From the IMG/VR virus record IMGVR_UViG_3300050190_000082, positions 89,760 through 153,759 of that record: a stretch of 64,000 nt of DNA; one strand, given 5' to 3'. Positions 1-64,000 of this stretch are shown piece by piece; position 1 is the first letter of the stretch, and every line of letters begins with the position of its first letter. The translations under genes and the position numbers were made by a program. Below the pieces are notes generated by a model. That model saw nothing but the letters and a program-made list of their open reading frames with translations, did not search any database and had not been told where the DNA came from. This stretch comes from a virus.

Positions 1-3000
1 CCTACAGAAACAGTGGCTCCATAGAAATAGCAACTATTGTCGAAAGAAGATATATCTGTATGTATTACTCCACCTGCATCCATACTCGCGACATTAAGAC
101 TATCCCCACCCTGTGCTACCGAATGTATCATAGTTAGGTATGGAAGATTGTATGAACCGCTAGCTCCGATACCCATTTCGAAACATTGTGTTGTTCCGTT
201 GAACCCTTGTATTGTAGACTGCTGTATTGATACATAATTTGAATCCGCAGTCTGTAGGGTTGACCCTGTAATAGTTACCCCTGAAATAGTCCCAGCTATC
301 AAATTTCCAGGAATTGAAACATTTCCATCTGCACTAATGGTAACAGGATTCTTACCTGTCATACCAAACTGAGCAGAGCCATCTACATTAAGCATAAATG
401 TTGGTTGATTAGCATTATATGTAACTATACCGATTGTGGAATTTGTTCCACCTAAGACATCCCTTCCCATTGCAACACCTGTTAATATTGGTGATGATGC
501 CGTTCCAGCGTTACCGTTAACATAGGTGCGACCCTCAAATGATCCGTTTATACCAGCAAATATCTTAGGTGTTATGATTGAATCACCTGAGATCGTTACC
601 TTTAATCCATTCCATTCTGATACCCAATCTAATAGGTTAGCATCTACTCCGTTTGTCCCATTCATTCCATTTGTACCGTCAGTGCCTTTGATTAACGCCC
701 ATATATACATACTGACTGATAAGGAATCCGCTAACGTAAAGTCTGTATATTGACCTAAATAAGTACCCACAGTTTCGCCAGAATTTGCAGTAAATGTAGC
801 TCCCCCATCATTAGAATATTTTATATGGAGATAAGATGTTTGACCATTTGTTCCATTTACCCCAGGAGTTCCGTTTGTCCCATTATTCCCGTTTAATCCA
901 TCAATTCCTTTAATTAAGTTCCAGTTATATGCAGATGGTGAACCAGAACTACTAGAGGTATAATCAACATATGTCCCTATATAAGTTCCACTTGTATAAT
1001 TAAATCCAGATGAACCATCTGAACTATTCGCATATGCTACATGAAAATAAGTCGTTTGACCAGTTGCGCCCGTATTACCTTGGACTCCTTGAGCCCCTGT
1101 GTTACCAGTATCCCCTTTTGCTACTATACATATCCAGTAAGATGGATTACCAACTGGTATTACTCCATAGCTAGTAGCTGACACACAAGCATATAAACTT
1201 CCTAAATAATTTACTGTGTCAATATATGACGTGTTATTTACATAGGTTGTACCAGACATCCATGCTCCCATATTACGATAACTTACACCTGTTGCACCAG
1301 TTGCTCCACCAGAAGGTCCTATTGGTCCTATTGGTCCTTGTGCGCCTTGGATAGCCAATGTTCCCCAATAGGTAGTATCTGATACTGGGTGATTTAAGTT
1401 ATTGTCCACTTCGCAATAATATGAACTAGCTCCATCTGTTACAATGTCTGTATAGAGTAAATTGTTGGCATAAGTTGTTGAAGCATTCCATATACCCATT
1501 GCTCGAAAACTCTTCCCTGTTGCTCCTGTTGCTCCTAACGTCCCATTTATACCATTCGCTCCAGGTGTTCCTGTAGAACCTTGTTTAGCTTTACTATAAG
1601 TAAACCGTTTTGTACCAATTAATGTTCCAACACCAGCAGATTTAATATCTAAGTCAATATAACCAGAATCGACAGTAGAGGGAACATAAGTTATAGTAAC
1701 TGATCCACTTGTTCCATCAGATGAAGTAATAGCAGGACTTAATATTATTCCTGAGTCTGATTTTGTGTTAAGATAAGCTACATAATTTGTACTAACATCT
1801 GTTGAACCCTGATAGACCTTAAATCCCGTACTCGCTCCTGTATAAGATGTTACATTCCCACTATTGTCTGCAACTAATGTAACATCTTCATTGGTTAGGA
1901 AAATACTGAAACTATCAGAACCATCTTGAACTTGCACTAATGTTACTGTATCAGTTAATGTATCACATACAACACTATTACTATTCGCCCCCGATACAAC
2001 ACATTTATAAGCATGTTGTTTGTCAGTAATAGCGAAATCAGATGAATTTGAAACAGTATAACTACTAGAAACAGCATTAGATATTAATACACCATCTTTA
2101 TACCAAGTATAAATTGGAATTGGAGTAGCATCAATATTTTGTAAATTTGCTGTTAAAGTAATTGCAGAGGGAGTTACTATTCCTGCTTTATTCATACTAA
2201 AAACTTGTCCAGAAAAACCTAATGCCATGTCATAAGCTAAACCATCTTTACCATTATATACATCATTGATTGTGATTTGACCTCTTGCTATATTAATTGG
2301 CGTAGTCAATGTTTGAATATCACACACAAATGTTGCTTTTCCATCTACATCAAGATCAGTAATAGTTATTGATTTATATGTCGCACCAGTACCTTCCCAG
2401 CTACCTGTGCCTTTCCATACATGGTCAAGTGTTCCATCCTTATCATAACGAGTCCAAATGTATGTATATTCAACACCTGTAAGATCAACCTCAACTCCTG
2501 ATTTCCATATGTTTGTAGTTAAATTTGTTGACCCCACACCTTGAAGGAAAACTATACCATTACTTGCTGAAATATCAATTTGAAGTGGGTCAGTTTTATC
2601 AATAAAACTAATAATATCAAAACATGATTGTCCAATAGTTGAACTACCAGCCATATTATCTGTGATAATGCATTTAAATGATTCATAATTTAGTACAGTT
2701 GTATCCATAATTGTTAATTCATTCGTATTATATCCAGAACATCCAGAGAATGTTGCATCTGCATTAATAGGAGTCCATACTCCTTCAACTATAATATACC
2801 ATTGATAAGATACACCAGAAGTCTCTATTACTGATCCTCTCCACATATCACAATGAGCTTGTAAAGAAGGTGAAGCACCATTATTGAAAATCGCTCCATT
2901 AGGGGCATAGGCTACAGCCATAATTGTTGTTCCTTCATTTATAGAACCCCCAGTGATAGGTGAACTATTACTAGAATTTTTATCTATATAAATATCAGAA

Positions 3001-3287
3001 ATATCTCCAAATGGGGAAGTTAATAATACTACATCATTAATCTGAAGAACTACTCCTGATTTATTTGATAAATGTGCTAATAATGAGGAAGTAGTACCAT
3101 GATTTACTGATATATCAGCGTAAGTATCATTATCATAAGTTTGTACAATAGTACCATAATAATGTTTTGCTATTGGTTGACTATCAATTCCCTGTTTAAC
3201 CCATTTTTTAACTTCTTTCATAAATTGATTCTGTTGTTTGAAATTTAATACCTGTTTTGATGGTGCTGTCGTTATTTTTGTTGTCAC
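1..3287 (-). CDS. Large tail fibre / host-specificity protein, runs off window edge (>1095 aa); not in supplied ORF track
   Basis: GTG at 3287 after GGGGTGA RBS; frame checked open at several points down to base 1; collagen-like G-X-Y runs (QGAQGPIGPIGPSGGATGATG), YFHVAYANS/YLHIKYSNDGG antireceptor-type motifs, W-x4-Y...Y-x-C small CBM-like repeats. Confidence 0.85.
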   Translation of the reverse strand, partial: MTTKITTAPSKQVLNFKQQNQFMKEVKKWVKQGIDSQPIAKHYYGTIVQTYDNDTYADISVNHGTTSSLLAHLSNKSGVVLQINDVVLLTSPFGDISDIYIDKNSSNSSPITGGSINEGTTIMAVAYAPNGAIFNNGASPSLQAHCDMWRGSVIETSGVSYQWYIIVEGVWTPINADATFSGCSGYNTNELTIMDTTVLNYESFKCIITDNMAGSSTIGQSCFDIISFIDKTDPLQIDISASNGIVFLQGVGSTNLTTNIWKSGVEVDLTGVEYTYIWTRYDKDGTLDHVWKGTGSWEGTGATYKSITITDLDVDGKATFVCDIQTLTTPINIARGQITINDVYNGKDGLAYDMALGFSGQVFSMNKAGIVTPSAITLTANLQNIDATPIPIYTWYKDGVLISNAVSSSYTVSNSSDFAITDKQHAYKCVVSGANSNSVVCDTLTDTVTLVQVQDGSDSFSIFLTNEDVTLVADNSGNVTSYTGASTGFKVYQGSTDVSTNYVAYLNTKSDSGIILSPAITSSDGTSGSVTITYVPSTVDSGYIDLDIKSAGVGTLIGTKRFTYSKAKQGSTGTPGANGINGTLGATGATGKSFRAMGIWNASTTYANNLLYTDIVTDGASSYYCEVDNNLNHPVSDTTYWGTLAIQGAQGPIGPIGPSGGATGATGVSYRNMGAWMSGTTYVNNTSYIDTVNYLGSLYACVSATSYGVIPVGNPSYWICIVAKGDTGNTGAQGVQGNTGATGQTTYFHVAYANSSDGSSGFNYTSGTYIGTYVDYTSSSSGSPSAYNWNLIKGIDGLNGNNGTNGTPGVNGTNGQTSYLHIKYSNDGGATFTANSGETVGTYLGQYTDFTLADSLSVSMYIWALIKGTDGTNGMNGTNGVDANLLDWVSEWNGLKVTISGDSIITPKIFAGINGSFEGRTYVNGNAGTASSPILTGVAMGRDVLGGTNSTIGIVTYNANQPTFMLNVDGSAQFGMTGKNPVTISADGNVSIPGNLIAGTISGVTITGSTLQTADSNYVSIQQSTIQGFNGTTQCFEMGIGASGSYNLPYLTMIHSVAQGGDSLNVASMDAGGVIHTDISSFDNSCYFYGATVSV

Positions 3288-3322
3288 TTATATTTCACCC
3301 CATTGGAATAATTATTTATTAC

Positions 3323-4483
3323 TTATATGGTGGTCATAGTTAATCTGTCTTCAAAATCAGATGAATCGGAAAATAAGAATCCAGTTATTGTCATTGGTGA
3401 TTTAGCCGTTAAACCTAGTTGAAACTGCTGGATTATATATTTCTTTGCGTAACATCCAATAGAGTCATCTGATATAATAATTGCCTTATTAACATCTAGA
3501 TGAAGTAAATTTATACTACTTATTGATATATTTTCTTGTACTCGTTTTGCTTTAATACCTTCCATTTTTGCTCTTTGATTACATAATTCATTAGAACTTA
3601 TTTTTGAATCTGTAATTACTGGCATAGGTTTATCGCCTATTAATTGAACTCTAGTATTTGATGTTAAATCATCATTAATATATTCACCTGTATATGTAAT
3701 TCCACTTGATGACGAATTTCCAACAACATAAACGTGATTGAAGGTTTGTGAGTATTTCAAAATTCTGCTTGAACCCATATAAGCTACTTGATCTGTAGAA
3801 AAGGTATATATCGTTTCAACTACACTGGCATCGCTAAATTCTTTAAATACAAAATGTCCTGTTGTGTCATAATATACTTCTCTGCTATAAAGATTAGCTA
3901 GACTTTTTAATACATCTCCATAAGTAGAACTTTCTGCCCAACGAAGGTCAAAGGGAGGGGCATCAGGTAAATCTTGTAATATGGGAGCTTTCTTATCTCC
4001 AACTAATTCTAATATGCTTCTTATAGCATTAACAACGGAAGAGCCAGAGGGGATAATATATATATGTCCTATTGGAATATCAAGTAGACTCCACTTATCT
4101 TGACAGTTTAAAGTAACCTTTTTCTCACTAAAATTACTAGTAATAGAAGGATCTGAATTAAAAACACAGAAGATACCTTGTGGAAACCAAACTTCATTAT
4201 CTTGACCGTCTTTATATCCTAAATATAATTGGAATTTAAATCCTATCCATAGCGAATCTATCGAGGGCAAAAAATCTTTATTACTATTATCTAATATTAA
4301 AGATAAACTTCTTCTAACCCCATTTGTAATATCACAAGTTAGAGAAGATGAATCTAGGGGAAGTTTAATTATTGATGATTGAGCAGATTCGTCATTTCTC
4401 AGAAACTCTAAACGACATAATGGGAAAAGTATTCTTGAGTTTAAGCACTGAATATATTGCTCAAATGACATTTGATTTGCCAA
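3323..4483 (-). CDS. Putative baseplate hub / tail protein
   Basis: 386 aa ORF, position between distal tail genes and fibre; GVRRSLSL..WFPQGIF..DKWSLLD pattern of phage tail hub proteins. Confidence 0.65.
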   Translation of the reverse strand: MANQMSFEQYIQCLNSRILFPLCRLEFLRNDESAQSSIIKLPLDSSSLTCDITNGVRRSLSLILDNSNKDFLPSIDSLWIGFKFQLYLGYKDGQDNEVWFPQGIFCVFNSDPSITSNFSEKKVTLNCQDKWSLLDIPIGHIYIIPSGSSVVNAIRSILELVGDKKAPILQDLPDAPPFDLRWAESSTYGDVLKSLANLYSREVYYDTTGHFVFKEFSDASVVETIYTFSTDQVAYMGSSRILKYSQTFNHVYVVGNSSSSGITYTGEYINDDLTSNTRVQLIGDKPMPVITDSKISSNELCNQRAKMEGIKAKRVQENISISSINLLHLDVNKAIIISDDSIGCYAKKYIIQQFQLGLTAKSPMTITGFLFSDSSDFEDRLTMTTI

Positions 4484-4515
4484 ATTATATCACCTTCTTG
4501 CTATCATATCTTTTA

Positions 4516-5445
4516 TTATACGTCTCCTACTTCATTCCAAGGTATTGTTACATCTACAAGAGATTGTGCATTATCGCCTACCGCAATTACATCATTTAAT
4601 TTATAATCAAATGTATTTGCAGTAGATTCAGTAATCACCTTAATCAATTGCCCTGTTTTGCTCTTTAGGTACTTATATTTTTTATCATGCAAAAATGTAC
4701 CTAAACTTTCTAAGTAATCGCTCCACCGAATTTTTGCATCAAAATCCAACAAACCATTAGAATCGAAGGGAATTAACTTTGAAGTTATCGCACCAGACCT
4801 AAAATTTCTATTACTTACAACGAATGTATCAAATTTTGTATAATTCTGAAGCATTGTAGTATTTGAGTTAATCGTTACTTTATCGCTCGTTGTATCAATA
4901 TCAAATTTATACACCTCAACATTAGAATTAATATCAACATCCATACTATCTGCGTCCTGAGAAATTATAAAATATCCATAGAATGATGTCTTCTGAATGT
5001 CCGTAATTATGGGTTCACTTATCTGAGTAGCAGAATTAGCAAATAATAAATATTCATAGGATTGATTCCCTTCACATTTATAATCAATCCAACTCGTTAT
5101 ATCAGGATTTACTGTCGTAACTAAAGTTAATATATCACCCTCATATATTCTTCTATATAGTGACCAACTTACAGGGCTATCTACCAGTCCGAATATATTA
5201 CTTCCATCTAAAGTATTATTAAAACTTGCTAGAAATTTTACATCAGGAGTCCATGATGGTAATGTACTTATGCTTGTAGTTAAAACTTGTGAATCTGTTT
5301 TTACATAGTTTTGTATTGCTATTGAATCTAATGTACAGTTACCATTAAAGGTAAAACCAGTATGTACTTCATTATGCAAAGACACATCAGTTATAATTGT
5401 CTGGATTCCCGAAGAATCCATTAAAAATCCATTATTAGTTGACAT
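4516..5445 (-). CDS. Putative distal tail/baseplate protein, C-terminal piece
   Basis: 309 aa; FN3-like segment (WSLYRR..WIDY..YEYLLF) and Dit-like C-terminus ending WNEVG. Confidence 0.6.
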   Translation of the reverse strand: MSTNNGFLMDSSGIQTIITDVSLHNEVHTGFTFNGNCTLDSIAIQNYVKTDSQVLTTSISTLPSWTPDVKFLASFNNTLDGSNIFGLVDSPVSWSLYRRIYEGDILTLVTTVNPDITSWIDYKCEGNQSYEYLLFANSATQISEPIITDIQKTSFYGYFIISQDADSMDVDINSNVEVYKFDIDTTSDKVTINSNTTMLQNYTKFDTFVVSNRNFRSGAITSKLIPFDSNGLLDFDAKIRWSDYLESLGTFLHDKKYKYLKSKTGQLIKVITESTANTFDYKLNDVIAVGDNAQSLVDVTIPWNEVGDV

Positions 5446-5480
5446 AATTTATCACCATCCAAAAGCTACATATTGGTATT

Positions 5481-5969
5481 CTAACCATAGTAACTTATTC
5501 CAACTTGCAAGATTGTTGCTGTTACTGTAATTCCGAAAGTATTCTCATTAGTGTTTTGCACTACAGTCCTAACAGTCGTTGAGTTAAGTCTAGAATAACT
5601 TAGTAGCCGTACTGATTGAACGTAGTTAGGTGTCTTCAATCTAACACAAATATGATCATCATCATACACCTTAAAAGGAGATGGCATAGTAATATCAATG
5701 GTACGAGTCTCAAAGGGATTTAACGTTGGTGTAACATGACTTTCTACAAGAGTGTTATACCCATATTTCTTAGTTACGCTTTGTGCGTCATGGACTATGG
5801 AACTTTCATTAAGTTTTGTCGTTGTTGTGAGCATAGAATTGGAAGCACTTGCAATAGCATCAGAAGCATTTGCATTAGCTATTACTGCTCCTACTATATC
5901 TCCAAAGCTATCTGTGCTTGCAGAACTACCTGTATCTGGTATCTGTATTCCATTTGCCGTAGTTTTCAT
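5481..5969 (-). CDS. Short tail fibre / receptor-binding-like protein
   Basis: 162 aa, strong AGGAGG RBS; N-terminus MKTTANGIQIPD..D....ANAN.SD resembles RBP anchoring segment. Confidence 0.5.
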   Translation of the reverse strand: MKTTANGIQIPDTGSSASTDSFGDIVGAVIANANASDAIASASNSMLTTTTKLNESSIVHDAQSVTKKYGYNTLVESHVTPTLNPFETRTIDITMPSPFKVYDDDHICVRLKTPNYVQSVRLLSYSRLNSTTVRTVVQNTNENTFGITVTATILQVGISYYG

Positions 5970-6000
5970 AAATGATACCCCTCCTTTATTAATATGTTAT

Positions 6001-6699
6001 CTAATTATTTGTTTGTACCATAAAAGCAACAGGATAAGTAAACATGTCAGAGACTTTTAAATCAACTATATTTTTAACTTTATTGTATACGTTATATTGT
6101 CTAATTATTGCTCGATCAGGAAGACAAATTATATAGAATGGATTTTCTGTAATTTTAATCAATTCGCTGTAATTTGTTATCCCATTTATTATTGTGTAGA
6201 ATTTTTGTTGACTAAGATTATATCCAATCTGATATTTGCTATCATTAGTTGTCCATATAATTCCATCAAATGTTTTAGGTATTTTAATCATAAATGAAAA
6301 TGTAGAATTTGAAGGAATAATTGATGTAGAATAATTTAAAGTTGTACCTACATTTAATGATAATGCAGTATTACCATAATTAATAAAATTATCAACATAA
6401 TTAAATCCACCAGATATAACTCCTGGATTTGTACATATATTTGCCCAATCTATTTGAACTGCCGACTTATCTAATATTTCAGTAAGAATAGGTTTATTTA
6501 AAACTTTTAAAGTTGGATATGATACATTGAATGTTTTTTGTTGAGATAAAATTAATCCTAATCCACCATTAGGATTTTGACTTTCTATTTCTAAATCAAT
6601 CATATAAGTATTTGTATTATTGAATCCGTCCATAAAGTAGGTTAAGTAGGAAGAATAGACATCTCCAGAACTGGAAATCAATGTTTGAGTTGTTTGCAT
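6001..6699 (-). CDS. Putative distal tail/baseplate protein, middle piece
   Basis: 232 aa beta-rich ORF with RBS; begins mid-FN3-like domain (LISSSGDVYS..TYFMDGF). Confidence 0.55.
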   Translation of the reverse strand: MQTTQTLISSSGDVYSSYLTYFMDGFNNTNTYMIDLEIESQNPNGGLGLILSQQKTFNVSYPTLKVLNKPILTEILDKSAVQIDWANICTNPGVISGGFNYVDNFINYGNTALSLNVGTTLNYSTSIIPSNSTFSFMIKIPKTFDGIIWTTNDSKYQIGYNLSQQKFYTIINGITNYSELIKITENPFYIICLPDRAIIRQYNVYNKVKNIVDLKVSDMFTYPVAFMVQTNN

Positions 6700-6712
6700 T
6701 TTATATTTCCCC

Positions 6713-7462
6713 CTACTTATAAACTCTATATTCTATAGTTTCTCCAGTTGCTAAAGACCAACCGTTCAATACAATTGTATTTGCATCAGCATCAATGGTA
6801 TAATTATCACCTAATTTTATTAGACTTCCAAGATCATAAACGTCTATAGCAATTTTTGTAATATCTATTTGACTAAGTATTGATGAGGCAATTGGAATTA
6901 CAGATGTATTATCTACTGTTGCGGTAAAAATTTGAATAGCTTTTAAAATGCTATTAGTTCTATCTAAATTTCTTACATGTTCTCCCACACTAACCCATAC
7001 AAAACCAGATGAGTCTGTTCTGGTGTCAACAAGTTCAGAGTCTTTACCAGTTCCATTACTTGTTACAATATTCGCTACTTGTGACTGAGCATTAGTAGCA
7101 GTGGTTAAAGCATTATCCGCTACGACTACTGCATTATCTGCTGTAGTCATAGCTAAATTAGCAGTGGTAACAGCACTGTCTGCTGTAGTCATAGTCCCAT
7201 CTGCTGTATCTTTCGCTAAATTAGCAGTGGTTAGAGCTTGCGCAATATTACTAATTGCTGTATTTGCAGTATCTATTGCTCCATTCACTGATGTAGTTAT
7301 TGCTAGTAAGTCACTTTGGTTAGGTACGTCGATATTTGAATTTACTGTGCCAATGACGATCCTGCCTTCGTCTTCTACGATTGCTATCTGCCCATCTGAT
7401 AAAATGGGTAAATTTGCACGCAAACCCCTACTATGTTTCATCATATCTACTTGGGTAGCCAT
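6713..7462 (-). CDS. Side tail fibre with Mtd-N-like anchor and alanine/threonine heptad coiled coil
   Basis: N-terminal RG.RANLP.L.DGQIA..EDEGRI.IG motif; TAD/TAN heptads; ELVDTR motif. Confidence 0.65.
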   Translation of the reverse strand: MATQVDMMKHSRGLRANLPILSDGQIAIVEDEGRIVIGTVNSNIDVPNQSDLLAITTSVNGAIDTANTAISNIAQALTTANLAKDTADGTMTTADSAVTTANLAMTTADNAVVVADNALTTATNAQSQVANIVTSNGTGKDSELVDTRTDSSGFVWVSVGEHVRNLDRTNSILKAIQIFTATVDNTSVIPIASSILSQIDITKIAIDVYDLGSLIKLGDNYTIDADANTIVLNGWSLATGETIEYRVYK

Positions 7463-7482
7463 CTATATAACCTCCTTTATAA

Positions 7483-8808
7483 TTAAAATGTTCCTTCATC
7501 TACACTTATCCCACTGAATACTGAACCAAATGTACCTTCATCAATAACAGAACCATTAACAGATTGACCAAAATACCCCTCGGTTATCTGGTAATTTATA
7601 GCATATAAACTATAATTATATTTCTTTATTGGTATATTTTCTGCTTGACTATAAGTAGAAGTAAATGTGAACGATTTGTTTGTAATTGTAGTTGGTGCAT
7701 TTAATACTGAAGTAGGAGTTGACATCGAAGTGAAGATCATTTCGCCTGAAGAAACGTTTTCGCCATTATTATTATTGTTCCAAAGAGTAAGTTGCCATTT
7801 AATTGCTCCTTTTTGTGTAATAGTATTTGCAGGGAGTGTAAAACTAAATAATTGTTTGTCATAAAGCATTGTTGGTAATGCAGTTTTATTTGATGTTTTT
7901 AAACTATCAAAATAACAAAAAGAATTACTAGATTGAGAACTTTTGCTTCCAGTTAAAGTAATTTTAATTGTATGATTTGAAAGTGCTAGATTTGTATTTG
8001 TAAATGCTAACACATTCAAGTCATAAGTTGGGGAATACAAATCAATTATTCCTTGGTCTATACCATCAATAGAAATTTGAATTGTTCCACTATCAGGTGT
8101 TTTATCCATATAAATATCTATTCCATTAGCTAAGAATGTATATTGTAAATAAGAACCCCCATTGCTACAATTCTTTGAACCATTTGTATTCAAAACTTGA
8201 AGATAATCGAGGTCAATTCTAGAATCAGCAGAAGAACTATTTTTAGTACCTAATACTAGAAATTTTATAGTATGACTTCCATATGCTAAATTTGTAATAG
8301 AATAGGCTAAAGTTCTAAAATTATTGCCATTTATTGATGTTCCAGCGATATAAGTATCTATTGTGCCTTCACTTAATCCATCTATAAATACCTCAAAGAT
8401 TCCTTTATCTATGCCAAATGTAAAATATGTATTTATACCAGTTCCTAAAAATGTGTATTGAGCATAATCATTTGCTAAATTAGAATGGTGATCCGTACCG
8501 TTGTAGTAATGAGGATCACTATTCTGAAGCCATCCATTACCATAGTATTGAATTAATGGATTTGTATCATCTATAGTTTGATTTGTTGCTGTTGTCCATG
8601 TTCCAGAATATGTAATACCAGAGTTTGAATTGGGAATAGTTACAGAGGAACCTGAGTCATAAAGAATTTGGTTGTCAAGAGATTTTACAGTTACCTGAAA
8701 ACTGTCAATTTGCAAGCCGTTCACGATTGCTGACATTACTAAATCATTTTTTAAATCACAACAGACGTTGTAGGGACTCATTCCACTTGGCTGATATATG
8801 GTTTGCAA
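7483..8808 (-). CDS. Putative distal tail/baseplate protein, N-terminal piece with two carbohydrate-binding-like modules
   Basis: First gene after tape measure; two YTF.(G/A).GI...IDG...HTIK..GxK modules; ends with twin DEGTF motifs. Confidence 0.65.
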   Translation of the reverse strand: MQTIYQPSGMSPYNVCCDLKNDLVMSAIVNGLQIDSFQVTVKSLDNQILYDSGSSVTIPNSNSGITYSGTWTTATNQTIDDTNPLIQYYGNGWLQNSDPHYYNGTDHHSNLANDYAQYTFLGTGINTYFTFGIDKGIFEVFIDGLSEGTIDTYIAGTSINGNNFRTLAYSITNLAYGSHTIKFLVLGTKNSSSADSRIDLDYLQVLNTNGSKNCSNGGSYLQYTFLANGIDIYMDKTPDSGTIQISIDGIDQGIIDLYSPTYDLNVLAFTNTNLALSNHTIKITLTGSKSSQSSNSFCYFDSLKTSNKTALPTMLYDKQLFSFTLPANTITQKGAIKWQLTLWNNNNNGENVSSGEMIFTSMSTPTSVLNAPTTITNKSFTFTSTYSQAENIPIKKYNYSLYAINYQITEGYFGQSVNGSVIDEGTFGSVFSGISVDEGTF

Positions 8809-8883
8809 TTTTAATTCACCACCTTAAAATAGAGATGGGTAATACTATCATAAAGATAAATCACCCATCTATTACTTATATTT

Positions 8884-11800
8884 CTATGCTGTTGTATCTG
8901 ACAACTGTATAAGGGAATTAATAAATCCTTCTGAATCAGATACATTCGGTAATTCAACGTGTTCTACAATTATATTTGTAATTGGGGCTTGACTTCCTTG
9001 ATTTTGAACATTGATTTTAAAATCAGGTAAATTAAGTTTAGGTAAAATATTCTTTAAAAAATTATTTGGATTAAACTTACCCCAATCCATAAGATTTTTA
9101 GTAAGACTATTTTTAATTACCCCTGCTCCTTGAGGAAGTGTTACAATTTCTCCACCATTTTCATTAATTTTGTAATCACCAGTTTTAGGTACAAAGTCTG
9201 TTCCGTCTTGATAACCTACATAATTACCATCATATAATCCAGGTATGTTGCTTAAACTCCCATATCTGGCTTTTATATATTGTATTGCACTACTTGCATT
9301 ATCAATAGGATTAAGAATATCACCTAAATTACTCATCTTATATTGATCAAAAGTGGAAGGTAACATTTGCATCAATCCAGTTGCATGTTGTCCCATAACT
9401 GATGTAGGATTTTGAATAGTTGGATTACCGCCACTTTCTCTACTTACTAATTGTGTAAGTCCAGACAACCAATCAGTTCCAACACCCGCATTAGCCATTG
9501 CTTTTTTAAGCCAATCAGTTACATTCCCACCCATAGCATCTCCTGCTGAACCAAAAGCACCAGCCCCAGAAGCAGCCATATCTGTAAATTGACTCTGAAT
9601 AAATGAATTGATATCCTGACTAGATATGCCATTTGATAATCCTTGCATTAAGAATTCACCTATTTTATGCATTACAGTTGAAGGCGAATGAATGCCAAAG
9701 GATGTATGGAATTGTGCAACAACTTTGTCAGTAAGAGTTTTTACAATGTCTGTAATGTTTTTAGTAGAATCAGTGACACCTTTTCCTAATTCATCAATCA
9801 TTCCAGTACCAGAATTATAAGAATCCATTACAAATGCATTAATACCTGTTTTTACTTTATCAATCAAGACAGTTACAGGAGTAATTAATAAAGCATTATT
9901 TGCAATGACAGAATCACCCATATTTTTATCCATACCTTTTCCATATTGAGGTGACATATCTACAAAATGTTGTAAAGAATTTGATATATCTTGTACTAAT
10001 GTATTGAGTGGTTTTTGAACTAATATATCATTATTAGTGATTGATTTACCTATATTATTGTTGAGATCATGGGCATATTTAGGAGAAGAATCAATGAATT
10101 TTTGGATATTATCATTAATATCAGACAATAAAACATCTAATGGCCTTTTCACTAAATCATCATTTGCTGTAACTGATTGACCTACAGTATTTAATGAAGC
10201 TTTTGTATCACCATTTAATATTCTACTGGTGTCATTGGCATTTATGACTTGTTCTCCACCTTGGAAATTAGCTTTATTACCAGCAATTATTTCTATGCCA
10301 TTTTCATTGATGTTTTTGACTCCTGCTTCTGCATTATCTGTTCCAGTTGCATAACCTTTTACAGAAGCACTTGCTGCCTTTTCCCTTGCTGCTTGTTTAT
10401 CTTGTTCGGTTTTTATAGAAGCATTGAGAGAGGCAATTTTATCAGTATTTGCATTATCAGATTTGAATTTAGCAGATGCAGTTTGAGTTGTACTTACAGC
10501 ATCTCTTGCAGTTTGTACTGCTGTTTGATCTGCTTCCCATTGCCATTTTCCATCCTGATAAACACGGACATTTTTCTCATTCTGAGCATTTGTCAAGTCA
10601 TTTTGTTGTTTAATTAAATCATTTTGATATTGTAATTGTTGAGTTGTTCTAGTTTCAGTTTCAGTTTTTTTATTGATTGCATCAATTTGTGCTTGATATC
10701 CTGCTATAATTAAATCAGAAGCATTTTTTTGAGTTTGTGCTATTAATGCTATAGCATCTGTGGAAGCTTTTGAAGCATCTGCTGTTATTGCTGATGTTCT
10801 AGCTTGTGCAATTGATTCTGCTGTTGCTCCTGCTTTATTTACTGCATCAAGATTAGCATTAGCAACACTTAAAGCATCAAGAGCAGATTCTTTTTGTACT
10901 ACAGTTTTAGCATCATTAACTCTTTTTGTTGCTACTGCTACTTTTTCTTCTGCTCTTGCTACTGCATCAGCTTGTTTTTGTGCGTCAGATGCTGCTTTTT
11001 TATCGGCTGCTGCTTTTGCTTTGTCTGCCTTAGCTTGAGCTGCTGATGCTGCCTTTGCTGCCTTTGTATCTGCTGCGCTTGGAGGTTCAAAACTTCCACC
11101 AGCAGGAGCACCCTTTTCCATATCTGCAACACTCATATTAGCAATTGTTTTATACGCTTCATTTGTTAGAGTTACTGTATCTAGTTGCTTACTCGCAAGA
11201 GCTAATTGAGTTGTTGCGTCAGATATTGTGCCAGAATTACGCAGATAATTGTGTTCAGCTTGAGCTTGTTGGGCATCTGTCAAATTGCCAGAATCAATTG
11301 ACGCAGCATAAGCTGAATTTTTAGCCTCAAGTGCTTTTATTTCTGCTCCAATTGCCTTAATTCTTTCTGTTGTTTGATCTACTACGTTTTGAGTTTCTAT
11401 TTGCTGTGCCTTAGCAGTTGCTTTCAAAGAATTAAGTTCTACAACTGCAAGTGCTTCTTGCGCAGTAAGATTTGCACCCAGAGCTTTAATATTTATACCA
11501 ACTGCACCAGTCTTTTGATTTAAAACTTGAATGTATTGAGGATATTTGTCAATCATATTCTGATTGACTGTCTTTTCATTCTCAGTTAGTGCAATACCTT
11601 GTGTTAATTTATCATGGACAGATTGATAACTCTTTACTAATTGTTGTTGGGAACCAATTTCTTGGACTGTTGTTGCTGTTTTTGTAATAGTTGCTTGGAC
11701 TGAAGCGTAATCAAGTGTTGTTGCTAATTTGGTCTCTGCATCTGCTTGCTTTTGAGCATCGGCTACTCCTGCAATTTGATTTTTTAATTTATCTAATGCT

Positions 11801-14800
11801 TCTGTTTTAGAATTCAAATTAAATTGTTCCATAGGTAGAAGTGACCTTTTAGCGGAAGTATCTTGTATACTTTTAATGTCTGTTTCTAGTTGTTTGATTT
11901 GCTTTTGGGCTTCAGTATAATTAACAGCATCTTTCATTTTTTGTAATGCTGTAGTCACATCATCTATTTTTTTAGGATCTAATGTATCTTCAAAAGTTTT
12001 AACAGCAGTAGTAAAGTCTACTTGAGATTTCTTTGTGGCATCTAATTGTTCTTGAACCTTTGCTTGCTGATTAGCATAACCAACAAGTCCTGCGGTTATT
12101 GCTACAACTGCTGAAAGGGCTAAAATAATTGGGTTAGCCATTAAAAAATCTAATGCTACAGAAAGTGCTTCTGTAGCAGTTGCCGCAATTCCTTCCGCTA
12201 GGATAAATTCACCTAAAGACGTAATAGCTCCTGCAATCGCTTGCCCTTTAAATATTGTTAATGCAGCAACTACTAAATATATTGCAGTACCCATTCCCCC
12301 AAAAGTTGAGGTTACATGTCCGATTGTGCTTACTAAATTGGTAAGTTGGGTTACAGCCCCATTGACAGTATCAGAGGATATAAGAGACAACCAAAGCTGT
12401 TGCATTGTATTGGTTAAATCTGCCAATTTTGCTTGGGTCGATTTACCATACTCACCAAAACGTGCCATTGCATTACCCGCACTGGATGCCTCGGTTGTTT
12501 GTTGTTGTAAAGCCATATCCATATTTTGCATGAGAGCGAGGAATTGGTCATGCTGACGGGTCATTCTGTTACTTTCACCTAAAAAGGCTACTGACTATTC
12601 AATTAAGAATAGCGGAAATGGTTCTTCTTAATTAAAATAAAATTTATTTTAATAGAGTGTCTTTACACTCGACCATTTCTCTCTATAATTTCTATAGATG
12701 TTCAGACTATATCTTATGGATTATTTGTTAAGTTAAACAAATAATATCCATCTCTCCACTTAGTCGTTGAACCTTCAACTTATTTCTAAGTTGCTTGGAT
12801 GCTGATTTCCCAATCTAGTTAATTTTCAAACATTCACGCTTGTTGTCACCAACTACGTTGTAGTTTAACTAGCTCTAAGGGATTCCCAGCAATTCGAAGA
12901 GTTCTATATATGTATTACTACATACTCAGGCACACATTTTACCTGCTACCGCCGTTGCAATTCCTGCTTGCTGAACTTGATTATAATCATTCCAATGTGA
13001 ACTTATTGTCTTCAAAACATCATCAAAGCTTTTAAATTCACCACTTGAACTGCGGATTGTTACACCCACTGAATTTAATACTTTTTCAACATTATTTAAT
13101 GGTTCCCCATTAAGATCATTCATTACTCCAGCTTTTACATTTTCGTATCGGCTAAATATGGAATTGCAAATCTGTTACTTTCGCTTATTCATAAAAATAA
13201 GTTACTGACTATTCAAATAAATGAATAGCGGAAATGGTTCTTCTTTAGGTAATTATTTCATACCGACCATTTCTCTCTCCCTTATTATGTGGAATATAGG
13301 AGACGTTCAGACTGTCGCATATGGATAAATATATTTATTTATCCATTTCTCTCGTTCAGTCGTTCACAGTGATATCAACTATTATTTAATGTAATTGATG
13401 TCTTCTGCCCTGTCACCCAACCACTGGGCTTCCAAGTCGATTAGAGAGAATTTTCTTAGCAGTTTATGTATTATGCCACTAAGCCCCCAACATTAAGGGA
13501 CGTACCAATACTATCCGCACTTTGACGAGTAGTTGATGAAATTGTACCTATATATGAAATTAATTCTGGAAGACTTACAGACGCAGCCTGTGCTGAAAAT
13601 GCTGTTTTCTGAATTGCTGCACTTAATTCCGCAGTTGATGTTGCAGATGTGTTGTCCACTGCGACCATTTTATCGACAAATCCCATCATATCGGTAGCTG
13701 ACATTTTGTAAGAGTTCATGACGCTAATTAAACTCTGTGCAGAATCTTGTTGAGATTGACCTGCAATCTTACTCATGACTGTACTACTTTTTAATAATTC
13801 AGATGTGCTACTCGCAGAATTGCCAGCTCTTAGGAATTCCTCTGATGCAGTCATTATTTCAGACGTAGTTTCATGTAATTGTCCTGCCAATGCGGAATAA
13901 TCTTGTGTCATCTGTACAATAGAATCATGAGAATTTCCTGTTATCATAGCGATATTTGTCATGTTCGCATTTATACCGTTTATAAAGGCAAATCCATCCT
14001 TAATTTGTTTAAGGGTCGAAAATAGGGCACCGCCAACGATAGACCACTGAACCATCTTAATTCCATTATTTACCAAATCTGCACCAAACCCCTGAGCAGC
14101 AACTTTAGCTTCATTTAAACCAGCTTTCATGTTGTTGGTAGCTGACGTTACTTGAGCAGATTCCGCTTTAAATGCTTCCATATCAGCAACATTAGTTAAA
14201 GAACTTGAGGATGCTGTTATTGAACTAATTTGAGACTGTACATCAGGTGTTTTGGCCAAACTTCCGAATTGACTCTGAATATTACGAAGTGCTAGTGCGT
14301 TACGCTCTTGAAAAAGTGCAATTGATCTTTGTAATTCAACATTTTCTAATCTCGTATTTTCTATTTCCTTATCCGCTACAAGTTGTATACTTGTTTCTGA
14401 TCTCATACTTGCCATTAAACTCTTGAGAGAATCTAATTGGCTAAAAGCTTCTGATCCAATAGAAATTGCACTTAATTTTTCTTGAAGTAAAACCATTTGA
14501 TCTTCAGTTAACTTAACAGAAGAAGCTCCACCTCTAATCTCTGCAAACAGCAAGTTATATTTTTCTTGTTGTGACTGAATGGCTAAAGTTTGCTTTTCTT
14601 CCAAACTTATTGTTTGGGTTATTTGATTATCCATTTCTACAAGAGCAGAGACATTATCAAGTATTTCTTGCTTTAAGGTATCAGAGAAACTTCCACTATT
14701 TAAAGCATTTATTTTCTCTTCTAATGTAGCCAACTCTACCGATAATTTTTCGACATTGGTAATATCGTCTAATTTTACTATTTGTTTCACTTGAAATAAA

Positions 14801-15684
14801 TTTAACTTTTCTTCTAAACTTAATGTTTTATCTATTTGAGTATCCATATCTTGAAGAGAGGATATATCATTGAGTATTTCTTGTTTAAAAGAATTTGTAA
14901 AATTATTTCCATTTAAACTATTTATTTTTTCTTTAAGTGTAGTTATCTCAACAGATAACTTTTCTGCATTCACAATATCATCTACATTAAATATCTGCTT
15001 TTGTTGAAATGCTCCTATATTATCTAACTCTTTTACAGTAGCTATTTCTTGTTTGTAGGCATTGATTACCTCATCAACTGCTAGTTTAGCTTCTTGTTGA
15101 TCTATTGTAGAAGAGTTAGAGTTTAATCCAGATACCAAACTTTCGGCATTTATAGCCAATGGTTTTGCGGATATTGGCATACTCCCTAAATCAGACATTG
15201 ACGCTCTTAATTTTTCTTGAGTAATTACTAATTTTTCAGCTTCAATTCGATTTGCTTTATAACCATCTACTGTTTGTAATATAGTTCCTTTCCATATCTT
15301 TGTATGGTCTCCGGCTTCACTTATTACAGTATCGAAATTCTTCGTTTCCTTAACTGCCTGACCTAAACTGTTTGTAAATTGAGTAGTTTGAGTTTTTAGG
15401 TCTTCGAATACCTTTCCAGAAATATCCTTAGTAACTTTAAATTTTTCCGTAAAACTGTCTATTCCAGTAGAATCTACATTAATTTTCATTGGACTATTTG
15501 CTTCACTGGTTAAAGTTTGTATCTTTGATGTGATAGCATTTAAAGCGTCACTATCTGTTTCAACTTTTAACTTGATTGGGTTACCATTAATTTCATCACG
15601 AATACTATTTATACTATTTAATATACTCTCTTTCGATTTGCTGTCTAAAATCGCTTGTATATTAATCTGAATCATATCTGACAT
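8884..15684 (-). CDS. Tape measure protein with C-terminal lytic transglycosylase (SLT); three exons 15684-13496, 13166-12941, 12561-8884; 2030 aa after splicing
   Basis: Joining exons gives continuous frame (6093 nt) with junctions SIGTSL/NSIFSR and AVAG/TRQ; TP901-type TMP core; SLT motifs ESGGNP, GLMQM, YIKARYG. Confidence 0.92.
12562..12940 (-). ncRNA. Group I self-splicing intron (379 nt, no ORF), tape measure intron 2
   Basis: P1 CAGGU/GCCUG with U-G at 5' splice site; P AAUUGCUGGGAA, Q AAUCAGCA, R GGUUCAACGACUAA, S AAGAUAUAGUC; P3 CUCUUC/GGAGAG; terminal G. Confidence 0.93.
13167..13495 (-). ncRNA. Group I self-splicing intron (329 nt, no ORF), tape measure intron 1
   Basis: P1 UCCCU/GGGGG; P3 UUCUCUC/GAGAGAA; P7 GACUG/CAGUC (GUGAACGACUGA ... 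UGCGACAGUC); P8 AUGGAUAAAUA/UAUUUAUCCAU; terminal G; excision restores frame. Confidence 0.9.
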
Positions 15685-15735
15685 TAATTAATCAACTCCT
15701 CTACACGATAATAGAGGGTTAATCACCCTCTATTA

Positions 15736-16218
15736 TTATATTACGTCTATTCCTTCTTTTGCTAATCCTTTGATAAACATTTCTTTTGCTTTTCCATTTT
15801 CTAAATCCTTCTGTGTTTTTTCAATGAAGGCTCTCGATTTTAAATATTCTTCATGATAAGGATAATCATATTCTCCGTACCCATTATTATCACCATATTC
15901 AACTAATCCTGCAATTTGAAATGGATTTTTATAATTAGGCATATAATCTTGATTACTCATAGTTTCATTATCAACTGACATTACGACTGTATTCCCACCA
16001 GAAATAAAACTACTATGCATATTATTAGTATCAGACAAACCACCATTGTCTTCTCTTCTGTCATATACTTTAGGAGAATAACTATTATAAACAACATCTT
16101 TTACATTCTGAGATTCTAATTGTTTAACCTCTGGAGCAACTGTTACCTCCATAGCTGTTTTAACTTTTAATAATAGATATGCTTCTAATTCGTCTAAATT
16201 ATTAAATGATGGAGACAT
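15736..16218 (-). CDS. Conserved phage tail-region protein (HK97 gp10-like)
   Basis: 160 aa; VY..YSPKVYDRR..GGL.D and RAF motifs; upstream of tape measure. Confidence 0.55.
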   Translation of the reverse strand: MSPSFNNLDELEAYLLLKVKTAMEVTVAPEVKQLESQNVKDVVYNSYSPKVYDRREDNGGLSDTNNMHSSFISGGNTVVMSVDNETMSNQDYMPNYKNPFQIAGLVEYGDNNGYGEYDYPYHEEYLKSRAFIEKTQKDLENGKAKEMFIKGLAKEGIDVI

Positions 16219-16229
16219 TTAACTACCTC

Positions 16230-16772
16230 CTATACTACTTTTTTCTTTCTTGGTGTTGCTTTTGGTTGCTTTAAACTTGAAAGAATATTTGGTAACTCCT
16301 TCATAATGCTTCCCAACTCTCCTTGAGCTGGAAGTTTGAGTGAAATACTATTTAATGTTTTACTTAGTATTGAAGCTACACTGTTATTTAATTCAATTTC
16401 TTGACTAATTTCATTCTCTAGAAGTGTAATAAATTCATTACATTCACTATTTTTTAATACATAATCAATGATTTTATTTTGTTTGCAGAAGTCATAAAAC
16501 TCAATTGCAAGAACAGAATCTATATTGTTCTCTGCGTCATATAGTCCTTCAAATTCAATATTTGTATAATTAACTAGGATATAGAGTGATTCAAATAGAT
16601 TTTTAATTATGTAGTCTATTTTTAGAAAATTGTTTTCATCTCTGTTTAGACAAATTTTAACTATATTATCAACCATATTTTTTTTGGAAACAAGAGAGAC
16701 ATATGAGAGAGTAATGAGATTAGAAATATTTTCACCTGATTGGACTTTTTCTTTTAATTCAATAAATTTCAT
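16230..16772 (-). CDS. Putative tail assembly chaperone
   Basis: 180 aa helical ORF with AGGAG RBS; YVSLVSKK and YTNIEF motifs; position. Confidence 0.45.
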   Translation of the reverse strand: MKFIELKEKVQSGENISNLITLSYVSLVSKKNMVDNIVKICLNRDENNFLKIDYIIKNLFESLYILVNYTNIEFEGLYDAENNIDSVLAIEFYDFCKQNKIIDYVLKNSECNEFITLLENEISQEIELNNSVASILSKTLNSISLKLPAQGELGSIMKELPNILSSLKQPKATPRKKKVV

Positions 16773-16854
16773 TTAATTTAATCTCCTTTTTATTTAAAAT
16801 AAAAAGACCTATCAAATATGATAAGTCTTAGAAAAACCTATTAACTTTAACTTA

Positions 16855-17448
16855 TTAAACGGTTGCTAATCCTCTTTTTATAACTACAGTGATTATTCCA
16901 TGCCATTTGTTTATAATATTTTTAGAGGAATTATAAGTAATCCCCTTTTTGTCTATTGCATTTCTACTATTAATAGAATAAAAAATAAACTCAGGATCTA
17001 AAATAGAATTTATGATAATTTTAATTCCTAGTTTTTTAATCTTTCCATTTTTATTACCCAATCCTCCTATCACTGCACCTGGGATACCAGCAATTACTCC
17101 TCCCATAAAAGCACCAGATTTTGAATATTTACCAACAGATACTTCATCTTCAGTAACTTCTACAGAAATTACTTCATCAAAATCAACAAATCTATTTACA
17201 TATTCTTTTTCTGTTATGGTAATCAAAACTAATTTCTTATTTTCTTCATCAATTGCTATAGCTTTATCAATTTTTCCTAATGTATTAATTCCAATTTCTT
17301 TTTGAACACATTTAAAATCTGGAAGGGAATCAATATGATTCAAAACATTTTCCCTATCTACCCTGTATTTCTCATTTTTTGAAGACACTGATAAAATAAA
17401 AGGAAGGAAGAAAATTATGATTATACCAATAAAAAATAAAATACTCAT
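16855..17448 (-). CDS. Membrane-anchored accessory protein
   Basis: N-terminal hydrophobic helix and GAFMGGVIAGIPGAVIGG glycine zipper. Confidence 0.7.
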   Translation of the reverse strand: MSILFFIGIIIIFFLPFILSVSSKNEKYRVDRENVLNHIDSLPDFKCVQKEIGINTLGKIDKAIAIDEENKKLVLITITEKEYVNRFVDFDEVISVEVTEDEVSVGKYSKSGAFMGGVIAGIPGAVIGGLGNKNGKIKKLGIKIIINSILDPEFIFYSINSRNAIDKKGITYNSSKNIINKWHGIITVVIKRGLATV

Positions 17449-17582
17449 CTAGTATGTACCTCCTAATTAGTATTTTGTTATTTAGTTTATTATATGCTAA
17501 CTAGGAAATATATACAACAAATAATTGAAATCATGTTAAGATCTGTATTAGATCATAATAAAACGCGCCTTTCATTGTTTGA

Positions 17583-20285
17583 TTATGCTACAATTTTATT
17601 AACTTGTAATATCATAGCCATTAATTTTTTATACTTCTCTCTAAGTAATTCAAAATTATTTTTCAAATCACAAGGATAGATATCTAAAAACATAATATTA
17701 TTATTGCTTTTATAATATTCATTTTTCCTATCCGTTTTGAATCTGTAATCTATGATTCTTTGCAACGGGTTAGTCAATGAATACAAACCGTAATACTCCA
17801 AATAGATTGGCTTTTGAAGTCTAATTTTTGTGCCAGACTTATCATTAATATATTCAATTACAAAATCTGGACAATATTTATTGTCTTCATGATCATATGG
17901 CAGAATAAAGGAATGTTTGCCACTATGTTTAGACCCAATTGCTTCAATGTATTGAATTCCTAGCTCTCTCTTTAGGTATTCATATAAAACCTTTTCTTCG
18001 ATACTATCACATATTGTTCTATCATATGCAACACACAAACCGAAATCTTCTGGTATCCAATAATTTGCGTATTCAGGAAATGCTTCACAACACCATGTAT
18101 AGAAGTTTTTAAAACGTTTTTTATTAATATGTTTGATAAATTTAGGATAACAAGTTGCAATAAATGGTCTATTAATATAACTAGGGATGTCATCAATAGG
18201 ATTTTTAATATATCCATCTAATCTGAATTCAACTAGTTCTCTCAACATTCTTAGGAGAATGGGCTTATCTGATTTATTGAATTGATGCCATTCCCAATCA
18301 AACAAGATATTATTTTCTTTAATTATTGGATATGATTCTACCAATAAATCATACAAAGATAAATTATAACTGTTGTATGCAAATATTTTAGAAATTAATT
18401 CACTCCTAAAATATTCATATACCCATAATTTTAAATTATCAGTATTATTAATTGTATTCAATATACTTTCTTTGCATTCCTGTTCACAATAATGTTTTAT
18501 TTTATCCAACCTATTTTGTTTATTTTGCCAAAAACTATGGGGTACGCTTTCAAAATCCCATACATCAATAGGTCTAAAATAAATAGGATGAAGTATATTA
18601 TTATATTCATAATACCACATTACGATATCAAATATTGAAGAAAACTTTCTTGCCCATAAAGCATCCATTTTCTTACTGAATTTTTCTCCTAACCCACTTT
18701 TCAATAAATCATTTGCAGATAGTTTGTTATCATTCATCCAACATGAAATAATTTCATTTATATTTATATCTGTATATAATTCTGGAAATACATCATTTTC
18801 TGTAATATTTAACTCAGGAAAACATTTTTGAAACGCTAGTAATTTCCCTCCAAGTCTAAAAATAGACATATCTATTCTATATTTTTCAAATTCTTGGCTG
18901 CCAATTGAACAAATTTCTTCTATAGAATGTAAATTGAGCTTAATATTAAATATATATCTGATTATATCTATAATATTTTTATCTTGGTAACAAAATTCAG
19001 GCATTTGTTTTAGATTATTATTTAAAAATGCGTCATACCATGAATAAATATTGTATCTGTCGGTAATAAGTATATTATTCTTCTTACAAGATTTAAGTAA
19101 ATTTCTTTCATAAGATTCTTTTGTTTCACAATCTTTACATATATATTTTAACCCAAATTTCGACCCTATACCTTTAGAAAAATTATCCTCTATAAATTCT
19201 TTAATTTCTCCACATTTAATACATTTGATTGCATTTGGTTTTATAAATATTATATTGTAATTTTGTCCATCAATAATATTCCTAAATTTATCAACATTTG
19301 TTTCTTGTGATAAATCATAAACTGGAGTAATATAATTATACATTTGTTTTAACGAATTTTCCTTAAAATATTTAAAGAATTGTGTCCTACATATATATCC
19401 GTCGTTATTATTTAATTCCTTATCAATAGGGAATTTTTTATTAATTTCACAAAACCTTATAATCTCATTTATTAATGTTTTACCATTATTATCTAGAGTA
19501 TTATATTCATTTGTTAACTTATATACTTTCCCTTCCAATAATTTAGGAACACAATCACTTTTAATATCAAATGAATAATTATCTTGCAACATTTCTTCTT
19601 TTGAAAATATTTCACCATACATTTCTTCAAATAAAAAAATGTTACTTCCATTAAACTTTACATTGCATAAACCGAGAAAATAATATTCACTTAGTAAATT
19701 ATTAAATCCAAATGACCCAGCACAATTTATATTATCTATACCTTTATTTTCTAATAATTTTTCCTTAAACCATTTTAAAGCATTATTAGTATTTTCTTCT
19801 GTCCATCCATTCCCTATAGTAGAAGACCTTAGTTCCCAAGGTTGAATATTATATTCTGGAAATGATTTTATTAAATAATTATATAGACTAAATTTTTTAA
19901 TGCCTAATAATCCACCTAAACCATTATCTTTAAAAGTCTTTGTAGAATAATTATTGCAAATATCTTCTTTATTCCATTTTAAAATATCATTTATCATGTA
20001 CCTAATTAAAATTATTATGTATTCATCATGGTTATATACTCCATTTGTAAATACTTTAATTTCTTTATTTAATAGTGCTTTATACATAAAGATTACTTCA
20101 TCTTCTGTTAGGGAATTAATGATCTCAAACTTATTAAGTTTCAATTTTTTAGAATATAAACTTATAGTTGAAATTGATTTACCATAATACTTTTCTAATT
20201 GATACATAGACATTTTGCGAAAATTAGATGTAAATTCTTCTTCAGAAATATACCAAGGAATTATTACTTTAACTTCTTTACTCAT
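17583..20285 (-). CDS. Large putative endonuclease: DUF4046-like repeats, Zn finger, C-terminal PD-(D/E)XK-like domain
   Basis: Repeated ..FPE...PW motifs, CIKC..CKDC, C-terminal DSIEE...PDF...LEYYG. Confidence 0.65.
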   Translation of the reverse strand: MSKEVKVIIPWYISEEEFTSNFRKMSMYQLEKYYGKSISTISLYSKKLKLNKFEIINSLTEDEVIFMYKALLNKEIKVFTNGVYNHDEYIIILIRYMINDILKWNKEDICNNYSTKTFKDNGLGGLLGIKKFSLYNYLIKSFPEYNIQPWELRSSTIGNGWTEENTNNALKWFKEKLLENKGIDNINCAGSFGFNNLLSEYYFLGLCNVKFNGSNIFLFEEMYGEIFSKEEMLQDNYSFDIKSDCVPKLLEGKVYKLTNEYNTLDNNGKTLINEIIRFCEINKKFPIDKELNNNDGYICRTQFFKYFKENSLKQMYNYITPVYDLSQETNVDKFRNIIDGQNYNIIFIKPNAIKCIKCGEIKEFIEDNFSKGIGSKFGLKYICKDCETKESYERNLLKSCKKNNILITDRYNIYSWYDAFLNNNLKQMPEFCYQDKNIIDIIRYIFNIKLNLHSIEEICSIGSQEFEKYRIDMSIFRLGGKLLAFQKCFPELNITENDVFPELYTDININEIISCWMNDNKLSANDLLKSGLGEKFSKKMDALWARKFSSIFDIVMWYYEYNNILHPIYFRPIDVWDFESVPHSFWQNKQNRLDKIKHYCEQECKESILNTINNTDNLKLWVYEYFRSELISKIFAYNSYNLSLYDLLVESYPIIKENNILFDWEWHQFNKSDKPILLRMLRELVEFRLDGYIKNPIDDIPSYINRPFIATCYPKFIKHINKKRFKNFYTWCCEAFPEYANYWIPEDFGLCVAYDRTICDSIEEKVLYEYLKRELGIQYIEAIGSKHSGKHSFILPYDHEDNKYCPDFVIEYINDKSGTKIRLQKPIYLEYYGLYSLTNPLQRIIDYRFKTDRKNEYYKSNNNIMFLDIYPCDLKNNFELLREKYKKLMAMILQVNKIVA

Positions 20286-20309
20286 ATTCTTTCTACCTCC
20301 GATAATTTT

Positions 20310-20400
20310 TACTCCCCTTAACCCTTACAATTTCTATATAATACAGAGGGGGTGGCTGGAGTATGCCAATCAGGGTTATAACTCCTGATCTTCCCTCTGT
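20310..20400 (-). promoter_or_regulatory. Structured 5' leader, copy A
   Basis: P1 ACAGAGGG/CCCUCUGU; P2 AUCAGG/CCUGAU with loop AGUUAUAAC; P3 UGGC/GCCA with loop AUACUCCA complementary to downstream GGAGUA. Confidence 0.7.
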
Positions 20401-20488
20401 AAAACTAACAAATTAATCTAATTTCCTGACAAATCCTGTCGAATTATCTCAATTACCACCTTAACATGATAGAATAATTCGACAGGAG

Positions 20489-20707
20489 GTGAAAAGAATG
20501 AATATACCCAAAATAAAACAATGTTATAATTGTGGAAACAATTCATTTGGTAGTTTAGTCTCGAATGGAAATACACCATATACAATTTTAGTTTCTGCTG
20601 AAAAACAAGACGATGGTAGTTTTAAGCCAGATAATACTAAAGTATTAGGTGTTATTCCTATAGTCTGCAACAAATGTGGTTTGGTTCAACTTTTTATTGA
20701 GAAATAG
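20489..20707 (+). CDS. Small zinc-ribbon protein
   Basis: CYNC...CNKCG, AGGAGG RBS. Confidence 0.7.
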   Translation: MKRMNIPKIKQCYNCGNNSFGSLVSNGNTPYTILVSAEKQDDGSFKPDNTKVLGVIPIVCNKCGLVQLFIEK

Positions 20708-20786
20708 TATCCCATTGATATTTACCCCAAATAATTGTAACTTCTAACTGTTCTTCTTGAGTAGTTTCTTTTTTACTCTCTTCCAT
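20694..20786 (-). CDS. Possible 30-aa peptide (MEESKKETTQEEQLEVTIIWGKYQWDTISQ)
   Basis: AAGGAAGTGA RBS before ATG; overlaps the 3' end of convergent gene. Confidence 0.4.
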   Translation of the reverse strand: MEESKKETTQEEQLEVTIIWGKYQWDTISQ

Positions 20787-20809
20787 TTTTTATCACTTCC
20801 TTTCTTCCT

Positions 20810-20844
20810 AGAATGGGCTTGCTATTACAAGTCCATTCTTTTTG
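20810..20844 (+). terminator. Intrinsic terminator
   Basis: AGAATGGGCTTG/CAAGTCCATTCT hairpin followed by T run. Confidence 0.55.
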
Positions 20845-20948
20845 CTCATTTTAATTTAAAGTTATTAAACTCCAACTCTTCATAGTAGACTTTATACATC
20901 CATTCAATATAGAAATCATTCATAGGAAACTGAATTAATTTACCCAAA

Positions 20949-21371
20949 TCAAATCATCTTCTTCATCAAACCATCATACTTTTTGTAAATATCCTTAACC
21001 ATTTTCCTATGTAACCCAATACATCCCTTTTTAACGTCTTTCCATTCAACTGAATAATTGTAGAGATATAACGAAAGAATATCTCTACCCAAATCTAAAT
21101 TTCTCTTTTGAAGTTTAGCTAAATTATCCAAATGCTCTTTTTCACTAAGCTCTACAACTTCCCAATCTAAATTATCATATTTAGATATAGCATTTAATTC
21201 TCGCAATTTCATGACTTTTAGTTCAGCATTTTCCTTTACTAGATTGCCTGAGATTGCAAATTCATCTGATATATAAGTCCATTTCCAATCTGACTTTTCT
21301 TCCATAGAACAGATTTTGATTTTTCCTTCAAATCTCCCATTAGAATCCTTAACACAATAAATCTTTTCCAT
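20949..21371 (-). CDS. Hypothetical protein with own sigma-A promoter
   Basis: 140 aa, GAGGGG RBS. Confidence 0.7.
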   Translation of the reverse strand: MEKIYCVKDSNGRFEGKIKICSMEEKSDWKWTYISDEFAISGNLVKENAELKVMKLRELNAISKYDNLDWEVVELSEKEHLDNLAKLQKRNLDLGRDILSLYLYNYSVEWKDVKKGCIGLHRKMVKDIYKKYDGLMKKMI

Positions 21372-21432
21372 TATGTATTCCCCTCTACTAGTTTATTATG
21401 AAGCTGAATGTTTTTCTCAACCTCATAATACT

Positions 21433-21461
21433 AGTATAAGGGTAAAAGTATTGAATGTCAA
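21433..21461 (-). promoter_or_regulatory. Sigma-A type promoter
   Basis: TTGACA-17-TATACT. Confidence 0.7.
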
Positions 21462-21492
21462 TACTTTAGTTAAACAATTATTTACTTTATTA

Positions 21493-21714
21493 TTATTCTA
21501 AATAAAATATTTCATTAAAATTCATTCCTAATACATATGCTATTTTCAAACCAACATCAGCGCTTGTGTTGAATCTATTTTTAACTAAATTAGACATAGT
21601 TTGTTTGGATACTCCAACCTGCAAAGCAAGCCAGTTCTGTTTTAAACCTCTATCTGATAATATCTGTTCCAATCTATTTTTAACTATTGCATTTTCTATA
21701 TCCACATCAATCAC
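21493..21714 (-). CDS. XRE/Cro-type HTH regulator
   Basis: NRL..IL..RGLKQ.WLA..VGVSKQTMS. Confidence 0.85.
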   Translation of the reverse strand: MIDVDIENAIVKNRLEQILSDRGLKQNWLALQVGVSKQTMSNLVKNRFNTSADVGLKIAYVLGMNFNEIFYLE

Positions 21715-21873
21715 TCCATCCTTTAAATATATTATACCATATGCTATAAGTACATATGTATTAATAAGAAAGGAGAATATTTAACCTTATGATGTAATTA
21801 TATTACTATTTTTAGTGGATGTAAATATAAATTATATATTAGTTATATTATTCTTAGAATTCAAAACCAAACA

Positions 21874-22458
21874 TTAATCAAACAATGGCATATACATTGG
21901 AGTGCAACCTTCGCTATAATCATCCTGCAAAGATTTCTATTCTCCTAATGGCATAAAACCATTTCTCAAATAGAAATTATAAGCATCTGGCACTGAATGT
22001 AACACTATCATTTTAACACCTAATGTCTCCATAGAAATAGTATAAATACCTGCTATAATCGAACCTAAAATTATACAGCTAATTAAAAAATTATCCTCAG
22101 ATACATCATCGTAATATAATAAATCTTGATAAGTTGTATTTACAGCAAACATCTTTATCTCAACAGATGACATACCACGAACAGTGACATTATCATCTGT
22201 ATCAGTTTGTGATGTTTGCTTTTCTTCAAAATACAAAAGAGAAGTAGAAGCTAATGTATAATATGCTATTAAACAATTATTCCTTTTATTAACAACTAAA
22301 TAAGTAACACCGTTTCCACATTCACTGTCCTCAAGAGCATCTTCTTTTACATAACGATCAATTTCATCATCTCCACAATGAAAGTCATTTAATAAATATA
22401 CAGATTCGGAATTTAGAAGGATTGCTTTGCATTCAAACTCATATATTACAGGAAGCAT
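21874..22458 (-). pseudogene. GNAT acetyltransferase (putative toxin) with in-frame TAG at 21937-21939
   Basis: FHCG..ID.Y, IAYYTL, EIKMFAV, FY.RNGF motifs; frame continues past TAG as KSLQDDYSEGCTPMYMPLFD. Confidence 0.7.
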
Positions 22459-22462
22459 AGTT

Positions 22463-22615
22463 TTAATTACCTTTAGTTATCATTTTTGAAAATCTTAAAC
22501 ATTGCTTGAGAAATGATGGAGAAATAACATTTTTCTTACTATCCTCTAAAAATTTCTTTGATTTATTCTTATCAATTATGATCATTGAATTACTAGGTCT
22601 TGCTAATAATGTCAT
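22463..22615 (-). CDS. Small basic protein, putative antitoxin of the GNAT
   Basis: Likely start MTLLARP after AGGGGG RBS; 4 nt from GNAT start. Confidence 0.55.
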   Translation of the reverse strand: MTLLARPSNSMIIIDKNKSKKFLEDSKKNVISPSFLKQCLRFSKMITKGN

Positions 22616-22741
22616 ATCATTTCCCCCTTTGTTTTTAATTTTACGTTTATTCTTGTCCATGTTATTATACCACCTTCCAATTGTTCTTACAATATAGTAT
22701 GCCCATATTAGAACAATTTAGAAGTGGTAGGGAATAAAATT

Positions 22742-22978
22742 TCATTCCTTGGAGTTACTATCTTTCTTTCTTCTGGAAGACATAATTCTAAATATCTCTT
22801 TTTCTTCTTCAGTTTCTACATAGATATCACCATAATATTTATAGACTGCTTCACGCTTTTCTTTATCAAAAATCATATCACTAAATGTAATACCACTTAT
22901 TCCTCTAGTCTTCTTTGTTTGTTCATTAAATTCTATCATATCTTCTTTGGAAAAATTAGATAATTTATTCTTCCTCAT
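22742..22978 (-). CDS. Hypothetical protein
   Basis: 78 aa, overlaps upstream gene, AAGGAG RBS. Confidence 0.55.
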   Translation of the reverse strand: MRKNKLSNFSKEDMIEFNEQTKKTRGISGITFSDMIFDKEKREAVYKYYGDIYVETEEEKEIFRIMSSRRKKDSNSKE

Positions 22979-23468
22979 CCTTTAATTGCTCCTTTAAATC
23001 CCACCATGATTTCTTTGGTATTTTACCTTCACGCATGAGCTTCATCTCAATTAAGGACTGCTCCAAACTTTCTAGTGGCGTACAGTATCTTTCACAGTTT
23101 TCATCTTTATCTTTATTCATCTCATTGAGCAAACTTAAACTAGCTTTTCCTGAATATTTACCCATAATCTGTTTCAATTCTGCTTTCTTTTTAGACGTTA
23201 ATCCAGCACTATCTTTAATGGTATAACCTACATTTAAATCATTAACTTCAACAATATAATCTGCCCAATACTCAGAATCCCAATGATAAATATAAACTGG
23301 GTCATCATTAATCTGTTTTTTTAATTTACTTAGCATCAAATTAATATATTCAGGAGATGCACTATATTTAGTCTCTAAATGTTCTTTGACTTCATTTAAG
23401 AAAATCTTATCATATTCATTATTATCATCCATATTGTATTGACACCACCTTCTACTATATTGTAACAT
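22965..23468 (-). CDS. Hypothetical protein (true start probably slightly downstream)
   Basis: 167 aa ORF; promoter overlaps annotated start. Confidence 0.6.
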   Translation of the reverse strand: MLQYSRRWCQYNMDDNNEYDKIFLNEVKEHLETKYSASPEYINLMLSKLKKQINDDPVYIYHWDSEYWADYIVEVNDLNVGYTIKDSAGLTSKKKAELKQIMGKYSGKASLSLLNEMNKDKDENCERYCTPLESLEQSLIEMKLMREGKIPKKSWWDLKEQLKDEEE

Positions 23469-23487
23469 TTTATGGAGTGTATGTCAA
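23459..23487 (-). promoter_or_regulatory. Sigma-A type promoter
   Basis: TTGACA-17-TACAAT. Confidence 0.7.
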
Positions 23488-23803
23488 TATAATATTATAT
23501 ATAGTTAATGGGCTTGCATTAGATCAAACATCTTCACAATCTAAATTCCTACAAAACGATCAGTACACCCCTTTATATTTAAAAGATATACAAATCTAGG
23601 TCCCGCACCTCAAACCCTTATCAGCACTAGGTTTCATTCAATTTTAAGCCCTAAAAAGAGGCATATAGGTCACACCTAAATACATCTCTATGCACAAATA
23701 CTAACCAGCGTATATATAATATATTATATATAACTTGTAAAATTGAACATTTTCCTATATAATGGTAATATCCAATAGAAAGGAGTGATTAATATTATTA
23801 GAG

Positions 23804-24781
23804 ATGGACCATAAATTAGCGTATCCACAAAATTATAAAAACAAGAAGGAGAGATGTTTAATGACAGAAAAGTATGAACAATTAAAATGGGATATTGTAT
23901 GTACTGGAAATGAGGTAATGATTTCAGACACAACAATTAAAATTCAAGAGATATATGGAGGATTTGGTCAAGGACAGAAAATACTAACAGTACAACAAAT
24001 TGCTTTATTACACGTAGAAGATCCAAGTAACAAAGAAGAGGTTAGAGTTAAGGTAAAAAGAATTAACGAGCTTATTAGTAATAATATAATTCTAGGCAGT
24101 GGTGACAAATACTTCGAATTTGGAATTGATATTATTGACTTAAAATCCGTGGACGTTTCAAACGACCACAAAAAAGTGATTAATAGTTTGATTAAAAGCA
24201 AGGTATATACCCAAAATTCTGTAAATCGTGCTACGAATTTATTTATATTGTCAGAACAAGGGTATTCTCTATTAATCAATCTAATGACAGATACTAAATC
24301 TAAAATTGTTTATAAAATGGTAATTAGGGATTACTTTAAAATTAAAGATCAAATGCTTAGTAGTGAAGACGCTGCTCAGTATATGATGAGACTTTTGGGA
24401 AAACAAGAGAGAAAGAAAACGACTGATATGATTCAGTATTTTGTAGAGCGTGGTGATATTCCACATGATCCTAAAAATATTAAAAGGAACGCTTACGCAA
24501 GGGAAACGAACTTTGTTTATAAATTGCTATTTGGTATGACTGCTAAAGAAATTGAGTCATACTTTGGCTTAACGCTTAAACCCAATGACACTATTAGGAA
24601 TCATATATCACTAGATGATATAGATATTATACGGGATATTGAAGGAAGAATTGGATATATGCAACAAGACAATAAAAGCTACCAAGAAATACACAGTAGA
24701 TTAAAGGAGTTGCACCCGTTGCCTAGAAGACCAATACTTGCAGATAAAAATATAGCATTTATTAGAAGGTTAATTGGATAG
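23804..24781 (+). CDS. ORF6N-type phage antirepressor-like DNA-binding protein
   Basis: I.GGFG.GQK.L...IA.LH...RINELI..N...F..GID.IDLK...FILSEQGY..LI..M; likely start MTEKY. Confidence 0.75.
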   Translation: MDHKLAYPQNYKNKKERCLMTEKYEQLKWDIVCTGNEVMISDTTIKIQEIYGGFGQGQKILTVQQIALLHVEDPSNKEEVRVKVKRINELISNNIILGSGDKYFEFGIDIIDLKSVDVSNDHKKVINSLIKSKVYTQNSVNRATNLFILSEQGYSLLINLMTDTKSKIVYKMVIRDYFKIKDQMLSSEDAAQYMMRLLGKQERKKTTDMIQYFVERGDIPHDPKNIKRNAYARETNFVYKLLFGMTAKEIESYFGLTLKPNDTIRNHISLDDIDIIRDIEGRIGYMQQDNKSYQEIHSRLKELHPLPRRPILADKNIAFIRRLIG

Positions 24782-24811
24782 TAACCAAACGAGATGATAT
24801 CATTCATTTAT

Positions 24812-24845
24812 AGAGACTTCAGTTGGATGAAGTCTCTTTCCTTTA
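24812..24845 (+). terminator. Intrinsic terminator
   Basis: AGAGACTTCA/TGAAGTCTCT hairpin after gene end. Confidence 0.6.
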
Positions 24846-25026
24846 TCACTTTTCATCACAAATTCAACCTTCTAAGCCACGCAAAATTCAATACTACACA
24901 ATCTTACCCTTAATGAATTTGAATTGATTTGAGGGTTGATTTAGTGAATATGTAATTCTGAAAGTCGCATGGGAGTAGGGTTTGAGAGGAGGGGGTTTTT
25001 AGGAAAGTGGTGAGATGATGGTATGA

Positions 25027-26121
25027 TTATTCCTCTTCTTTAACTTCTTCCTCAATAACCTCTCTGTTAGTTTCAATAACTTTCATTTTCTTTAACATTC
25101 CATTCTTTTCTTCGGCAAATGTTCTCAAGTCATAGAAACTGGATGTGGTGCTAATGTCATTATGTTGTCCTATATGTTTACTAACAAATTTTAAATCCAT
25201 TCCACCTGCCAAGTAATGACTTATAGCTGAAGCTTTAAATAAATGCGGATTTATTCTTCGTCCTAAAATATCAGATAAAACATTTGCACACAAATCATCA
25301 GCCCATCCTAAAGATATTTGATGATATTCTCCATTAAATTTCACTGTAAATAGATACTCATGTTCATACCCTCTTTTTTCAACCCATAAGTTTAAGTAAT
25401 ACAAAACTGCTACAGGCACTATATACTCGCATTGCTTTCCATCCTCACTAGGGCCTTTCTCGCGTACTGTATTTGACATTACATATTCTTGACCTTCTTC
25501 TACTGGTTTAGATATAATCTCGGTTTTAAAACCTCTAAGACCACCTCTTCTAGCACCAGTATTAAATGCACACGCTACCCATGCAACTGCAAGGTAATTT
25601 TTATCTTCCATAAGAGTGTCTATTAAAAGTTTATATTCTATTTCTGATATTGCAATTTTATTATAGACATAATTCTTAGGAATTTTAATGTCTGTTTTTG
25701 TGAAGTTATGAAAAGTCTTATACTCATCTACTTCCTCTGATAGAATTCTTTCTGCATATTCACAAATTGTACTTACAGAACTTTTCTTGAATCTTATACC
25801 TGAACTAGACATACCTCTATTAATTAAATAACTCAAATATCTATTAAAATCTCTCTTAGTAATATTAAAAAATGCCTTATCATTTAAACATGTTTTAACC
25901 CACCATGTGAACTGTTTGATTCCACTCCGATACTGATCTTTAGTTTGTTTTGATAAGAGAGGATGCATTTCTTGAAATTCTTTAATGAGTTTTAAATTCT
26001 CTTCATTGCATTCTTCAAACATCTCATTTGTTACTTCTGGCAATTTATCTGGTCTTGCTCTGAGCATATTTTTATTGATTATTGCTTTTGGGATTGAGGT
26101 AGCTTTTTCCGCGTCTGACAT
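25027..26121 (-). CDS. Tyrosine recombinase (SPbeta YomM-like)
   Basis: TGAR, REKG, NPHLFK, QHNDISTT..FY motifs; location inside tail module. Confidence 0.85.
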   Translation of the reverse strand: MSDAEKATSIPKAIINKNMLRARPDKLPEVTNEMFEECNEENLKLIKEFQEMHPLLSKQTKDQYRSGIKQFTWWVKTCLNDKAFFNITKRDFNRYLSYLINRGMSSSGIRFKKSSVSTICEYAERILSEEVDEYKTFHNFTKTDIKIPKNYVYNKIAISEIEYKLLIDTLMEDKNYLAVAWVACAFNTGARRGGLRGFKTEIISKPVEEGQEYVMSNTVREKGPSEDGKQCEYIVPVAVLYYLNLWVEKRGYEHEYLFTVKFNGEYHQISLGWADDLCANVLSDILGRRINPHLFKASAISHYLAGGMDLKFVSKHIGQHNDISTTSSFYDLRTFAEEKNGMLKKMKVIETNREVIEEEVKEEE

Positions 26122-27791
26122 TAATTCACCATCCTTAGTTTATTTACTATATATTTAGCTTTATCTGTTCTTATTTTTGTTGCGGTTATTTTATTGAAAC
26201 CATTTTTACAATTAATCAAATCAGAGAGATATAATAATTCTTGCTCTTGAATAATAAAATTAGTGTCCAAACAATACTCATAAAAACACAACCTTGCATC
26301 AATATAAGTTCCAAAGTGCTTTTTAGTAGCTTCTGCTAAACCAGTAATGTTCCTGTCAAAAGAAGACATCTTTTTATATTCATTATTCTTCAATATGTGA
26401 TTATAAGTTTCAAGCATGTGCTTAAAACCATCAAATATATTATTTTTATTCCATTTATTAACCTGATAAGATGTAAATTTACCGTATTTTTTAGCAAAAT
26501 TATAATAAGTTCCATATCTCTTCAAAGCTTCTAGAAATAATCTGCTTTTGCCATTTTTACTCAACACTCCTTGTGTTGGTAGTATACTTTTGTCGTAACC
26601 ATATCTCATTATTTCTTGTAACAGTTCTATATCGTTAAATTTGTTAGGTGGTATTATAATTTCTTGCTCAATATGCTCACATTTTAAGTCTATAAAGTCT
26701 TTAAAAATATCCTTTAAACTAATCAAAATGTCATTGTAATGTTGTTTGTAAAACGTTTCATAATCTATACTTATCAATCTATAATTATTATCCTTATATA
26801 GTTTCTCCTTTAATTTACGTTTATTATTATAAACAATCCCTCTTTTAGTAACGTCATCATCCTTTGGAAAGCCCCATACCTCTATTTGAATAATTTCTCC
26901 ACTAGATAAATGAATAGCAAAATCACTTCTATAATTTTTGTATTTACCTTCAAATGGGTGATCTTCTCTAGTATAAAACATGTTGTTAGTTATTAAATAC
27001 TGTGCTGTCATGTACTCACAAGATGATCTATTATAAAACCCCCTGTCATCCACCAAGTCATCTTTATCTTCGTAACCCATATCGAATTTAATATTTTTAA
27101 TACCATCAAATTTAAATAATCGTTCATTAGAAATATGTAATATACTTAAAACTTCCTGCTGTTTTGGAAATCTTCCTAGTTCGATACATAATTCTTTTAT
27201 ATCGTGTTTCATATTATCATAATTGTCATAATAAGTATCTTCTCTTTCAAACCTTAGTAGTTTTGTATAGTCGTATCCTAATTCAATGCATAAATCCTTA
27301 ATATTCTCACCATAATCTTGCATGACAGTATGTAGTATAGAGCCTTCTTTATTATTTTGAATACCATGAATAGTTTCATATTTATCTATATATATTTTCA
27401 GTTCTTTCAATCTATTCTCTTTGAATGTCCAATATCCTTTATCATTTCTTGTTAAAACATTATTGTTAAATTTATATTCTATTATTTCTCTTTTTTTTAA
27501 TTGGACACAGTTAATACAACAATATTTTTTAATAATATCATTTACTGTTAAACTTTTAAAATAATCTTTATAAGTTATTTGTTTTTCTCCACCGCAATAA
27601 TCACACTTTACTTCTACTAAATTTTTAGATGATGGTGTTAAGTGTTCCACTTTTATTAGTATTCTCGATCCTCTTTTATATGTCATTTTCTTCGTATATT
27701 TATTATAGAACCTTGGCTTATATCCTAACTCTTCTAATCTGTTAATATTCTCTGGGTTAATACCCATTTCTACCTCTGTACTAATTAACAT
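26121..27791 (-). CDS. Putative free-standing endonuclease (shared N-terminal Zn module, homing-endonuclease-associated repeats, PD-(D/E)XK-like domain)
   Basis: VEVKCDYCG; ELGRFP repeat; RSSCE..SDF..IEVWG..K..LY. Confidence 0.7.
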   Translation of the reverse strand: MLISTEVEMGINPENINRLEELGYKPRFYNKYTKKMTYKRGSRILIKVEHLTPSSKNLVEVKCDYCGGEKQITYKDYFKSLTVNDIIKKYCCINCVQLKKREIIEYKFNNNVLTRNDKGYWTFKENRLKELKIYIDKYETIHGIQNNKEGSILHTVMQDYGENIKDLCIELGYDYTKLLRFEREDTYYDNYDNMKHDIKELCIELGRFPKQQEVLSILHISNERLFKFDGIKNIKFDMGYEDKDDLVDDRGFYNRSSCEYMTAQYLITNNMFYTREDHPFEGKYKNYRSDFAIHLSSGEIIQIEVWGFPKDDDVTKRGIVYNNKRKLKEKLYKDNNYRLISIDYETFYKQHYNDILISLKDIFKDFIDLKCEHIEQEIIIPPNKFNDIELLQEIMRYGYDKSILPTQGVLSKNGKSRLFLEALKRYGTYYNFAKKYGKFTSYQVNKWNKNNIFDGFKHMLETYNHILKNNEYKKMSSFDRNITGLAEATKKHFGTYIDARLCFYEYCLDTNFIIQEQELLYLSDLINCKNGFNKITATKIRTDKAKYIVNKLRMVN

Positions 27792-27800
27792 TTACAAACA

Positions 27801-27881
27801 TCTCCTTTAATATTGTCCTTAAAAAGTAAAGCAGGAAGGCGTTAAGGAAAACGCTTTTCGTGTAGCTATTCACTATCCTGC
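27801..27881 (-). promoter_or_regulatory. Structured 5' leader, copy D
   Basis: P1 GCAGGA/UCCUGC; P2 GUG/CAC with UAGCUA loop; P3 GCGUU/AACGC with loop UUCCUU complementary to two downstream AAGGA, the second being the RBS. Confidence 0.7.
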
Positions 27882-27956
27882 AATTGTGCTAATTTATTGC
27901 ACAACAAAAAAGACACTCTAATGAATGTCTCAAGTTCTAAAATAAATTATTATTTA

Positions 27957-28469
27957 CTATTTGGTTTTTTTATCTTTTAATAATTTCTTTGCTTTCTTAC
28001 GCTCTCTTTGCCCTTTTTCAATAATGCTATATTCCTGCCACCCATTATCCAACGTACAATGTCCAATCCAACGATAATCAATTTCAGGGAATTTGTAGTG
28101 GAATAGCTTTTTTTTGAGCTTGGCTACTGGATCTATCATTCCCCCTTTGACATCCCAGACAATTACTGAATTATCAGAGTAGGTAAGAACATAGTCAGCA
28201 ACATAATTTACAGCTAAAATATTTTTATCATTGTATTTATATTTAGGTTGTAATTCATATTTGATTTGTCTTTTGCAATCTATAATTGATCTATCTTCTA
28301 ATCCTATTTCTATTACTTCTTTATAAAAACGCATCTCAAGCAAACTATCATACTGAACTCCTTTATATGTACGCTTTAATTTCCCTTCGTCACTAAGGTC
28401 AACATGAAATTTACTATACTTTTTCTTCTTAGCTATTTTAAACACTCCTAATATTATAAATAAAGGCAT
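27957..28469 (-). CDS. DUF1064-like PD-(D/E)XK nuclease
   Basis: YDS..E.RFY, RQ.KYELQP, YVADY, DVKG motifs; probable true start further downstream (ATA GCT AAG). Confidence 0.75.
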   Translation of the reverse strand: MPLFIILGVFKIAKKKKYSKFHVDLSDEGKLKRTYKGVQYDSLLEMRFYKEVIEIGLEDRSIIDCKRQIKYELQPKYKYNDKNILAVNYVADYVLTYSDNSVIVWDVKGGMIDPVAKLKKKLFHYKFPEIDYRWIGHCTLDNGWQEYSIIEKGQRERKKAKKLLKDKKTK

Positions 28470-28512
28470 GTCATTATAAACGCACCTTTATTATATATAA
28501 TCCACAATTCTA

Positions 28513-29271
28513 TCAAATTAGTTCTTTATTGCTACCACCATCTAGTAACTTTCCATATTTAACATTCAGTTGGTGCTTCACATAATCATATTTGAACCCC
28601 AATGCAGTCAAAGCTGTTACAATTGTTTCTGCTTCATCTACTATTTTTAATTCTTCTTGAGTCAAATAATCTCTTGTTAAATCACTTTTCTTATTTATAT
28701 TTCTAGTTTCTCTTATCTTTTTAGCAGTCATATTAAATAAAATCTTATAAACCATATCTGTATAATTAGAATAAGTAAAATGTTTTGCATTTGGGATGTA
28801 AGTTTGAATGCTAGATGTCATCCTCTTTCTATCTATTTTAGATACTTCTCTTTGTAAATTCCATTCTTCTTTTTTCTTTAAGAATACCTGTGCTAAAACG
28901 TCTTTAGCTTTCATTTGATATTCTACTAATCTCTCAACAACTTCAGATTGTTTTTTAATCATATTAGGAGTAATTGAAATTTTTGCTAAGAATAAAGGTA
29001 AATAATCTAGTTCCATACATAAAGATTGCTGATTACCACCCTTTGTAGGGAGTTGCAAATTTGCAATACCTCTCATTAGTACAGTATCATCTTGAACTTT
29101 TCTAGTAAAACTTTGCCATTGACCTTCTGTCATTCCAATTCCCATATAGATTGGTTTAAGCCCAACATAAGTTTTATTTTGTTTTATATGTTGTACCACT
29201 AATATTTGATCTCCTAGAAATTCGATTTCGGCAACTTTAAAATCACCTAGTTTTACTAATTCATTTTTCAC
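28513..29271 (-). CDS. Phage antirepressor (P22 Ant N-terminal domain)
   Basis: F.GD.I...YVG.K.I..GIG...LPT.GG.Q..LC.ELDYLPLFLAKISIT. Confidence 0.85.
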   Translation of the reverse strand: MKNELVKLGDFKVAEIEFLGDQILVVQHIKQNKTYVGLKPIYMGIGMTEGQWQSFTRKVQDDTVLMRGIANLQLPTKGGNQQSLCMELDYLPLFLAKISITPNMIKKQSEVVERLVEYQMKAKDVLAQVFLKKKEEWNLQREVSKIDRKRMTSSIQTYIPNAKHFTYSNYTDMVYKILFNMTAKKIRETRNINKKSDLTRDYLTQEELKIVDEAETIVTALTALGFKYDYVKHQLNVKYGKLLDGGSNKELI

Positions 29272-29282
29272 AATGAATCTCC

Positions 29283-29345
29283 TTGCTCATTTTATTGTGG
29301 AAGTACGAGCAATACTTATCAGTGCGTTTATAGCAACCTATCCTT
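29283..29345 (-). promoter_or_regulatory. Structured 5' leader, copy E
   Basis: GGAUAG start; hairpin AAGUA/UACUU with loop UUGCUCG complementary to GAGCAA abutting GGAG RBS. Confidence 0.6.
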
Positions 29346-29429
29346 GTATCATCTTTGTGACACAACAAAAAACACCTCTTGAGTAGAAGAGATGTATTTT
29401 AGTCAATCACAAATATTCACTTATATTCC

Positions 29430-29963
29430 TTATAATTCCCACAAATTATGATTCTCTGTTAACCTAACTTCTGTGCTAAATGACAATCCAGTAGGAGTCA
29501 CATCCCCAGCATCCCTATCACTTCTTAAAATAATTCCTTCATCTCGATAGCTCATATCTACAAGTGCAGAGCATATAATTTTCCCATGTTCTTCCCATAA
29601 ATCTGGAATTCTTTTTAATCCTATTAATTCTCTTAATCCATTTAAAGCAAACCCAACGTCTTGTAAATAATCATATTTTTCTCCAATATGGGACTTTGCA
29701 TAATTAACTGCTTTTTGTCTTTGCTCATCTGTAATATTTACTACAGAAAATACTGCGTAGCGTTCATAATGAATAGGATTTTCTACTACCCCATTTGGCA
29801 TTGCTTCAATAATTGTGTTCTCTCCTGAAACTATTGCAGAATGAGCAAAACTTCCTTGTTCCCCTGTCATAATAATTTCTGATATTGGATTATTATCTTG
29901 AGTCAGTATAAAATCACCTGCTTTTGCCATTTTGTCCATCACCTCTTTATTAACATTAATCAT
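29430..29963 (-). CDS. Permuted papain-like NlpC/P60 (YiiX/YebB family) protein
   Basis: GD.IL, HSAI, IEA, G.KYD, CSALV, VTP motifs. Confidence 0.85.
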   Translation of the reverse strand: MINVNKEVMDKMAKAGDFILTQDNNPISEIIMTGEQGSFAHSAIVSGENTIIEAMPNGVVENPIHYERYAVFSVVNITDEQRQKAVNYAKSHIGEKYDYLQDVGFALNGLRELIGLKRIPDLWEEHGKIICSALVDMSYRDEGIILRSDRDAGDVTPTGLSFSTEVRLTENHNLWEL

Positions 29964-30062
29964 TTAAAACTGGACTTTGATTGGGATTGTTTAATGTAAA
30001 AGGGATAAAAAAAGAGAAGTGAGTAGGAGTTTTAATTCCTCTCCTTCTCTTTAATAGGATTA

Positions 30063-30407
30063 TTATTTAGTTGCTTTATACTGACTATACAAAACAGCAA
30101 AAGTACAATTTTTATTAGCATCAGTAATCACTGGATTTTCAATAATCTCATCTAAACGGAAAATTAAATTCTGATCAATTACTCCATTACATTCGAATAA
30201 GGTTATGCTTTGTAATTTCATAATCGCAGTTTTTGTTTCGTCATTGTAAAATCCGTTTTCCTCTAATTTAGATTCGTTGATTCCAATTTGATTCAATTGT
30301 TGCTGAATTTGCAATACTTGTTTTGAAAAAGGAATATCAAGTATATTTTCCACTACTTTTAATATCTCTCCTGCAACTCCAGCAACTTTCTTATTTGCTT
30401 TTACCAT
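30063..30407 (-). CDS. Peptidoglycan-binding-domain-like protein
   Basis: V.QIQQQLN..G....L.ENG.Y..ETK.AI..LQ......NGVI. Confidence 0.6.
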   Translation of the reverse strand: MVKANKKVAGVAGEILKVVENILDIPFSKQVLQIQQQLNQIGINESKLEENGFYNDETKTAIMKLQSITLFECNGVIDQNLIFRLDEIIENPVITDANKNCTFAVLYSQYKATK

Positions 30408-30473
30408 AAATTTACCTCATTATCTTAGGAGAGACAACGGGTAATCTCTCCTAATCGTTTACTAAAATGTTAT

Positions 30474-31193
30474 TTATGCCACTACTCTAGGAACGGTAAT
30501 ATATTGACCAAAATCATTACTATTTAATGGCGTTGTTAACATGAAGTTTAGCGGAATTACTGCTTCTTTACCTGGAGCAAAGGAGGCTGACATATTACCA
30601 TCACATGTAGCTTGGTAGAAGTTAAGGTAAATATCACTTATAATAGCTTGGGTTGCAGGTGAATATGCTATACTATGAGCAAATATTTTATAAGCTTTAG
30701 GGAACTTGTCTGCACTCAAATTCGTAATATTACCTGTTACAAGAGAATCATAAACTACTGTTACCCAACCATCCTCTGGAGGCGTTGTTACTGTTATTTC
30801 TTTAAGGGCAACAGTTCCAGAATATTGTTTATTTTGAGCATCAAAAATCGTAGCAGTTGTTCCAGAAGGGGTTCCAACTACAGTTACTACGCCACCAACC
30901 ATTTGTAATTTTTCATTAATTTTAACTGTCGCCGTTCCACTTGAGTCCGTTGTACCAGACAAAATAGAAATTAAACTATCTCCCCAAAAAAGAGGTTCTA
31001 CTGAGAATGTTTGCTCATTACTATCTTGTAATACATACTTAGGCATGTTGCCAATTCCACCCCGTAGAATGGTGCTAGTTAATTTTTTGACCCAATCTGT
31101 TTTTGAGTTGATCCCTAAGAAAAACACATTTGCAGGAGTTTGGATATCTACGAGAAATACCTCAAATACGTCTTTTAATACAATATTGTCCAT
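30474..31193 (-). CDS. Major tail tube protein (putative)
   Basis: LRGGIGN motif, ADKFPK; synteny with SPbeta-like tail module. Confidence 0.7.
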   Translation of the reverse strand: MDNIVLKDVFEVFLVDIQTPANVFFLGINSKTDWVKKLTSTILRGGIGNMPKYVLQDSNEQTFSVEPLFWGDSLISILSGTTDSSGTATVKINEKLQMVGGVVTVVGTPSGTTATIFDAQNKQYSGTVALKEITVTTPPEDGWVTVVYDSLVTGNITNLSADKFPKAYKIFAHSIAYSPATQAIISDIYLNFYQATCDGNMSASFAPGKEAVIPLNFMLTTPLNSNDFGQYITVPRVVA

Positions 31194-31215
31194 TATTTAC
31201 TTTCCCCCTTATTTT

Positions 31216-31989
31216 TTATTTATGATTATCTTTATGATTATCTATGTTAGAAATAATCCCCTTTTGTTCAGGATTATCTTTCACCATGTTTAAATGACTT
31301 CCAATAAATTTCTTATCTGTTTCATCTAACTTTGTCTTTTCCACTGATAAATCCGCATACCATGGAGTTATTTTCATTTTCTCTGCACTAACAGTCTGAT
31401 ATAGCGTACCAGTATTATAATTTTTGTTATTTGAAATAGTAGTAAAGTATTCATGAAGACTATATATTGAAATATCTAAAACATTATCTTTATATAATCC
31501 TACATTCATAACCATACTTTTGAAAGTGATAACTTCACCTTTACGCTCTTTTGCAATTTGTTCTAATTTATTGAAATACTCTAATTCTGGATTTAAACAA
31601 GGTTTTTCGAAAGCAATATTATTCATATCTTTAATTAATTTTACATAAAAATCTAATTCTTCATCAGTTTTTACTAAATCAAAACTACCTTTATTAATAA
31701 AACAAAAATCAAATAAATTATTGTATCCTTCAAGTAAACCAAGCCATTCCACACTTCTAATAATTTCAATAAATGACATTTCATTTAAAAGCGATATAGC
31801 TTCATCTATTCCAATAGTACCTATGTTATTTTCTTTTACAAATTGAATTGCTTTTAATTTCCCAAGTTGCAGAATTGAGGAAAGCATAAGAATTTTTTCA
31901 TATTCCCTTACCTTTACAAATCGACACATTCCTATTCCAGTTTCAACTGGATTATCTAAAAACCATAATTCTTTGAACGTCACTATCAC
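31216..31989 (-). CDS. Conserved tail-region protein
   Basis: 257 aa, synteny. Confidence 0.6.
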   Translation of the reverse strand: MIVTFKELWFLDNPVETGIGMCRFVKVREYEKILMLSSILQLGKLKAIQFVKENNIGTIGIDEAISLLNEMSFIEIIRSVEWLGLLEGYNNLFDFCFINKGSFDLVKTDEELDFYVKLIKDMNNIAFEKPCLNPELEYFNKLEQIAKERKGEVITFKSMVMNVGLYKDNVLDISIYSLHEYFTTISNNKNYNTGTLYQTVSAEKMKITPWYADLSVEKTKLDETDKKFIGSHLNMVKDNPEQKGIISNIDNHKDNHK

Positions 31990-32013
31990 CTCTTTATGAT
32001 TAAAAATGGAACA

Positions 32014-32532
32014 TTATACACACGCAAACTCATTAGTTTTATAAGCAATACAAACTCCAGAATAATTTTCATTTACCACAAATTCATATGTTTCATAAAA
32101 TGGCAACTTGCCAATCCCTAAATCTCTTGATGAAATAAAAGAATCTTTAAGTTCTAAATCTTGTTCTGAGTTGAATGATTGATCAATATAATCTAAAATC
32201 ATATCATAGCGCAAAGACCCATAATCAGTCTTAATTAATGAATTGTGGCAAATAATGTAGAAAAAGATTGACCCATTTTTAAAAGTTATACCATTCGGTT
32301 TGTAATTAAATTGCATGGTTATAAAACTTTTAGCAGTAGTATCTGGTGTGGGTACAAATTTAAATGGATATATAAAATCGTAGACCAAAGATGATAAATC
32401 AAAATTATCAGGTATTGGTGTATCTAGACAATTGCCTTCAGAATTGATAAGGCATTTTACTAGAGATTCATTTGTCACTAATTTCATTATAATATCCATT
32501 TTATTTTTACTTAATGTTGAGAATCTACCCAA
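32014..32532 (-). CDS. Putative tail terminator / head-tail completion protein
   Basis: IYPF.FVP, RYD.I...ID..FN, GIG motifs; synteny. Confidence 0.6.
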   Translation of the reverse strand: MGRFSTLSKNKMDIIMKLVTNESLVKCLINSEGNCLDTPIPDNFDLSSLVYDFIYPFKFVPTPDTTAKSFITMQFNYKPNGITFKNGSIFFYIICHNSLIKTDYGSLRYDMILDYIDQSFNSEQDLELKDSFISSRDLGIGKLPFYETYEFVVNENYSGVCIAYKTNEFACV

Positions 32533-32547
32533 TTATTTATTCACCTC

Positions 32548-33834
32548 TTACATGAGTGATTTCGTCTGTATAGTAAATTCGTCATAAATACTAACATCAT
32601 CTGATTTACTAGCCCTAATAGTGATATATTTATTTATATAATTTGAATTACTTGTAGTTTTTAGAGTAATACTACTTACAGTTTGACTAACAACACTTAC
32701 ATAAATATTGCTTGATAAATCTTGATTACTAATATTCCATACAACTGATTTACTAGCATCCGCAACACCATTGTTGAACACAGTGGAAGTCAATGTTAAA
32801 TTAGCACCCAATTTAACTGTTGAATTTCCTGTAATACTAACAGTATAATTATCAGCAATTACAGCACTTTGCACAGTTATATTTATTGAAGCTGAAACTC
32901 CATTATAAGCAACAGTTATTGTAGATACCCCCTCAGAAATGCAGGTAATTATTCCATTATTAACAGTTGCAATTAATGGATTTGAAGAGACATATGATAG
33001 TATAGGAGATGTAACTTGAACAGTATTATCAGTGCATACAATATTTAATGTTATTACATCATTTACATTTTGTGCAGATGAACCATTCAGAATATCAACT
33101 AAATAGGTATGCTGACGAGAATAATAATTAGCAATACCTAGCTCAATATTATCATCATCTATTTTTTGAGTTAACTCCAGTACAAGAGAAATTAATCCTT
33201 TATTATTAATTATCTGTGAATAATCATCAACTTCATCTACTTTATAAACTCTTTTTCCTAAAACAAATCTTTGTCCTTCTATTATAGAATCTGTAATAGA
33301 ATTATACTGGATATAAATTCTTGACATACCGACAGGCAAAATAAAATACGCATCAACATTATTTTTTGTAAATCGTTTAGAAGATTCAATCACACATGGA
33401 AATTGTTGAATAGTACCATCAGAGTCAATAAATTTAAGAAAACTATTACATTTTTCTATTGTACAAGTTGGTTTATCAGCATTATTTATATCACTTGCAA
33501 TTGTTAACCAAATTTCATCAATAGAATTAATTGTCATATAAACATATTGACCTGTAAAGAAATTTAAGGGAATATCAGATTGAGTAGGTTCTAATGACAA
33601 TTTTTTCTGATTATCTAATAATTTATATGCTTGACCACTAAAAACCCAAGAATCGTAGAAGGTGCTAGTACTACCTAAGCCTATTTGCTGATACTCAGGA
33701 GCGTCTTTAAAGGTGGAAGAAAATAATTGATCCTTTATATTTATTCTTTGTTCTCTAATTGTTGAACCATTTATATTGACCTTGTTCTGATACGCAGAAA
33801 ACCAATCAACCATAAAAATGTCACCCCTTAGCAC
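32548..33834 (-). CDS. Putative head closure protein with C-terminal Ig-like domains
   Basis: CN..LKF, DN.ELGIANY; SSNP.IATV Big_2-like motif. Confidence 0.65.
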   Translation of the reverse strand: MLRGDIFMVDWFSAYQNKVNINGSTIREQRINIKDQLFSSTFKDAPEYQQIGLGSTSTFYDSWVFSGQAYKLLDNQKKLSLEPTQSDIPLNFFTGQYVYMTINSIDEIWLTIASDINNADKPTCTIEKCNSFLKFIDSDGTIQQFPCVIESSKRFTKNNVDAYFILPVGMSRIYIQYNSITDSIIEGQRFVLGKRVYKVDEVDDYSQIINNKGLISLVLELTQKIDDDNIELGIANYYSRQHTYLVDILNGSSAQNVNDVITLNIVCTDNTVQVTSPILSYVSSNPLIATVNNGIITCISEGVSTITVAYNGVSASINITVQSAVIADNYTVSITGNSTVKLGANLTLTSTVFNNGVADASKSVVWNISNQDLSSNIYVSVVSQTVSSITLKTTSNSNYINKYITIRASKSDDVSIYDEFTIQTKSLM

Positions 33835-34300
33835 CTAAGCCCTTGAGGGCATTTTGAGTATTCAAATATGTATAGGTTATCATCTTCTGATAAACTTCTT
33901 TTCTAGCGTTTTCATATATATTAGATAGTTCTCTTAGATGCTGACCTTGACTATACATTTTAATTTCTCCATAGATAGCTTGAGCGTATAAACGTTGTTC
34001 CTTGATTTTGTCACGAAGAAAGACTAACCCCATAAGATCAACAACTATGCCAGATTCCGCAAGTGATAAATCTTGATTAAATTGAGTACTGTCCACATCA
34101 ATATCATCCATTTTATTAATTACACTTATACCATTATTATAGACATAATTATAAAATTCCTCACGGGCACGTTTTAATAATATAGTCAGATAATTAGTCA
34201 ATTGTGTTTGAGAATATTTAGTTGCTAAATCTATAGAACTAACTTCAGTCTGAAGAAAGTCATTAAACAAATCACTAAAAAGTGTAGCCAAAATCACCAC
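33821..34300 (-). CDS. Putative head-tail adaptor
   Basis: T.FSDL...FL, FNQDLS..E, YSQ..HL..L; synteny. Confidence 0.6.
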   Translation of the reverse strand: MVILATLFSDLFNDFLQTEVSSIDLATKYSQTQLTNYLTILLKRAREEFYNYVYNNGISVINKMDDIDVDSTQFNQDLSLAESGIVVDLMGLVFLRDKIKEQRLYAQAIYGEIKMYSQGQHLRELSNIYENARKEVYQKMITYTYLNTQNALKGLGAKG

Positions 34301-34328
34301 CTGCCATTCAATTATTTATCCCTAATTA

Positions 34329-34979
34329 CTAACTAATCATTTCATTTGTCATTTCTTGGATGCTATTGATTGCATATTTAGAACTATAATGATTTTGAAC
34401 CTCATTATATTTATTATTTCTCAGACATTCAGAATTACCTTTAATATATTCTTGTAAAAAGAACTCTAAAAATGCCCATGCAACCACAGGAGAAAACCCA
34501 TTAAGTTCTTTCAGCATTTCCATATTATCAATTTTGAGCAATTCTTGAAATTTACTTTTATCTGCACCATGCTCTTTAAATGAATAGTCGATATTAAAAT
34601 ATTCCCTAACTTCTTTATCTAAGATAACTATTTCAAAAGTATCAAACCATTCTTTAAAGGCATAATACATTTCATCAAGAATTTCAAATTTAATTCTTCG
34701 TTCATCAAATAATTTATTAAATTTAATGTTAACTCGTCCACGAATAAAGGATGCACTACCAGGAGCCATATGCATAATTCCAACCATTTTATCAGGTTTA
34801 ATTGAATTAACTGTAATTTCTTGTTGTGCTTCTTTTTCACTTAATTGTTTTTCAAGTTCATCAATTTTTAGTTGACTTGATTTAGATGCTTCTGCAATTG
34901 CTTTAGTTACAGCTTCTTTTATCAAGGCTTGAATATCAACTTCTGGAGTCTCTTTTACAGTTGTCTTTTTTACTACCAT
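34329..34979 (-). CDS. Conserved head-module protein (YonA position)
   Basis: 216 aa downstream of capsid gene. Confidence 0.6.
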   Translation of the reverse strand: MVVKKTTVKETPEVDIQALIKEAVTKAIAEASKSSQLKIDELEKQLSEKEAQQEITVNSIKPDKMVGIMHMAPGSASFIRGRVNIKFNKLFDERRIKFEILDEMYYAFKEWFDTFEIVILDKEVREYFNIDYSFKEHGADKSKFQELLKIDNMEMLKELNGFSPVVAWAFLEFFLQEYIKGNSECLRNNKYNEVQNHYSSKYAINSIQEMTNEMIS

Positions 34980-35009
34980 TAATTTTTAATTCTCCTTATT
35001 AAAGAAATT

Positions 35010-36209
35010 TTATATTGCTAATTTATTATTTAAAATTAGATTATCATATACACCATTTTTATAGTTTTCTTGAAATTCATAAAACTGTTCAGGAGTATTA
35101 CCACCACGACCTTGTACTGAATGAAATAAGATATGTAATTCTTCAGATAAACATACACCCAACCCATATCTATAATGTAATTCTAAACACTTATCTTTTA
35201 TAAGTTGTAAATCTTCAACATTATATTCGCTTAGCGTACTATGTACTGGTAAATTCAACTCACTTAAAGTTTCTTTAACTATAAGTTCAAATCCTTTTAA
35301 ATGATGAACAACATCGAATTTTCCACCTGTCAGGATACACTTATAGTTGCAATTTGCTATTGAATCTTTATTCCATTGTGTAATTATTTTCCGCAACCAA
35401 TGGTTTAATGCTGTTATTCCACCTTTCCATTGATATGCGTTTTTCCCTGATTTACTTTCCAATCCACACTCTGGGCATCCACGATCTCTGGTGAATGAAT
35501 TCGGGGAAATTTTATAATCTGGATGTTTGTTATTTTCTTTTTGACACTTCATTAATATATTTACGTTAGGTGTTCCATAGCTAATTTGCCAAGGATCAAC
35601 AATATTATTTTTATGCCAATATTTGTCTAAGAAACTTTCACCTAGATTATCTATGCCATATTGAGCAAATGAATTACATTTACTGCAAACCATACAACCC
35701 ATTGTTTTACTACTGGTTATAGAATTAATTTTAATTAATTCACTTTCATGTAATCCTTTTGGACATTTGAAGTAATATTTTTTACCACTACCATAGGGAA
35801 TATCAGAAGGTTTACATTTGTTTACTTCATAATCCCATCTATCTAATATCTCTTTTGCATAGCTTACATCAAATAATTCATAGCACTTTTCTTCAAAAGA
35901 TATCCATTTCTCATTGTTATTTTTAGAGCAAAGATTACAATAATAATTTCCGTCTTCTTTTACACAGCTTTGATAATTTTCATATATTATAGATAATTCT
36001 GCGTTACAGGCATCACATTTAACTTTTACATAAACGTGACTACTTTCTGTTAAATCTTTAGGTTTTACTATAATTTTTGTTCCGTTTGGGATAGATATTC
36101 TATTCCATTTATCTTTTCTCTTTGGTATTGTAATTCCTAAATCTTCATAATGTTTAACATTTCTCGGATTTATCGAAACTTCAATATCTTGATCAATAAT
36201 TAATCCCAT
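35010..36209 (-). CDS. Putative HNH-type free-standing endonuclease with Zn ribbons
   Basis: Start MGLIID after GAGGTG; VKVKCDAC; GCPEC..WKGG; C.LTG...VHHL..GVCL...H..FH. Confidence 0.75.
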   Translation of the reverse strand: MGLIIDQDIEVSINPRNVKHYEDLGITIPKRKDKWNRISIPNGTKIIVKPKDLTESSHVYVKVKCDACNAELSIIYENYQSCVKEDGNYYCNLCSKNNNEKWISFEEKCYELFDVSYAKEILDRWDYEVNKCKPSDIPYGSGKKYYFKCPKGLHESELIKINSITSSKTMGCMVCSKCNSFAQYGIDNLGESFLDKYWHKNNIVDPWQISYGTPNVNILMKCQKENNKHPDYKISPNSFTRDRGCPECGLESKSGKNAYQWKGGITALNHWLRKIITQWNKDSIANCNYKCILTGGKFDVVHHLKGFELIVKETLSELNLPVHSTLSEYNVEDLQLIKDKCLELHYRYGLGVCLSEELHILFHSVQGRGGNTPEQFYEFQENYKNGVYDNLILNNKLAI

Positions 36210-36216
36210 ATTACAC

Positions 36217-36316
36217 CTCACTTTATGTAATTGACTTTTCACTTTTTATAAAATAAGGAAAGGAGCAGTAGTGAATCTGCTCCAATAAGAATCATGACTT
36301 CTTATTTTATCCTTAT
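36217..36316 (-). promoter_or_regulatory. Structured 5' leader, copy B
   Basis: P1 AUAAGGA/UCCUUAU; P2 AAUAAGA/UCUUAUU with loop AGUCAUGAU; P3 GGAGCAG/CUGCUCC with loop AUUCACUA complementary to AGUGAA and to AGUGAG at the RBS. Confidence 0.75.
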
Positions 36317-36330
36317 AAAGTTAGCATTAA

Positions 36331-37440
36331 TTAGATAGTACGATAGACCAAAATTGTCCCTTGGCCTGCCAACTTGCAATCCCAGTCGCTCTTGACTGAG
36401 AAAATTTGCTCATCTGCTGCGTTTCCTTCTGGATTCATTGATTCAATACGAGTTTCACCAGAAATACCAATGGAAATAGGTTTGCTTACATCAAGACTCA
36501 TACCAATAACATAGTTATTAGGAATGATTAATGATGTTTGATCTGCTTTGAGAGCTTGAGGTAATTCGATGGCACGATAACCAAAAGGTGTTGCCATGAA
36601 ACCTTTATCCATATACTCAACACCAAGACCAAGTTGGAGTTGTGTATTTGTAGGAAGAATAGGAGAAAGCGAGATATTTGTGCCATAAATTACTGTATTG
36701 CTCGATCCATTTCTTGCTTGAATTAATTGTAATTGAGTACGGAAATCAGTTTCAGCATAAGCACCAGTAGAAATAACTTTGTTACCAATAGGTGATGCAG
36801 TTGTGCTGAACACTAATGTAGAAATATCTTGCAAATAACCACTACGAAGACCACGTACTGCACGAGCAATTTCACGTCCCCAATCGACTCGACCAGCAAT
36901 TACATCTTTACGATTGAAAGAAATGGCAGTTTCAGCAACTTGAGGTGTAAGAACTACATTACGACTCTTGTATCTCTGAACATTACCAAACGATTTACCT
37001 CGACCTGTTTTTTGGAAGAAATAAGCATTTGTAGATTTTACGTCAATGTTCATGGAATCGCCTTCAGCCACAGAACGAACATCGGCAAATGTAAGAATTT
37101 CTTCGATCTCGTTTTTACTATTTACGTTGTCGATTACTTCTTCAATAACCGAGAAAAATGCACGTTCAAAGTTCTGCATACGAAATGCTTGTGCAGGAAC
37201 AGTTTTAGTAGCGTCCATTCCAGTACGTTCATAAGCAGTTGCTAAAGCACGGTCATTGAATTCACTATTATGTACGTTATAATCAATTCCTCCAATAGCA
37301 GAAAATTGAGCATATTTATTATAAACATTTTTATCAAAACCAAAGAGATGTCTCTTAGTTAAATCTACGCCTAGTCCAATAACATTTACTTCATCTTCAG
37401 AAAAATTAACTCTTTTTGCATTAATAGGTACAAACATCAT
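36331..37440 (-). CDS. Major capsid protein (YonB-like)
   Basis: 369 aa; FADVRSV..GD, GRVDW, IYGT...LS.I; synteny. Confidence 0.8.
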   Translation of the reverse strand: MMFVPINAKRVNFSEDEVNVIGLGVDLTKRHLFGFDKNVYNKYAQFSAIGGIDYNVHNSEFNDRALATAYERTGMDATKTVPAQAFRMQNFERAFFSVIEEVIDNVNSKNEIEEILTFADVRSVAEGDSMNIDVKSTNAYFFQKTGRGKSFGNVQRYKSRNVVLTPQVAETAISFNRKDVIAGRVDWGREIARAVRGLRSGYLQDISTLVFSTTASPIGNKVISTGAYAETDFRTQLQLIQARNGSSNTVIYGTNISLSPILPTNTQLQLGLGVEYMDKGFMATPFGYRAIELPQALKADQTSLIIPNNYVIGMSLDVSKPISIGISGETRIESMNPEGNAADEQIFSVKSDWDCKLAGQGTILVYRTI

Positions 37441-37472
37441 TTTATATCATCCTTTCTTATTAAATTTATTTA

Positions 37473-38006
37473 TTATTCGTTAGTGCAACGAGTGACACGT
37501 ACACGCATACCCAATACGGCAGCAAGACCAACAAAAGTATCTCCAACATTAACTTGTTCAATTTTAAATGCAACAGTTGGGACTCCAACTAAAGTGGCAA
37601 CTACAGTAAATCCATAAGAATCTGCTGTAGGAACGAGATAACTTCCAACGGCTGGAGTACCAGTAACTAAATCATTAGATACAAAATATTTCTTATTCAT
37701 TGCAGGACGAAGTACACGAATTCGTGCTCCTGTAGTAAAAGAGAGAAGGGTAGGGTCATTGATGTCGATACGGTTTCCATTTACATCTTGATAATATTCT
37801 TCTGCACAAACAACTGCGATATTGGTTTCTGTAATTGCAGCAGGTTTAGCAGGGACATAAAGTGCTCCATATCCATCTAAGTAAGTTCCTACTAAGGCAT
37901 CTGCCTTAACAACATATCCATTTTGAAGAGTGTCTGTTCCAACTTGTACAAAGTCAATATTCTCATAGTCTTGCATTACATCATAAGCTCTAAAAATTCC
38001 AGCCAT
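37473..38006 (-). CDS. Capsid decoration/cement protein (YonC position)
   Basis: 177 aa beta-rich, between scaffold and capsid. Confidence 0.6.
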   Translation of the reverse strand: MAGIFRAYDVMQDYENIDFVQVGTDTLQNGYVVKADALVGTYLDGYGALYVPAKPAAITETNIAVVCAEEYYQDVNGNRIDINDPTLLSFTTGARIRVLRPAMNKKYFVSNDLVTGTPAVGSYLVPTADSYGFTVVATLVGVPTVAFKIEQVNVGDTFVGLAAVLGMRVRVTRCTNE

Positions 38007-38037
38007 AATTTAACATCTTCCTTTCTTTCTTAAAAAA

Positions 38038-39771
38038 TTATTTATTATTATTATTCTTTTCACGTATATCTGCATAAACATCCTTTTCTTCTTTGGTATC
38101 AGGTTGTTTAGTATCTACATGCATGAAAGAAAACTTTTGTGTGTTAGTGGAAAAATCAATTTTGTCTTTGACTTTCTTACCAAATACTGAATAAGTCATA
38201 TCTTTAAATTCGTCTAAAGACATTTCATTAGATTTATCTTTAAATGTTTGTTTTTCTTCAGCACTAAATACACTGAATTCTTTTCCATTCAAAAATTCTT
38301 CTACTTGAGACATTTTTTCAGCAGTTTCTTTACCTTTTAATTGTTCGCTCAACTCTGCTATTTTAGCATCTCTTTCTGCCATTACCGTTGCTGTTTCTGC
38401 CATAGCTGATTCCATTGATGTAATTGAAGCAAAACTCTTTCCAATTTCTGAATCCTTAGCAGAAAGTTCAGCATCTTTAGACAATAATGCTTCAGACATC
38501 TCTGCTTCTTTAGCTGATAATTTAGCAGACATTTCTGTAGTTACCTTTTCTTTTTCTACTGCAAACATTTGAGACATTTTACTCATCATTTCTTTGCCAC
38601 TTGGTAAAGTTTCTTTTGCATCTTCTTTTAGGGCAAAAGTATCATCGTCATCATCTATAGTCATAAATGGAATTTTTGTAACACAACCACAATCATCCAT
38701 GATATATAGACAGTTAGTTTCCATGTCAAGCAATATAGTTATTTGACTTTCATCAGATTCTGGATCAATGGAATCATCAAAAGCAAACTTTGACTGTGAT
38801 GCTTTTGTGCTTGAATATAGTGCTTTAAAATCCTTCATCTTTTTACTCCCTTCTGAGAATGTATCTTTATACAGACTATTTTTATTATGCTTTGAGAATG
38901 TAATTGGGGTATATCCCTCTTCTACAGGAATTTTTGTAAGCATATCCAACACACATTTGCCTTCAATGAGTTGGTAAGCAATGCTATAATAACCGCCTTC
39001 TTCGTAATCTTCAACAAATACTAAACTAGCTGAAAAATCGTCTATATAATACTTATTATTTTCACATTCTCCTGTAATATATTTAAAAACAGATAGTGCT
39101 GTTTGCAGTCTGCCTCTAAGTTGGTGTGCCGTTAGTCCATACATATCTTCATTTTCACCTCCCTTCAGTGGAATACTATTGTCATTTGTTTGCAGTTCTT
39201 GTTTGAGAGAATCTATCTCAGATTGATAATCATCAATCGAAAATTTCTCAAATGTACTTCCTGTAAATGCTGGTTTAACATTCTCTAAAATGCAAAGTGC
39301 AGTAACCATAGCACTTGTTACTTTTTTTATATCCCCTTCTTGTTGAGTATCTAGATTTAACTCTAACGATTGCCAAATATCACGTTTAGACATATTCTTT
39401 AATCCAGGAAACCTATTATCCCAAATATTAGCTTCACAGACTAACCATTCTTTTCCGTTATATTCCTCGAAATAAGGCTCAGAATCTAGAACATAGCCCA
39501 CAACAGTTGTTTCTGGTGTTCTTTGTAATCTTCCCTTTACTTTTATAATGTCATCGGCATGTCCACCCAGTAAAGAACCATCATCATTATTAATAAATGC
39601 GGTTACTATTGGAGAAGACATTAAAGTTGTTTTCATTTTATCTACTACATCATGATTAAATAAAAATTTATTAGCAATTGTATCACTTGATATTGCATAA
39701 ACTTTATATTTAGTTACAAAAGGATTAACTTTTCCAACTTCACTAAAATGTGTATTGAGTTGTATAAGCAA
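38038..39771 (-). CDS. Prohead protease-scaffold (YonD-like)
   Basis: PIV....GGH, WQSLE, ALCILE.V.PAF; acidic coiled-coil C-terminus. Confidence 0.75.
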   Translation of the reverse strand: MLIQLNTHFSEVGKVNPFVTKYKVYAISSDTIANKFLFNHDVVDKMKTTLMSSPIVTAFINNDDGSLLGGHADDIIKVKGRLQRTPETTVVGYVLDSEPYFEEYNGKEWLVCEANIWDNRFPGLKNMSKRDIWQSLELNLDTQQEGDIKKVTSAMVTALCILENVKPAFTGSTFEKFSIDDYQSEIDSLKQELQTNDNSIPLKGGENEDMYGLTAHQLRGRLQTALSVFKYITGECENNKYYIDDFSASLVFVEDYEEGGYYSIAYQLIEGKCVLDMLTKIPVEEGYTPITFSKHNKNSLYKDTFSEGSKKMKDFKALYSSTKASQSKFAFDDSIDPESDESQITILLDMETNCLYIMDDCGCVTKIPFMTIDDDDDTFALKEDAKETLPSGKEMMSKMSQMFAVEKEKVTTEMSAKLSAKEAEMSEALLSKDAELSAKDSEIGKSFASITSMESAMAETATVMAERDAKIAELSEQLKGKETAEKMSQVEEFLNGKEFSVFSAEEKQTFKDKSNEMSLDEFKDMTYSVFGKKVKDKIDFSTNTQKFSFMHVDTKQPDTKEEKDVYADIREKNNNNK

Positions 39772-39814
39772 TTTTTATCACCACCTTAATTAAAAATAAA
39801 CAATGATAATCCAT

Positions 39815-40006
39815 TTAAAAGTTTACTGTATTTGTGAATTTTACATCCTTCAAGGCAGGACTTTCACTAAAGTTAGCATTTAGTTTTTCATTATTTTCAA
39901 ACCAATGAACTCCATTACGTGAGAATAAATAAACAAAACCTAACTGTTGTAATTTAGTTATATCTTCATCTGAAAAACATTTTATATATTTGTCCAATTT
40001 AACCAC
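39815..40006 (-). CDS. Small conserved phage protein
   Basis: 63 aa; I.CF......KL...GF..L pattern. Confidence 0.55.
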   Translation of the reverse strand: MVKLDKYIKCFSDEDITKLQQLGFVYLFSRNGVHWFENNEKLNANFSESPALKDVKFTNTVNF

Positions 40007-40021
40007 CTACTTTTGGATTTA

Positions 40022-40516
40022 TTAACTATTACTTTTGATTACTTCATAGATATTTTTACTGTTAATCCTTGAAAATATCTTAGCACTAAATGATTGTTTG
40101 TCTTTAATTTCTTCGCCAAACCAATTAGGAATCTTAAATAAGTTCATTGTTTCTAAATTAGGAAATTCAACTTCAACAATCGTTTCGCCAGTTTCAAAAT
40201 GATCTACCTCTGCTACCAAATTGTTATCCAAATCAATCAAATACCTATCCTTATTAAGAGGCTTCTTACCTATATAAGAGAAGATGCGATCATACTGGTC
40301 TTCAGTTATTAATCGTTCTATTTCTTCCCTCTGATTATCTGTAAGAAAATATTTAACAGTATGGAAATAGGTATTTTGATTGTCTTGATTAATTTTACGG
40401 ATTCTGACATCAGGATTGAGGTTTGCATAGACTTGTTGGATATTCATTTTAGATTTAATTTTATCTTTTGGAATATTATCAGGATTGACGTGATAACGCT
40501 TTTCTATTTCTATCAT
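40022..40516 (-). CDS. CYTH domain (triphosphate tunnel metalloenzyme) protein
   Basis: EIEKRY, I.Q.Y, VRIR, REEIE, K.RY, EVD.F, VEVEF, P.WFG.EI. Confidence 0.88.
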   Translation of the reverse strand: MIEIEKRYHVNPDNIPKDKIKSKMNIQQVYANLNPDVRIRKINQDNQNTYFHTVKYFLTDNQREEIERLITEDQYDRIFSYIGKKPLNKDRYLIDLDNNLVAEVDHFETGETIVEVEFPNLETMNLFKIPNWFGEEIKDKQSFSAKIFSRINSKNIYEVIKSNS

Positions 40517-42208
40517 TTAGGTTTTATCACCGACTTCGAAGTGTTCCTCCATACAGGAATCCGAACAAAAAGGAGCAAATTCATCGTCAATATTAATAGG
40601 CGAATTACAATTCTTACATACTCTTTGAGAGAATTTCTCATTCTCGTTATACCCTCCACCCCTCGTCTCTGAACCAGCCTCACCTAATTGACCATCAGAT
40701 TTTTTAGGTGCTCCACCTTTGTTATCAGAAGAGGAAGTAGTAAAACTAGACTGCAATGGTATCATCATGCTTCTTGTTTTATTCAGCAAAGAATCAACTA
40801 AAACATTATCCATTTCAAAAGGTTCATAGTCGTAGGATGCGAGGAGTCTTTCCGGCTGTCCCCCGGATTGTGCTAATGATAAAGCAGATTGTTTATCATC
40901 ATCTAAGAAAAATTCACATCTCCTAAGAAAATGAATTGCAAAATTGTATTTACCACCAATTTTAAAAAGTTGTAAATTTATGAATCTCTCAAACTGTGAA
41001 TACATATGTTTTATATAATTATAATCTGCTTGAACACTCAACTTTAATGCTATTGCTGATTTTGTATCCATACCAAAAATTCCACCAGCCACACCTACAG
41101 ATGACCAGAATTGTTGCTCTGATGTTCCAACTATATTATTCATATTTTGAGAATTTGTAAATTTAGCATTATCCATTTCCATAGGTGTGCTGATAACGCC
41201 AGTACCGGGTGGAACTAATGACTGTGCTAAAGCAACATAGTTTATTACTTCTGGTGCTGTCATGGTTGGTTTGCCATTTTCATCAAGTGGAGCTTTTAAA
41301 TACATTATTTGATAAGTTTGAAGTTCTGCACTTAATTTTAGCAAATCTTTATAATCTTGGATTTGAATTCCATCCTTGAATGTTCCTGAAAGGGGAGGAA
41401 CAATCTCAGGTCTGTTATCATCAAACTTAAATACAACTGCCTTGTCGTAAGGTAAGGAACGATATGGATTAGCATTTTTATTTGATTCATTATCTCCCAA
41501 AAACTCTTTGTACCATTCCGAGAACTCAGGAGCAAATCCAGCCATTGCATTTGGAAATTGTTTGAAGAAATTCATAGAGAGAGCAGATGTGAATCCATAA
41601 TCGGTTTTACCATCAATCGTCATATAATCATCAGGAAGAGACATTAGCGAATTTCCTTCTTCACTTTCTCTTAGATAATAAAATTTTCCTCCAGAACGCA
41701 TGACATCTGACATGACATTAGGGCATTGCTCTTTAATTCTAAACTTACGAAGCCATTCATTATTTTTTGCTCTCTGTTTTATGTATAAATCAACTATCTT
41801 TTGATTGCTATTTAATGGGGGTGGGTTTAATGGTATAAGTTCATAGGCAAAGTTTAATAAACTTGCAAAATGAGCAACAGATCGTTGATATTGCATTACA
41901 GACCAATATAAAAAGTCTGAACATGCCATTAATTGTTTCTCAAAATATCTAGGATTATTTAACCAACTAATAATATTTGCTTCAGTTGGTCTTGTGGGAA
42001 GTGTATTCATCCTCTTCATTGCATTATTTGCATAAAGAGGATTATAAAAATTAGAATTCGAACCAGAAGATTTTTGAATAAACTTAGCATAAGTATCCAT
42101 AAATCTTGTAGCAAATTCCTCTGCAAAATTAGCAGAAAGAGGGTTAAGATTTTCATTTATTGGTTTTTGTTTTGAGTTAGGGTTGTTATTTTCTATTGGG
42201 GTATCCAT
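40517..42208 (-). CDS. Portal protein (YonE-like) with C-terminal Zn finger
   Basis: Directly after terminase; C-terminal GGAP motif then CKNC..PFCSDSC. Confidence 0.8.
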   Translation of the reverse strand: MDTPIENNNPNSKQKPINENLNPLSANFAEEFATRFMDTYAKFIQKSSGSNSNFYNPLYANNAMKRMNTLPTRPTEANIISWLNNPRYFEKQLMACSDFLYWSVMQYQRSVAHFASLLNFAYELIPLNPPPLNSNQKIVDLYIKQRAKNNEWLRKFRIKEQCPNVMSDVMRSGGKFYYLRESEEGNSLMSLPDDYMTIDGKTDYGFTSALSMNFFKQFPNAMAGFAPEFSEWYKEFLGDNESNKNANPYRSLPYDKAVVFKFDDNRPEIVPPLSGTFKDGIQIQDYKDLLKLSAELQTYQIMYLKAPLDENGKPTMTAPEVINYVALAQSLVPPGTGVISTPMEMDNAKFTNSQNMNNIVGTSEQQFWSSVGVAGGIFGMDTKSAIALKLSVQADYNYIKHMYSQFERFINLQLFKIGGKYNFAIHFLRRCEFFLDDDKQSALSLAQSGGQPERLLASYDYEPFEMDNVLVDSLLNKTRSMMIPLQSSFTTSSSDNKGGAPKKSDGQLGEAGSETRGGGYNENEKFSQRVCKNCNSPINIDDEFAPFCSDSCMEEHFEVGDKT

Positions 42209-42251
42209 AGGAGACCTCCTTTCGAGATTATTATTTTATAAATTTATTTAA

Positions 42252-44147
42252 TTATCTTTTTCGTCCGAATGGATTATTTCTGTTTGTATTTCTATTGAAG
42301 ATATTATTTCCTTGATTCATGTTTGCTGTTGAGACAAAGTAGGAGGAGAGGTCTGTGCTTTCCTTTTCTTTTAACAAATCTTGCTCTAAAAAAGAAATAA
42401 ACCAACCGCCATAACTGCTACTAGTGTAGCGGTCTTTTCTGGAAGAACCTACAGTATCTAACTTAATATTTCCACCATTCATTGAATATTCAAGATTTAT
42501 TGTTTCATTAATTAACTCCGAAAATTGCCTGTATGGGTGTAAATACCAAACTTTTAAATTTATATCTTGATTACGAGCAAAGTCTTTATTCTTTTTATTT
42601 AAATAATCTTCACCATCATTTTCGTCAACAAGAAAACTACACATTCCTCTTTGTAGTTTATCTCTAAAATTAACAGCAATATCATTATTGTCTCTAGCAC
42701 CTGCTAATATAGGGTATATGATAGGCTTTGCATTAATAGCTAATGTTTTTTCTTTTAACTCTTCTATTAAAGACTTAGATAGAGATTTATGTTCAAATAC
42801 AGTAAGTGCTTCATATTCAATTCCGCGTTCTTCATCTTTAGTAATGACTGCTAGTCTTTCGAAAATTGCAATTCCTGCCTGTTGGAGATCAAGTACAATA
42901 TAATCAGCTTCAAAATCATGATAAATTTGCTTAATTCTGAGGGTTTGTTTCCCAGTATGTTCTCCATTATGGGATTCCATATAAACATATTCTCTTTCAT
43001 ATCCCTTAGCCGTAGGTAATGCTCTTATACAAGTTATAATTGTATTATCATTTTTTTTACCCTTACGAGTTGCAATATCAATTGAAACTATCCTAATTTC
43101 TCCATCTGCTTTTTTTATTTCATTTGGATTTCTCTTCTTATCATAATTATCATTTCTAAAAGGATAAAAAGCCTTCTTTAAATTTCTATTCTTTTGAAAC
43201 ATTTCTAATTTAAAATAAGCGTTACTATTTTCACCCCAAGGTATATTTTCATACTCTTCTAGGAATGTAATTGAGTCCATTGTAGCTCTATCTCTTGCTA
43301 TTGCTTTTACAGTTTTAATATTGTGTTTTATTGCTATTAAGTAATCAAATGCAATAAATCCAGCATCTTTACCTTGCAACATCATTTTTATAGTAGTCAT
43401 TGTTTCTTTATACCACCATAATCCCTTGTGATATGCAGATGATATAAGAACTTGTCGTGGTTCTTCAACTAATATTTTCATATTGGAATATTTAGGGTTC
43501 TTTAGATAAGGTGTTTGCCTAGCATAAGCAAAAGGTTTCACGATACTATCAAATTTTTGCTTATCCATAATCCTAAATTCTTCACCTATAGTGAACGTAC
43601 TTCTTTCTCCACGACCTGACTCCGAGCAGGCAACAATTTTAATTGTTGTGCCATTATGTAGAGTACAATTACAGTTATTTTGTGTATCTGAAAAATCTTT
43701 TACTTCTCTTGCAATATTAGGGTAGTCATCTTTCAACCTTGCCATTTTACCAAAAATAATAGATGCCTGCTTCAAAGTTGTTGCCACGATTACAATTTCA
43801 GAATTTGGGAAAAGCGAGCCACGAGCATAAGCTAGTACAGCGATCAACCATGATTTGGCTGCGGCTCTCGAAGCGATAGTTACAAAATTCTCAGAAATAC
43901 TCATAAAATATATCCATAGAATTTGATACCAATACAACTGAATTCCAAAATAATGTTGGATAAAGCGATGTACATTTCTGCGATAAAAAGTTATCCAGTC
44001 TATTAGGTTATCTTGTTTTTCTTCACTTTTCTCTTTATCTTTAATCATTGTTTTTGGTGCTCTAAATTGATCACTATGACCAGAATATTTGTTAAAATTA
44101 TTTTCAAATTTTTGATATGATCTACCCATTAGAATCACCATCGCCAT
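42252..44147 (-). CDS. Terminase large subunit (YonF-like)
   Basis: ASRAAAKS Walker A, RG.R..EEF Walker B, ISSA, SIDIA..ND, RKDRY nuclease motifs. Confidence 0.92.
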   Translation of the reverse strand: MAMVILMGRSYQKFENNFNKYSGHSDQFRAPKTMIKDKEKSEEKQDNLIDWITFYRRNVHRFIQHYFGIQLYWYQILWIYFMSISENFVTIASRAAAKSWLIAVLAYARGSLFPNSEIVIVATTLKQASIIFGKMARLKDDYPNIAREVKDFSDTQNNCNCTLHNGTTIKIVACSESGRGERSTFTIGEEFRIMDKQKFDSIVKPFAYARQTPYLKNPKYSNMKILVEEPRQVLISSAYHKGLWWYKETMTTIKMMLQGKDAGFIAFDYLIAIKHNIKTVKAIARDRATMDSITFLEEYENIPWGENSNAYFKLEMFQKNRNLKKAFYPFRNDNYDKKRNPNEIKKADGEIRIVSIDIATRKGKKNDNTIITCIRALPTAKGYEREYVYMESHNGEHTGKQTLRIKQIYHDFEADYIVLDLQQAGIAIFERLAVITKDEERGIEYEALTVFEHKSLSKSLIEELKEKTLAINAKPIIYPILAGARDNNDIAVNFRDKLQRGMCSFLVDENDGEDYLNKKNKDFARNQDINLKVWYLHPYRQFSELINETINLEYSMNGGNIKLDTVGSSRKDRYTSSSYGGWFISFLEQDLLKEKESTDLSSYFVSTANMNQGNNIFNRNTNRNNPFGRKR

Positions 44148-45087
44148 TTACAACATCTGCACTATCCAAATCCGTATCTATATTATCATCAACAACAAAA
44201 TTTCTAACTCCAGTTATAAAATTTTCAATAGGTCTAACAATATAATTTTTAATATATGGAAGGAAGCCATCCATGTCTTTATATTTTTCTTGATCTTCAA
44301 ACCATTCTGCTGGTTTGAATTGCTCTATATCTTTAATCCAAGCACCAAAGCAATCATGAGATTTTCCAGCACTTGCAGCATTTGCTTTTGCAGGGTCAAG
44401 GGAGGCTGTTTTTAACAAGTCTTGTAATTCTTTCTGAAGACCACCAACGCCATCACCTTTTTCTCTTGCTTGTCTGATTTCAAGAATTTTGATACAGATT
44501 TCTCTTAATAAAGTTATTTCTGCTTGATTGTCACACTTATGCGTTTGTTTCCATGCTGATAATTCTGCTTCTAAGAATATATAATCGTCAATATTAAAAC
44601 TTTTTCCCCAAAAGATAATTAAATCGTCATCAACCTCTTCATTTTCTATATCCATATTTTCTTGTCTTAAAAAATTACTATCTTTATATCTAAAAGATTC
44701 CATCTTCTCATTATTTTTATTTGTCGAACTAAGTTTTGACTTATAATATCCAAAAACCTTGTCAGCTTTCTTGCCTTTTATCATTAGACTTTCCATATGT
44801 GTCTGAGCACTTTTTAGTGCTTCTTCACTATATCTAATATCTAAATCTTGACATGTCAGTTTTAGAGAAGCTTCTAAACTGTCATATATAGAAAAGTAAT
44901 TATCGAAAATCTCATTACAGTGTGTTTTACATACTGACATTAGACCATTTTTGTCGATCATGGGATTTGTTGAGGTATAGAATAAAGATGCGTTTAGGGT
45001 ATCTTGGCACATCCTACAATAAGTTTTCTCAACAATTGTTGTACTAGGTTCTTTTATTGCTTTCCCTACTCGTGGAATGGGAATCAC
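44122..45087 (-). CDS. Putative terminase small subunit (YonG position)
   Basis: N-terminal Zn finger; FG.WIK.IEQ..PAE; immediately upstream of large terminase. Confidence 0.6.
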   Translation of the reverse strand: MIPIPRVGKAIKEPSTTIVEKTYCRMCQDTLNASLFYTSTNPMIDKNGLMSVCKTHCNEIFDNYFSIYDSLEASLKLTCQDLDIRYSEEALKSAQTHMESLMIKGKKADKVFGYYKSKLSSTNKNNEKMESFRYKDSNFLRQENMDIENEEVDDDLIIFWGKSFNIDDYIFLEAELSAWKQTHKCDNQAEITLLREICIKILEIRQAREKGDGVGGLQKELQDLLKTASLDPAKANAASAGKSHDCFGAWIKDIEQFKPAEWFEDQEKYKDMDGFLPYIKNYIVRPIENFITGVRNFVVDDNIDTDLDSADVVNGDGDSNG

Positions 45088-45121
45088 CCTCTTTTAATTA
45101 AAATAAAGAAGTTAATCTTAT

Positions 45122-46102
45122 TCAAATAACTTCTTTTAAATCTTTTTCTGTTATTCTTCTTAATTTTCCATATACTTTATCATTCATTAACCCACCGATA
45201 TCTATATTGTAATGAGAATGATATTTTTCTTCAGATTTAAACCACTCTAATGCTTTATTATATTCTTGCATCATTACTTCATCCGAAGGAAGGTAGTCCC
45301 TTCCAGTATTAATAAAAATACCTTTCCAACCAAGTTTTTTCATGTAATAATATCTTCTTATTTCTCTATTATTAAATTGTTGCTGTGTCTTTTGCCCCAT
45401 CTTTACACATAAGTCATGACCAGAGCCATTTAGTTCTATGTAAATCTTATTATCAGGAAAAGCAATATCTAAACTTGGAGTATCATTGGAGTAATTCAAG
45501 ATACCACCTAACAATTGATGGACATATATTTGTTGTCTTGAAGTTCTTACAGTTCCATTTCTATAAAATGTTTCTGCCTTCTTTATCTTTATATCTTCAT
45601 TCTGAGATATATTATCTACACCATATTTATCTTGTATTATTTGCTTATATGTGATTTTAAAATGTTCAGAGGCAAAAACATTATCTACCCCATATATCTC
45701 TAAGTTGGTTTGCTTTTGTTTCTCTATGAACTCTGGTTGATTAATATGATATTCAAACCCAAAATTAATCATATTACACTCCGCAGTTTTCTTTGATATA
45801 CATTTTTTATTTGAACAACAATCTTTATGTATAATAGATTTTAAATTATTCTTTATATAATCTGCGACATTTTTAGGATAAATATCTCTGCAACCTTCTT
45901 CTTGATAATCGCATTTAACTGTAACTTTTGCTTCACTATACTCTGGCATATCCTCAATTTTGACAAATAGTGGTTGTGAATAATCTACAACGGGTTTGCC
46001 TTTTTTACCAATTACCATTGGTATTTTATAACCCTTTTCTCTATAATATAGTATCTTCTTATTACCTCTTAATCCAACTTCGACTTCTTTTGTTAACAAC
46101 AT
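45122..46102 (-). CDS. Putative free-standing endonuclease (shared N-terminal module, YGV.N repeats, Vsr/DUF559-like domain)
   Basis: Start MLLTKEV after GAGGG; VTVKCDY; LDIA...IYIELNGSGH...GWK. Confidence 0.75.
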   Translation of the reverse strand: MLLTKEVEVGLRGNKKILYYREKGYKIPMVIGKKGKPVVDYSQPLFVKIEDMPEYSEAKVTVKCDYQEEGCRDIYPKNVADYIKNNLKSIIHKDCCSNKKCISKKTAECNMINFGFEYHINQPEFIEKQKQTNLEIYGVDNVFASEHFKITYKQIIQDKYGVDNISQNEDIKIKKAETFYRNGTVRTSRQQIYVHQLLGGILNYSNDTPSLDIAFPDNKIYIELNGSGHDLCVKMGQKTQQQFNNREIRRYYYMKKLGWKGIFINTGRDYLPSDEVMMQEYNKALEWFKSEEKYHSHYNIDIGGLMNDKVYGKLRRITEKDLKEVI

Positions 46103-46117
46103 TACCGATTCCCTCTT

Positions 46118-46205
46118 TCTGCACATTTATTTATCTGCACTTAAAAATATAAAGAAGATAGGTGTGCAGAGACTTGGCAATTACCCCAAATCTAAACCTA
46201 TCTTC
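46118..46205 (-). promoter_or_regulatory. Structured 5' leader, copy C
   Basis: P1 GAAGAUAGGU/ACCUAUCUUC; P2 AGAUUUGG/CCAAGUCU with loop GGUAAUUG; CUGCAC complementary to two downstream GUGCAG. Confidence 0.7.
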
Positions 46206-46289
46206 CTAGTTCTCAAATTTTCATTTTTGGGAACAACAAATACCCCAAACATTTCTGCTTGGATTATCGACTTGATCACAAAACTTTAT

Positions 46290-46595
46290 TTACAATTTCA
46301 TTTTATTCAGCCTATAAACTTTTCCATTAATTCTATCAATATGACAATACATAATATTATTTATATTTATGTAGTCAATCACAATTTCATTTAAATGAAA
46401 CCATTCACCTTGTAATTTGTACTCAGAAAATAATTGATGAGTGTATTTTTCTTCCGCTTCATTTCCATTCATATATCCCAACAAAACCAAAACATTTCCA
46501 TTAGAAGTCTGTAATTGTTTTAAACGTTTCTTAATATCTTTGCTATAACCTATTTTAACAACATCATTAGTTGTATCAGCAATAAAATAAACCAT
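46290..46595 (-). CDS. GIY-YIG (T5orf172/MUG113-like) nuclease
   Basis: VYFI..VKIGYS....RL..LQT..E...H..F....GEWF. Confidence 0.88.
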   Translation of the reverse strand: MVYFIADTTNDVVKIGYSKDIKKRLKQLQTSNGNVLVLLGYMNGNEAEEKYTHQLFSEYKLQGEWFHLNEIVIDYININNIMYCHIDRINGKVYRLNKMKL

Positions 46596-46785
46596 AATTA
46601 TATTAATTCTCCTTATAAATTACTTATAAAAATAGGTAAGCACTCTCAAATCCAAGTAGGAGAGAGTGCTTAGAAAATTCATAAATATATTATTCAAATT
46701 CTCATAAATACTAAGGTTTAAAATAAACATTAATCTTCTAGAAACTCTCTCTCATTTCTTCCTTATTTTCTAGTCTCCCAAACTC

Positions 46786-47010
46786 TTATATCTTTATCGT
46801 ATTAATCTTGACAAAACTAGGAACAGTAATTACCTTTGCATTATTTTCAAGTGCTTTAACCACATACCTATGGACATCACCAACATCTTGTAAAGTTCCA
46901 TCAACAGATACAATAACCTTAATCCTATCAGAATTTTCATCAATCTTAATAATGCTACTTTTTATTATCTCTTTATCACTATTTTTGGTTTGAACCTCAA
47001 TTTCTTTCAT
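46786..47010 (-). CDS. Hypothetical protein
   Basis: 74 aa, AGGAGG RBS. Confidence 0.65.
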   Translation of the reverse strand: MKEIEVQTKNSDKEIIKSSIIKIDENSDRIKVIVSVDGTLQDVGDVHRYVVKALENNAKVITVPSFVKINTIKI

Positions 47011-47044
47011 CGGGATTCAACCTCCTTTATTTATATGTTTATAT

Positions 47045-47440
47045 CTAATCTAAAAAGTCTAACATTTCTTCTCTACTATCCTCAAATCCAATTGCCTTAG
47101 CAGTTTGAAGTAAATTATAAAGAGTATTTCTAAGTTCACAACCGCAAGTATACTCAATATCCTCAATTAAATCCGCATAATGTTCTACCATTGCAATATC
47201 ATTTACTTGATCTTCTGTAAATTCTTCACGAGCAGACTCACATTCATCACTCATATCATAAGCTTCATCAATTGCATCTAATCTACGCTGCTCAATTTCA
47301 TCTTCCTCAGTTGCAAGTTCTTCAATTTCTGCTTGTTCTGAGAATGTATCAAAATCTACTTGCTCTCCTGAAATCGAGTAAAATTCTTCCCAACCCTGAG
47401 TTTCTTGATTGAAGATTGATTCATTTTTGAATACACGCAT
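47045..47440 (-). CDS. Acidic hypothetical protein
   Basis: 131 aa, AGGTGG RBS. Confidence 0.7.
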   Translation of the reverse strand: MRVFKNESIFNQETQGWEEFYSISGEQVDFDTFSEQAEIEELATEEDEIEQRRLDAIDEAYDMSDECESAREEFTEDQVNDIAMVEHYADLIEDIEYTCGCELRNTLYNLLQTAKAIGFEDSREEMLDFLD

Positions 47441-47492
47441 TAATATTATTCCACCTTATTATTTTATTTTAATGTAATTATTGTTGTTAGAT

Positions 47493-47855
47493 TTAAATTT
47501 CAGAGTTTTCCTTTGCATTAGAAACATGCTTAGAAACTTCAATAGAAGAATTTGCAGATATCTCAGATACCTTAATGTTGTTCTCAATATTCATCTTGTT
47601 AAAAATTGTTGCTACGCTATCTTCTACAGAAAAACCTGCATTAATTAATCCTGTGTACATACCAGCAAAATAACTAGAATCTTTTAATCCTCTAACAAAC
47701 TCAGTTTTATCAAATTGGATATCAACATCTTCTGCTAAATTCTCTGTAGAAATAAATAATGGTTCACAGAAAATAACCATATCTGAATCAGACTTATTTA
47801 ATTCTAAAGGCAGAATTGGGTCTTCTATTTTTGCTTCTTTATCCTCTATTGGCAT
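47493..47855 (-). CDS. Hypothetical protein
   Basis: 120 aa, AGGAG RBS. Confidence 0.7.
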   Translation of the reverse strand: MPIEDKEAKIEDPILPLELNKSDSDMVIFCEPLFISTENLAEDVDIQFDKTEFVRGLKDSSYFAGMYTGLINAGFSVEDSVATIFNKMNIENNIKVSEISANSSIEVSKHVSNAKENSEI

Positions 47856-47872
47856 ATTAAGTCTCCTATTTC

Positions 47873-48460
47873 CTATAAAATTTTATCAACTATATTAAAT
47901 TCCTCTTTAACTGCATCAGAACCCCAAAAATACCAATCATATTTCATCTTCTTAATCTCTTCTAACCTTGCATCTGAAATATTTGTAGTATCGGTTATAA
48001 TTGACTTTAATTTATTCCATATAGTTTCAGTTTCTTCCATATCATCAATCATATCTTGATGTTTTCCAGAAGTTCCAGATATAGCACTATGAACCATAAT
48101 TCTAGAATCAGGTAAAGCTCTACGGTCACTACCACTTATCAATATCCAAAAGCCACCTGAAAATGCTATTGTATGAACAGTAGTAATTATCTTATAACCG
48201 TCATTTCTTACCATACTTCTGATTTTTGAGCATAGAGCAATTGTTGAATAAGCATCTCCACCATATGTATCCAAAACAATTTCGATAGGTTTTTTAGTTC
48301 CTGATTTTTTATCAATAGCTTGGAGTCTATCTAAATAATAAATTACCTTGAAAATCGACTCTCTATCAATTTCCTCGCAAAGAAAAATACGACGATCACG
48401 AATAGCAGAGTTAATACGCATTTCCTCGATTACTCTATCAACTGGCATCATAACTTCCAT
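47873..48460 (-). CDS. ClpP-like protease subunit
   Basis: RRIFL, TYGG, AFSGG (Ser), R.ALP.SRIMVH (His), DW. Confidence 0.88.
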   Translation of the reverse strand: MEVMMPVDRVIEEMRINSAIRDRRIFLCEEIDRESIFKVIYYLDRLQAIDKKSGTKKPIEIVLDTYGGDAYSTIALCSKIRSMVRNDGYKIITTVHTIAFSGGFWILISGSDRRALPDSRIMVHSAISGTSGKHQDMIDDMEETETIWNKLKSIITDTTNISDARLEEIKKMKYDWYFWGSDAVKEEFNIVDKIL

Positions 48461-48488
48461 ATATGTATTACCTTTCGGATAATTTATT

Positions 48489-49448
48489 TTATAAAACTTT
48501 TACATGATTCCAACATTTGTTTAATTTTATTCTGGATATCAAAGTTGAAGTCACTTTATATTCTTTTGCTAAAGTAATTCCCTTTTCTCCATCATTTAAT
48601 CTAGTTCTAATATTAATAACATCAGATTCAGATAAAACAGCCATGCCATTAGTAGAACCTTTTAATCCTTCTATTATAGGGAATGTTATATTTTCGGTAA
48701 GATGTTTCCAAGTTGATTTAATCCTAATATCATTAATTGATCTCCTGTTTATATTGAAATCATTAGATATTGTTTCGCAAGATTCTTTATTTAATAGTCT
48801 ATCTATAATAGTTAATGCCTGCTTTTCAGTAAGTTTAGAATTGTGCTTATTTTCCCCTCTATCTAACCTCTCCTTAAAAACAAGTCCTTTAGTAAGACTA
48901 TTCCATGATATACGGTAGTAAATATTATATATAGTTGATTTATCAACCTTTAATTTTACAGCTATCTGTGTTATTGGAACAATTGTATTTACCAAGTAAG
49001 CTATAACTTGTAAAATAGATTTTTTGCTATACTTAGATGCACCGCATTCTTCCCCTTCATATATCGGTGGTTGATTTCCTCCGTCTTGAATATTAGTTAG
49101 TCTATAATTAGGGAAATCTGCTCTGTATAAATGTATTAATTTTATCTCCATAGCAAATGCGGCTTCTTCTGATAGACAATCAAAAACTATTCTATAATTT
49201 GTGTTATGAGAATCGTACATCTTCATAAAAAATAAGTTTTCTTTTTTTAGTTGCTTTGCTCTATTTAATTTTCCTTTACCAACATAAAAAACTTCATTTG
49301 TCTCAATAATATACCATTCATAAACATAATAAATTTGTTGAGTATCTAATTCTTTTGGATTTCTTGTTTTCTTTTTCACATCCCCATCTCCTTTATTTTT
49401 GCAAACAAAAGAGATGACAGAGAAACATTCTGCCATCCAAACCTCCAC
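48489..49448 (-). CDS. GIY-YIG endonuclease with C-terminal HTH repeats
   Basis: YYVY...FYVGKG...R, E..LI, LTN...GG; three (S/A)K(L/Y)..V..I...W.H repeats. Confidence 0.8.
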   Translation of the reverse strand: MEVWMAECFSVISFVCKNKGDGDVKKKTRNPKELDTQQIYYVYEWYIIETNEVFYVGKGKLNRAKQLKKENLFFMKMYDSHNTNYRIVFDCLSEEAAFAMEIKLIHLYRADFPNYRLTNIQDGGNQPPIYEGEECGASKYSKKSILQVIAYLVNTIVPITQIAVKLKVDKSTIYNIYYRISWNSLTKGLVFKERLDRGENKHNSKLTEKQALTIIDRLLNKESCETISNDFNINRRSINDIRIKSTWKHLTENITFPIIEGLKGSTNGMAVLSESDVINIRTRLNDGEKGITLAKEYKVTSTLISRIKLNKCWNHVKVL

Positions 49449-49484
49449 ATAGAGAAACAGTCTAAAGGAGGATATTATTATATA

Positions 49485-50705
49485 TTACTTGAATTTACAA
49501 TCATTAATATATTTCCTACCATAGTCCTTACGAACAATAAACATAGTAGCACCTGAATTAGAACTCTTTTTGATATCTTTGGCATAATCATTCATTCCCA
49601 TAATTGATCTAACTTGAATAACTTCTTTACCTTTTGCTACTTCAAATTCATTCTTACTATGTAAATGACCACAAACAAAATAATCGACATCAATGTTATA
49701 TGTATCTTCATAATCCTTAATACTATTTCTGAGATTGTTTTCTTTATTTCCATGAGCAGTTAAGAAATTATATCCATTAATATTGAAGTAATTCAGACCA
49801 TCAAGACTATCACATATATTGATATTTGGATTATTCCTAAATGATTTTTTTAAAGTCCTAGTATAGATACGTTCTAGATTTTCATGAGGAAAATCACCTT
49901 TTTTACCTGTTAAAAGTCTTAAATCTGAGTGATTACCTTCTGATGTATAAAAATCAATACTGAAATATGTACTCAATGAGAATAATATGTCTTCGATAAA
50001 ATCAGCATAATCTAGAATGACATCAACTATATTCCCCTTCAATGATTTAAGTTGAGAAATGTGGAGTATGCCATCTATACTGTCGCCTAAGTCAGTAAGA
50101 GATAATTTCTTAACATTATGTTTACTCCCGAAATCAATCAATTCATCTCTATATTCAATCATTCTACGTTTAAAAATATCAGCATTGTATTCATTAATAA
50201 TTTCACCATTAAATCCTTTTATAGAAAATTCACAACCATAATGAGGGTCTGCAAATGCACTAAATAACTCATCTGAACCATTCTCGATTAAGATAGGAGA
50301 AGGGAGTTGTCTGCTTTTTCTTCCAATCAGTTTTAGAACTGATTCGTCTATTCTTTCATAGAACAATTCTTCCCTAGACTGTTCTTTAAGCCAAGCAAAG
50401 TATTCACTTTTCTCATCTCTAAGTTTTTGTCTTTCTTTATAAACTTCACGCTTTTGAATATCGTATTCTTTTAATATGCTATCATCTGAAATGCTATTAA
50501 CCTTAGTATCCGTTACACCTTCATTATACGCACGATACCATTTTCTGTAGCAGGACTCAGTAAAATTCTCGCCAGATTCTTTATTTACTAAGTCTGCTAT
50601 TTCTTGAGATTTTAAGTTGTATAGTTCTTTATTATCAAAGAGCCTGATTTTATAATTCTTTACACTTTCGTTGTCTAATCTTAAATATTTCATTAAGCAC
50701 TCCAA
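49485..50705 (-). CDS. Calcineurin-like metallophosphoesterase (YonJ-like)
   Basis: DPHYG, GDSIDG, GNH, HG, GHLH motifs. Confidence 0.85.
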   Translation of the reverse strand: MECLMKYLRLDNESVKNYKIRLFDNKELYNLKSQEIADLVNKESGENFTESCYRKWYRAYNEGVTDTKVNSISDDSILKEYDIQKREVYKERQKLRDEKSEYFAWLKEQSREELFYERIDESVLKLIGRKSRQLPSPILIENGSDELFSAFADPHYGCEFSIKGFNGEIINEYNADIFKRRMIEYRDELIDFGSKHNVKKLSLTDLGDSIDGILHISQLKSLKGNIVDVILDYADFIEDILFSLSTYFSIDFYTSEGNHSDLRLLTGKKGDFPHENLERIYTRTLKKSFRNNPNINICDSLDGLNYFNINGYNFLTAHGNKENNLRNSIKDYEDTYNIDVDYFVCGHLHSKNEFEVAKGKEVIQVRSIMGMNDYAKDIKKSSNSGATMFIVRKDYGRKYINDCKFK

Positions 50706-50749
50706 TGTAATTTATTTTCATTATTAATTCACAATCGACCAATGTGATT

Positions 50750-50890
50750 TTATATTTCTTCCCAAAATCCGCAATCCATGCATAGGTTAATTACCTTATC
50801 ACAATAGAATTTTAGAAAGAACCTTTTATTATTGTTATGACAACATGGACAGGTAATATCTTCTTCTAAATCAATATTCAGTTTTTCCAT
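50750..50890 (-). CDS. 46-aa zinc-ribbon protein
   Basis: AGGAGG RBS; CPCC...CMDCG. Confidence 0.6.
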   Translation of the reverse strand: MEKLNIDLEEDITCPCCHNNNKRFFLKFYCDKVINLCMDCGFWEEI

Positions 50891-50943
50891 AATAAAAATC
50901 CTCCTTTAAATTAATTAAAGGGAATAAGATATATAAGGATTAT

Positions 50944-51017
50944 TGGAGCCGAAACACAGAATCAAACTGTGAATCTCTGATTACAAAACAGAAGTTTTAT
51001 CATTAAACTATTTCGGC
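50944..51017 (-). tRNA. tRNA-Thr(UGU), degenerate
   Basis: Acceptor GCCGAAA/TTTCGGC, anticodon TGT, encoded CCA; D-loop GA for GG and T-loop TTTGA. Confidence 0.7.
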
Positions 51018-51020
51018 ATT

Positions 51021-51096
51021 TGGCAGTCTAGGTACGGCTTGAACGTACAACCTTCTCCTTAACAGGGAGTTGCTCCACCAATTGAGCTACTAGACT
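51021..51096 (-). tRNA. tRNA-Asn(GUU)
   Basis: Acceptor AGTCTAG/CTAGACT, D arm GCTC/GAGC with GG, loop CTGTTAA, GTTCAA T loop, G-CCA. Confidence 0.88.
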
Positions 51097-51316
51097 ATAT
51101 AAGGGATAGTAGGATTATAAAAATGGAACGCCCTCAAACGATTGATAATCAATACATTTAATAGCGGTATATGCAAAACTTTATCCTACATAGTTTTTCT
51201 TAAAAGAAAAGAGTTGGACTTACAAAATGCCAACTCAAGTAGAGAGAGGAGAGTATAAAAAGGAGGGAGATTAATTATAAATGATAACTTTATCCCTCCA
51301 CGAGAAAGGCTTAATC

Positions 51317-51478
51317 TTATTTAGGAGTAACAGAAATAAATTCTTCACAGTCATTAATAGTAATATCAAGCAAAATAGGTTTCTTTTCAGTTCCAACTAG
51401 AGCTTCAATTTTCTTATTCCACTCACACACCATAATTTTTACACAGTTAGAGCAATGTTCATTATTAATTGTTGACAT
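51317..51478 (-). CDS. 53-aa cysteine-containing protein
   Basis: AGGTGG RBS; CSNC...VC...C. Confidence 0.6.
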   Translation of the reverse strand: MSTINNEHCSNCVKIMVCEWNKKIEALVGTEKKPILLDITINDCEEFISVTPK

Positions 51479-51511
51479 AAATTTTATATTCCACCTTATT
51501 TTTTATTTTAA

Positions 51512-51790
51512 TTATTGATGTTTGACAGCATCCTTGAGAGATTTTCCAGCCTTAAAGACAGGTGCTTGTTTTGCAGGAATTGTAATTACTTCTTGAGTTT
51601 TAGGATTTCTACCTTGCCTTTCAGCACGATCTTTTACAGAAAATGTGCCGAATCCAACCAGTTGAACTTTATCCCCACTTGCAAGTGCTTCTGTAATAAC
51701 ATCAAATACTGCTACTACTGCTTTTTCTGTATCCTTCTTAGACATTTCACCCTTAATTGCTACTGCTGAGACTAATTCACTTTTATTCAT
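51512..51790 (-). CDS. hup: Histone-like DNA-binding protein HU
   Basis: MNKSEL...VQLVGFGTF...R.GRNPKT...P.FKAGK.LKDAV. Confidence 0.97.
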   Translation of the reverse strand: MNKSELVSAVAIKGEMSKKDTEKAVVAVFDVITEALASGDKVQLVGFGTFSVKDRAERQGRNPKTQEVITIPAKQAPVFKAGKSLKDAVKHQ

Positions 51791-51828
51791 GGTTATATTA
51801 ACTCCTTTTATTCTGTTTATTTTATTAC

Positions 51829-53022
51829 TTAGCCAAGATTCTTGGCTTGCAAATCTTTAAATTCACCTAACCCATATCTTTTTATGTATTCTTCTAATTG
51901 TTCTTTTGTATTATTATGTGTTCCATATACATGGTGAAATGAACCATATTTACTAAAGTTATGGCAATCATTACAAAGCGTTACCCCATTATCCAATACT
52001 AACCTTAATTCCTCATTATCCGAGAAGTTTTCAATATGATGTGCTTGTAAATTACCACCTTTGGAATCACCACAACATTGGCATGTATAATTATCTCTTT
52101 TATATACTTCTATACGCCAATTTTTATAATCTATAGATTTCCTAAAGGATTCGTCCTCAGATGTTAATCCACCTTTCCAACGATACGAATATTCTCCTGA
52201 ACGAGTTCCTATCCCACATTCATTACACTGACGCTTATTCTCATGTTTGAAATATGCAAATTTAGTTGTAAATGGTTTACCGCATTCGCATTTTAGTTCT
52301 ATATTACTTTGAGAATTTTCATATAACTCCTTTGGAGTAATTACTTCACATTTACTGGTTTGAGAAACGAATTCCTTCATTTCTTCGTAAGACGTACTAG
52401 TTTTAAAATAACCCTTTTCAAGTCCACATGATTTACAATAAGGGGATTTATAAAATAAAGTTATACTCTTACATCCATTTCTACCGCAAGCACATGTAAA
52501 ATTAGCTTCTGTTCTTTTATTTATATAATCTTCTTCTTTTAAAAGTAATTCACAACCATGTTGCTCGTAAAAGAATAATATATCATCATATTTTGAAATC
52601 CTTGATTTACTAGACGATAATCTTCCGCATTTATCACACCTTGGACTTTGAAGAAATTTTCTTAGAGTCTTATGTCCCAATGGATTTCCACAAGAACAAG
52701 TAAAATCCAGATTCTGAGAAGTATTAGTATAAAATTTAGTATGTAGTAAACAGTTGTTATTTTCAAATATGTTTCTAACCTCTTCATATGTATATGAAAG
52801 TTTATTAGCAGTCCTCTCATATCTACATAAAGGACAAAACCCTTTACTTGCTTTAAGTCTACTTAAAGTTAATTCACATCCACGTTCACAACTACACATA
52901 AAATTTATTAATAATTTATTATTTTCATTGTATAAAAATCCAATATACTTTCCGTTAGAAACATTAAGAATCTCTTTTGCCCTAATTATGGCATCTTGTT
53001 CTGTGATTCCCGTTCTTCCCAT
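51829..53022 (-). CDS. HNH endonuclease with repeated CxC..CxxC modules
   Basis: WR..VY.RD.YTCQCCG...L.AHHI...NGVTLC..CH. Confidence 0.88.
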   Translation of the reverse strand: MGRTGITEQDAIIRAKEILNVSNGKYIGFLYNENNKLLINFMCSCERGCELTLSRLKASKGFCPLCRYERTANKLSYTYEEVRNIFENNNCLLHTKFYTNTSQNLDFTCSCGNPLGHKTLRKFLQSPRCDKCGRLSSSKSRISKYDDILFFYEQHGCELLLKEEDYINKRTEANFTCACGRNGCKSITLFYKSPYCKSCGLEKGYFKTSTSYEEMKEFVSQTSKCEVITPKELYENSQSNIELKCECGKPFTTKFAYFKHENKRQCNECGIGTRSGEYSYRWKGGLTSEDESFRKSIDYKNWRIEVYKRDNYTCQCCGDSKGGNLQAHHIENFSDNEELRLVLDNGVTLCNDCHNFSKYGSFHHVYGTHNNTKEQLEEYIKRYGLGEFKDLQAKNLG

Positions 53023-53138
53023 TCTATCCTCCTTTATAATAGAAATAGAGAGGGTATTTCACCTCTCTTTAACTACTAAGGAGTAACTTTTATCCACTAG
53101 CGTATCTACTCAAATAAGGTAGTACGGAACAATACTAT

Positions 53139-54371
53139 TTAATCATGCCAATCCATTTCACTTATCATTTTAGAAATTTCACTTCTAAAATCTTCTACCA
53201 TATTCACTTGTGCAGAAATTGACTTATCTTTGAAGTTTTCACTTACAACACTAAGCCCATTTCTATAACCACAACTTTTATTATCAATTTGCTTAGTAGA
53301 ACCGTCAATTAGAACTACAGTGTCTTCGCCAATTCTAGAAAGTAATCTTTCCATTTCAGATGGTGTAAAATCTTGGCATTCATTAATATATAAAATAGAC
53401 TTTCGTAAACTACGACCTTTAGCATGTTGGATTGGTAATACTTCAACTCTACTATTTGTAGTTGAAAAATCTGACATATTATCCTCGGATGTCGTATCAC
53501 ATATTACGCCCATTAATGGCTCTGTTTTTTGTTTTACATCTCCTGGAATCGCAGGGAATTCTTTTCTTCCCTTTGGAGGAGAATCACTTTTTATAAAATA
53601 TAATTTATTATATCTACCATATCCGTTTCCCAATTGTTGTAATGCCCAATGTAGCATTAAATATGTTTTACCACACCCATATCCACTATCAGTAATCATA
53701 ACTTTCACATTATCATTCTGTAACATATGTATAAATGCTTTTTGATATATATCTAAAGGAACTATTGCATCTTTAAGTTCAAGGTATTTATTAGTAATTG
53801 GTTTAACTTTTTTTATCTCCTCAAAATAAACACCATTCCATATATATAGATACTGCTCATTTTTTGTAGTATTATTAATAATTACATACTCATTTATAGA
53901 AAGACTTAGAGAGTTTTCTTCACTTTCGATTAAGGTTGTGAATTCTCTATTTGTCATCCAAATCTCGCGTATACCATTATATTTTTCGCTTAAATCTGTG
54001 TCCTTAAATTCAAAGAGGTCACAAGGAATACTAACTGCGGTTGCTTTAATATAGAGGTTTAAATCATCAGTCAAGAAAATATATTCATTATCTTCTTTCC
54101 AAACCTGATAAGCAAAACCGAGTATAAAGTTATCTGCCTTATGTGAAAGGAATCTATTTTCAAATGAAAAGTCATAATCTATTTCTATTTTTATATTGGT
54201 AGCATTTTTAATTTTCTTAGTAGCATTTCTAGCTTGATACCCTACTTCTGGACTCTTCTTTAAGCCATCAAGCTCCTCAATTGAGACTATACTCGTCTTT
54301 ACAAATTCATAATCCTCGAATCTGAAATCCTCATTCAATAAAATATTCGTGTCCACAAATACTTTACGCAA
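53139..54371 (-). CDS. phoH: PIN-PhoH family protein
   Basis: N-terminal VDTN..EELD..D..TDD PIN; GCGKT, GRSL, NECQD, RIGE, QID. Confidence 0.88.
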   Translation of the reverse strand: MRKVFVDTNILLNEDFRFEDYEFVKTSIVSIEELDGLKKSPEVGYQARNATKKIKNATNIKIEIDYDFSFENRFLSHKADNFILGFAYQVWKEDNEYIFLTDDLNLYIKATAVSIPCDLFEFKDTDLSEKYNGIREIWMTNREFTTLIESEENSLSLSINEYVIINNTTKNEQYLYIWNGVYFEEIKKVKPITNKYLELKDAIVPLDIYQKAFIHMLQNDNVKVMITDSGYGCGKTYLMLHWALQQLGNGYGRYNKLYFIKSDSPPKGRKEFPAIPGDVKQKTEPLMGVICDTTSEDNMSDFSTTNSRVEVLPIQHAKGRSLRKSILYINECQDFTPSEMERLLSRIGEDTVVLIDGSTKQIDNKSCGYRNGLSVVSENFKDKSISAQVNMVEDFRSEISKMISEMDWHD

Positions 54372-54406
54372 TAAATATCATTCCCTTATTATTTATTTTG
54401 TGTATG

Positions 54407-54649
54407 TTACAAGACACTTTCACTGAATAGATATGTTTGATTATGTTTAATCTTACTTACCTCTAATTTTTCTTGTGATTGTAATCTAAGTAGATAGTTA
54501 TAAATAGGATCTGTAATGAAACGCTGTTTCTTGGATTTATTAGCCTGTTTATTGACTACTACTAGCTGATCTCCATAATTTCCGTGGACTTGCTTCATTG
54601 CACCTTTTTTGATTAGATAATTAAATTCATCTTTTGTGATAGGTTTCAA
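54407..54649 (-). CDS. Hypothetical protein
   Basis: 80 aa, AAGGAG RBS. Confidence 0.65.
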   Translation of the reverse strand: MKPITKDEFNYLIKKGAMKQVHGNYGDQLVVVNKQANKSKKQRFITDPIYNYLLRLQSQEKLEVSKIKHNQTYLFSESVL

Positions 54650-54776
54650 ATTTATTAGATACTCCTTTTGGAAGTTATTTATTATTATTTTGACTTACAA
54701 GCGTATCGACCAAACGCTTGTAGATAGGGGAGTTAAGAAGAATATTATATATATGCTTCCTATTCTGATACATATA

Positions 54777-55667
54777 CTATAAAGTAGCCACAACCGTTGG
54801 TGTGACTACGATGCAGGGCTTTTCTATTTTTCGGATTCTTTTAGTTCTGTCCCATTCTTTCTTTTGATTAAACTTAATTTCCTTTGCACAGGTTGGGCAG
54901 TATTTGGATTTGTTATTAGTGGGAGGAAATAGAATCTTACAAACTTTACATTCTTTATTATTAGTATTCTTAATTACATTCCTAATATATGTCCTCATAT
55001 AACCAGTTAAACTTTTACAAAAATATTTGATTACATAATTATTCTCACTCCAACCATCCACTGTAATCTTTTGCTCCCATTTATGATTCTTTTCATAATC
55101 TTCAATAGATATGTAGTTATCAAATATTCTAGAGATATATGTATTAATCAATCTTTTATAATTACTAAATATCACATTATGCTTTTTATCTATGCTTTCC
55201 TGTTTAATAACTTCTGCTTCTTTAAGAGCATCCACAATATTATTGTAAACTTCTTCATAACTTACATTATCAATATTCCCATTTTCTTTTTTTAGATTTA
55301 CTAGTCTAAAATATTCCTTCTTTGGTGTTAACAATAAATTGTAATATTTCTTGTTATAATAGACATCCTTATCAAATAGAAAACCATACATATTATTTAT
55401 TCTTATTCTTATGTAATCAACTGTCTCAAGGAGTTTCTTTTTGTAGAAACTCCTACATACAGTATATTCCATGACGCTGTATTTATTAAATAACTCAATC
55501 AAGTCTTTTCTATTATCTAGTAGTTCATCAAACACTTCATACTTATATTGCTTCTTATATTTCTTAAATCCATATTCACTCTTCCATAATCTATCAATAA
55601 ATTTATCTATTATATCTTGTTTATTACTTGATGTCTTGTATTCATCTAATATTTGATTTAAGAACAA
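54777..55667 (-). CDS. Hypothetical protein coupled to RNA polymerase gene, C-terminal Zn finger
   Basis: Overlaps polymerase stop; CKVC...KYCPTC. Confidence 0.7.
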   Translation of the reverse strand: MFLNQILDEYKTSSNKQDIIDKFIDRLWKSEYGFKKYKKQYKYEVFDELLDNRKDLIELFNKYSVMEYTVCRSFYKKKLLETVDYIRIRINNMYGFLFDKDVYYNKKYYNLLLTPKKEYFRLVNLKKENGNIDNVSYEEVYNNIVDALKEAEVIKQESIDKKHNVIFSNYKRLINTYISRIFDNYISIEDYEKNHKWEQKITVDGWSENNYVIKYFCKSLTGYMRTYIRNVIKNTNNKECKVCKILFPPTNNKSKYCPTCAKEIKFNQKKEWDRTKRIRKIEKPCIVVTPTVVATL

Positions 55668-58228
55668 ACAATCGTCTCCTCTAGTTTATAATACTTTCCT
55701 AGAAATTCATTAGACTCAGTAGTATCTCTACTAACTTCTGAAATTTTGTATTGTTTCTGAGTGGGGGAGTTACTTTTTAAGTTTTTAACCATGACACTTC
55801 CAAATAATGACCAACACAATAATTTATCTTCACTAATCGTTCTATATGACACACTGATACAATAATTTGCTAGTGTTTCTTTATCTAAACCTATTTCAGA
55901 TAATTTTGTTTTGTATTTACCAAGGATTACACTCAATTTACTATCCTCATCGAGAACTTTTTGGAAATCTACTTTAAATTCATCATATATTTTCTTAATT
56001 TTTTTTATGATATGTTTATTAGTTAGTTCCATGCTTTGATCTACCAACAGATGACCACTGTTTACAACACTTCTATCCCAAATAAGATGTTTCCTTTCCC
56101 ATTGGAAGATATATTCACTAAGCTCATTAAGAGGAGAAGGAGACTTATAAGAATTGTAAGGAATTTTGTCTTCATTAGCATTACCTTTATTAATTTCACG
56201 TATCTTATTATAAACTTCAAGTTTCTTAGGGTAATTAAATAGTAAGAAGTATGGAAGCCTCTTTAAATATCCTCTTAGATTTTTACTAAGTATCCATCTA
56301 AATCCATTCTTGATAAAATCAATTTCTTTCCCTTGGTAAAGTCTTAGTAGTGAAATATTATCTGCATTTATCTTTTGCCATTTCTTATCATCCGTATGTT
56401 GGTTCAAAATACTTGTAGCAATGTTAGTAATTTCTCCAATGCGGTTATCCCTACTATTACATTCATAAGATATGATATTATCTTGGTTGTAAACTACTTC
56501 CCCAGATGATTTCTTATCGTCTATATCTACTACAATAGGGCAATCTATTTTAGATTCTACAATTGATTTATTATGACAGAGATAAACAGAATCCCCATCA
56601 GCATCCATTCCTCCCTGCTGTGGCATTGAAATATCATACATATTTATCATGACGACATCTTGGTCTTTAAAATAATCAAAATACTTTTTAGTAAATTCAT
56701 TCTCAACTATCTTAATTTTATTTACTTCAGATGGATCTACAAGAGGGCTTCTAAATGATAGAGCATCACCATATGGAATTGTATTGCAATAAAATTCTCC
56801 ACTCCCCAAACATCCCTTTATATCCATCTCAGCACAATATTCTAGGTATCCAATTATATCTCCAACTACAGTATGATAAAATCCTGAAGCATAAACCTTG
56901 CCATATTTCATTTGAGTAATTGCTTTATCTAATTTACGCTTCAACATGTTTTTTATACAAGGATCTTTTAGCATAATATCATTGGCCAATATTGCTTCTG
57001 CATATGTACTATTTACTTTATCTGTTTCAGTGTCATTTATACCTAAGAATTTTAATGTATAAAATTTGTCGCCTTTTATCACTTTTTCGTACAAATCTGT
57101 TGAATAATGAGCAATATTTATCATTTTTCCCCAATTATTTGTATCTAATATATTGAACTTATTATCTCTTTCTTTAAACTGTTTTACATATTTAGGATTA
57201 ATTAAGTCAAGACATTGTATGTATTGGAAATTCATGCGAGTATAAAGATTTAAATCATTAACATGATGACTATATTTACTTATTCCTATCTTATAACCAT
57301 ATTTATTAACTCTGTTTAGATATTCATTCCATGCTTTTTTGCCAAACTTATTCTTAAATACCCCGTATGCCTTCCACATTGATATATTCCAAATACAATC
57401 AATATCAGAAACTTGATGAACTACTCCAAAAACATCTTTAATTTCCGTAATGCCTTTCTCTGCATAAAATTCCTTAATTGGTGCTTGAACACTCATGCCT
57501 TTTAAAAATGGAAGTCTAATTTGGTATCCTATGGACGTATGTTCCTTACCTGTATATTTAGCAAATATTTTACTCATTTCAGGTGTATGTACACCAAATC
57601 CATCAAAAGGGGATACACTTACATTATAATTTCCTTCTTCTATCAACCTTTTATTTTTATATATTTTAGTTTGCTGAGTTGTCTTATCAAAATACTCTAC
57701 ATCTTTTTCTACTGCATATCTAACATATTGGTCTTCTAAAACCTTAGTGTATTCTCCCATTAAAACGATGTTAGGAAGTTTTTCTTCATGGACTAATTGA
57801 CAAGTGCTAAAGATAAGACACCTATATGATTCATATTTTGATACTACACACTTATCAACGGTTACTCCGAGTTGACTTCTTTCCATCATTTCACTATAGA
57901 AATCTTTGTCAATAAAAACTGTAATACCGTCTTTTGCTTGAGAACCAGATTTCCCAAATCTAATATATGAAGTATCATTATACTTAAATCCATCTTTGAG
58001 TAGTTTCTCTAAAAGTGGTTTTCTGTTTTTGCTATGTTTGGCTTCTACATATATTAACTCTTTAACCTTTAAGGAAGGATATCCCCTAATCAATTCTATC
58101 TGATTAAAAAGGGGAGAGTCCTGTTGTTGAATTATGTATGGTGTTTCATCTACTATATATAAATCAAATTCCGCTTTAATTATGTTTTGAATAGTAATTG
58201 AAATTATATCATATTGTTTTGTGCTCAA
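55658..58228 (-). CDS. yonO: YonO-like single-subunit (RdRP-homologous, double-psi barrel) DNA-dependent RNA polymerase
   Basis: DGFG, QIRLPFLKG, RSPL, GGMDADGD catalytic motif, IG.ITN, EID..K. Confidence 0.9.
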   Translation of the reverse strand: MSTKQYDIISITIQNIIKAEFDLYIVDETPYIIQQQDSPLFNQIELIRGYPSLKVKELIYVEAKHSKNRKPLLEKLLKDGFKYNDTSYIRFGKSGSQAKDGITVFIDKDFYSEMMERSQLGVTVDKCVVSKYESYRCLIFSTCQLVHEEKLPNIVLMGEYTKVLEDQYVRYAVEKDVEYFDKTTQQTKIYKNKRLIEEGNYNVSVSPFDGFGVHTPEMSKIFAKYTGKEHTSIGYQIRLPFLKGMSVQAPIKEFYAEKGITEIKDVFGVVHQVSDIDCIWNISMWKAYGVFKNKFGKKAWNEYLNRVNKYGYKIGISKYSHHVNDLNLYTRMNFQYIQCLDLINPKYVKQFKERDNKFNILDTNNWGKMINIAHYSTDLYEKVIKGDKFYTLKFLGINDTETDKVNSTYAEAILANDIMLKDPCIKNMLKRKLDKAITQMKYGKVYASGFYHTVVGDIIGYLEYCAEMDIKGCLGSGEFYCNTIPYGDALSFRSPLVDPSEVNKIKIVENEFTKKYFDYFKDQDVVMINMYDISMPQQGGMDADGDSVYLCHNKSIVESKIDCPIVVDIDDKKSSGEVVYNQDNIISYECNSRDNRIGEITNIATSILNQHTDDKKWQKINADNISLLRLYQGKEIDFIKNGFRWILSKNLRGYLKRLPYFLLFNYPKKLEVYNKIREINKGNANEDKIPYNSYKSPSPLNELSEYIFQWERKHLIWDRSVVNSGHLLVDQSMELTNKHIIKKIKKIYDEFKVDFQKVLDEDSKLSVILGKYKTKLSEIGLDKETLANYCISVSYRTISEDKLLCWSLFGSVMVKNLKSNSPTQKQYKISEVSRDTTESNEFLGKYYKLEETIVCS

Positions 58229-58245
58229 TATTTATTTTCCTCCTT

Positions 58246-58380
58246 CTATACGTTTTGTTCTGCACCACATTCTGGACAAGTAAAACATTCTGTTTTCCCT
58301 ACTATTTTCACTTCGTTACCACATAATTCACATGTAATATACATGATGCAAAAGTCTTCACTTGCTTCATAATCAGTCAA
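58246..58380 (-). CDS. 44-aa zinc-ribbon protein
   Basis: CELCG...CPECG; TTG start after AAGGA. Confidence 0.55.
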   Translation of the reverse strand: MTDYEASEDFCIMYITCELCGNEVKIVGKTECFTCPECGAEQNV

Positions 58381-58401
58381 TATTAATAATCCTTCTTTCT
58401 A

Positions 58402-58578
58402 TTAATATTCCTTACATTCAACTGTTTTTATATGATTATATTTAGCACAGTCTAAACAAATATATGTATCATTTTCTACATCAACAAAAATATCTTCAAC
58501 CCTAACTAATTCTTCTCCACAAATATTACAGTTTTCACTTATGTATTGGTTTAATTCTGCCTTCTTATTATGAAACAT
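58402..58578 (-). CDS. 58-aa zinc-finger protein
   Basis: CNICG...CLDC; GGAGGT/GAGGT RBS. Confidence 0.55.
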   Translation of the reverse strand: MFHNKKAELNQYISENCNICGEELVRVEDIFVDVENDTYICLDCAKYNHIKTVECKEY

Positions 58579-58960
58579 GTACCTCTACCTCCGTAACCGA
58601 ATCTGTATAATCTTCTAATACCAGTTCAACGTCTTGACCTAGTAAATTATAAAGTTTAGACTCAAAATCAAGAGAATTAATATGATATCCTTCTATATTT
58701 AATTCCCCTCTAGTAATTGCTAATTTGCCAAATCCATTAATAGATTCATTTCTATTGTATGGTCTCAGTGAAACCCTAACTAATCTATCACATGATTCAG
58801 ACGCATAAATCGTATCAAGGATATCTGTAATACTGCTTTCTACATGATCAACTTTGCTTGTGATTATGTAATTCATTCGATTCATATCCTCTAATTTATC
58901 ACTGAGACTTAATTTTCCATTAAAGTATATTGCCTTCATATTTGTTAAAACCTCTTTCAT
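58568..58960 (-). CDS. Hypothetical protein
   Basis: 130 aa ORF. Confidence 0.65.
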   Translation of the reverse strand: MKEVLTNMKAIYFNGKLSLSDKLEDMNRMNYIITSKVDHVESSITDILDTIYASESCDRLVRVSLRPYNRNESINGFGKLAITRGELNIEGYHINSLDFESKLYNLLGQDVELVLEDYTDSVTEVEVHVS

Positions 58961-59239
58961 ATTATATTATTTGTTATTTGTAGATTATATGTATTTTTAA
59001 AACTGTGTAAAACTATCAATATTCGAGACATGATATACGATTTTTAGGTGCAAAAACACAATTTTAACAAATTACCTTCAAACCCTACTCCTGCAAGGGA
59101 TACAACAATTATATATATGTGTGTTTGTACCATCAAAACGAGTCTAGAATCATCGCAAAATATGTACCCCTCATAATCTTACCTTGAGATAATTCTAAAC
59201 GATTCTAGGGCTATTTATTTGTGATTTATATGTATTATA

Positions 59240-59635
59240 TTATTTATTAGTTGTTTTAGATTTTGCTTCTTTGAGTTTAAGTTTTAATTTATCAGCTTTG
59301 ATTCTTAATTTCTGTTCTTTGAGCTGTTCATTCTTTCCTTTAATTTGAAAATGAAGGATCTTATGTACTCTGTCAATATCAATAATATCAAAATGTAATA
59401 CAGCCTCATCACACATTATGTATTCAGTAACTGTAATATCAGATTCCTCAAACTTCTCCATAAGAGATTTTACTGTTTTAGCATTAGGAAGATATATTGC
59501 GACAGTGGTATCATTATGAAAATATATTTCACTATTTTGTCTGCCCTTAAGAAAAGTATCATTAAGATTTTTACTGACTGTGCCATCTGTATTTAAACAG
59601 TTGAAGACTGTGTATTTTCCAATAAATCTATTCGT
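59240..59635 (-). CDS. Hypothetical protein, 131 aa with apparent ACG start
   Basis: Frame open 58 codons upstream of track ATG to ACG, 7 nt after GAGGTG. Confidence 0.6.
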   Translation of the reverse strand, partial: TNRFIGKYTVFNCLNTDGTVSKNLNDTFLKGRQNSEIYFHNDTTVAIYLPNAKTVKSLMEKFEESDITVTEYIMCDEAVLHFDIIDIDRVHKILHFQIKGKNEQLKEQKLRIKADKLKLKLKEAKSKTTNK

Positions 59636-59853
59636 TTTCTTTCACCTCTAAAATTATTTATTTACTATATAAGCCTTTTTTATTAGTGTATCTATTATAT
59701 ATAACTTATGTAGTCATATGTAATTACTTATTTACAGAAGTCACAAGTATGTTGCCAATTTATAATCATCTTCTTTCTATATGGGGTATGTGGTAAGGAG
59801 AGGAGTTGGTGTTTAGTTGTTTATGTACGCCCCCTCAACAACCTTATACGAGA

Positions 59854-59882
59854 ATTATACCATAAAAACACATACAAGTCAA
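59854..59882 (-). promoter_or_regulatory. Sigma-A type promoter (extended -10)
   Basis: TTGACT-17-TATAAT with TG. Confidence 0.75.
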
Positions 59883-59928
59883 ATAATATTATATATAATT
59901 AGTATATTAGTTTTATGTTGTGGTTATA

Positions 59929-61035
59929 CTATCTCTCCCTTTGATTCAATTCATCTTCTATCATCTTTAGAACATCATCAGGGACTTGATCATTATTGGC
60001 GTTTATACATTCTTGGTTTAACCTTTGTTCTTCATCCGAGAGAGCATCTAATTTATTAAAACTATCTTCATTATCTATGTTAAATAAATCTGGAAAGTCA
60101 TCTACTATTGTTTTAGTATTCTGTAAACATTTTAATTTATTCTTAGGAATAGGAGATACATCAACGAATGGTCTATCTTTTACCTTATGTTGCAATGCTT
60201 CATATTGTTTAACTTTATCTTCTAACTCTTTTATCTTAATATCTTTTTCATTGACTAGGTAATTTATCTCCTGCTTTTTACTTCTCCTTTCATTAGACTT
60301 TATTTTATCAGTATGTATTAACCCTTTTGTCTTAACTTCATATTGCAATTGATGATTGAAATTTTCTTCATCATCCCAATGACCTATGTATGTAGTACAA
60401 TAATGTTTATCATTAGTTAAATAACTATTATTATATCTTATGAGATGCAAATCATCTTGTAGTATTGCATTATATCTTTTTATAGTCCTAGAATCATTTA
60501 TTAATTGTTTTAATTTTCCTTGGGTTAAATATCCAAAATTACTTTCATTATTTGAAACCCTTCTACATGCAATAAAATATCTTATGATGTTAAATTTGTT
60601 AAGATTCTTAGAAGTTAATTCTTTAAGTATGTAATTTATCTCTTGATCATAAATCTCAAAGTAATGATCAGCAGGAGGATTAACTAATTCAACATAAAAT
60701 ATAGAGTCTTTATCTTTTATAATTGAATTAATGGAGAGTGGGATATTCTTGTCATCACAATTTTCATAATAAATATTGTATAGATTAGTGATATATCCTT
60801 TACTAACTAATTCCACAATAGTATCTTTTATTGTTGTAATTAATTTTCTATTATTAGATACGTTGATTCTCATAAAGTCACATATCATTTGGATAGAACA
60901 TACGCCAAGTGATTTATATTGCATATAATTTCTATACATTAAAGTTAGCACTGTCATTTCCTCATTAGAAATATCTAGGTTATCATAGAAGTCATTAGGG
61001 AGTCTCACATATTTATCATTTAATACATTGTTCAT
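59929..61035 (-). CDS. Putative replication initiator / winged-helix DNA-binding protein
   Basis: YVRLPN N-terminus, two wHTH-like segments (L..L.SKGYI; RTIKRYN.IL...LI.Y); repeat-rich upstream region. Confidence 0.5.
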   Translation of the reverse strand: MNNVLNDKYVRLPNDFYDNLDISNEEMTVLTLMYRNYMQYKSLGVCSIQMICDFMRINVSNNRKLITTIKDTIVELVSKGYITNLYNIYYENCDDKNIPLSINSIIKDKDSIFYVELVNPPADHYFEIYDQEINYILKELTSKNLNKFNIIRYFIACRRVSNNESNFGYLTQGKLKQLINDSRTIKRYNAILQDDLHLIRYNNSYLTNDKHYCTTYIGHWDDEENFNHQLQYEVKTKGLIHTDKIKSNERRSKKQEINYLVNEKDIKIKELEDKVKQYEALQHKVKDRPFVDVSPIPKNKLKCLQNTKTIVDDFPDLFNIDNEDSFNKLDALSDEEQRLNQECINANNDQVPDDVLKMIEDELNQRER

Positions 61036-61062
61036 TCAATCATTCTCCTCAATCTAAATATA

Positions 61063-61236
61063 TTATTTTATTGTTATGTAAAATTCTGTTAGTGCTTTAA
61101 ATAATTCATCTGTTTTTGTAAACTTATATGTTCTTATTTGACTATCCCTTTTTATGAATACTGGCTTAATTCCTTTTGTTGATAAATAATCAACCTCCAG
61201 ACTCCATTGTGTAGCATATTCTTTATCGAACTTCAT
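61063..61236 (-). CDS. 57-aa conserved small phage protein
   Basis: AGGTGG RBS; MKFDKEYATQW..EV.YL..KGI...TYKF.KT.ELF.AL. Confidence 0.7.
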   Translation of the reverse strand: MKFDKEYATQWSLEVDYLSTKGIKPVFIKRDSQIRTYKFTKTDELFKALTEFYITIK

Positions 61237-61259
61237 ATTGTTATAACCACCTTTTTATT

Positions 61260-61565
61260 GTTGTACAATTGTACATTGTGCTCACACACTTATGCGTTTA
61301 CTTTCTAGAATGTACCCCCTATTTTGAGTACAAATTCTATATTGTAATTTAATTTGTGCTCAACTACATTTGCGTTCAAATACAGAGATATTTAGAAAGT
61401 AAACGCTTTTCTAGTTGAGCATCCTCTGCGTTTGTACGCAAAACCGTGTAGGCATGTTTAGAATGTGAACGCTTTTCTATGCCCCGATCCCAGTGAATAA
61501 AGAGTACTATAAGTATAAAGAGTAAAAGAAGAATAAAGAGTTAAATACTATGAAGAGTTATATAG
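61260..61565. repeat. Repeat cluster, putative origin or structured RNA
   Basis: 14-bp inverted repeat GCGTTTACTTTCTA, 23-bp near-direct repeat TTTAGAA(A/T)GT(A/G)AACGCTTTTCTA, four AAGAGT units. Confidence 0.6.
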
Positions 61566-61625
61566 ATTTGCAAAACAAATCTTTTTTGGATTTCTGTTTT
61601 TGTCTGTTCACATTCTGTATTTGTT

Positions 61626-62270
61626 TTAGATAATTGTCTGGTTATATTTTTCATTTAAAAATTCTATTGCATCTTCATACTCTTCTTCCTTTACCTTGAT
61701 CTTAATTGTTTTATATTTCTGTTTAGGTACTGTATAACTCCATGCTTCTCTAGAGTTTACTACATTCCAATCATCTAGAGTTTTATATTTCTCTATAAAC
61801 TCATTCTCCTTATTTCTTATTTGTTGTTCTGTTTCATTTGTAGCAATCCATACTATTCTAAACTCAGCATCATTATTTAACATATCTTGTGTTGGTAATT
61901 TATTATTTTTACTAATATGTTGTTGGAATCTAGGTCTGAATCCATATGTTGTAGATCCTATATAAATATCATTGAATAATATTATAGAATATACACCAGT
62001 GCGTTTATCATATTCTCTATCTACCTTATATTGAGGGTAGTCTCTTTTGTTTCCTCCTCCTCTATTTTCCACCTTTACCCTTATTAAGGGTACTTTATAT
62101 ATTTCACTTACAGAATACAATGTTTTATTTTTAGTAATATTCATTAGATTTTCTAATTCTTTAAGTTGTGACCGCTTTGATCTTGTATTATCCTTCTATT
62201 CTATAGATAGCACTTCACATAAACCCTTATATTTATAGATTTTATTTAACTCAATTTTATCAGTATCCAA
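61626..62270 (-). pseudogene. GIY-YIG domain protein with in-frame TAG at 62196-62198
   Basis: GVY....YIGST...RF.QH; frame extends upstream through TAG to TTG 62270 (LCEVLSIE*KDNTRSKRSQLKELE). Confidence 0.6.
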
Positions 62271-62476
62271 TAATTCATAGTCTCCTTTATTTATTTTATA
62301 GGCTACATTAGATAGAAGGGGGAACGAAAAATTAAATAATAAACCATTCACTACGTTCATCATTTTACTATTTAATTTTTATAAAAGTATTTTCTTTTCA
62401 TCTTTAGCTATCTAATCCATAATATATTTTCCTCCAATCTGAATAATAAATTTGTTTATATTTATATCCATATACA

Positions 62477-62505
62477 AGTATACCATAATTGAATAGTATA
62501 GTCAA
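62477..62505 (-). promoter_or_regulatory. Sigma-A type promoter
   Basis: TTGACT-17-TATACT with TG. Confidence 0.7.
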
Positions 62506-62519
62506 GTAATATTATATAT

Positions 62520-64000
62520 CATTAGTTAAAATTATTTTAGATGAATTTAGATACAAATGATAATTTACTCATAATTTTATAGCATCGAGTACCAATAATA
62601 ATTGATTCGATAAATATGTAAAAGTACGCCACTTATAGTAGAAGGAATTATTAATATTGGATTTGATATAGGCTGTAAGTGGGGTGTAGTAAGGGTTTAG
62701 AGGCTGTTATGATTTTGTTTTATTATTGATCTTGGATGATTTATTATGGATTTGAGTTTGATTTTATTATTGATATAAAATGTGTTCGGTAGAATTGTAA
62801 TTATTGATTTAAATTTGATGGATTTGTTTGTAATTATTTAAGATTATGTTTTTGTGAAAGCATTATGGATAGTATGTTTGAGGGATTATAGGTTAGATGT
62901 TATTAGTTGGATAATTGTTTGAATTGAGATTTATATGGGTTAGAGATGATTAATTTATGATAATTGTATTGGGCTGTAATGGTTGCTGTGTGGGAGTTTT
63001 ATCGAAGAGTTAGCGAAGAGAAAAATGTAGGTTTTAGATGGGAGAGGATAATTGTTTGTAGATTTGAAACAATTTAGGTTTAGATTTGAATTTTATGGTC
63101 TCGAAATGAGGAAATAAATTGAGTGTGAAAGTAGATGTACTGTGCACGAATTGTGTCGAATGATGTCGATGATTGTTGTAAAGTACGCCCCTAGTTACTG
63201 CAATTTGTCAAGTTATTTATTTTAATATATTTTTCATTCTCAATTAGAATCTAGACATGATACCTCCACCTACTTAAAAACCCTACAAACCGCTTATAGG
63301 TTGATTCCTGCTGATATCTGAAGTTAACAAAATATCATTGTGTTAACTTCAAATGATTTATAGGGTTATATTAGTACTCTTTTGTGATTTGAACGCCTTA
63401 GAAGGGCGTATATGGATCAAATAGTATAGGTCTGTGATTCCTGGGCATAGTTGGTGCATGATGCTGCAATTTTGACCATAAAGGTCTGAATTTTTTATTC
63501 GTTGTGTTTTGTCTGGGTGCAGTCTGATAAATCGTAGGGTATAACAGAAAATTTGTGAATGAACTATTAATACTCTACTATACTAACGCATTAATGCTTT
63601 AACACTTTAGTTAACTAAAGGATTATATAATCATTATAAACTAATACTAACTATCACTAAGTAATTATATAATACTAATAATAACTTTTAATAAATATAT
63701 ACTACTATAATGCAACTATTACTATTAATGTAATCATTCCAATTAACATATCATTACAATCTAATACATAATACCATTAACCATACATTAACTATATATA
63801 ATCATTCTAACATACTAATCATTACAACTAACTAATACTTACTATTAACTAATCATATCACACTAAGACATAGCCACTATATAATACATTCTATACTAAC
63901 AACTAACTAATACTATATACTAATACATACAACTTAATAACTATATCTATATACTAATGTATCTTATAAACTAATCATTACTACATTATAATAAATCTAA
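62520..64000. other. Long non-coding region with opposing G/C strand skews
   Basis: No ORF of 60 aa or more; G/T-rich plus strand at about 62640-63180, G-poor A/C/T low complexity at about 63560-64000. Confidence 0.75.

Follow-up and report, generated by a model that had tools for sequence, protein, structure and literature searches.

The window analysed here is a 64,000-nucleotide stretch (bases 89760-153759) of a 153,759-bp IMG/VR record that is estimated to be 92% complete, and the phage from which it derives is known from a metagenome contig alone. A tape measure gene occupies positions 15684-8884 of the window on the minus strand and, when its pieces are joined computationally, comprises three exons and two introns, laid out as follows:

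Exon 1, 13496..15684, minus strand: 729 codons plus 2 nt by translation, ending in phase 2 within a Leu codon (CT|C).
Intron 1, 13167..13495, minus strand: 329 nt, ORF-less group I intron at what we term site A (SL|NSIFSR).
Exon 2, 12941..13166, minus strand: 226 nt, translated as 1 nt plus 75 codons.
Intron 2, 12562..12940, minus strand: 379 nt, ORF-less group I intron at what we term site B (AVAG|TRQ, phase 0).
Exon 3, 8884..12561, minus strand: 1225 codons plus stop by translation, holding the transmembrane/coiled part and a C-terminal SLT lytic transglycosylase.

Joining 15684-13496, 13166-12941 and 12561-8884 yields 6093 nt that encode 2030 aa with zero internal stops, and the junction peptides read GTSL/NSIFSR at junction 1 and AVAG/TRQ at junction 2. 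An earlier note on this DNA had proposed precisely this excision (13495-13167 and 12940-12562), and its reconstruction of the frame holds. Translation running on into an intron would meet an in-frame stop, 8 codons in for intron 1 and 4 codons in for intron 2, so that any unspliced RNA would give a truncation: the predicted product is 737 aa if the RNA is left unspliced and 809 aa if only intron 1 is removed, which agrees with the sizes given in that note (737 and about 809 aa). Skipping of exon 2, whose 226 nt are 1 mod 3, would shift the frame as had been anticipated, with a computed stop at 778 aa. To a gene caller the minus strand offers an ORF of 737 aa (15684-13471), a gap, and an ORF of 1226 aa (12564-8884).

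That the introns are inserted in a phage tape measure gene is borne out by its PF10145 plus SLT architecture and by its tape measure homologs. Pfam searches found PF10145 (phage minor tail / tape measure core) divided colinearly between the first two exons, with profile positions 4-137 matching residues 600-729 of exon 1 and exon 2 taking up the domain at profile positions 143-201, where exon 1 left off; PF01464 (SLT) matched residues 1031-1125 in exon 3. The closest cultured protein relatives are tape measure proteins of Bacillus phages (Kirov, PBC2 and the SPbeta-group YomI) at ~30% identity, and the best relatives of a neighbouring gene belong to Geobacillus virus E3 (41%) and SPbeta-like phages (31%). 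A megablast of the region against cultured phages returned zero matches, and a search of viral contigs with exon 1 returned zero relatives. The protein likenesses indicate that the phage is a siphovirus distantly SPbeta/Geobacillus-E3-like, uncultured and 154 kb in size, and its host is presumably a member of the Bacillota.

The exact exon boundaries were drawn from homologs. Colinearity with intronless homologs, which the earlier note had put forward as a check, is complete in P0005, a 1979-aa protein from a 19-kb Logan contig with Yom-type tail genes, which is uninterrupted and aligns gaplessly across both junctions (SLKTIFSR and AVAGTRQ). Its residues 480-760, which span both sites, form a single uninterrupted match in the 60 best of 165 cultured-phage homologs. 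The closest relative, L002/P0004, is 74% identical over the conserved part of exon 1 and 75% over exon 2 (P0004 residues 570-644), and since GTSLNSIFSR is contiguous in it, intron 1 is absent; its ORF runs 3 codons past AVAG to a stop, and the contig closes with 40 nt that resemble the P1-P2 of intron 2. Both introns end in G (13167 in intron 1, 12562 in intron 2), and precise excision at these bases gives a frame colinear with the homologs. The 3' ends of the Rfam alignments, at 13184 and 12681, were considered as splice sites and ruled out, only 13167 and 12562 being colinear with homologs; the true 3' ends lie 17 nt (intron 1) and 119 nt (intron 2) farther on, the alignments ending short of the splice sites because an extra ~110-120-nt 3' domain falls outside the model. 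We also rejected the AUG at the end of intron 2, with GGUG upstream, as a start signal for exon 3, because introns of this kind conserve (A)AUG as their end, and in the site-A introns of the related contigs L004 and L020 it is out of frame and soon stopped; it is in frame with exon 3 in intron 2 only because site B is phase 0. At the level of sequence, these alignments demonstrate the structure and boundaries of the gene.

The Rfam group I model RF00028, which has a gathering threshold of 50 bits, matched intron 2 above threshold along its full length (model positions 1-253) with 69.6 bits (E 1.4e-15 over the whole window), and matched intron 1 below threshold with 28.1 bits (E 0.0037 over the whole window, 7.6e-5 in a local search). 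The covariance-model check suggested by the earlier note is therefore passed by intron 2, while intron 1 falls short of it. On the whole phage genome at E<=0.01, RF00028 found intron 2 only. The low score of intron 1 would reflect the coverage of the Rfam model, because the model also misses the related introns of L004 and L005. Fold z-scores against shuffled controls were -5.96 for intron 2 and -4.42 for intron 1. No sense-strand ORF of >=36 aa was found in intron 1 or intron 2, and neither carries the intron-encoded homing endonuclease gene of a mobile intron. Together with the Rfam matches and core helices, this upholds the proposal that two ORF-less group I introns split the gene. The elements that had been read from the letters, namely a U-G 5' splice site in P1, the P3/P7/P8 pairings and a terminal G, are likewise all present in both introns, and are placed as follows:

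Intron 1 P1, 13483..13501, minus strand: 5' exon GUCCCU (13501-13496) with guide GGGGGC (13488-13483), U.G at the splice site; MFE fold.
Intron 1 catalytic core, 13310..13450, minus strand: consensus fold of intron 1, L004 and L020.
Intron 1 P3, 13450-13444 with 13353-13347, minus strand: UUCUCUC/GAGAGAA.
Intron 1 P4, P5 and P6/P6a, within 13436-13374, minus strand.
Intron 1 P7, 13361-13357 with 13314-13310, minus strand: GACUG with CAGUC.
Intron 1 P8, 13346-13321, minus strand.
Intron 2 P1, 12927..12945, minus strand: 5' exon CAGGU (12945-12941) with guide GCCUG (12931-12927), U.G at the splice site; Rfam alignment.
Intron 2 catalytic core, 12705..12901, minus strand: Rfam covariance-model alignment.
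Intron 2 P3, 12901-12896 with 12757-12752, minus strand.
Intron 2 P8, 12751-12716, minus strand.

The P1 of each intron has the U.G wobble at its 5' splice site, and in L004, L020 and L002 guide and exon change in concert. At site A, exon GCAUU faces guide GGUGC in L004 and exon UCCCU faces guide GGGGC in L020, and at site B the P1 of L020 shows a compensatory change (exon CGGGU, guide GCCCG). The core of intron 1 was assigned from a three-sequence alignment with manual assignment of P3/P7, and comparison with the homologous introns of L004 and L020 yields a full P1-P9 including P2 and P9, in which P2, P5, P7 (GACUU/AAGUC in L020) and P8 carry compensatory changes; Rfam had put one strand of the intron 1 P7 wrongly in the 3' module. 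For intron 2 the Rfam alignment also supplies P2, P4, P5 with a long extension, P6, P7 (GACUA/UAGUC) and P9. The conserved P3-P8 / P4-P6 core with its P3/P7 pseudoknot is accordingly found in both introns, and the covariation demonstrates their ribozyme architecture. Introns of subgroup IA (IA1/IA2) are said, in the scheme of Michel and Westhof from 1990, to have extra helices P7.1/P7.2 between P3' and P8. Such helices are absent here, P8 coming directly after P3' in intron 1 (13347-13353, then 13321-13346) as well as in intron 2 (12752-12757, then 12716-12751). A P10 pairing with the 3' exon amounts, by eye, to ~2 bp at most in both introns.

Downstream of the core, each intron ends in a homologous 3' module:

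Intron 1 3' module, 13167..13277, minus strand: 111 nt, with helices P9.1 and P9.2, a small hairpin, GAAAGUAACAG and the terminal G.
Intron 2 3' module, 12562..12683, minus strand: 122 nt, homologous to the intron 1 module.

P9.1 and P9.2 are our own names for the two conserved helices of the module, which consists of the pairings GAAAUGGUC/GAACCAUUUC and GCUAUUC/GAAUAGU and then CAGUAG, ahead of the hairpin and the elements just listed. An nhmmer profile built from 7 introns recovers the intron 1 module at E 2e-24 and the intron 2 module at E 3.5e-22. The two modules are 62% identical, with one identical block of 23 nt, against 29% likeness for the 5' parts of the introns. The intron 1 module is 91% identical to that of L004, and the modules of the two introns of L020 match each other over 98 nt at 99% identity. 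Both helices of the module show compensatory changes among relatives, and in L026 they read GGAAUGGUC/GUACCAUUCC and GCCAUAGC/GUUAUGGU.

Searches of the whole 153,759-base phage genome by blastn and two nhmmer profiles found no copies beyond these two, the next hit having an E value of 0.18. A 65-nt similarity to the L020 and L004 introns at window positions 49273-49336 proved to be the coding N-terminus of a free-standing GIY-YIG-like gene and not an RNA element; a 406-aa neighbour of that gene, for which portal was the first guess, is a metallophosphoesterase homolog. Rfam found nothing at E<=0.01 in the relatives L002-L005 and so could not be used for a census of the clade. A degenerate pattern of the module matched viral contigs in 74 stretches and prokaryote genomes, among them Paenibacillus, Lachnospiraceae, Clostridium and Virgibacillus, in another 25. 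Distinct instances number 83, including the two described here, and for at least 42 of these a rough motif test of the downstream exon places the instance at one of three recurrent tape-measure sites; several of the others also resemble tape measure sequence. Among 50,697 cultured-phage records, Microcystis phage MaeS is the only one with a blastn-detectable module. Twelve exact matches to an 18-mer of the module in genome contigs were all dismissed as chance, as they fell in unrelated genomes and the rest of the module was missing, and L006 and L024 were rejected as relatives for being chance matches.

Introns at the same and nearby sites were found in several related tape measure genes, and their presence and absence among the homologs is directly visible in the alignments. 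L004 has an intron exactly at site A, splitting the Leu codon behind its second base, and none at site B; this intron contains in P6a an endonuclease-like ORF of ~336 aa, the N-terminus of which is GIY-YIG-like by eye and which had zero matches in Pfam at E<=0.01. A compact, ORF-less intron of 258 nt lies 8 nt upstream of site A in L005, a 179-kb phage. L020 (identical to L021, L022 and L023) has introns at sites A and B in a tape measure gene that is only 27-32% identical to the present one, the site-A intron containing a 341-aa endonuclease-like ORF (again with an N-terminus that is GIY-YIG-like by eye) and the site-B intron being ORF-less. L026, which is plasmid pNPD1_1 (NZ_CP013295.1) of C. 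botulinum CDC_54064, has a site-B intron with a 320-aa ORF and with the same first 19 nt as intron 2; at a third site, ahead of GAEEFLRAG, it has a further intron-like spacer that is unrelated. Homologous introns at site B are thus found in L002, L020 and L026, and introns at identical codons occur in tape measure genes that are only 27-33% identical (L004, L020 and pNPD1_1). As homologous introns occupy the same sites elsewhere and are absent in others, these sites gain and lose introns.

Intron 2 is further connected to introns outside tape measure genes. Its P3-P7 core (intron positions 32-183) has up to 80.6% DNA identity to introns in the endolysin gene of Staphylococcus phages (for example vB_SepS_BE22, OQ355701.1) and resembles the introns of many other phages; in the Staphylococcus phages, the split-endolysin region also has annotated HNH endonuclease genes. 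The endolysin introns have no match to the P1-P2 of intron 2 (beyond position 32) or to its 3' module. These two parts match the other site-B introns, and L002, L020 and L026 share a different core. Intron 2 looks mosaic, because the endolysin introns match its core and not its P1-P2 or 3' module.

We consider it very probable that the locus is a 6.1-kb tape measure gene with two independent ORF-less group I ribozymes and that double splicing gives rise to the 2030-aa ruler. Other readings of the same observations have to be set against this. The introns might be real in origin with one of them, most plausibly intron 1, dead for splicing, in which case the gene would be dead or the phage defective. 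The gap between the Rfam score of intron 1 and the gathering threshold speaks for this, as does the source, a metagenome assembly of incomplete length from a phage whose viability is unproven. However, all core helices of intron 1 are intact and its differences from L004 and L020 are compensatory, not disruptive; its P7 keeps the AACGACU-type strand that is also present in the Rfam-aligned P7 of intron 2, the three exons are stop-free over 6.1 kb, and the low score stems from the Rfam model itself. We therefore hold a splicing-dead intron to be very improbable.

Less probable still is a gene in pieces, whose three ORFs would be translated separately and whose products would come together, in the absence of splicing, as a tape measure protein in several parts. 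Gene calling does return the 737-aa and 1226-aa ORFs separately, the AUG that ends intron 2 is in frame with exon 3, and PGAP gives the C. botulinum homolog as separate CDSs, but exon 2 lacks a 5' start codon, opening in phase 2 partway through a Leu codon; the spacers can be recognised as ribozymes; the breaks fall inside a PF10145 domain that is one continuous piece in homologs; and the AUG at the end of the intron belongs to the conserved intron sequence, L004 and L020 having it out of frame in their site-A introns. We give equally little credence to the idea that splicing is regulatory, being partial or slow, or with intron 1 using the near-identical 3' module of intron 2 so that exon 2 is skipped, and that the 737-, 778- and 809-aa products are deliberate. 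Such truncated products would be well defined, and a 3' splice-site module is indeed common to both introns; against this, there is no sign that the truncations are functional, their read-through tails are merely P1-P2 sequence, and relatives with zero or one intron (P0005, L002, L004 and L005) manage without truncated products.

Under the favoured reading of two active ribozymes, the precursor transcript would carry both of them, each folding into P1-P9 plus the shared 3' domain. Each would bind exogenous guanosine and cut after the last U of its exon, which is paired to G in P1, and the exons would be ligated at the terminal G of each intron, so that only the doubly spliced mRNA would encode the 2030-aa ruler with its C-terminal lytic transglycosylase. 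Self-splicing itself and the mode by which the introns spread are what we infer. The two introns would be selfish passengers of a widespread clade that is characterised by the 3' module and is found mainly in the PF10145 core of tape measure genes. Because both copies lack endonuclease genes, they presumably spread only via recombination or a nuclease acting in trans.

Introns in this gene have precedents. Tourasse and Kolsto 2008 (PMC2504315) describe tape measure genes of B. cereus-group prophages in which group I introns occupy three sites (TMP-IVS1, IVS2, IVS3a and IVS3b), with up to two per gene (IVS1 and IVS3a in E33L, IVS2 and IVS3a in KBAB4), and they also list an intron in the tape measure gene of Lactobacillus delbrueckii phage JCL1032. 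According to PMC2504315, most TMP-IVS introns lack a complete endonuclease gene, related ones occur at different sites with P1 fitted to each, their distribution among related phages is patchy, and different cores can be found at one site with the peripheral domains conserved. Compared with these by description, the present introns share with TMP-IVS the host gene, the pairs per gene, the paucity of endonucleases, the fitting of related introns to different sites through P1, the different cores at one site and the patchiness, whereas the phage lineage differs (here an uncultured 154-kb phage distantly related to SPbeta and Geobacillus E3), and the shared 3' module and its near-identity within one gene, as in L020, go beyond the features just listed for TMP-IVS. 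In the Vibrio phage ICP1, splicing of a tape measure intron to the full-length frame was seen by RNA-seq and RT-PCR, and the tape measure gene was called 'frequently interrupted' (Barth et al. 2023, PMC10448857). ICP1 has a Gram-negative host and one intron, which holds an HNH endonuclease gene or, in one isolate, two of them, in contrast to the two ORF-less introns described here, whose splicing we infer from sequence; the tape measure gene is interrupted in both. Spliced introns are also known in capsid and minor tail genes of Cluster J mycobacteriophages (PMC3706429). The earlier note, in setting these introns against the DNA-metabolism genes where phage introns are best known, implied a rarity in tape measure genes that was overstated, as pairs were described in 2008 (PMC2504315) and frequent interruption since (PMC10448857). 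Tape measure introns, pairs included, are already established, and the present case is a further well-supported example.

The most novel aspect is the 3' module that defines a clade and can be nearly identical between introns of one gene. The introns of pNPD1_1 and of Microcystis phage MaeS (MT362618.1) belong to the same clade and have the same module, which in MaeS is 86.7% identical and is followed by a tape-measure-like exon (DNDYAIS...) at a further site; unlike introns 1 and 2 here, both carry an ORF. It is possible, although we put it forward tentatively and think it rather doubtful as a whole, that all these introns form one large clade that has so far gone unrecognised, has a portable ~100-nt 3'-terminal module as its defining mark, is specialised on the tape measure PF10145 core with at least four recurrent sites, and retargets by swapping P1-P2 or even the whole core around the constant module, with the near-identity of the modules in L020 pointing to ongoing intragenic gene conversion or to some role that the module plays as a whole. 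If the module did have such a role, it might be, for example, a shared cofactor site or 3' splice-site selection.

The arrangement also bears on annotation. Gene callers break this tape measure gene into the 737-aa and 1226-aa ORFs and lose the 75-codon exon between them, and the same error is found in the deposited records of pNPD1_1 and MaeS, where the introns are unannotated and the pieces are given as separate CDSs (in MaeS as hypothetical proteins). Since tail length is commonly inferred from the length of the tape measure, unrecognised introns would lead to wrong predictions of tail length. For phage biology, the locus is a clean case of an essential late structural gene predicted to rely on two ribozymes, with alleles that naturally lack the intron known for each of the two sites, and a tape-measure-linked intron clade of this kind could be used to study how introns change their target sites and exchange modules.

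The 3' module, the conserved 3'-terminal domain shared by the two introns of the window's tape measure gene, also occurs in other phage and phage-like genomes, two of which are located as follows:

MT362618.1, 32762-39857: Microcystis phage MaeS (locus L122)
NZ_CP013295.1, 135228-140785: phage-like plasmid pNPD1_1 of C. botulinum CDC_54064 (locus L026)

In MaeS the module (86.7% identity) ends directly before the DNDYAISTAQLA... exon, which suggests, from sequence, an unannotated ORF-carrying intron in the tape measure gene. The host gene is named from this exon motif, since the tape measure core of the window, used as a tblastn query, had no more than a marginal match in MaeS. In its record the pNPD1_1 tape measure gene is annotated as four separate CDSs. 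It seems to be interrupted at site B (AVAG|TRQ) by a group I intron of 1293 nt (L026 3059-4351) that carries a 320-aa ORF, and to hold a second, intron-like spacer of approximately 248 nt (L026 2199-2446) directly before GAEEFLRAG. Among the 83 instances that carry the module (loci L028-L121), some 40 have a downstream exon matched by none of three tape-measure motifs; recurring among these exons were MYDEETEEFIGNIEEL and AEFADSFKMVSARV, and also M(Y/F)M(E/D)S..(A/S)(R/N)N(V/T)G and (A/T)(M/L)KTVSSEWG.

Further features of the window include a free-standing GIY-YIG-like gene with its two neighbours, and RNA matches from Rfam:

27816-27883, minus strand: int-alpA RNA (RF02996)
47873-48460: ClpP-like protease gene, flanking the GIY-YIG-like gene on one side
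48489-49349, minus strand: GIY-YIG-like gene
49485-50705: metallophosphoesterase homolog, flanking it on the other side
50947-51096, minus strand: two adjoining tRNA genes (62 and 59 bits)

The int-alpA match scored 37.1 bits (E 5e-4), barely over the threshold of 35.8. The GIY-YIG-like gene, for which the sole Pfam match was a weak HTH_23, shares 37% identity across 100 aa with the N-terminal part of an endonuclease-like ORF, the one in the site-A (SL|NSIFSR) intron of L020, a locus with introns at both tape measure sites.

These two L020 introns lie in a single tape measure gene, and their 3' modules are a direct repeat of 98 nt (4593-4690 and 5123-5220) with 99% identity, 530 bp apart, while outside the modules the introns differ. 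Near-identical modules despite such differing remainders suggest gene conversion between the neighbouring introns.

Follow-up and report, generated by a model that had tools for sequence, protein, structure and literature searches.

A 154-kb uncultured phage carries several optional, mostly nuclease-type genes, each with a small folded RNA leader. Five of these leaders (copies 1 to 5, Table 1) lie in the 64,000-nucleotide stretch of DNA that was analysed (the window), all on the minus strand and immediately 5′ of minus-strand ORFs. Their most likely role is, we infer, the cis control of translation initiation. The phage genome has an A+T content of 70%. A megablast search with 12 kb found nothing among isolated phages, and no isolate has a portal protein more than 28% identical to that of this phage. 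An earlier note on this DNA had described the five copies as a recurrent leader of one architecture (closing stem P1, hairpin P2 and a P3 loop or junction strand complementary to sequence before the start codon), and had interpreted them as a pseudoknot translational switch for toxic selfish genes within a late operon. Its coordinates and all complementary word pairs of the five copies were found on the minus strand where it had placed them. The folds of copies 1, 2, 4 and 5 hold and that of copy 3 does not, so that the observation as a whole was confirmed in part; the interpretation is likewise partly supported, with the switch, the toxicity of the genes and the late-operon setting as its putative parts.

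Table 1. Leaders, their parts and the neighbouring genes and signals in the window (SD, Shine-Dalgarno sequence; S1 and S2, upstream and SD-proximal partner sites).
Feature	Coordinates	Strand	Details
Copy 1, three-way junction	20343..20400	-	minimum-energy fold is the claimed fold; -24.7 kcal/mol, z -4.21
Copy 1, helices			P1 20393-20400/20343-20350; P2 20384-20390/20368-20374; P3 hairpin 20354-20367, loop AUACUCCA
Copy 1, loop word UACUCC	20358-20363	-	
Copy 1, partner sites	20296..20315	-	GGAGUA 20310-20315; SD GGAGG 20296-20300; start codon 20285
900-aa ORF led by copy 1	17583..20285	-	no Pfam family; weak endonuclease VII-like motif (E 8e-6)
Copy 2, int-alpA RNA (RF02996)	27816..27883	-	cmscan 37.1 bits, gathering score 35.8, full model 1-71
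Copy 2, parts			P1 27876-27881/27831-27836; P3 loop UCCUUA 27843-27848; 3′ partner UAAGGA 27816-27821
Copy 2, second partner	27802..27807	-	AAGGA inside SD AAGGAG; start codon 27791
556-aa ORF (N-terminal domain phrog_5104) and 364-aa tyrosine-recombinase-like ORF	25027..27791	-	1-nt overlap; both led by copy 2
Intrinsic terminator upstream of copy 2	27910..27931	-	tail UUUUGUUGUG
Copy 3, weak or degenerate copy	29298..29346	-	junction words GGAUAG and CUGAUAAG; 3-bp P1; hairpin 29303-29315, loop UUGCUCG
Copy 3, words		-	UUGCUC 29307-29312; sole partner GAGCAA 29283-29288
Copy 3, partner region	29279..29288	-	SD AAGGAG overlapping GAGCAA; GTG start 29271
252-aa Ant/KilAC-type ORF (P22_AR_N) led by copy 3	28513..29271	-	
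Intrinsic terminator upstream of copy 3	29372..29395	-	
Copy 4, three-way junction	36254..36315	-	minimum-energy fold is the claimed fold; -20.8 kcal/mol, z -4.69
Copy 4, helices			P1 UAAGGA/UCCUUA; P2 36285-36305, loop GUCAUGA; P3 36262-36283, loop AUUCACUA
Copy 4, displayed word UUCACU	36270-36275	-	
Copy 4, partner sites	36216..36243	-	AGUGAA 36238-36243; AGUGAGG (the SD) 36216-36222
399-aa homing-endonuclease-like ORF led by copy 4	35010..36209	-	DUF4379 treble-clef zinc fingers; true start ATG 36209, not GTG 36242
Copy 5, two-helix leader	46153..46206	-	-23 kcal/mol, z -4.13
Copy 5, parts			P1 46197-46206/46153-46162; P2 46170-46193; unpaired junction strand UCUGCAC 46164-46170
Copy 5, partner sites	46111..46140	-	S1 GUGCAGA 46134-46140; S2 GUGCAGA 46118-46124, adjoining SD AGAGGG 46111-46116
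326-aa homing endonuclease (phrog_12131, DUF7487) led by copy 5	45122..46102	-	likely start ATG 46102
Backbone terminator upstream of copy 5	46244..46263	-	same hairpin at the empty site of L003 and in L061-L064
GIY-YIG/T5orf172 cassette	46286..46786	-	ORF 46290-46595 (101 aa, Pfam matches); own hairpin 46638-46671, z -6.43

The leaders are real structured RNA elements of the sense strand, as had been claimed. For copies 1, 4 and 5, the claimed structure is the minimum-energy fold (z = −4.2, −4.7 and −4.1), and copy 2 (z = −2.3) folds into the P1, P2 and P3 of the Rfam alignment. G-U pairs in P1 and P2 of copies 1 and 5 and of the homologous leader L060 fit the sense-strand RNA only. The fold of copy 3 is unstable (z = +1.49), the claimed fold was not recovered and its three-way junction is nominal only. 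Its junction words are common to the homologous leaders L025, L006 and L017, and copy 3 is probably a degenerate member. The wording of a single architecture was thus too strong: copies 1, 2 and 4 are three-way junctions, copy 5 consists of two helices and a junction strand, and copy 3 is unstable. A minimum-energy test on whole leaders gave wrong domain calls for most copies and was replaced by local folding.

The earlier note could not assign the leaders to a named RNA family, which does not hold for copy 2, a match to int-alpA. Copy 2 carries the conserved junction nucleotides of that family (UAG after P1, CGAAAAG between P2 and P3 and CCUG before the 3′ strand of P1), and a second int-alpA copy outside the window (G000:76112-76180, 54 bits) precedes a DEAD-like ATPase gene. 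Copies 1, 3, 4 and 5 gave no match to RF02996 at E ≤ 10, either in the search of the window or in a single-family search of the whole genome, and in 32 viral records with homologous leaders the model matched only twice, both times elsewhere. Being unrecognised by Rfam, these four copies and the leaders of their relatives were classed as uncatalogued variants of a known, uncharacterised kind. Int-alpA was reportedly among the candidate RNAs of Weinberg et al. 2017 (NAR 45:10811). It is not named in the main text of PMC5737381.

The likeness to int-alpA concerns the three-way junction closed by P1 (copies 1, 2 and 4, nominally copy 3, but not copy 5) and the pairing between loop and tail. The consensus P3 loop CCUU of int-alpA is complementary to AAGG of its 3′ tail; copy 2 has UCCUUA/UAAGGA, and in the remaining copies the pairing is preserved through different words. 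The setting is also alike, namely phages and integrase-type neighbours, as the ORF behind copy 2 is coupled to a tyrosine recombinase. However, the other four copies have other junction nucleotides, copy 5 lacks P3 and the pairing words are reprogrammed (UACUCC, UUCACU, UCUGCAC and others). By direct reading, the junction nucleotides are AA and none in copy 1 and UAAA and U in copy 4, and UAG and CUGAUAAG are present in copy 3. Rfam types the family as 'Gene; sRNA' with no function, whereas the partner sites found here tie the leader to the SD of the next gene.

The claim that the partner word changes with the loop was borne out. An unbiased pattern search with the unstructured 3′ part of copy 5 found homologues at six loci on six viral contigs (L060 lies on a contig already sampled as L005), and covariation of the pairing was determined column by column in an alignment of seven leaders of this family (A7). 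Its junction strand occurs as UCUGCAC, UCUGUGC or UCUACAC, and its pairing with both S1 and S2 is complete, at 49 of 49 cells for each site. The pseudoknot of A7 consists of Watson-Crick pairs throughout, and three of the seven pairs are compensatory, with both sides changed, a value that none of 500 shuffles reached. In slid controls, the paired fraction drops to 12–69%. The sequences of P1 and P2 vary among the seven homologues, all of which fold alike. Among 32 non-redundant leaders of homologous nucleases, unpaired segments match the RBS-proximal 60 nt of their own leader over at least 6 nt in 41%, compared to 11% for the tails of other leaders (permutation p = 5e-5). Both the covariation among homologues and the cross-locus permutation exceed chance.

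A second partner at the RBS, also claimed in the earlier note, is the rule. It lies at −11 to −22 in all two-site leaders, on or beside the SD, and in the single-site leaders (copy 3, the homing endonuclease gene (HEG) leader of L003, L007, L015, L027 and L030) the site is found at −13 to −23, abutting the SD. In copy 1, the site at −30 is complementary over all 6 nt and the one at −15 over a 4-nt core, the GGAG of the SD. The SD of canonical int-alpA copies from another phage changes with the loop (UCCUUA/AAGGAG and UCCCU/AAGGGAG). Homologues of the copy 4 gene have leaders of the same design with other words, and a 61%-identical homologue of the 900-aa ORF (L055) carries a different leader, whose hairpin loop CUCCAAC has two GUUGGAG partners, one of them in the SD. 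For the leader of copy 1 itself, there was no close homologue against which the helices could be checked. A MAFFT alignment of 13 three-way-junction leaders (A4) was structurally inconsistent and therefore yielded no covariance model for the types of copies 1, 3 and 4; an alignment of 'type B' leaders (A5) has a one-column shift in P3 and serves for reading only.

The genes behind the leaders had been called five unrelated nuclease or antirepressor genes, which proved too general. Clear homing-endonuclease domains were detected in the 326/334-aa ORF (phrog_12131) and in the 101-aa T5orf172 ORF. The 399-aa ORF, whose homologues carry NUMOD3 or DUF723, is homing-endonuclease-like and shares the N-terminal phrog_5104 domain with the 556-aa ORF, which has this domain only in common with it. 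The 900-aa ORF has only its weak motif. Searches of the 652-aa, 900-aa and 140-aa products against PHROGs and Pfam gave nothing beyond weak matches, single-protein scans with the 556-aa and 410-aa ORFs found nothing, and a scan with the Ant-type ORF gave one distant, uninformative locus. The genes led are not nucleases throughout, given the Ant-type gene behind copy 3 and the DEAD-like ATPase gene outside the window. Portal, terminase and other core genes have short spacers instead of such an element, in agreement with the earlier note, and the HNH gene at 48489-49448 has no leader of this kind. The element before the GIY-YIG gene, formerly regarded as a possible simpler version of the leader, is just a strong, simple hairpin (z −6.4) with a U run behind it, and its architecture differs from that of copies 1 to 5.

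At least two of the genes said to be inserted are optional in comparison to the relative L003. In L003, the terminator is directly followed by the next gene, without copy 5 and its HEG and without the GIY-YIG cassette. The copy 5 leader and its gene are therefore gained or lost as a unit. L003 bears another leader-plus-HEG cassette at a position where the window has a 43-nt spacer, and L061–L064 have copy 5-type leaders behind the same terminator. The copy 4 cassette is present in both the window and L004; its leader is 95% identical with changes confined to the two loops, compared to 83% identity for the protein. A guide role of the variable word, with the empty insertion site as its target, was considered and dropped, as no match to L003 was visible by eye.

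With slightly better than even confidence, the elements are considered as cis-acting 5′ leader RNAs of optional cassettes that keep translation low and tunable. These cassettes, mostly with homing-endonuclease-like genes, would reside in a large phage of a low-GC host. Each compact, P1-closed fold, be it a three-way junction (copies 1, 2 and 4, weakly copy 3) or two helices with a junction strand (copy 5), displays one single strand of 6–8 nt complementary to S2, which overlaps or abuts the SD of the gene. In most copies, the strand is also complementary to an equal site S1, 15–25 nt further upstream. Pairing with S2 would create a long-range pseudoknot that hinders binding of the 30S subunit, and pairing with S1 would compete with it and keep the RBS open. 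The leader may thereby set a low, tunable translation of a gene acquired as a self-contained module, with copy 2 as the int-alpA motif and the other copies as variants built on one logic. The folds, the complementary words, their covariation at both sites and the joint gain or loss of leader and gene are observed, whereas an effect of the pairing on translation, its sense as a brake and the cause of any shift between S1 and S2, we infer. S1 is nearer and made first, so the RBS could be accessible by default, with the leader as an enhancer of translation instead of a brake. A wider proposal is speculative and on balance unlikely: together with the variants that Rfam lacks, int-alpA would make up a single large, modular class of 'addressable' translational switches that work without protein and are carried on selfish phage cassettes, in which the strand toggles between decoy and SD site and the word can be reprogrammed for each cassette. 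A self-complementary P2 apex (UUGCAA, UAGCUA, UCAUGA and others) would let two leaders kiss and so make expression sensitive to the cassette transcript, its copy number or its concentration.

Less likely again is a role as 5′ stabiliser or translation enhancer, in which a 5′-terminal fold and an SD-like site block 5′ exonuclease or keep a ribosome on standby and expression is raised. In Bacillus, 5′ stem-loops and STAB-SD elements stabilise mRNAs in this manner, strong TTGACA-17-TATAAT promoters of L008 and L035 put the transcript start at the foot of P1, and S1 resembles an SD in int-alpA-type copies (UAAGGA). It does not in copy 4 (AGUGAA), copy 5 (GUGCAGA), L005 and L061–64, however, and a pure stabiliser does not need the complementarity between displayed strand and SD-proximal site that selection keeps. 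Less probable still, the leaders could be short trans-acting or attenuated RNAs, with P1 and the U-rich tract ending transcription after a small RNA of about 60–70 nt and the gene reached by read-through only. This would fit the Rfam type of RF02996, the U-rich stretch directly after P1 in every copy and the P3 hairpin of copy 4, which together with UUUCCUUAUU was flagged as terminator-like. The U tracts are broken by A, though, and follow no simple GC-rich hairpin in a genome so rich in A+T; moreover, the covarying S1 and S2 lie 3′ of the tract in a fixed relation to the adjacent SD, which would be needless for a terminated RNA.

Two further explanations are very improbable. The three covarying words, one inverted and two direct, may be DNA operators for a DNA-binding protein encoded by the cassette, with transcriptional autorepression like that of I-TevI in place of RNA pairing. 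Homing endonucleases bear sequence-specific DNA-binding modules, and I-TevI is a transcriptional autorepressor according to the reference list of PMC3014915. DNA repeats would equally predict the purely Watson-Crick pseudoknot pairs of A7, and the P2 apices are DNA palindromes. Operators, however, would need neither an inverted word that always lies in the loop or junction of a stable fold nor helices that covary and include G-U pairs; the second site tracks the SD and not a promoter, and the same design precedes unrelated proteins (900-aa ORF, Ant-type gene, DEAD-like ATPase). It is also highly doubtful that all copies except int-alpA and copy 5 are hairpins with no relation to each other whose complementarity arose by chance in this AT-rich genome, where generic 'loop matches tail' criteria come close to background. 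A loose descriptor (three-way junction plus a 5–6-nt complement) gave 275 clusters in the genome and 60 with energy and GC filters, mostly within genes, and missed copy 1 for a technical reason, which made it unusable as evidence. A 6-nt match was reached by 9 of 66 intergenic regions, copy 3 has no stable fold, and RF02996 is blind to copies 1, 3 and 4 even at E ≤ 10. Against this stand the z-scores of copies 1 and 4 (about −4.2 and −4.7), complementary words that contain G and C, the conservation of copy 4 in L004 with changes in loops only, the leaders of the same design but with other words at homologues of the copy 4 and copy 1 genes, and the cross-locus permutation (p = 5e-5).

The preferred reading, cis control of translation, has parallels in known systems. 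In T4-type phages, structures that sequester the RBS limit the translation of I-TevI, of mobE in Aeh1 and probably of segB in T4 (PMC3014915). As in the leaders described here, a structured RNA is located where translation of a selfish nuclease gene begins and would keep that translation low inside host-phage operons. Those hairpins are simple and local, contain the SD or AUG and often have a late promoter inside, whereas the SD region of copies 1 to 5 lies outside the folded domain and would engage in long-range pseudoknot pairing with a loop or junction of that separate domain. The leaders also differ by their usually present second, competing site and by a design that recurs as a family before unrelated genes. 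The E. coli rpsO gene, which encodes S15, has a pseudoknot translational operator at its RBS. The leader of phage T4 gene 32 (cf. PMC535899) is another such operator. In both, a 5′-leader pseudoknot beside the SD controls initiation; however, they are single-gene sites bound by their own product, while the present leaders have no known or implied protein partner and use words that vary with each cassette. Free-standing HEG cassettes (T4 seg/mob, I-HmuI-like HNH, T5orf172/GIY-YIG) are similar in being optional genes among backbone genes, with a presence that varies even between close relatives (window versus L003), and in having HEG-type domains (here phrog_12131, DUF4379 and T5orf172). The present cassettes, whose endonuclease activity and homing are putative, differ in bringing a recognisable structured leader.

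Rfam has listed int-alpA for years with no function assigned, and the two-site pseudoknot now offers a testable hypothesis of cis control of translation. Here and in relatives, the same design is found at the 5′ end of optional, mostly nuclease-type cassettes, with a displayed strand that covaries with the RBS region of the following gene, and the catalogued model covers a small part of a much wider leader family. This suggests that the RNA class sets the translated amount of these selfish genes, and that selfish nuclease genes can enter essential phage operons harmlessly because each brings a governor of its expression. Should this be confirmed, the leader would help to trace mobile cassettes in the genomes of phages and could serve as a compact regulatory part that can be reprogrammed.

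Sigma-70-like sites by copies 1 to 5 occurred at chance level, and no promoter could be placed beside them. Three copies had been noted to follow a hairpin and UUUGUUGU; the hairpins are present, but they are intrinsic terminators of the upstream genes, and copies 2, 3 and 5 sit directly after them. Elsewhere in the window, a local hairpin that sequesters an SD was found at 21386-21436.

The window (bases 89760-153759 of the 153,759-bp IMG/VR virus record, G000) has a G+C content of approx. 30%; a group I intron and two tRNAs were found in it. The identity of its portal protein to those of isolated phages does not exceed 28%, with phages of Bacillota as the nearest, and the SPbeta-type families YonD, YonB and YomX were among the gene calls of a relative. 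Between 17 and 49 kb, the minus strand holds almost all genes. Reading the five leader RNAs (copies c1-c5) therefore requires the reverse complement, in which each is located directly 5' of an open reading frame (ORF).

Features in the window and, where marked G000, in the rest of the record
Feature	Position	Strand	Remarks
Portal	40517-42208		head and packaging module (backbone)
Large terminase	42252-44147		head and packaging module (backbone)
Protease	47873-48460		head and packaging module (backbone)
HNH endonuclease gene	48489-49448	minus	head module
Tyrosine-recombinase-like gene	25027-26121	minus	
900-aa product (c1)			endonuclease VII-like motif, weak, nothing else
556-aa product (c2)			N-terminal domain common with 399-aa protein; gene coupled to tyrosine recombinase
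252-aa product (c3)			Ant-type
399-aa product (c4)			HEG-like; DUF4379 zinc-finger
326/334-aa product (c5)			homing endonuclease; phrog_12131
c1 P2 (apex sequence under remarks)	20368-20390		GUUAUAAC
c2 P2 (apex sequence under remarks)	27860-27873		UAGCUA
c4 P2 (apex sequence under remarks)	36285-36305		UCAUGA
Sister-type leader	G000:C1:70970-71090, outside window	minus	before 386-aa ORF
Second int-alpA copy	G000:76112-76180, outside window	minus	54 bits; before 652-aa ORF
Intrinsic terminators	27910-27931, 29372-29395, 46244-46263		recurrent tail UUUUUGUUGUG, also in L003, L005, L055, L061-L065
GIY-YIG cassette	46286-46786		absent from L003
Spacer	39772-39814		43 nt
Hairpin	21386-21461	minus	
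140-aa ORF	20949-21371		
Group I intron	12681-12950	minus	Rfam, 69.6 bits
Stretch with intron-like 3' core	upstream of 12926-13123		
Two adjacent tRNA genes	50947-51096	minus	two tRNAs also at homologous place in L003

The word pairs named in the earlier note, each joining a displayed loop or junction strand to a site near the Shine-Dalgarno sequence (SD), were all found where it had placed them. It had also assigned one architecture to the five copies. The minimum-energy folds (RNAfold) were identical to the claimed structures for c1 (-24.7 kcal/mol, z -4.2), c4 (-20.8 kcal/mol, z -4.7) and c5 (-23.0 kcal/mol, z -4.1), while c2 was thermodynamically modest (z -2.3) and c3, with a closing helix P1 of three pairs, had no stable fold (z +1.5). 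A three-way junction is present in c1, c2 and c4, but c5 consists of two helices and a 7-nt junction strand. The supposed simpler version before the GIY-YIG gene differs in design, being a strong plain hairpin followed by a U run (z -6.4). The "hairpin plus UUUGUUGU" reported before three copies is present before c2, c3 and c5 and was identified as intrinsic terminators. The true start of the c4 gene is the ATG at 36209 (399 aa, in agreement with the public gene call P0001), which differs from the longest ORF; for the c5 gene, the ATG at 46102 is the most likely start, not that of the longest ORF.

A loose descriptor (junction and 6-mer complement downstream) found 275 clusters, and a 6-nt match was reached in 9 of 66 intergenic regions, mostly with AU-only words. 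In an AT-rich genome such as this one, the combination by itself does not reach significance. Three other lines exceed the chance level, namely the c5 family, the homologues of the c4 gene and close relatives.

The strongest evidence was obtained for c5. Its relatives were collected with a pattern search constraining only the unstructured 3' part (UUUUUAAG, gap, AGAAAGARGGAAU), which gave six loci on six viral contigs, with L060 on a contig already sampled as L005. Three word types (UCUGCAC, UCUGUGC and UCUACAC) occur in the alignment of c5 with these six relatives (A7). Pairing of the junction strand was complete for the upstream site S1 (49 of 49 cells) and equally so for the SD-proximal S2 (49 of 49), and both-sided changes occurred in three of seven pairs. 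None of 500 shuffles reached the real pairing and slid controls dropped to 12-69% paired. All seven sequences have the same fold despite P1 and P2 sequences that differ between word types. The proposed covariation of partner site and loop is borne out in this family, as strand, S1 and S2 change together across the seven sequences.

Starting from nine homologues of the c4 gene (alignment A3), 50 viral loci were reached, nearly all of them with leaders that are built alike but use different words. An automatic test on 32 non-redundant leaders compared the unpaired segments of the most stable local domain with the last 60 nt before the start codon. A match of at least 6 nt to the own tail was observed in 41% of the leaders compared to 11% with another leader's tail (permutation p = 5e-5). 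Between c4 and the related locus L004, the leaders are 95% and the proteins 83% identical; the leader differences are confined to two loops, outside UUCACU. At L055, where a homologue of the c1 gene (61% identity) is encoded, the leader is different and its hairpin loop CUCCAAC is found opposite GUUGGAG twice, one of these inside the SD. In another phage with two canonical copies of the Rfam motif int-alpA, the SD varies with the loop (UCCUUA/AAGGAG; UCCCU/AAGGGAG). The displayed strand is under selection for a match to a site at the SD or next to it.

The partner site had been described as often present twice, with the second copy at or beside the RBS. This was seen in the two-site leaders, which have a full match at -27 to -43 and a second one, full or of 4-7 nt, at -11 to -22 on the SD. 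Single-site leaders, in which the site abuts the SD, are c3, the leader of the homing endonuclease gene (HEG) of the relative L003, those of L007, L015, L027 and L030, and the sister-type copy at approx. 70970-71090 of G000. The latter has P1 UUGG/CCAA, P2 apex UUCGAA and a long P3 with the loop UUUCCUUAG opposite UAAGGAAGGA at the RBS. Sister-type leaders were also located 5' of the extra HEG of L003 and of genes in L007, L015, L027, L030, L037 and L038.

Concerning novelty, the leaders had been considered not assignable to a named RNA family. However, c2 is int-alpA (RF02996) and aligned over the whole model with 37.1 bits versus a gathering score of 35.8. RF02996 recognises only c2 and the second, higher-scoring copy in G000. 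A search of 32 viral records with homologous leaders gave two matches, both elsewhere than those leaders. The junction words GGAUAG and CUGAUAAG of c3 are common to some of these homologous leaders, and c4 has UAAA after P1, as do L008 and L035. Since no structurally sound alignment of the three-way-junction types was obtained (A4), the case for their relatedness is built on architecture and on short words in common. The leaders look like a wide family with the Rfam model covering one branch. Among the papers searched, none tied int-alpA, or a leader resembling it, to homing endonucleases. The observation holds and for the most part matches the description in the earlier note, but the system is not entirely new: one copy belongs to a catalogued motif and the remaining copies are new variants of that kind.

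The led genes are not five unrelated nuclease/antirepressor genes as proposed, since some are not nucleases and some are related to each other. This 154-kb phage, whose gene set looks lytic, has a tyrosine-recombinase-like gene with a one-base overlap with the end of the 556-aa ORF. The two therefore have the int-alpA leader in common, which fits the "int" in the motif name. The 652-aa ORF behind the second int-alpA copy has a weak DEAD-box helicase match (DEAD-like ATPase), so the motif is not restricted to nuclease genes. The HNH gene has a 36-nt spacer without structured leader, so that the device is not common to all nuclease genes of this phage.

In the simplest reading, a long-range pseudoknot would control 30S access, with S1 as putative competing partner of the displayed strand. 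This would be in line with T4-type phages, in which hairpins keep translation of I-TevI, mobE and probably segB low (PMC3014915). The putative function as translational switch is a reasonable inference. The G-U pairs in the helices indicate that the fold belongs to the sense RNA. Next to c1-c5, no sigma-70-like promoter above chance level was detected; at L008 and L035, strong promoters put the predicted start at the foot of P1. Less probable rival readings are that the leaders act as small RNA or attenuator, that their words are DNA operators, or that they serve as stabiliser or enhancer.

L003, with a portal 89% identical to that of the window, was alignable as far as the terminator that follows the 74-aa gene. 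Directly after it, L003 has the RBS of a gene that corresponds in position to the 321-aa gene of the window. It has neither the GIY-YIG cassette nor that of c5 plus HEG (approx. 1.1 kb), and its ORF at this site is unrelated to the HEG. After the same terminator, c5-type leaders are present in L061-L064. In place of the 43-nt spacer, L003 has at 12436-13949 a 452-aa HEG (phrog_9084) with its own 121-nt structured leader, located between a 60-aa gene and a YonD-like gene. This presence/absence pattern indicates joint gain and loss of a leader and its gene. Leader cassettes tend to adjoin the 3' side of intrinsic terminators with the tail UUUUUGUUGUG.

The P2 apex is a self-complementary hexamer (UUGCAA, UAGCUA, UCAUGA, UUCGAA or AUCGAU) in most leaders of L005-L064 and the window. 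A GC-containing 6-nt palindrome at a hairpin apex was counted in 23 of 31 leaders (500 shuffles: mean 10.6, maximum 18). Sister leaders swap palindromes, with UAGCUA in L061, L062 and L064 versus UCAUGA in L063, and the palindrome is broken in L004. The palindrome could serve for kissing-loop dimerisation or act at the DNA level.

The SD GAGGGG of the 140-aa ORF, whose product had no family match, is located in the 3' arm of the long hairpin upstream of this ORF. The 5' arm contains the predicted start of transcripts from a strong sigma-70-like promoter (TTGACA-17-TATACT, 11/12). The same layout is known from T4 gene e and I-TevI, where translation occurs from the promoter-proximal RNA and the read-through RNA stays silent. 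The 3' core sequence of the group I intron (AGAAGAACCAUUUCCGCUAUUC...) recurs in a second stretch a few hundred bases away, suggesting two related introns in or near the region of the 1226-aa gene.
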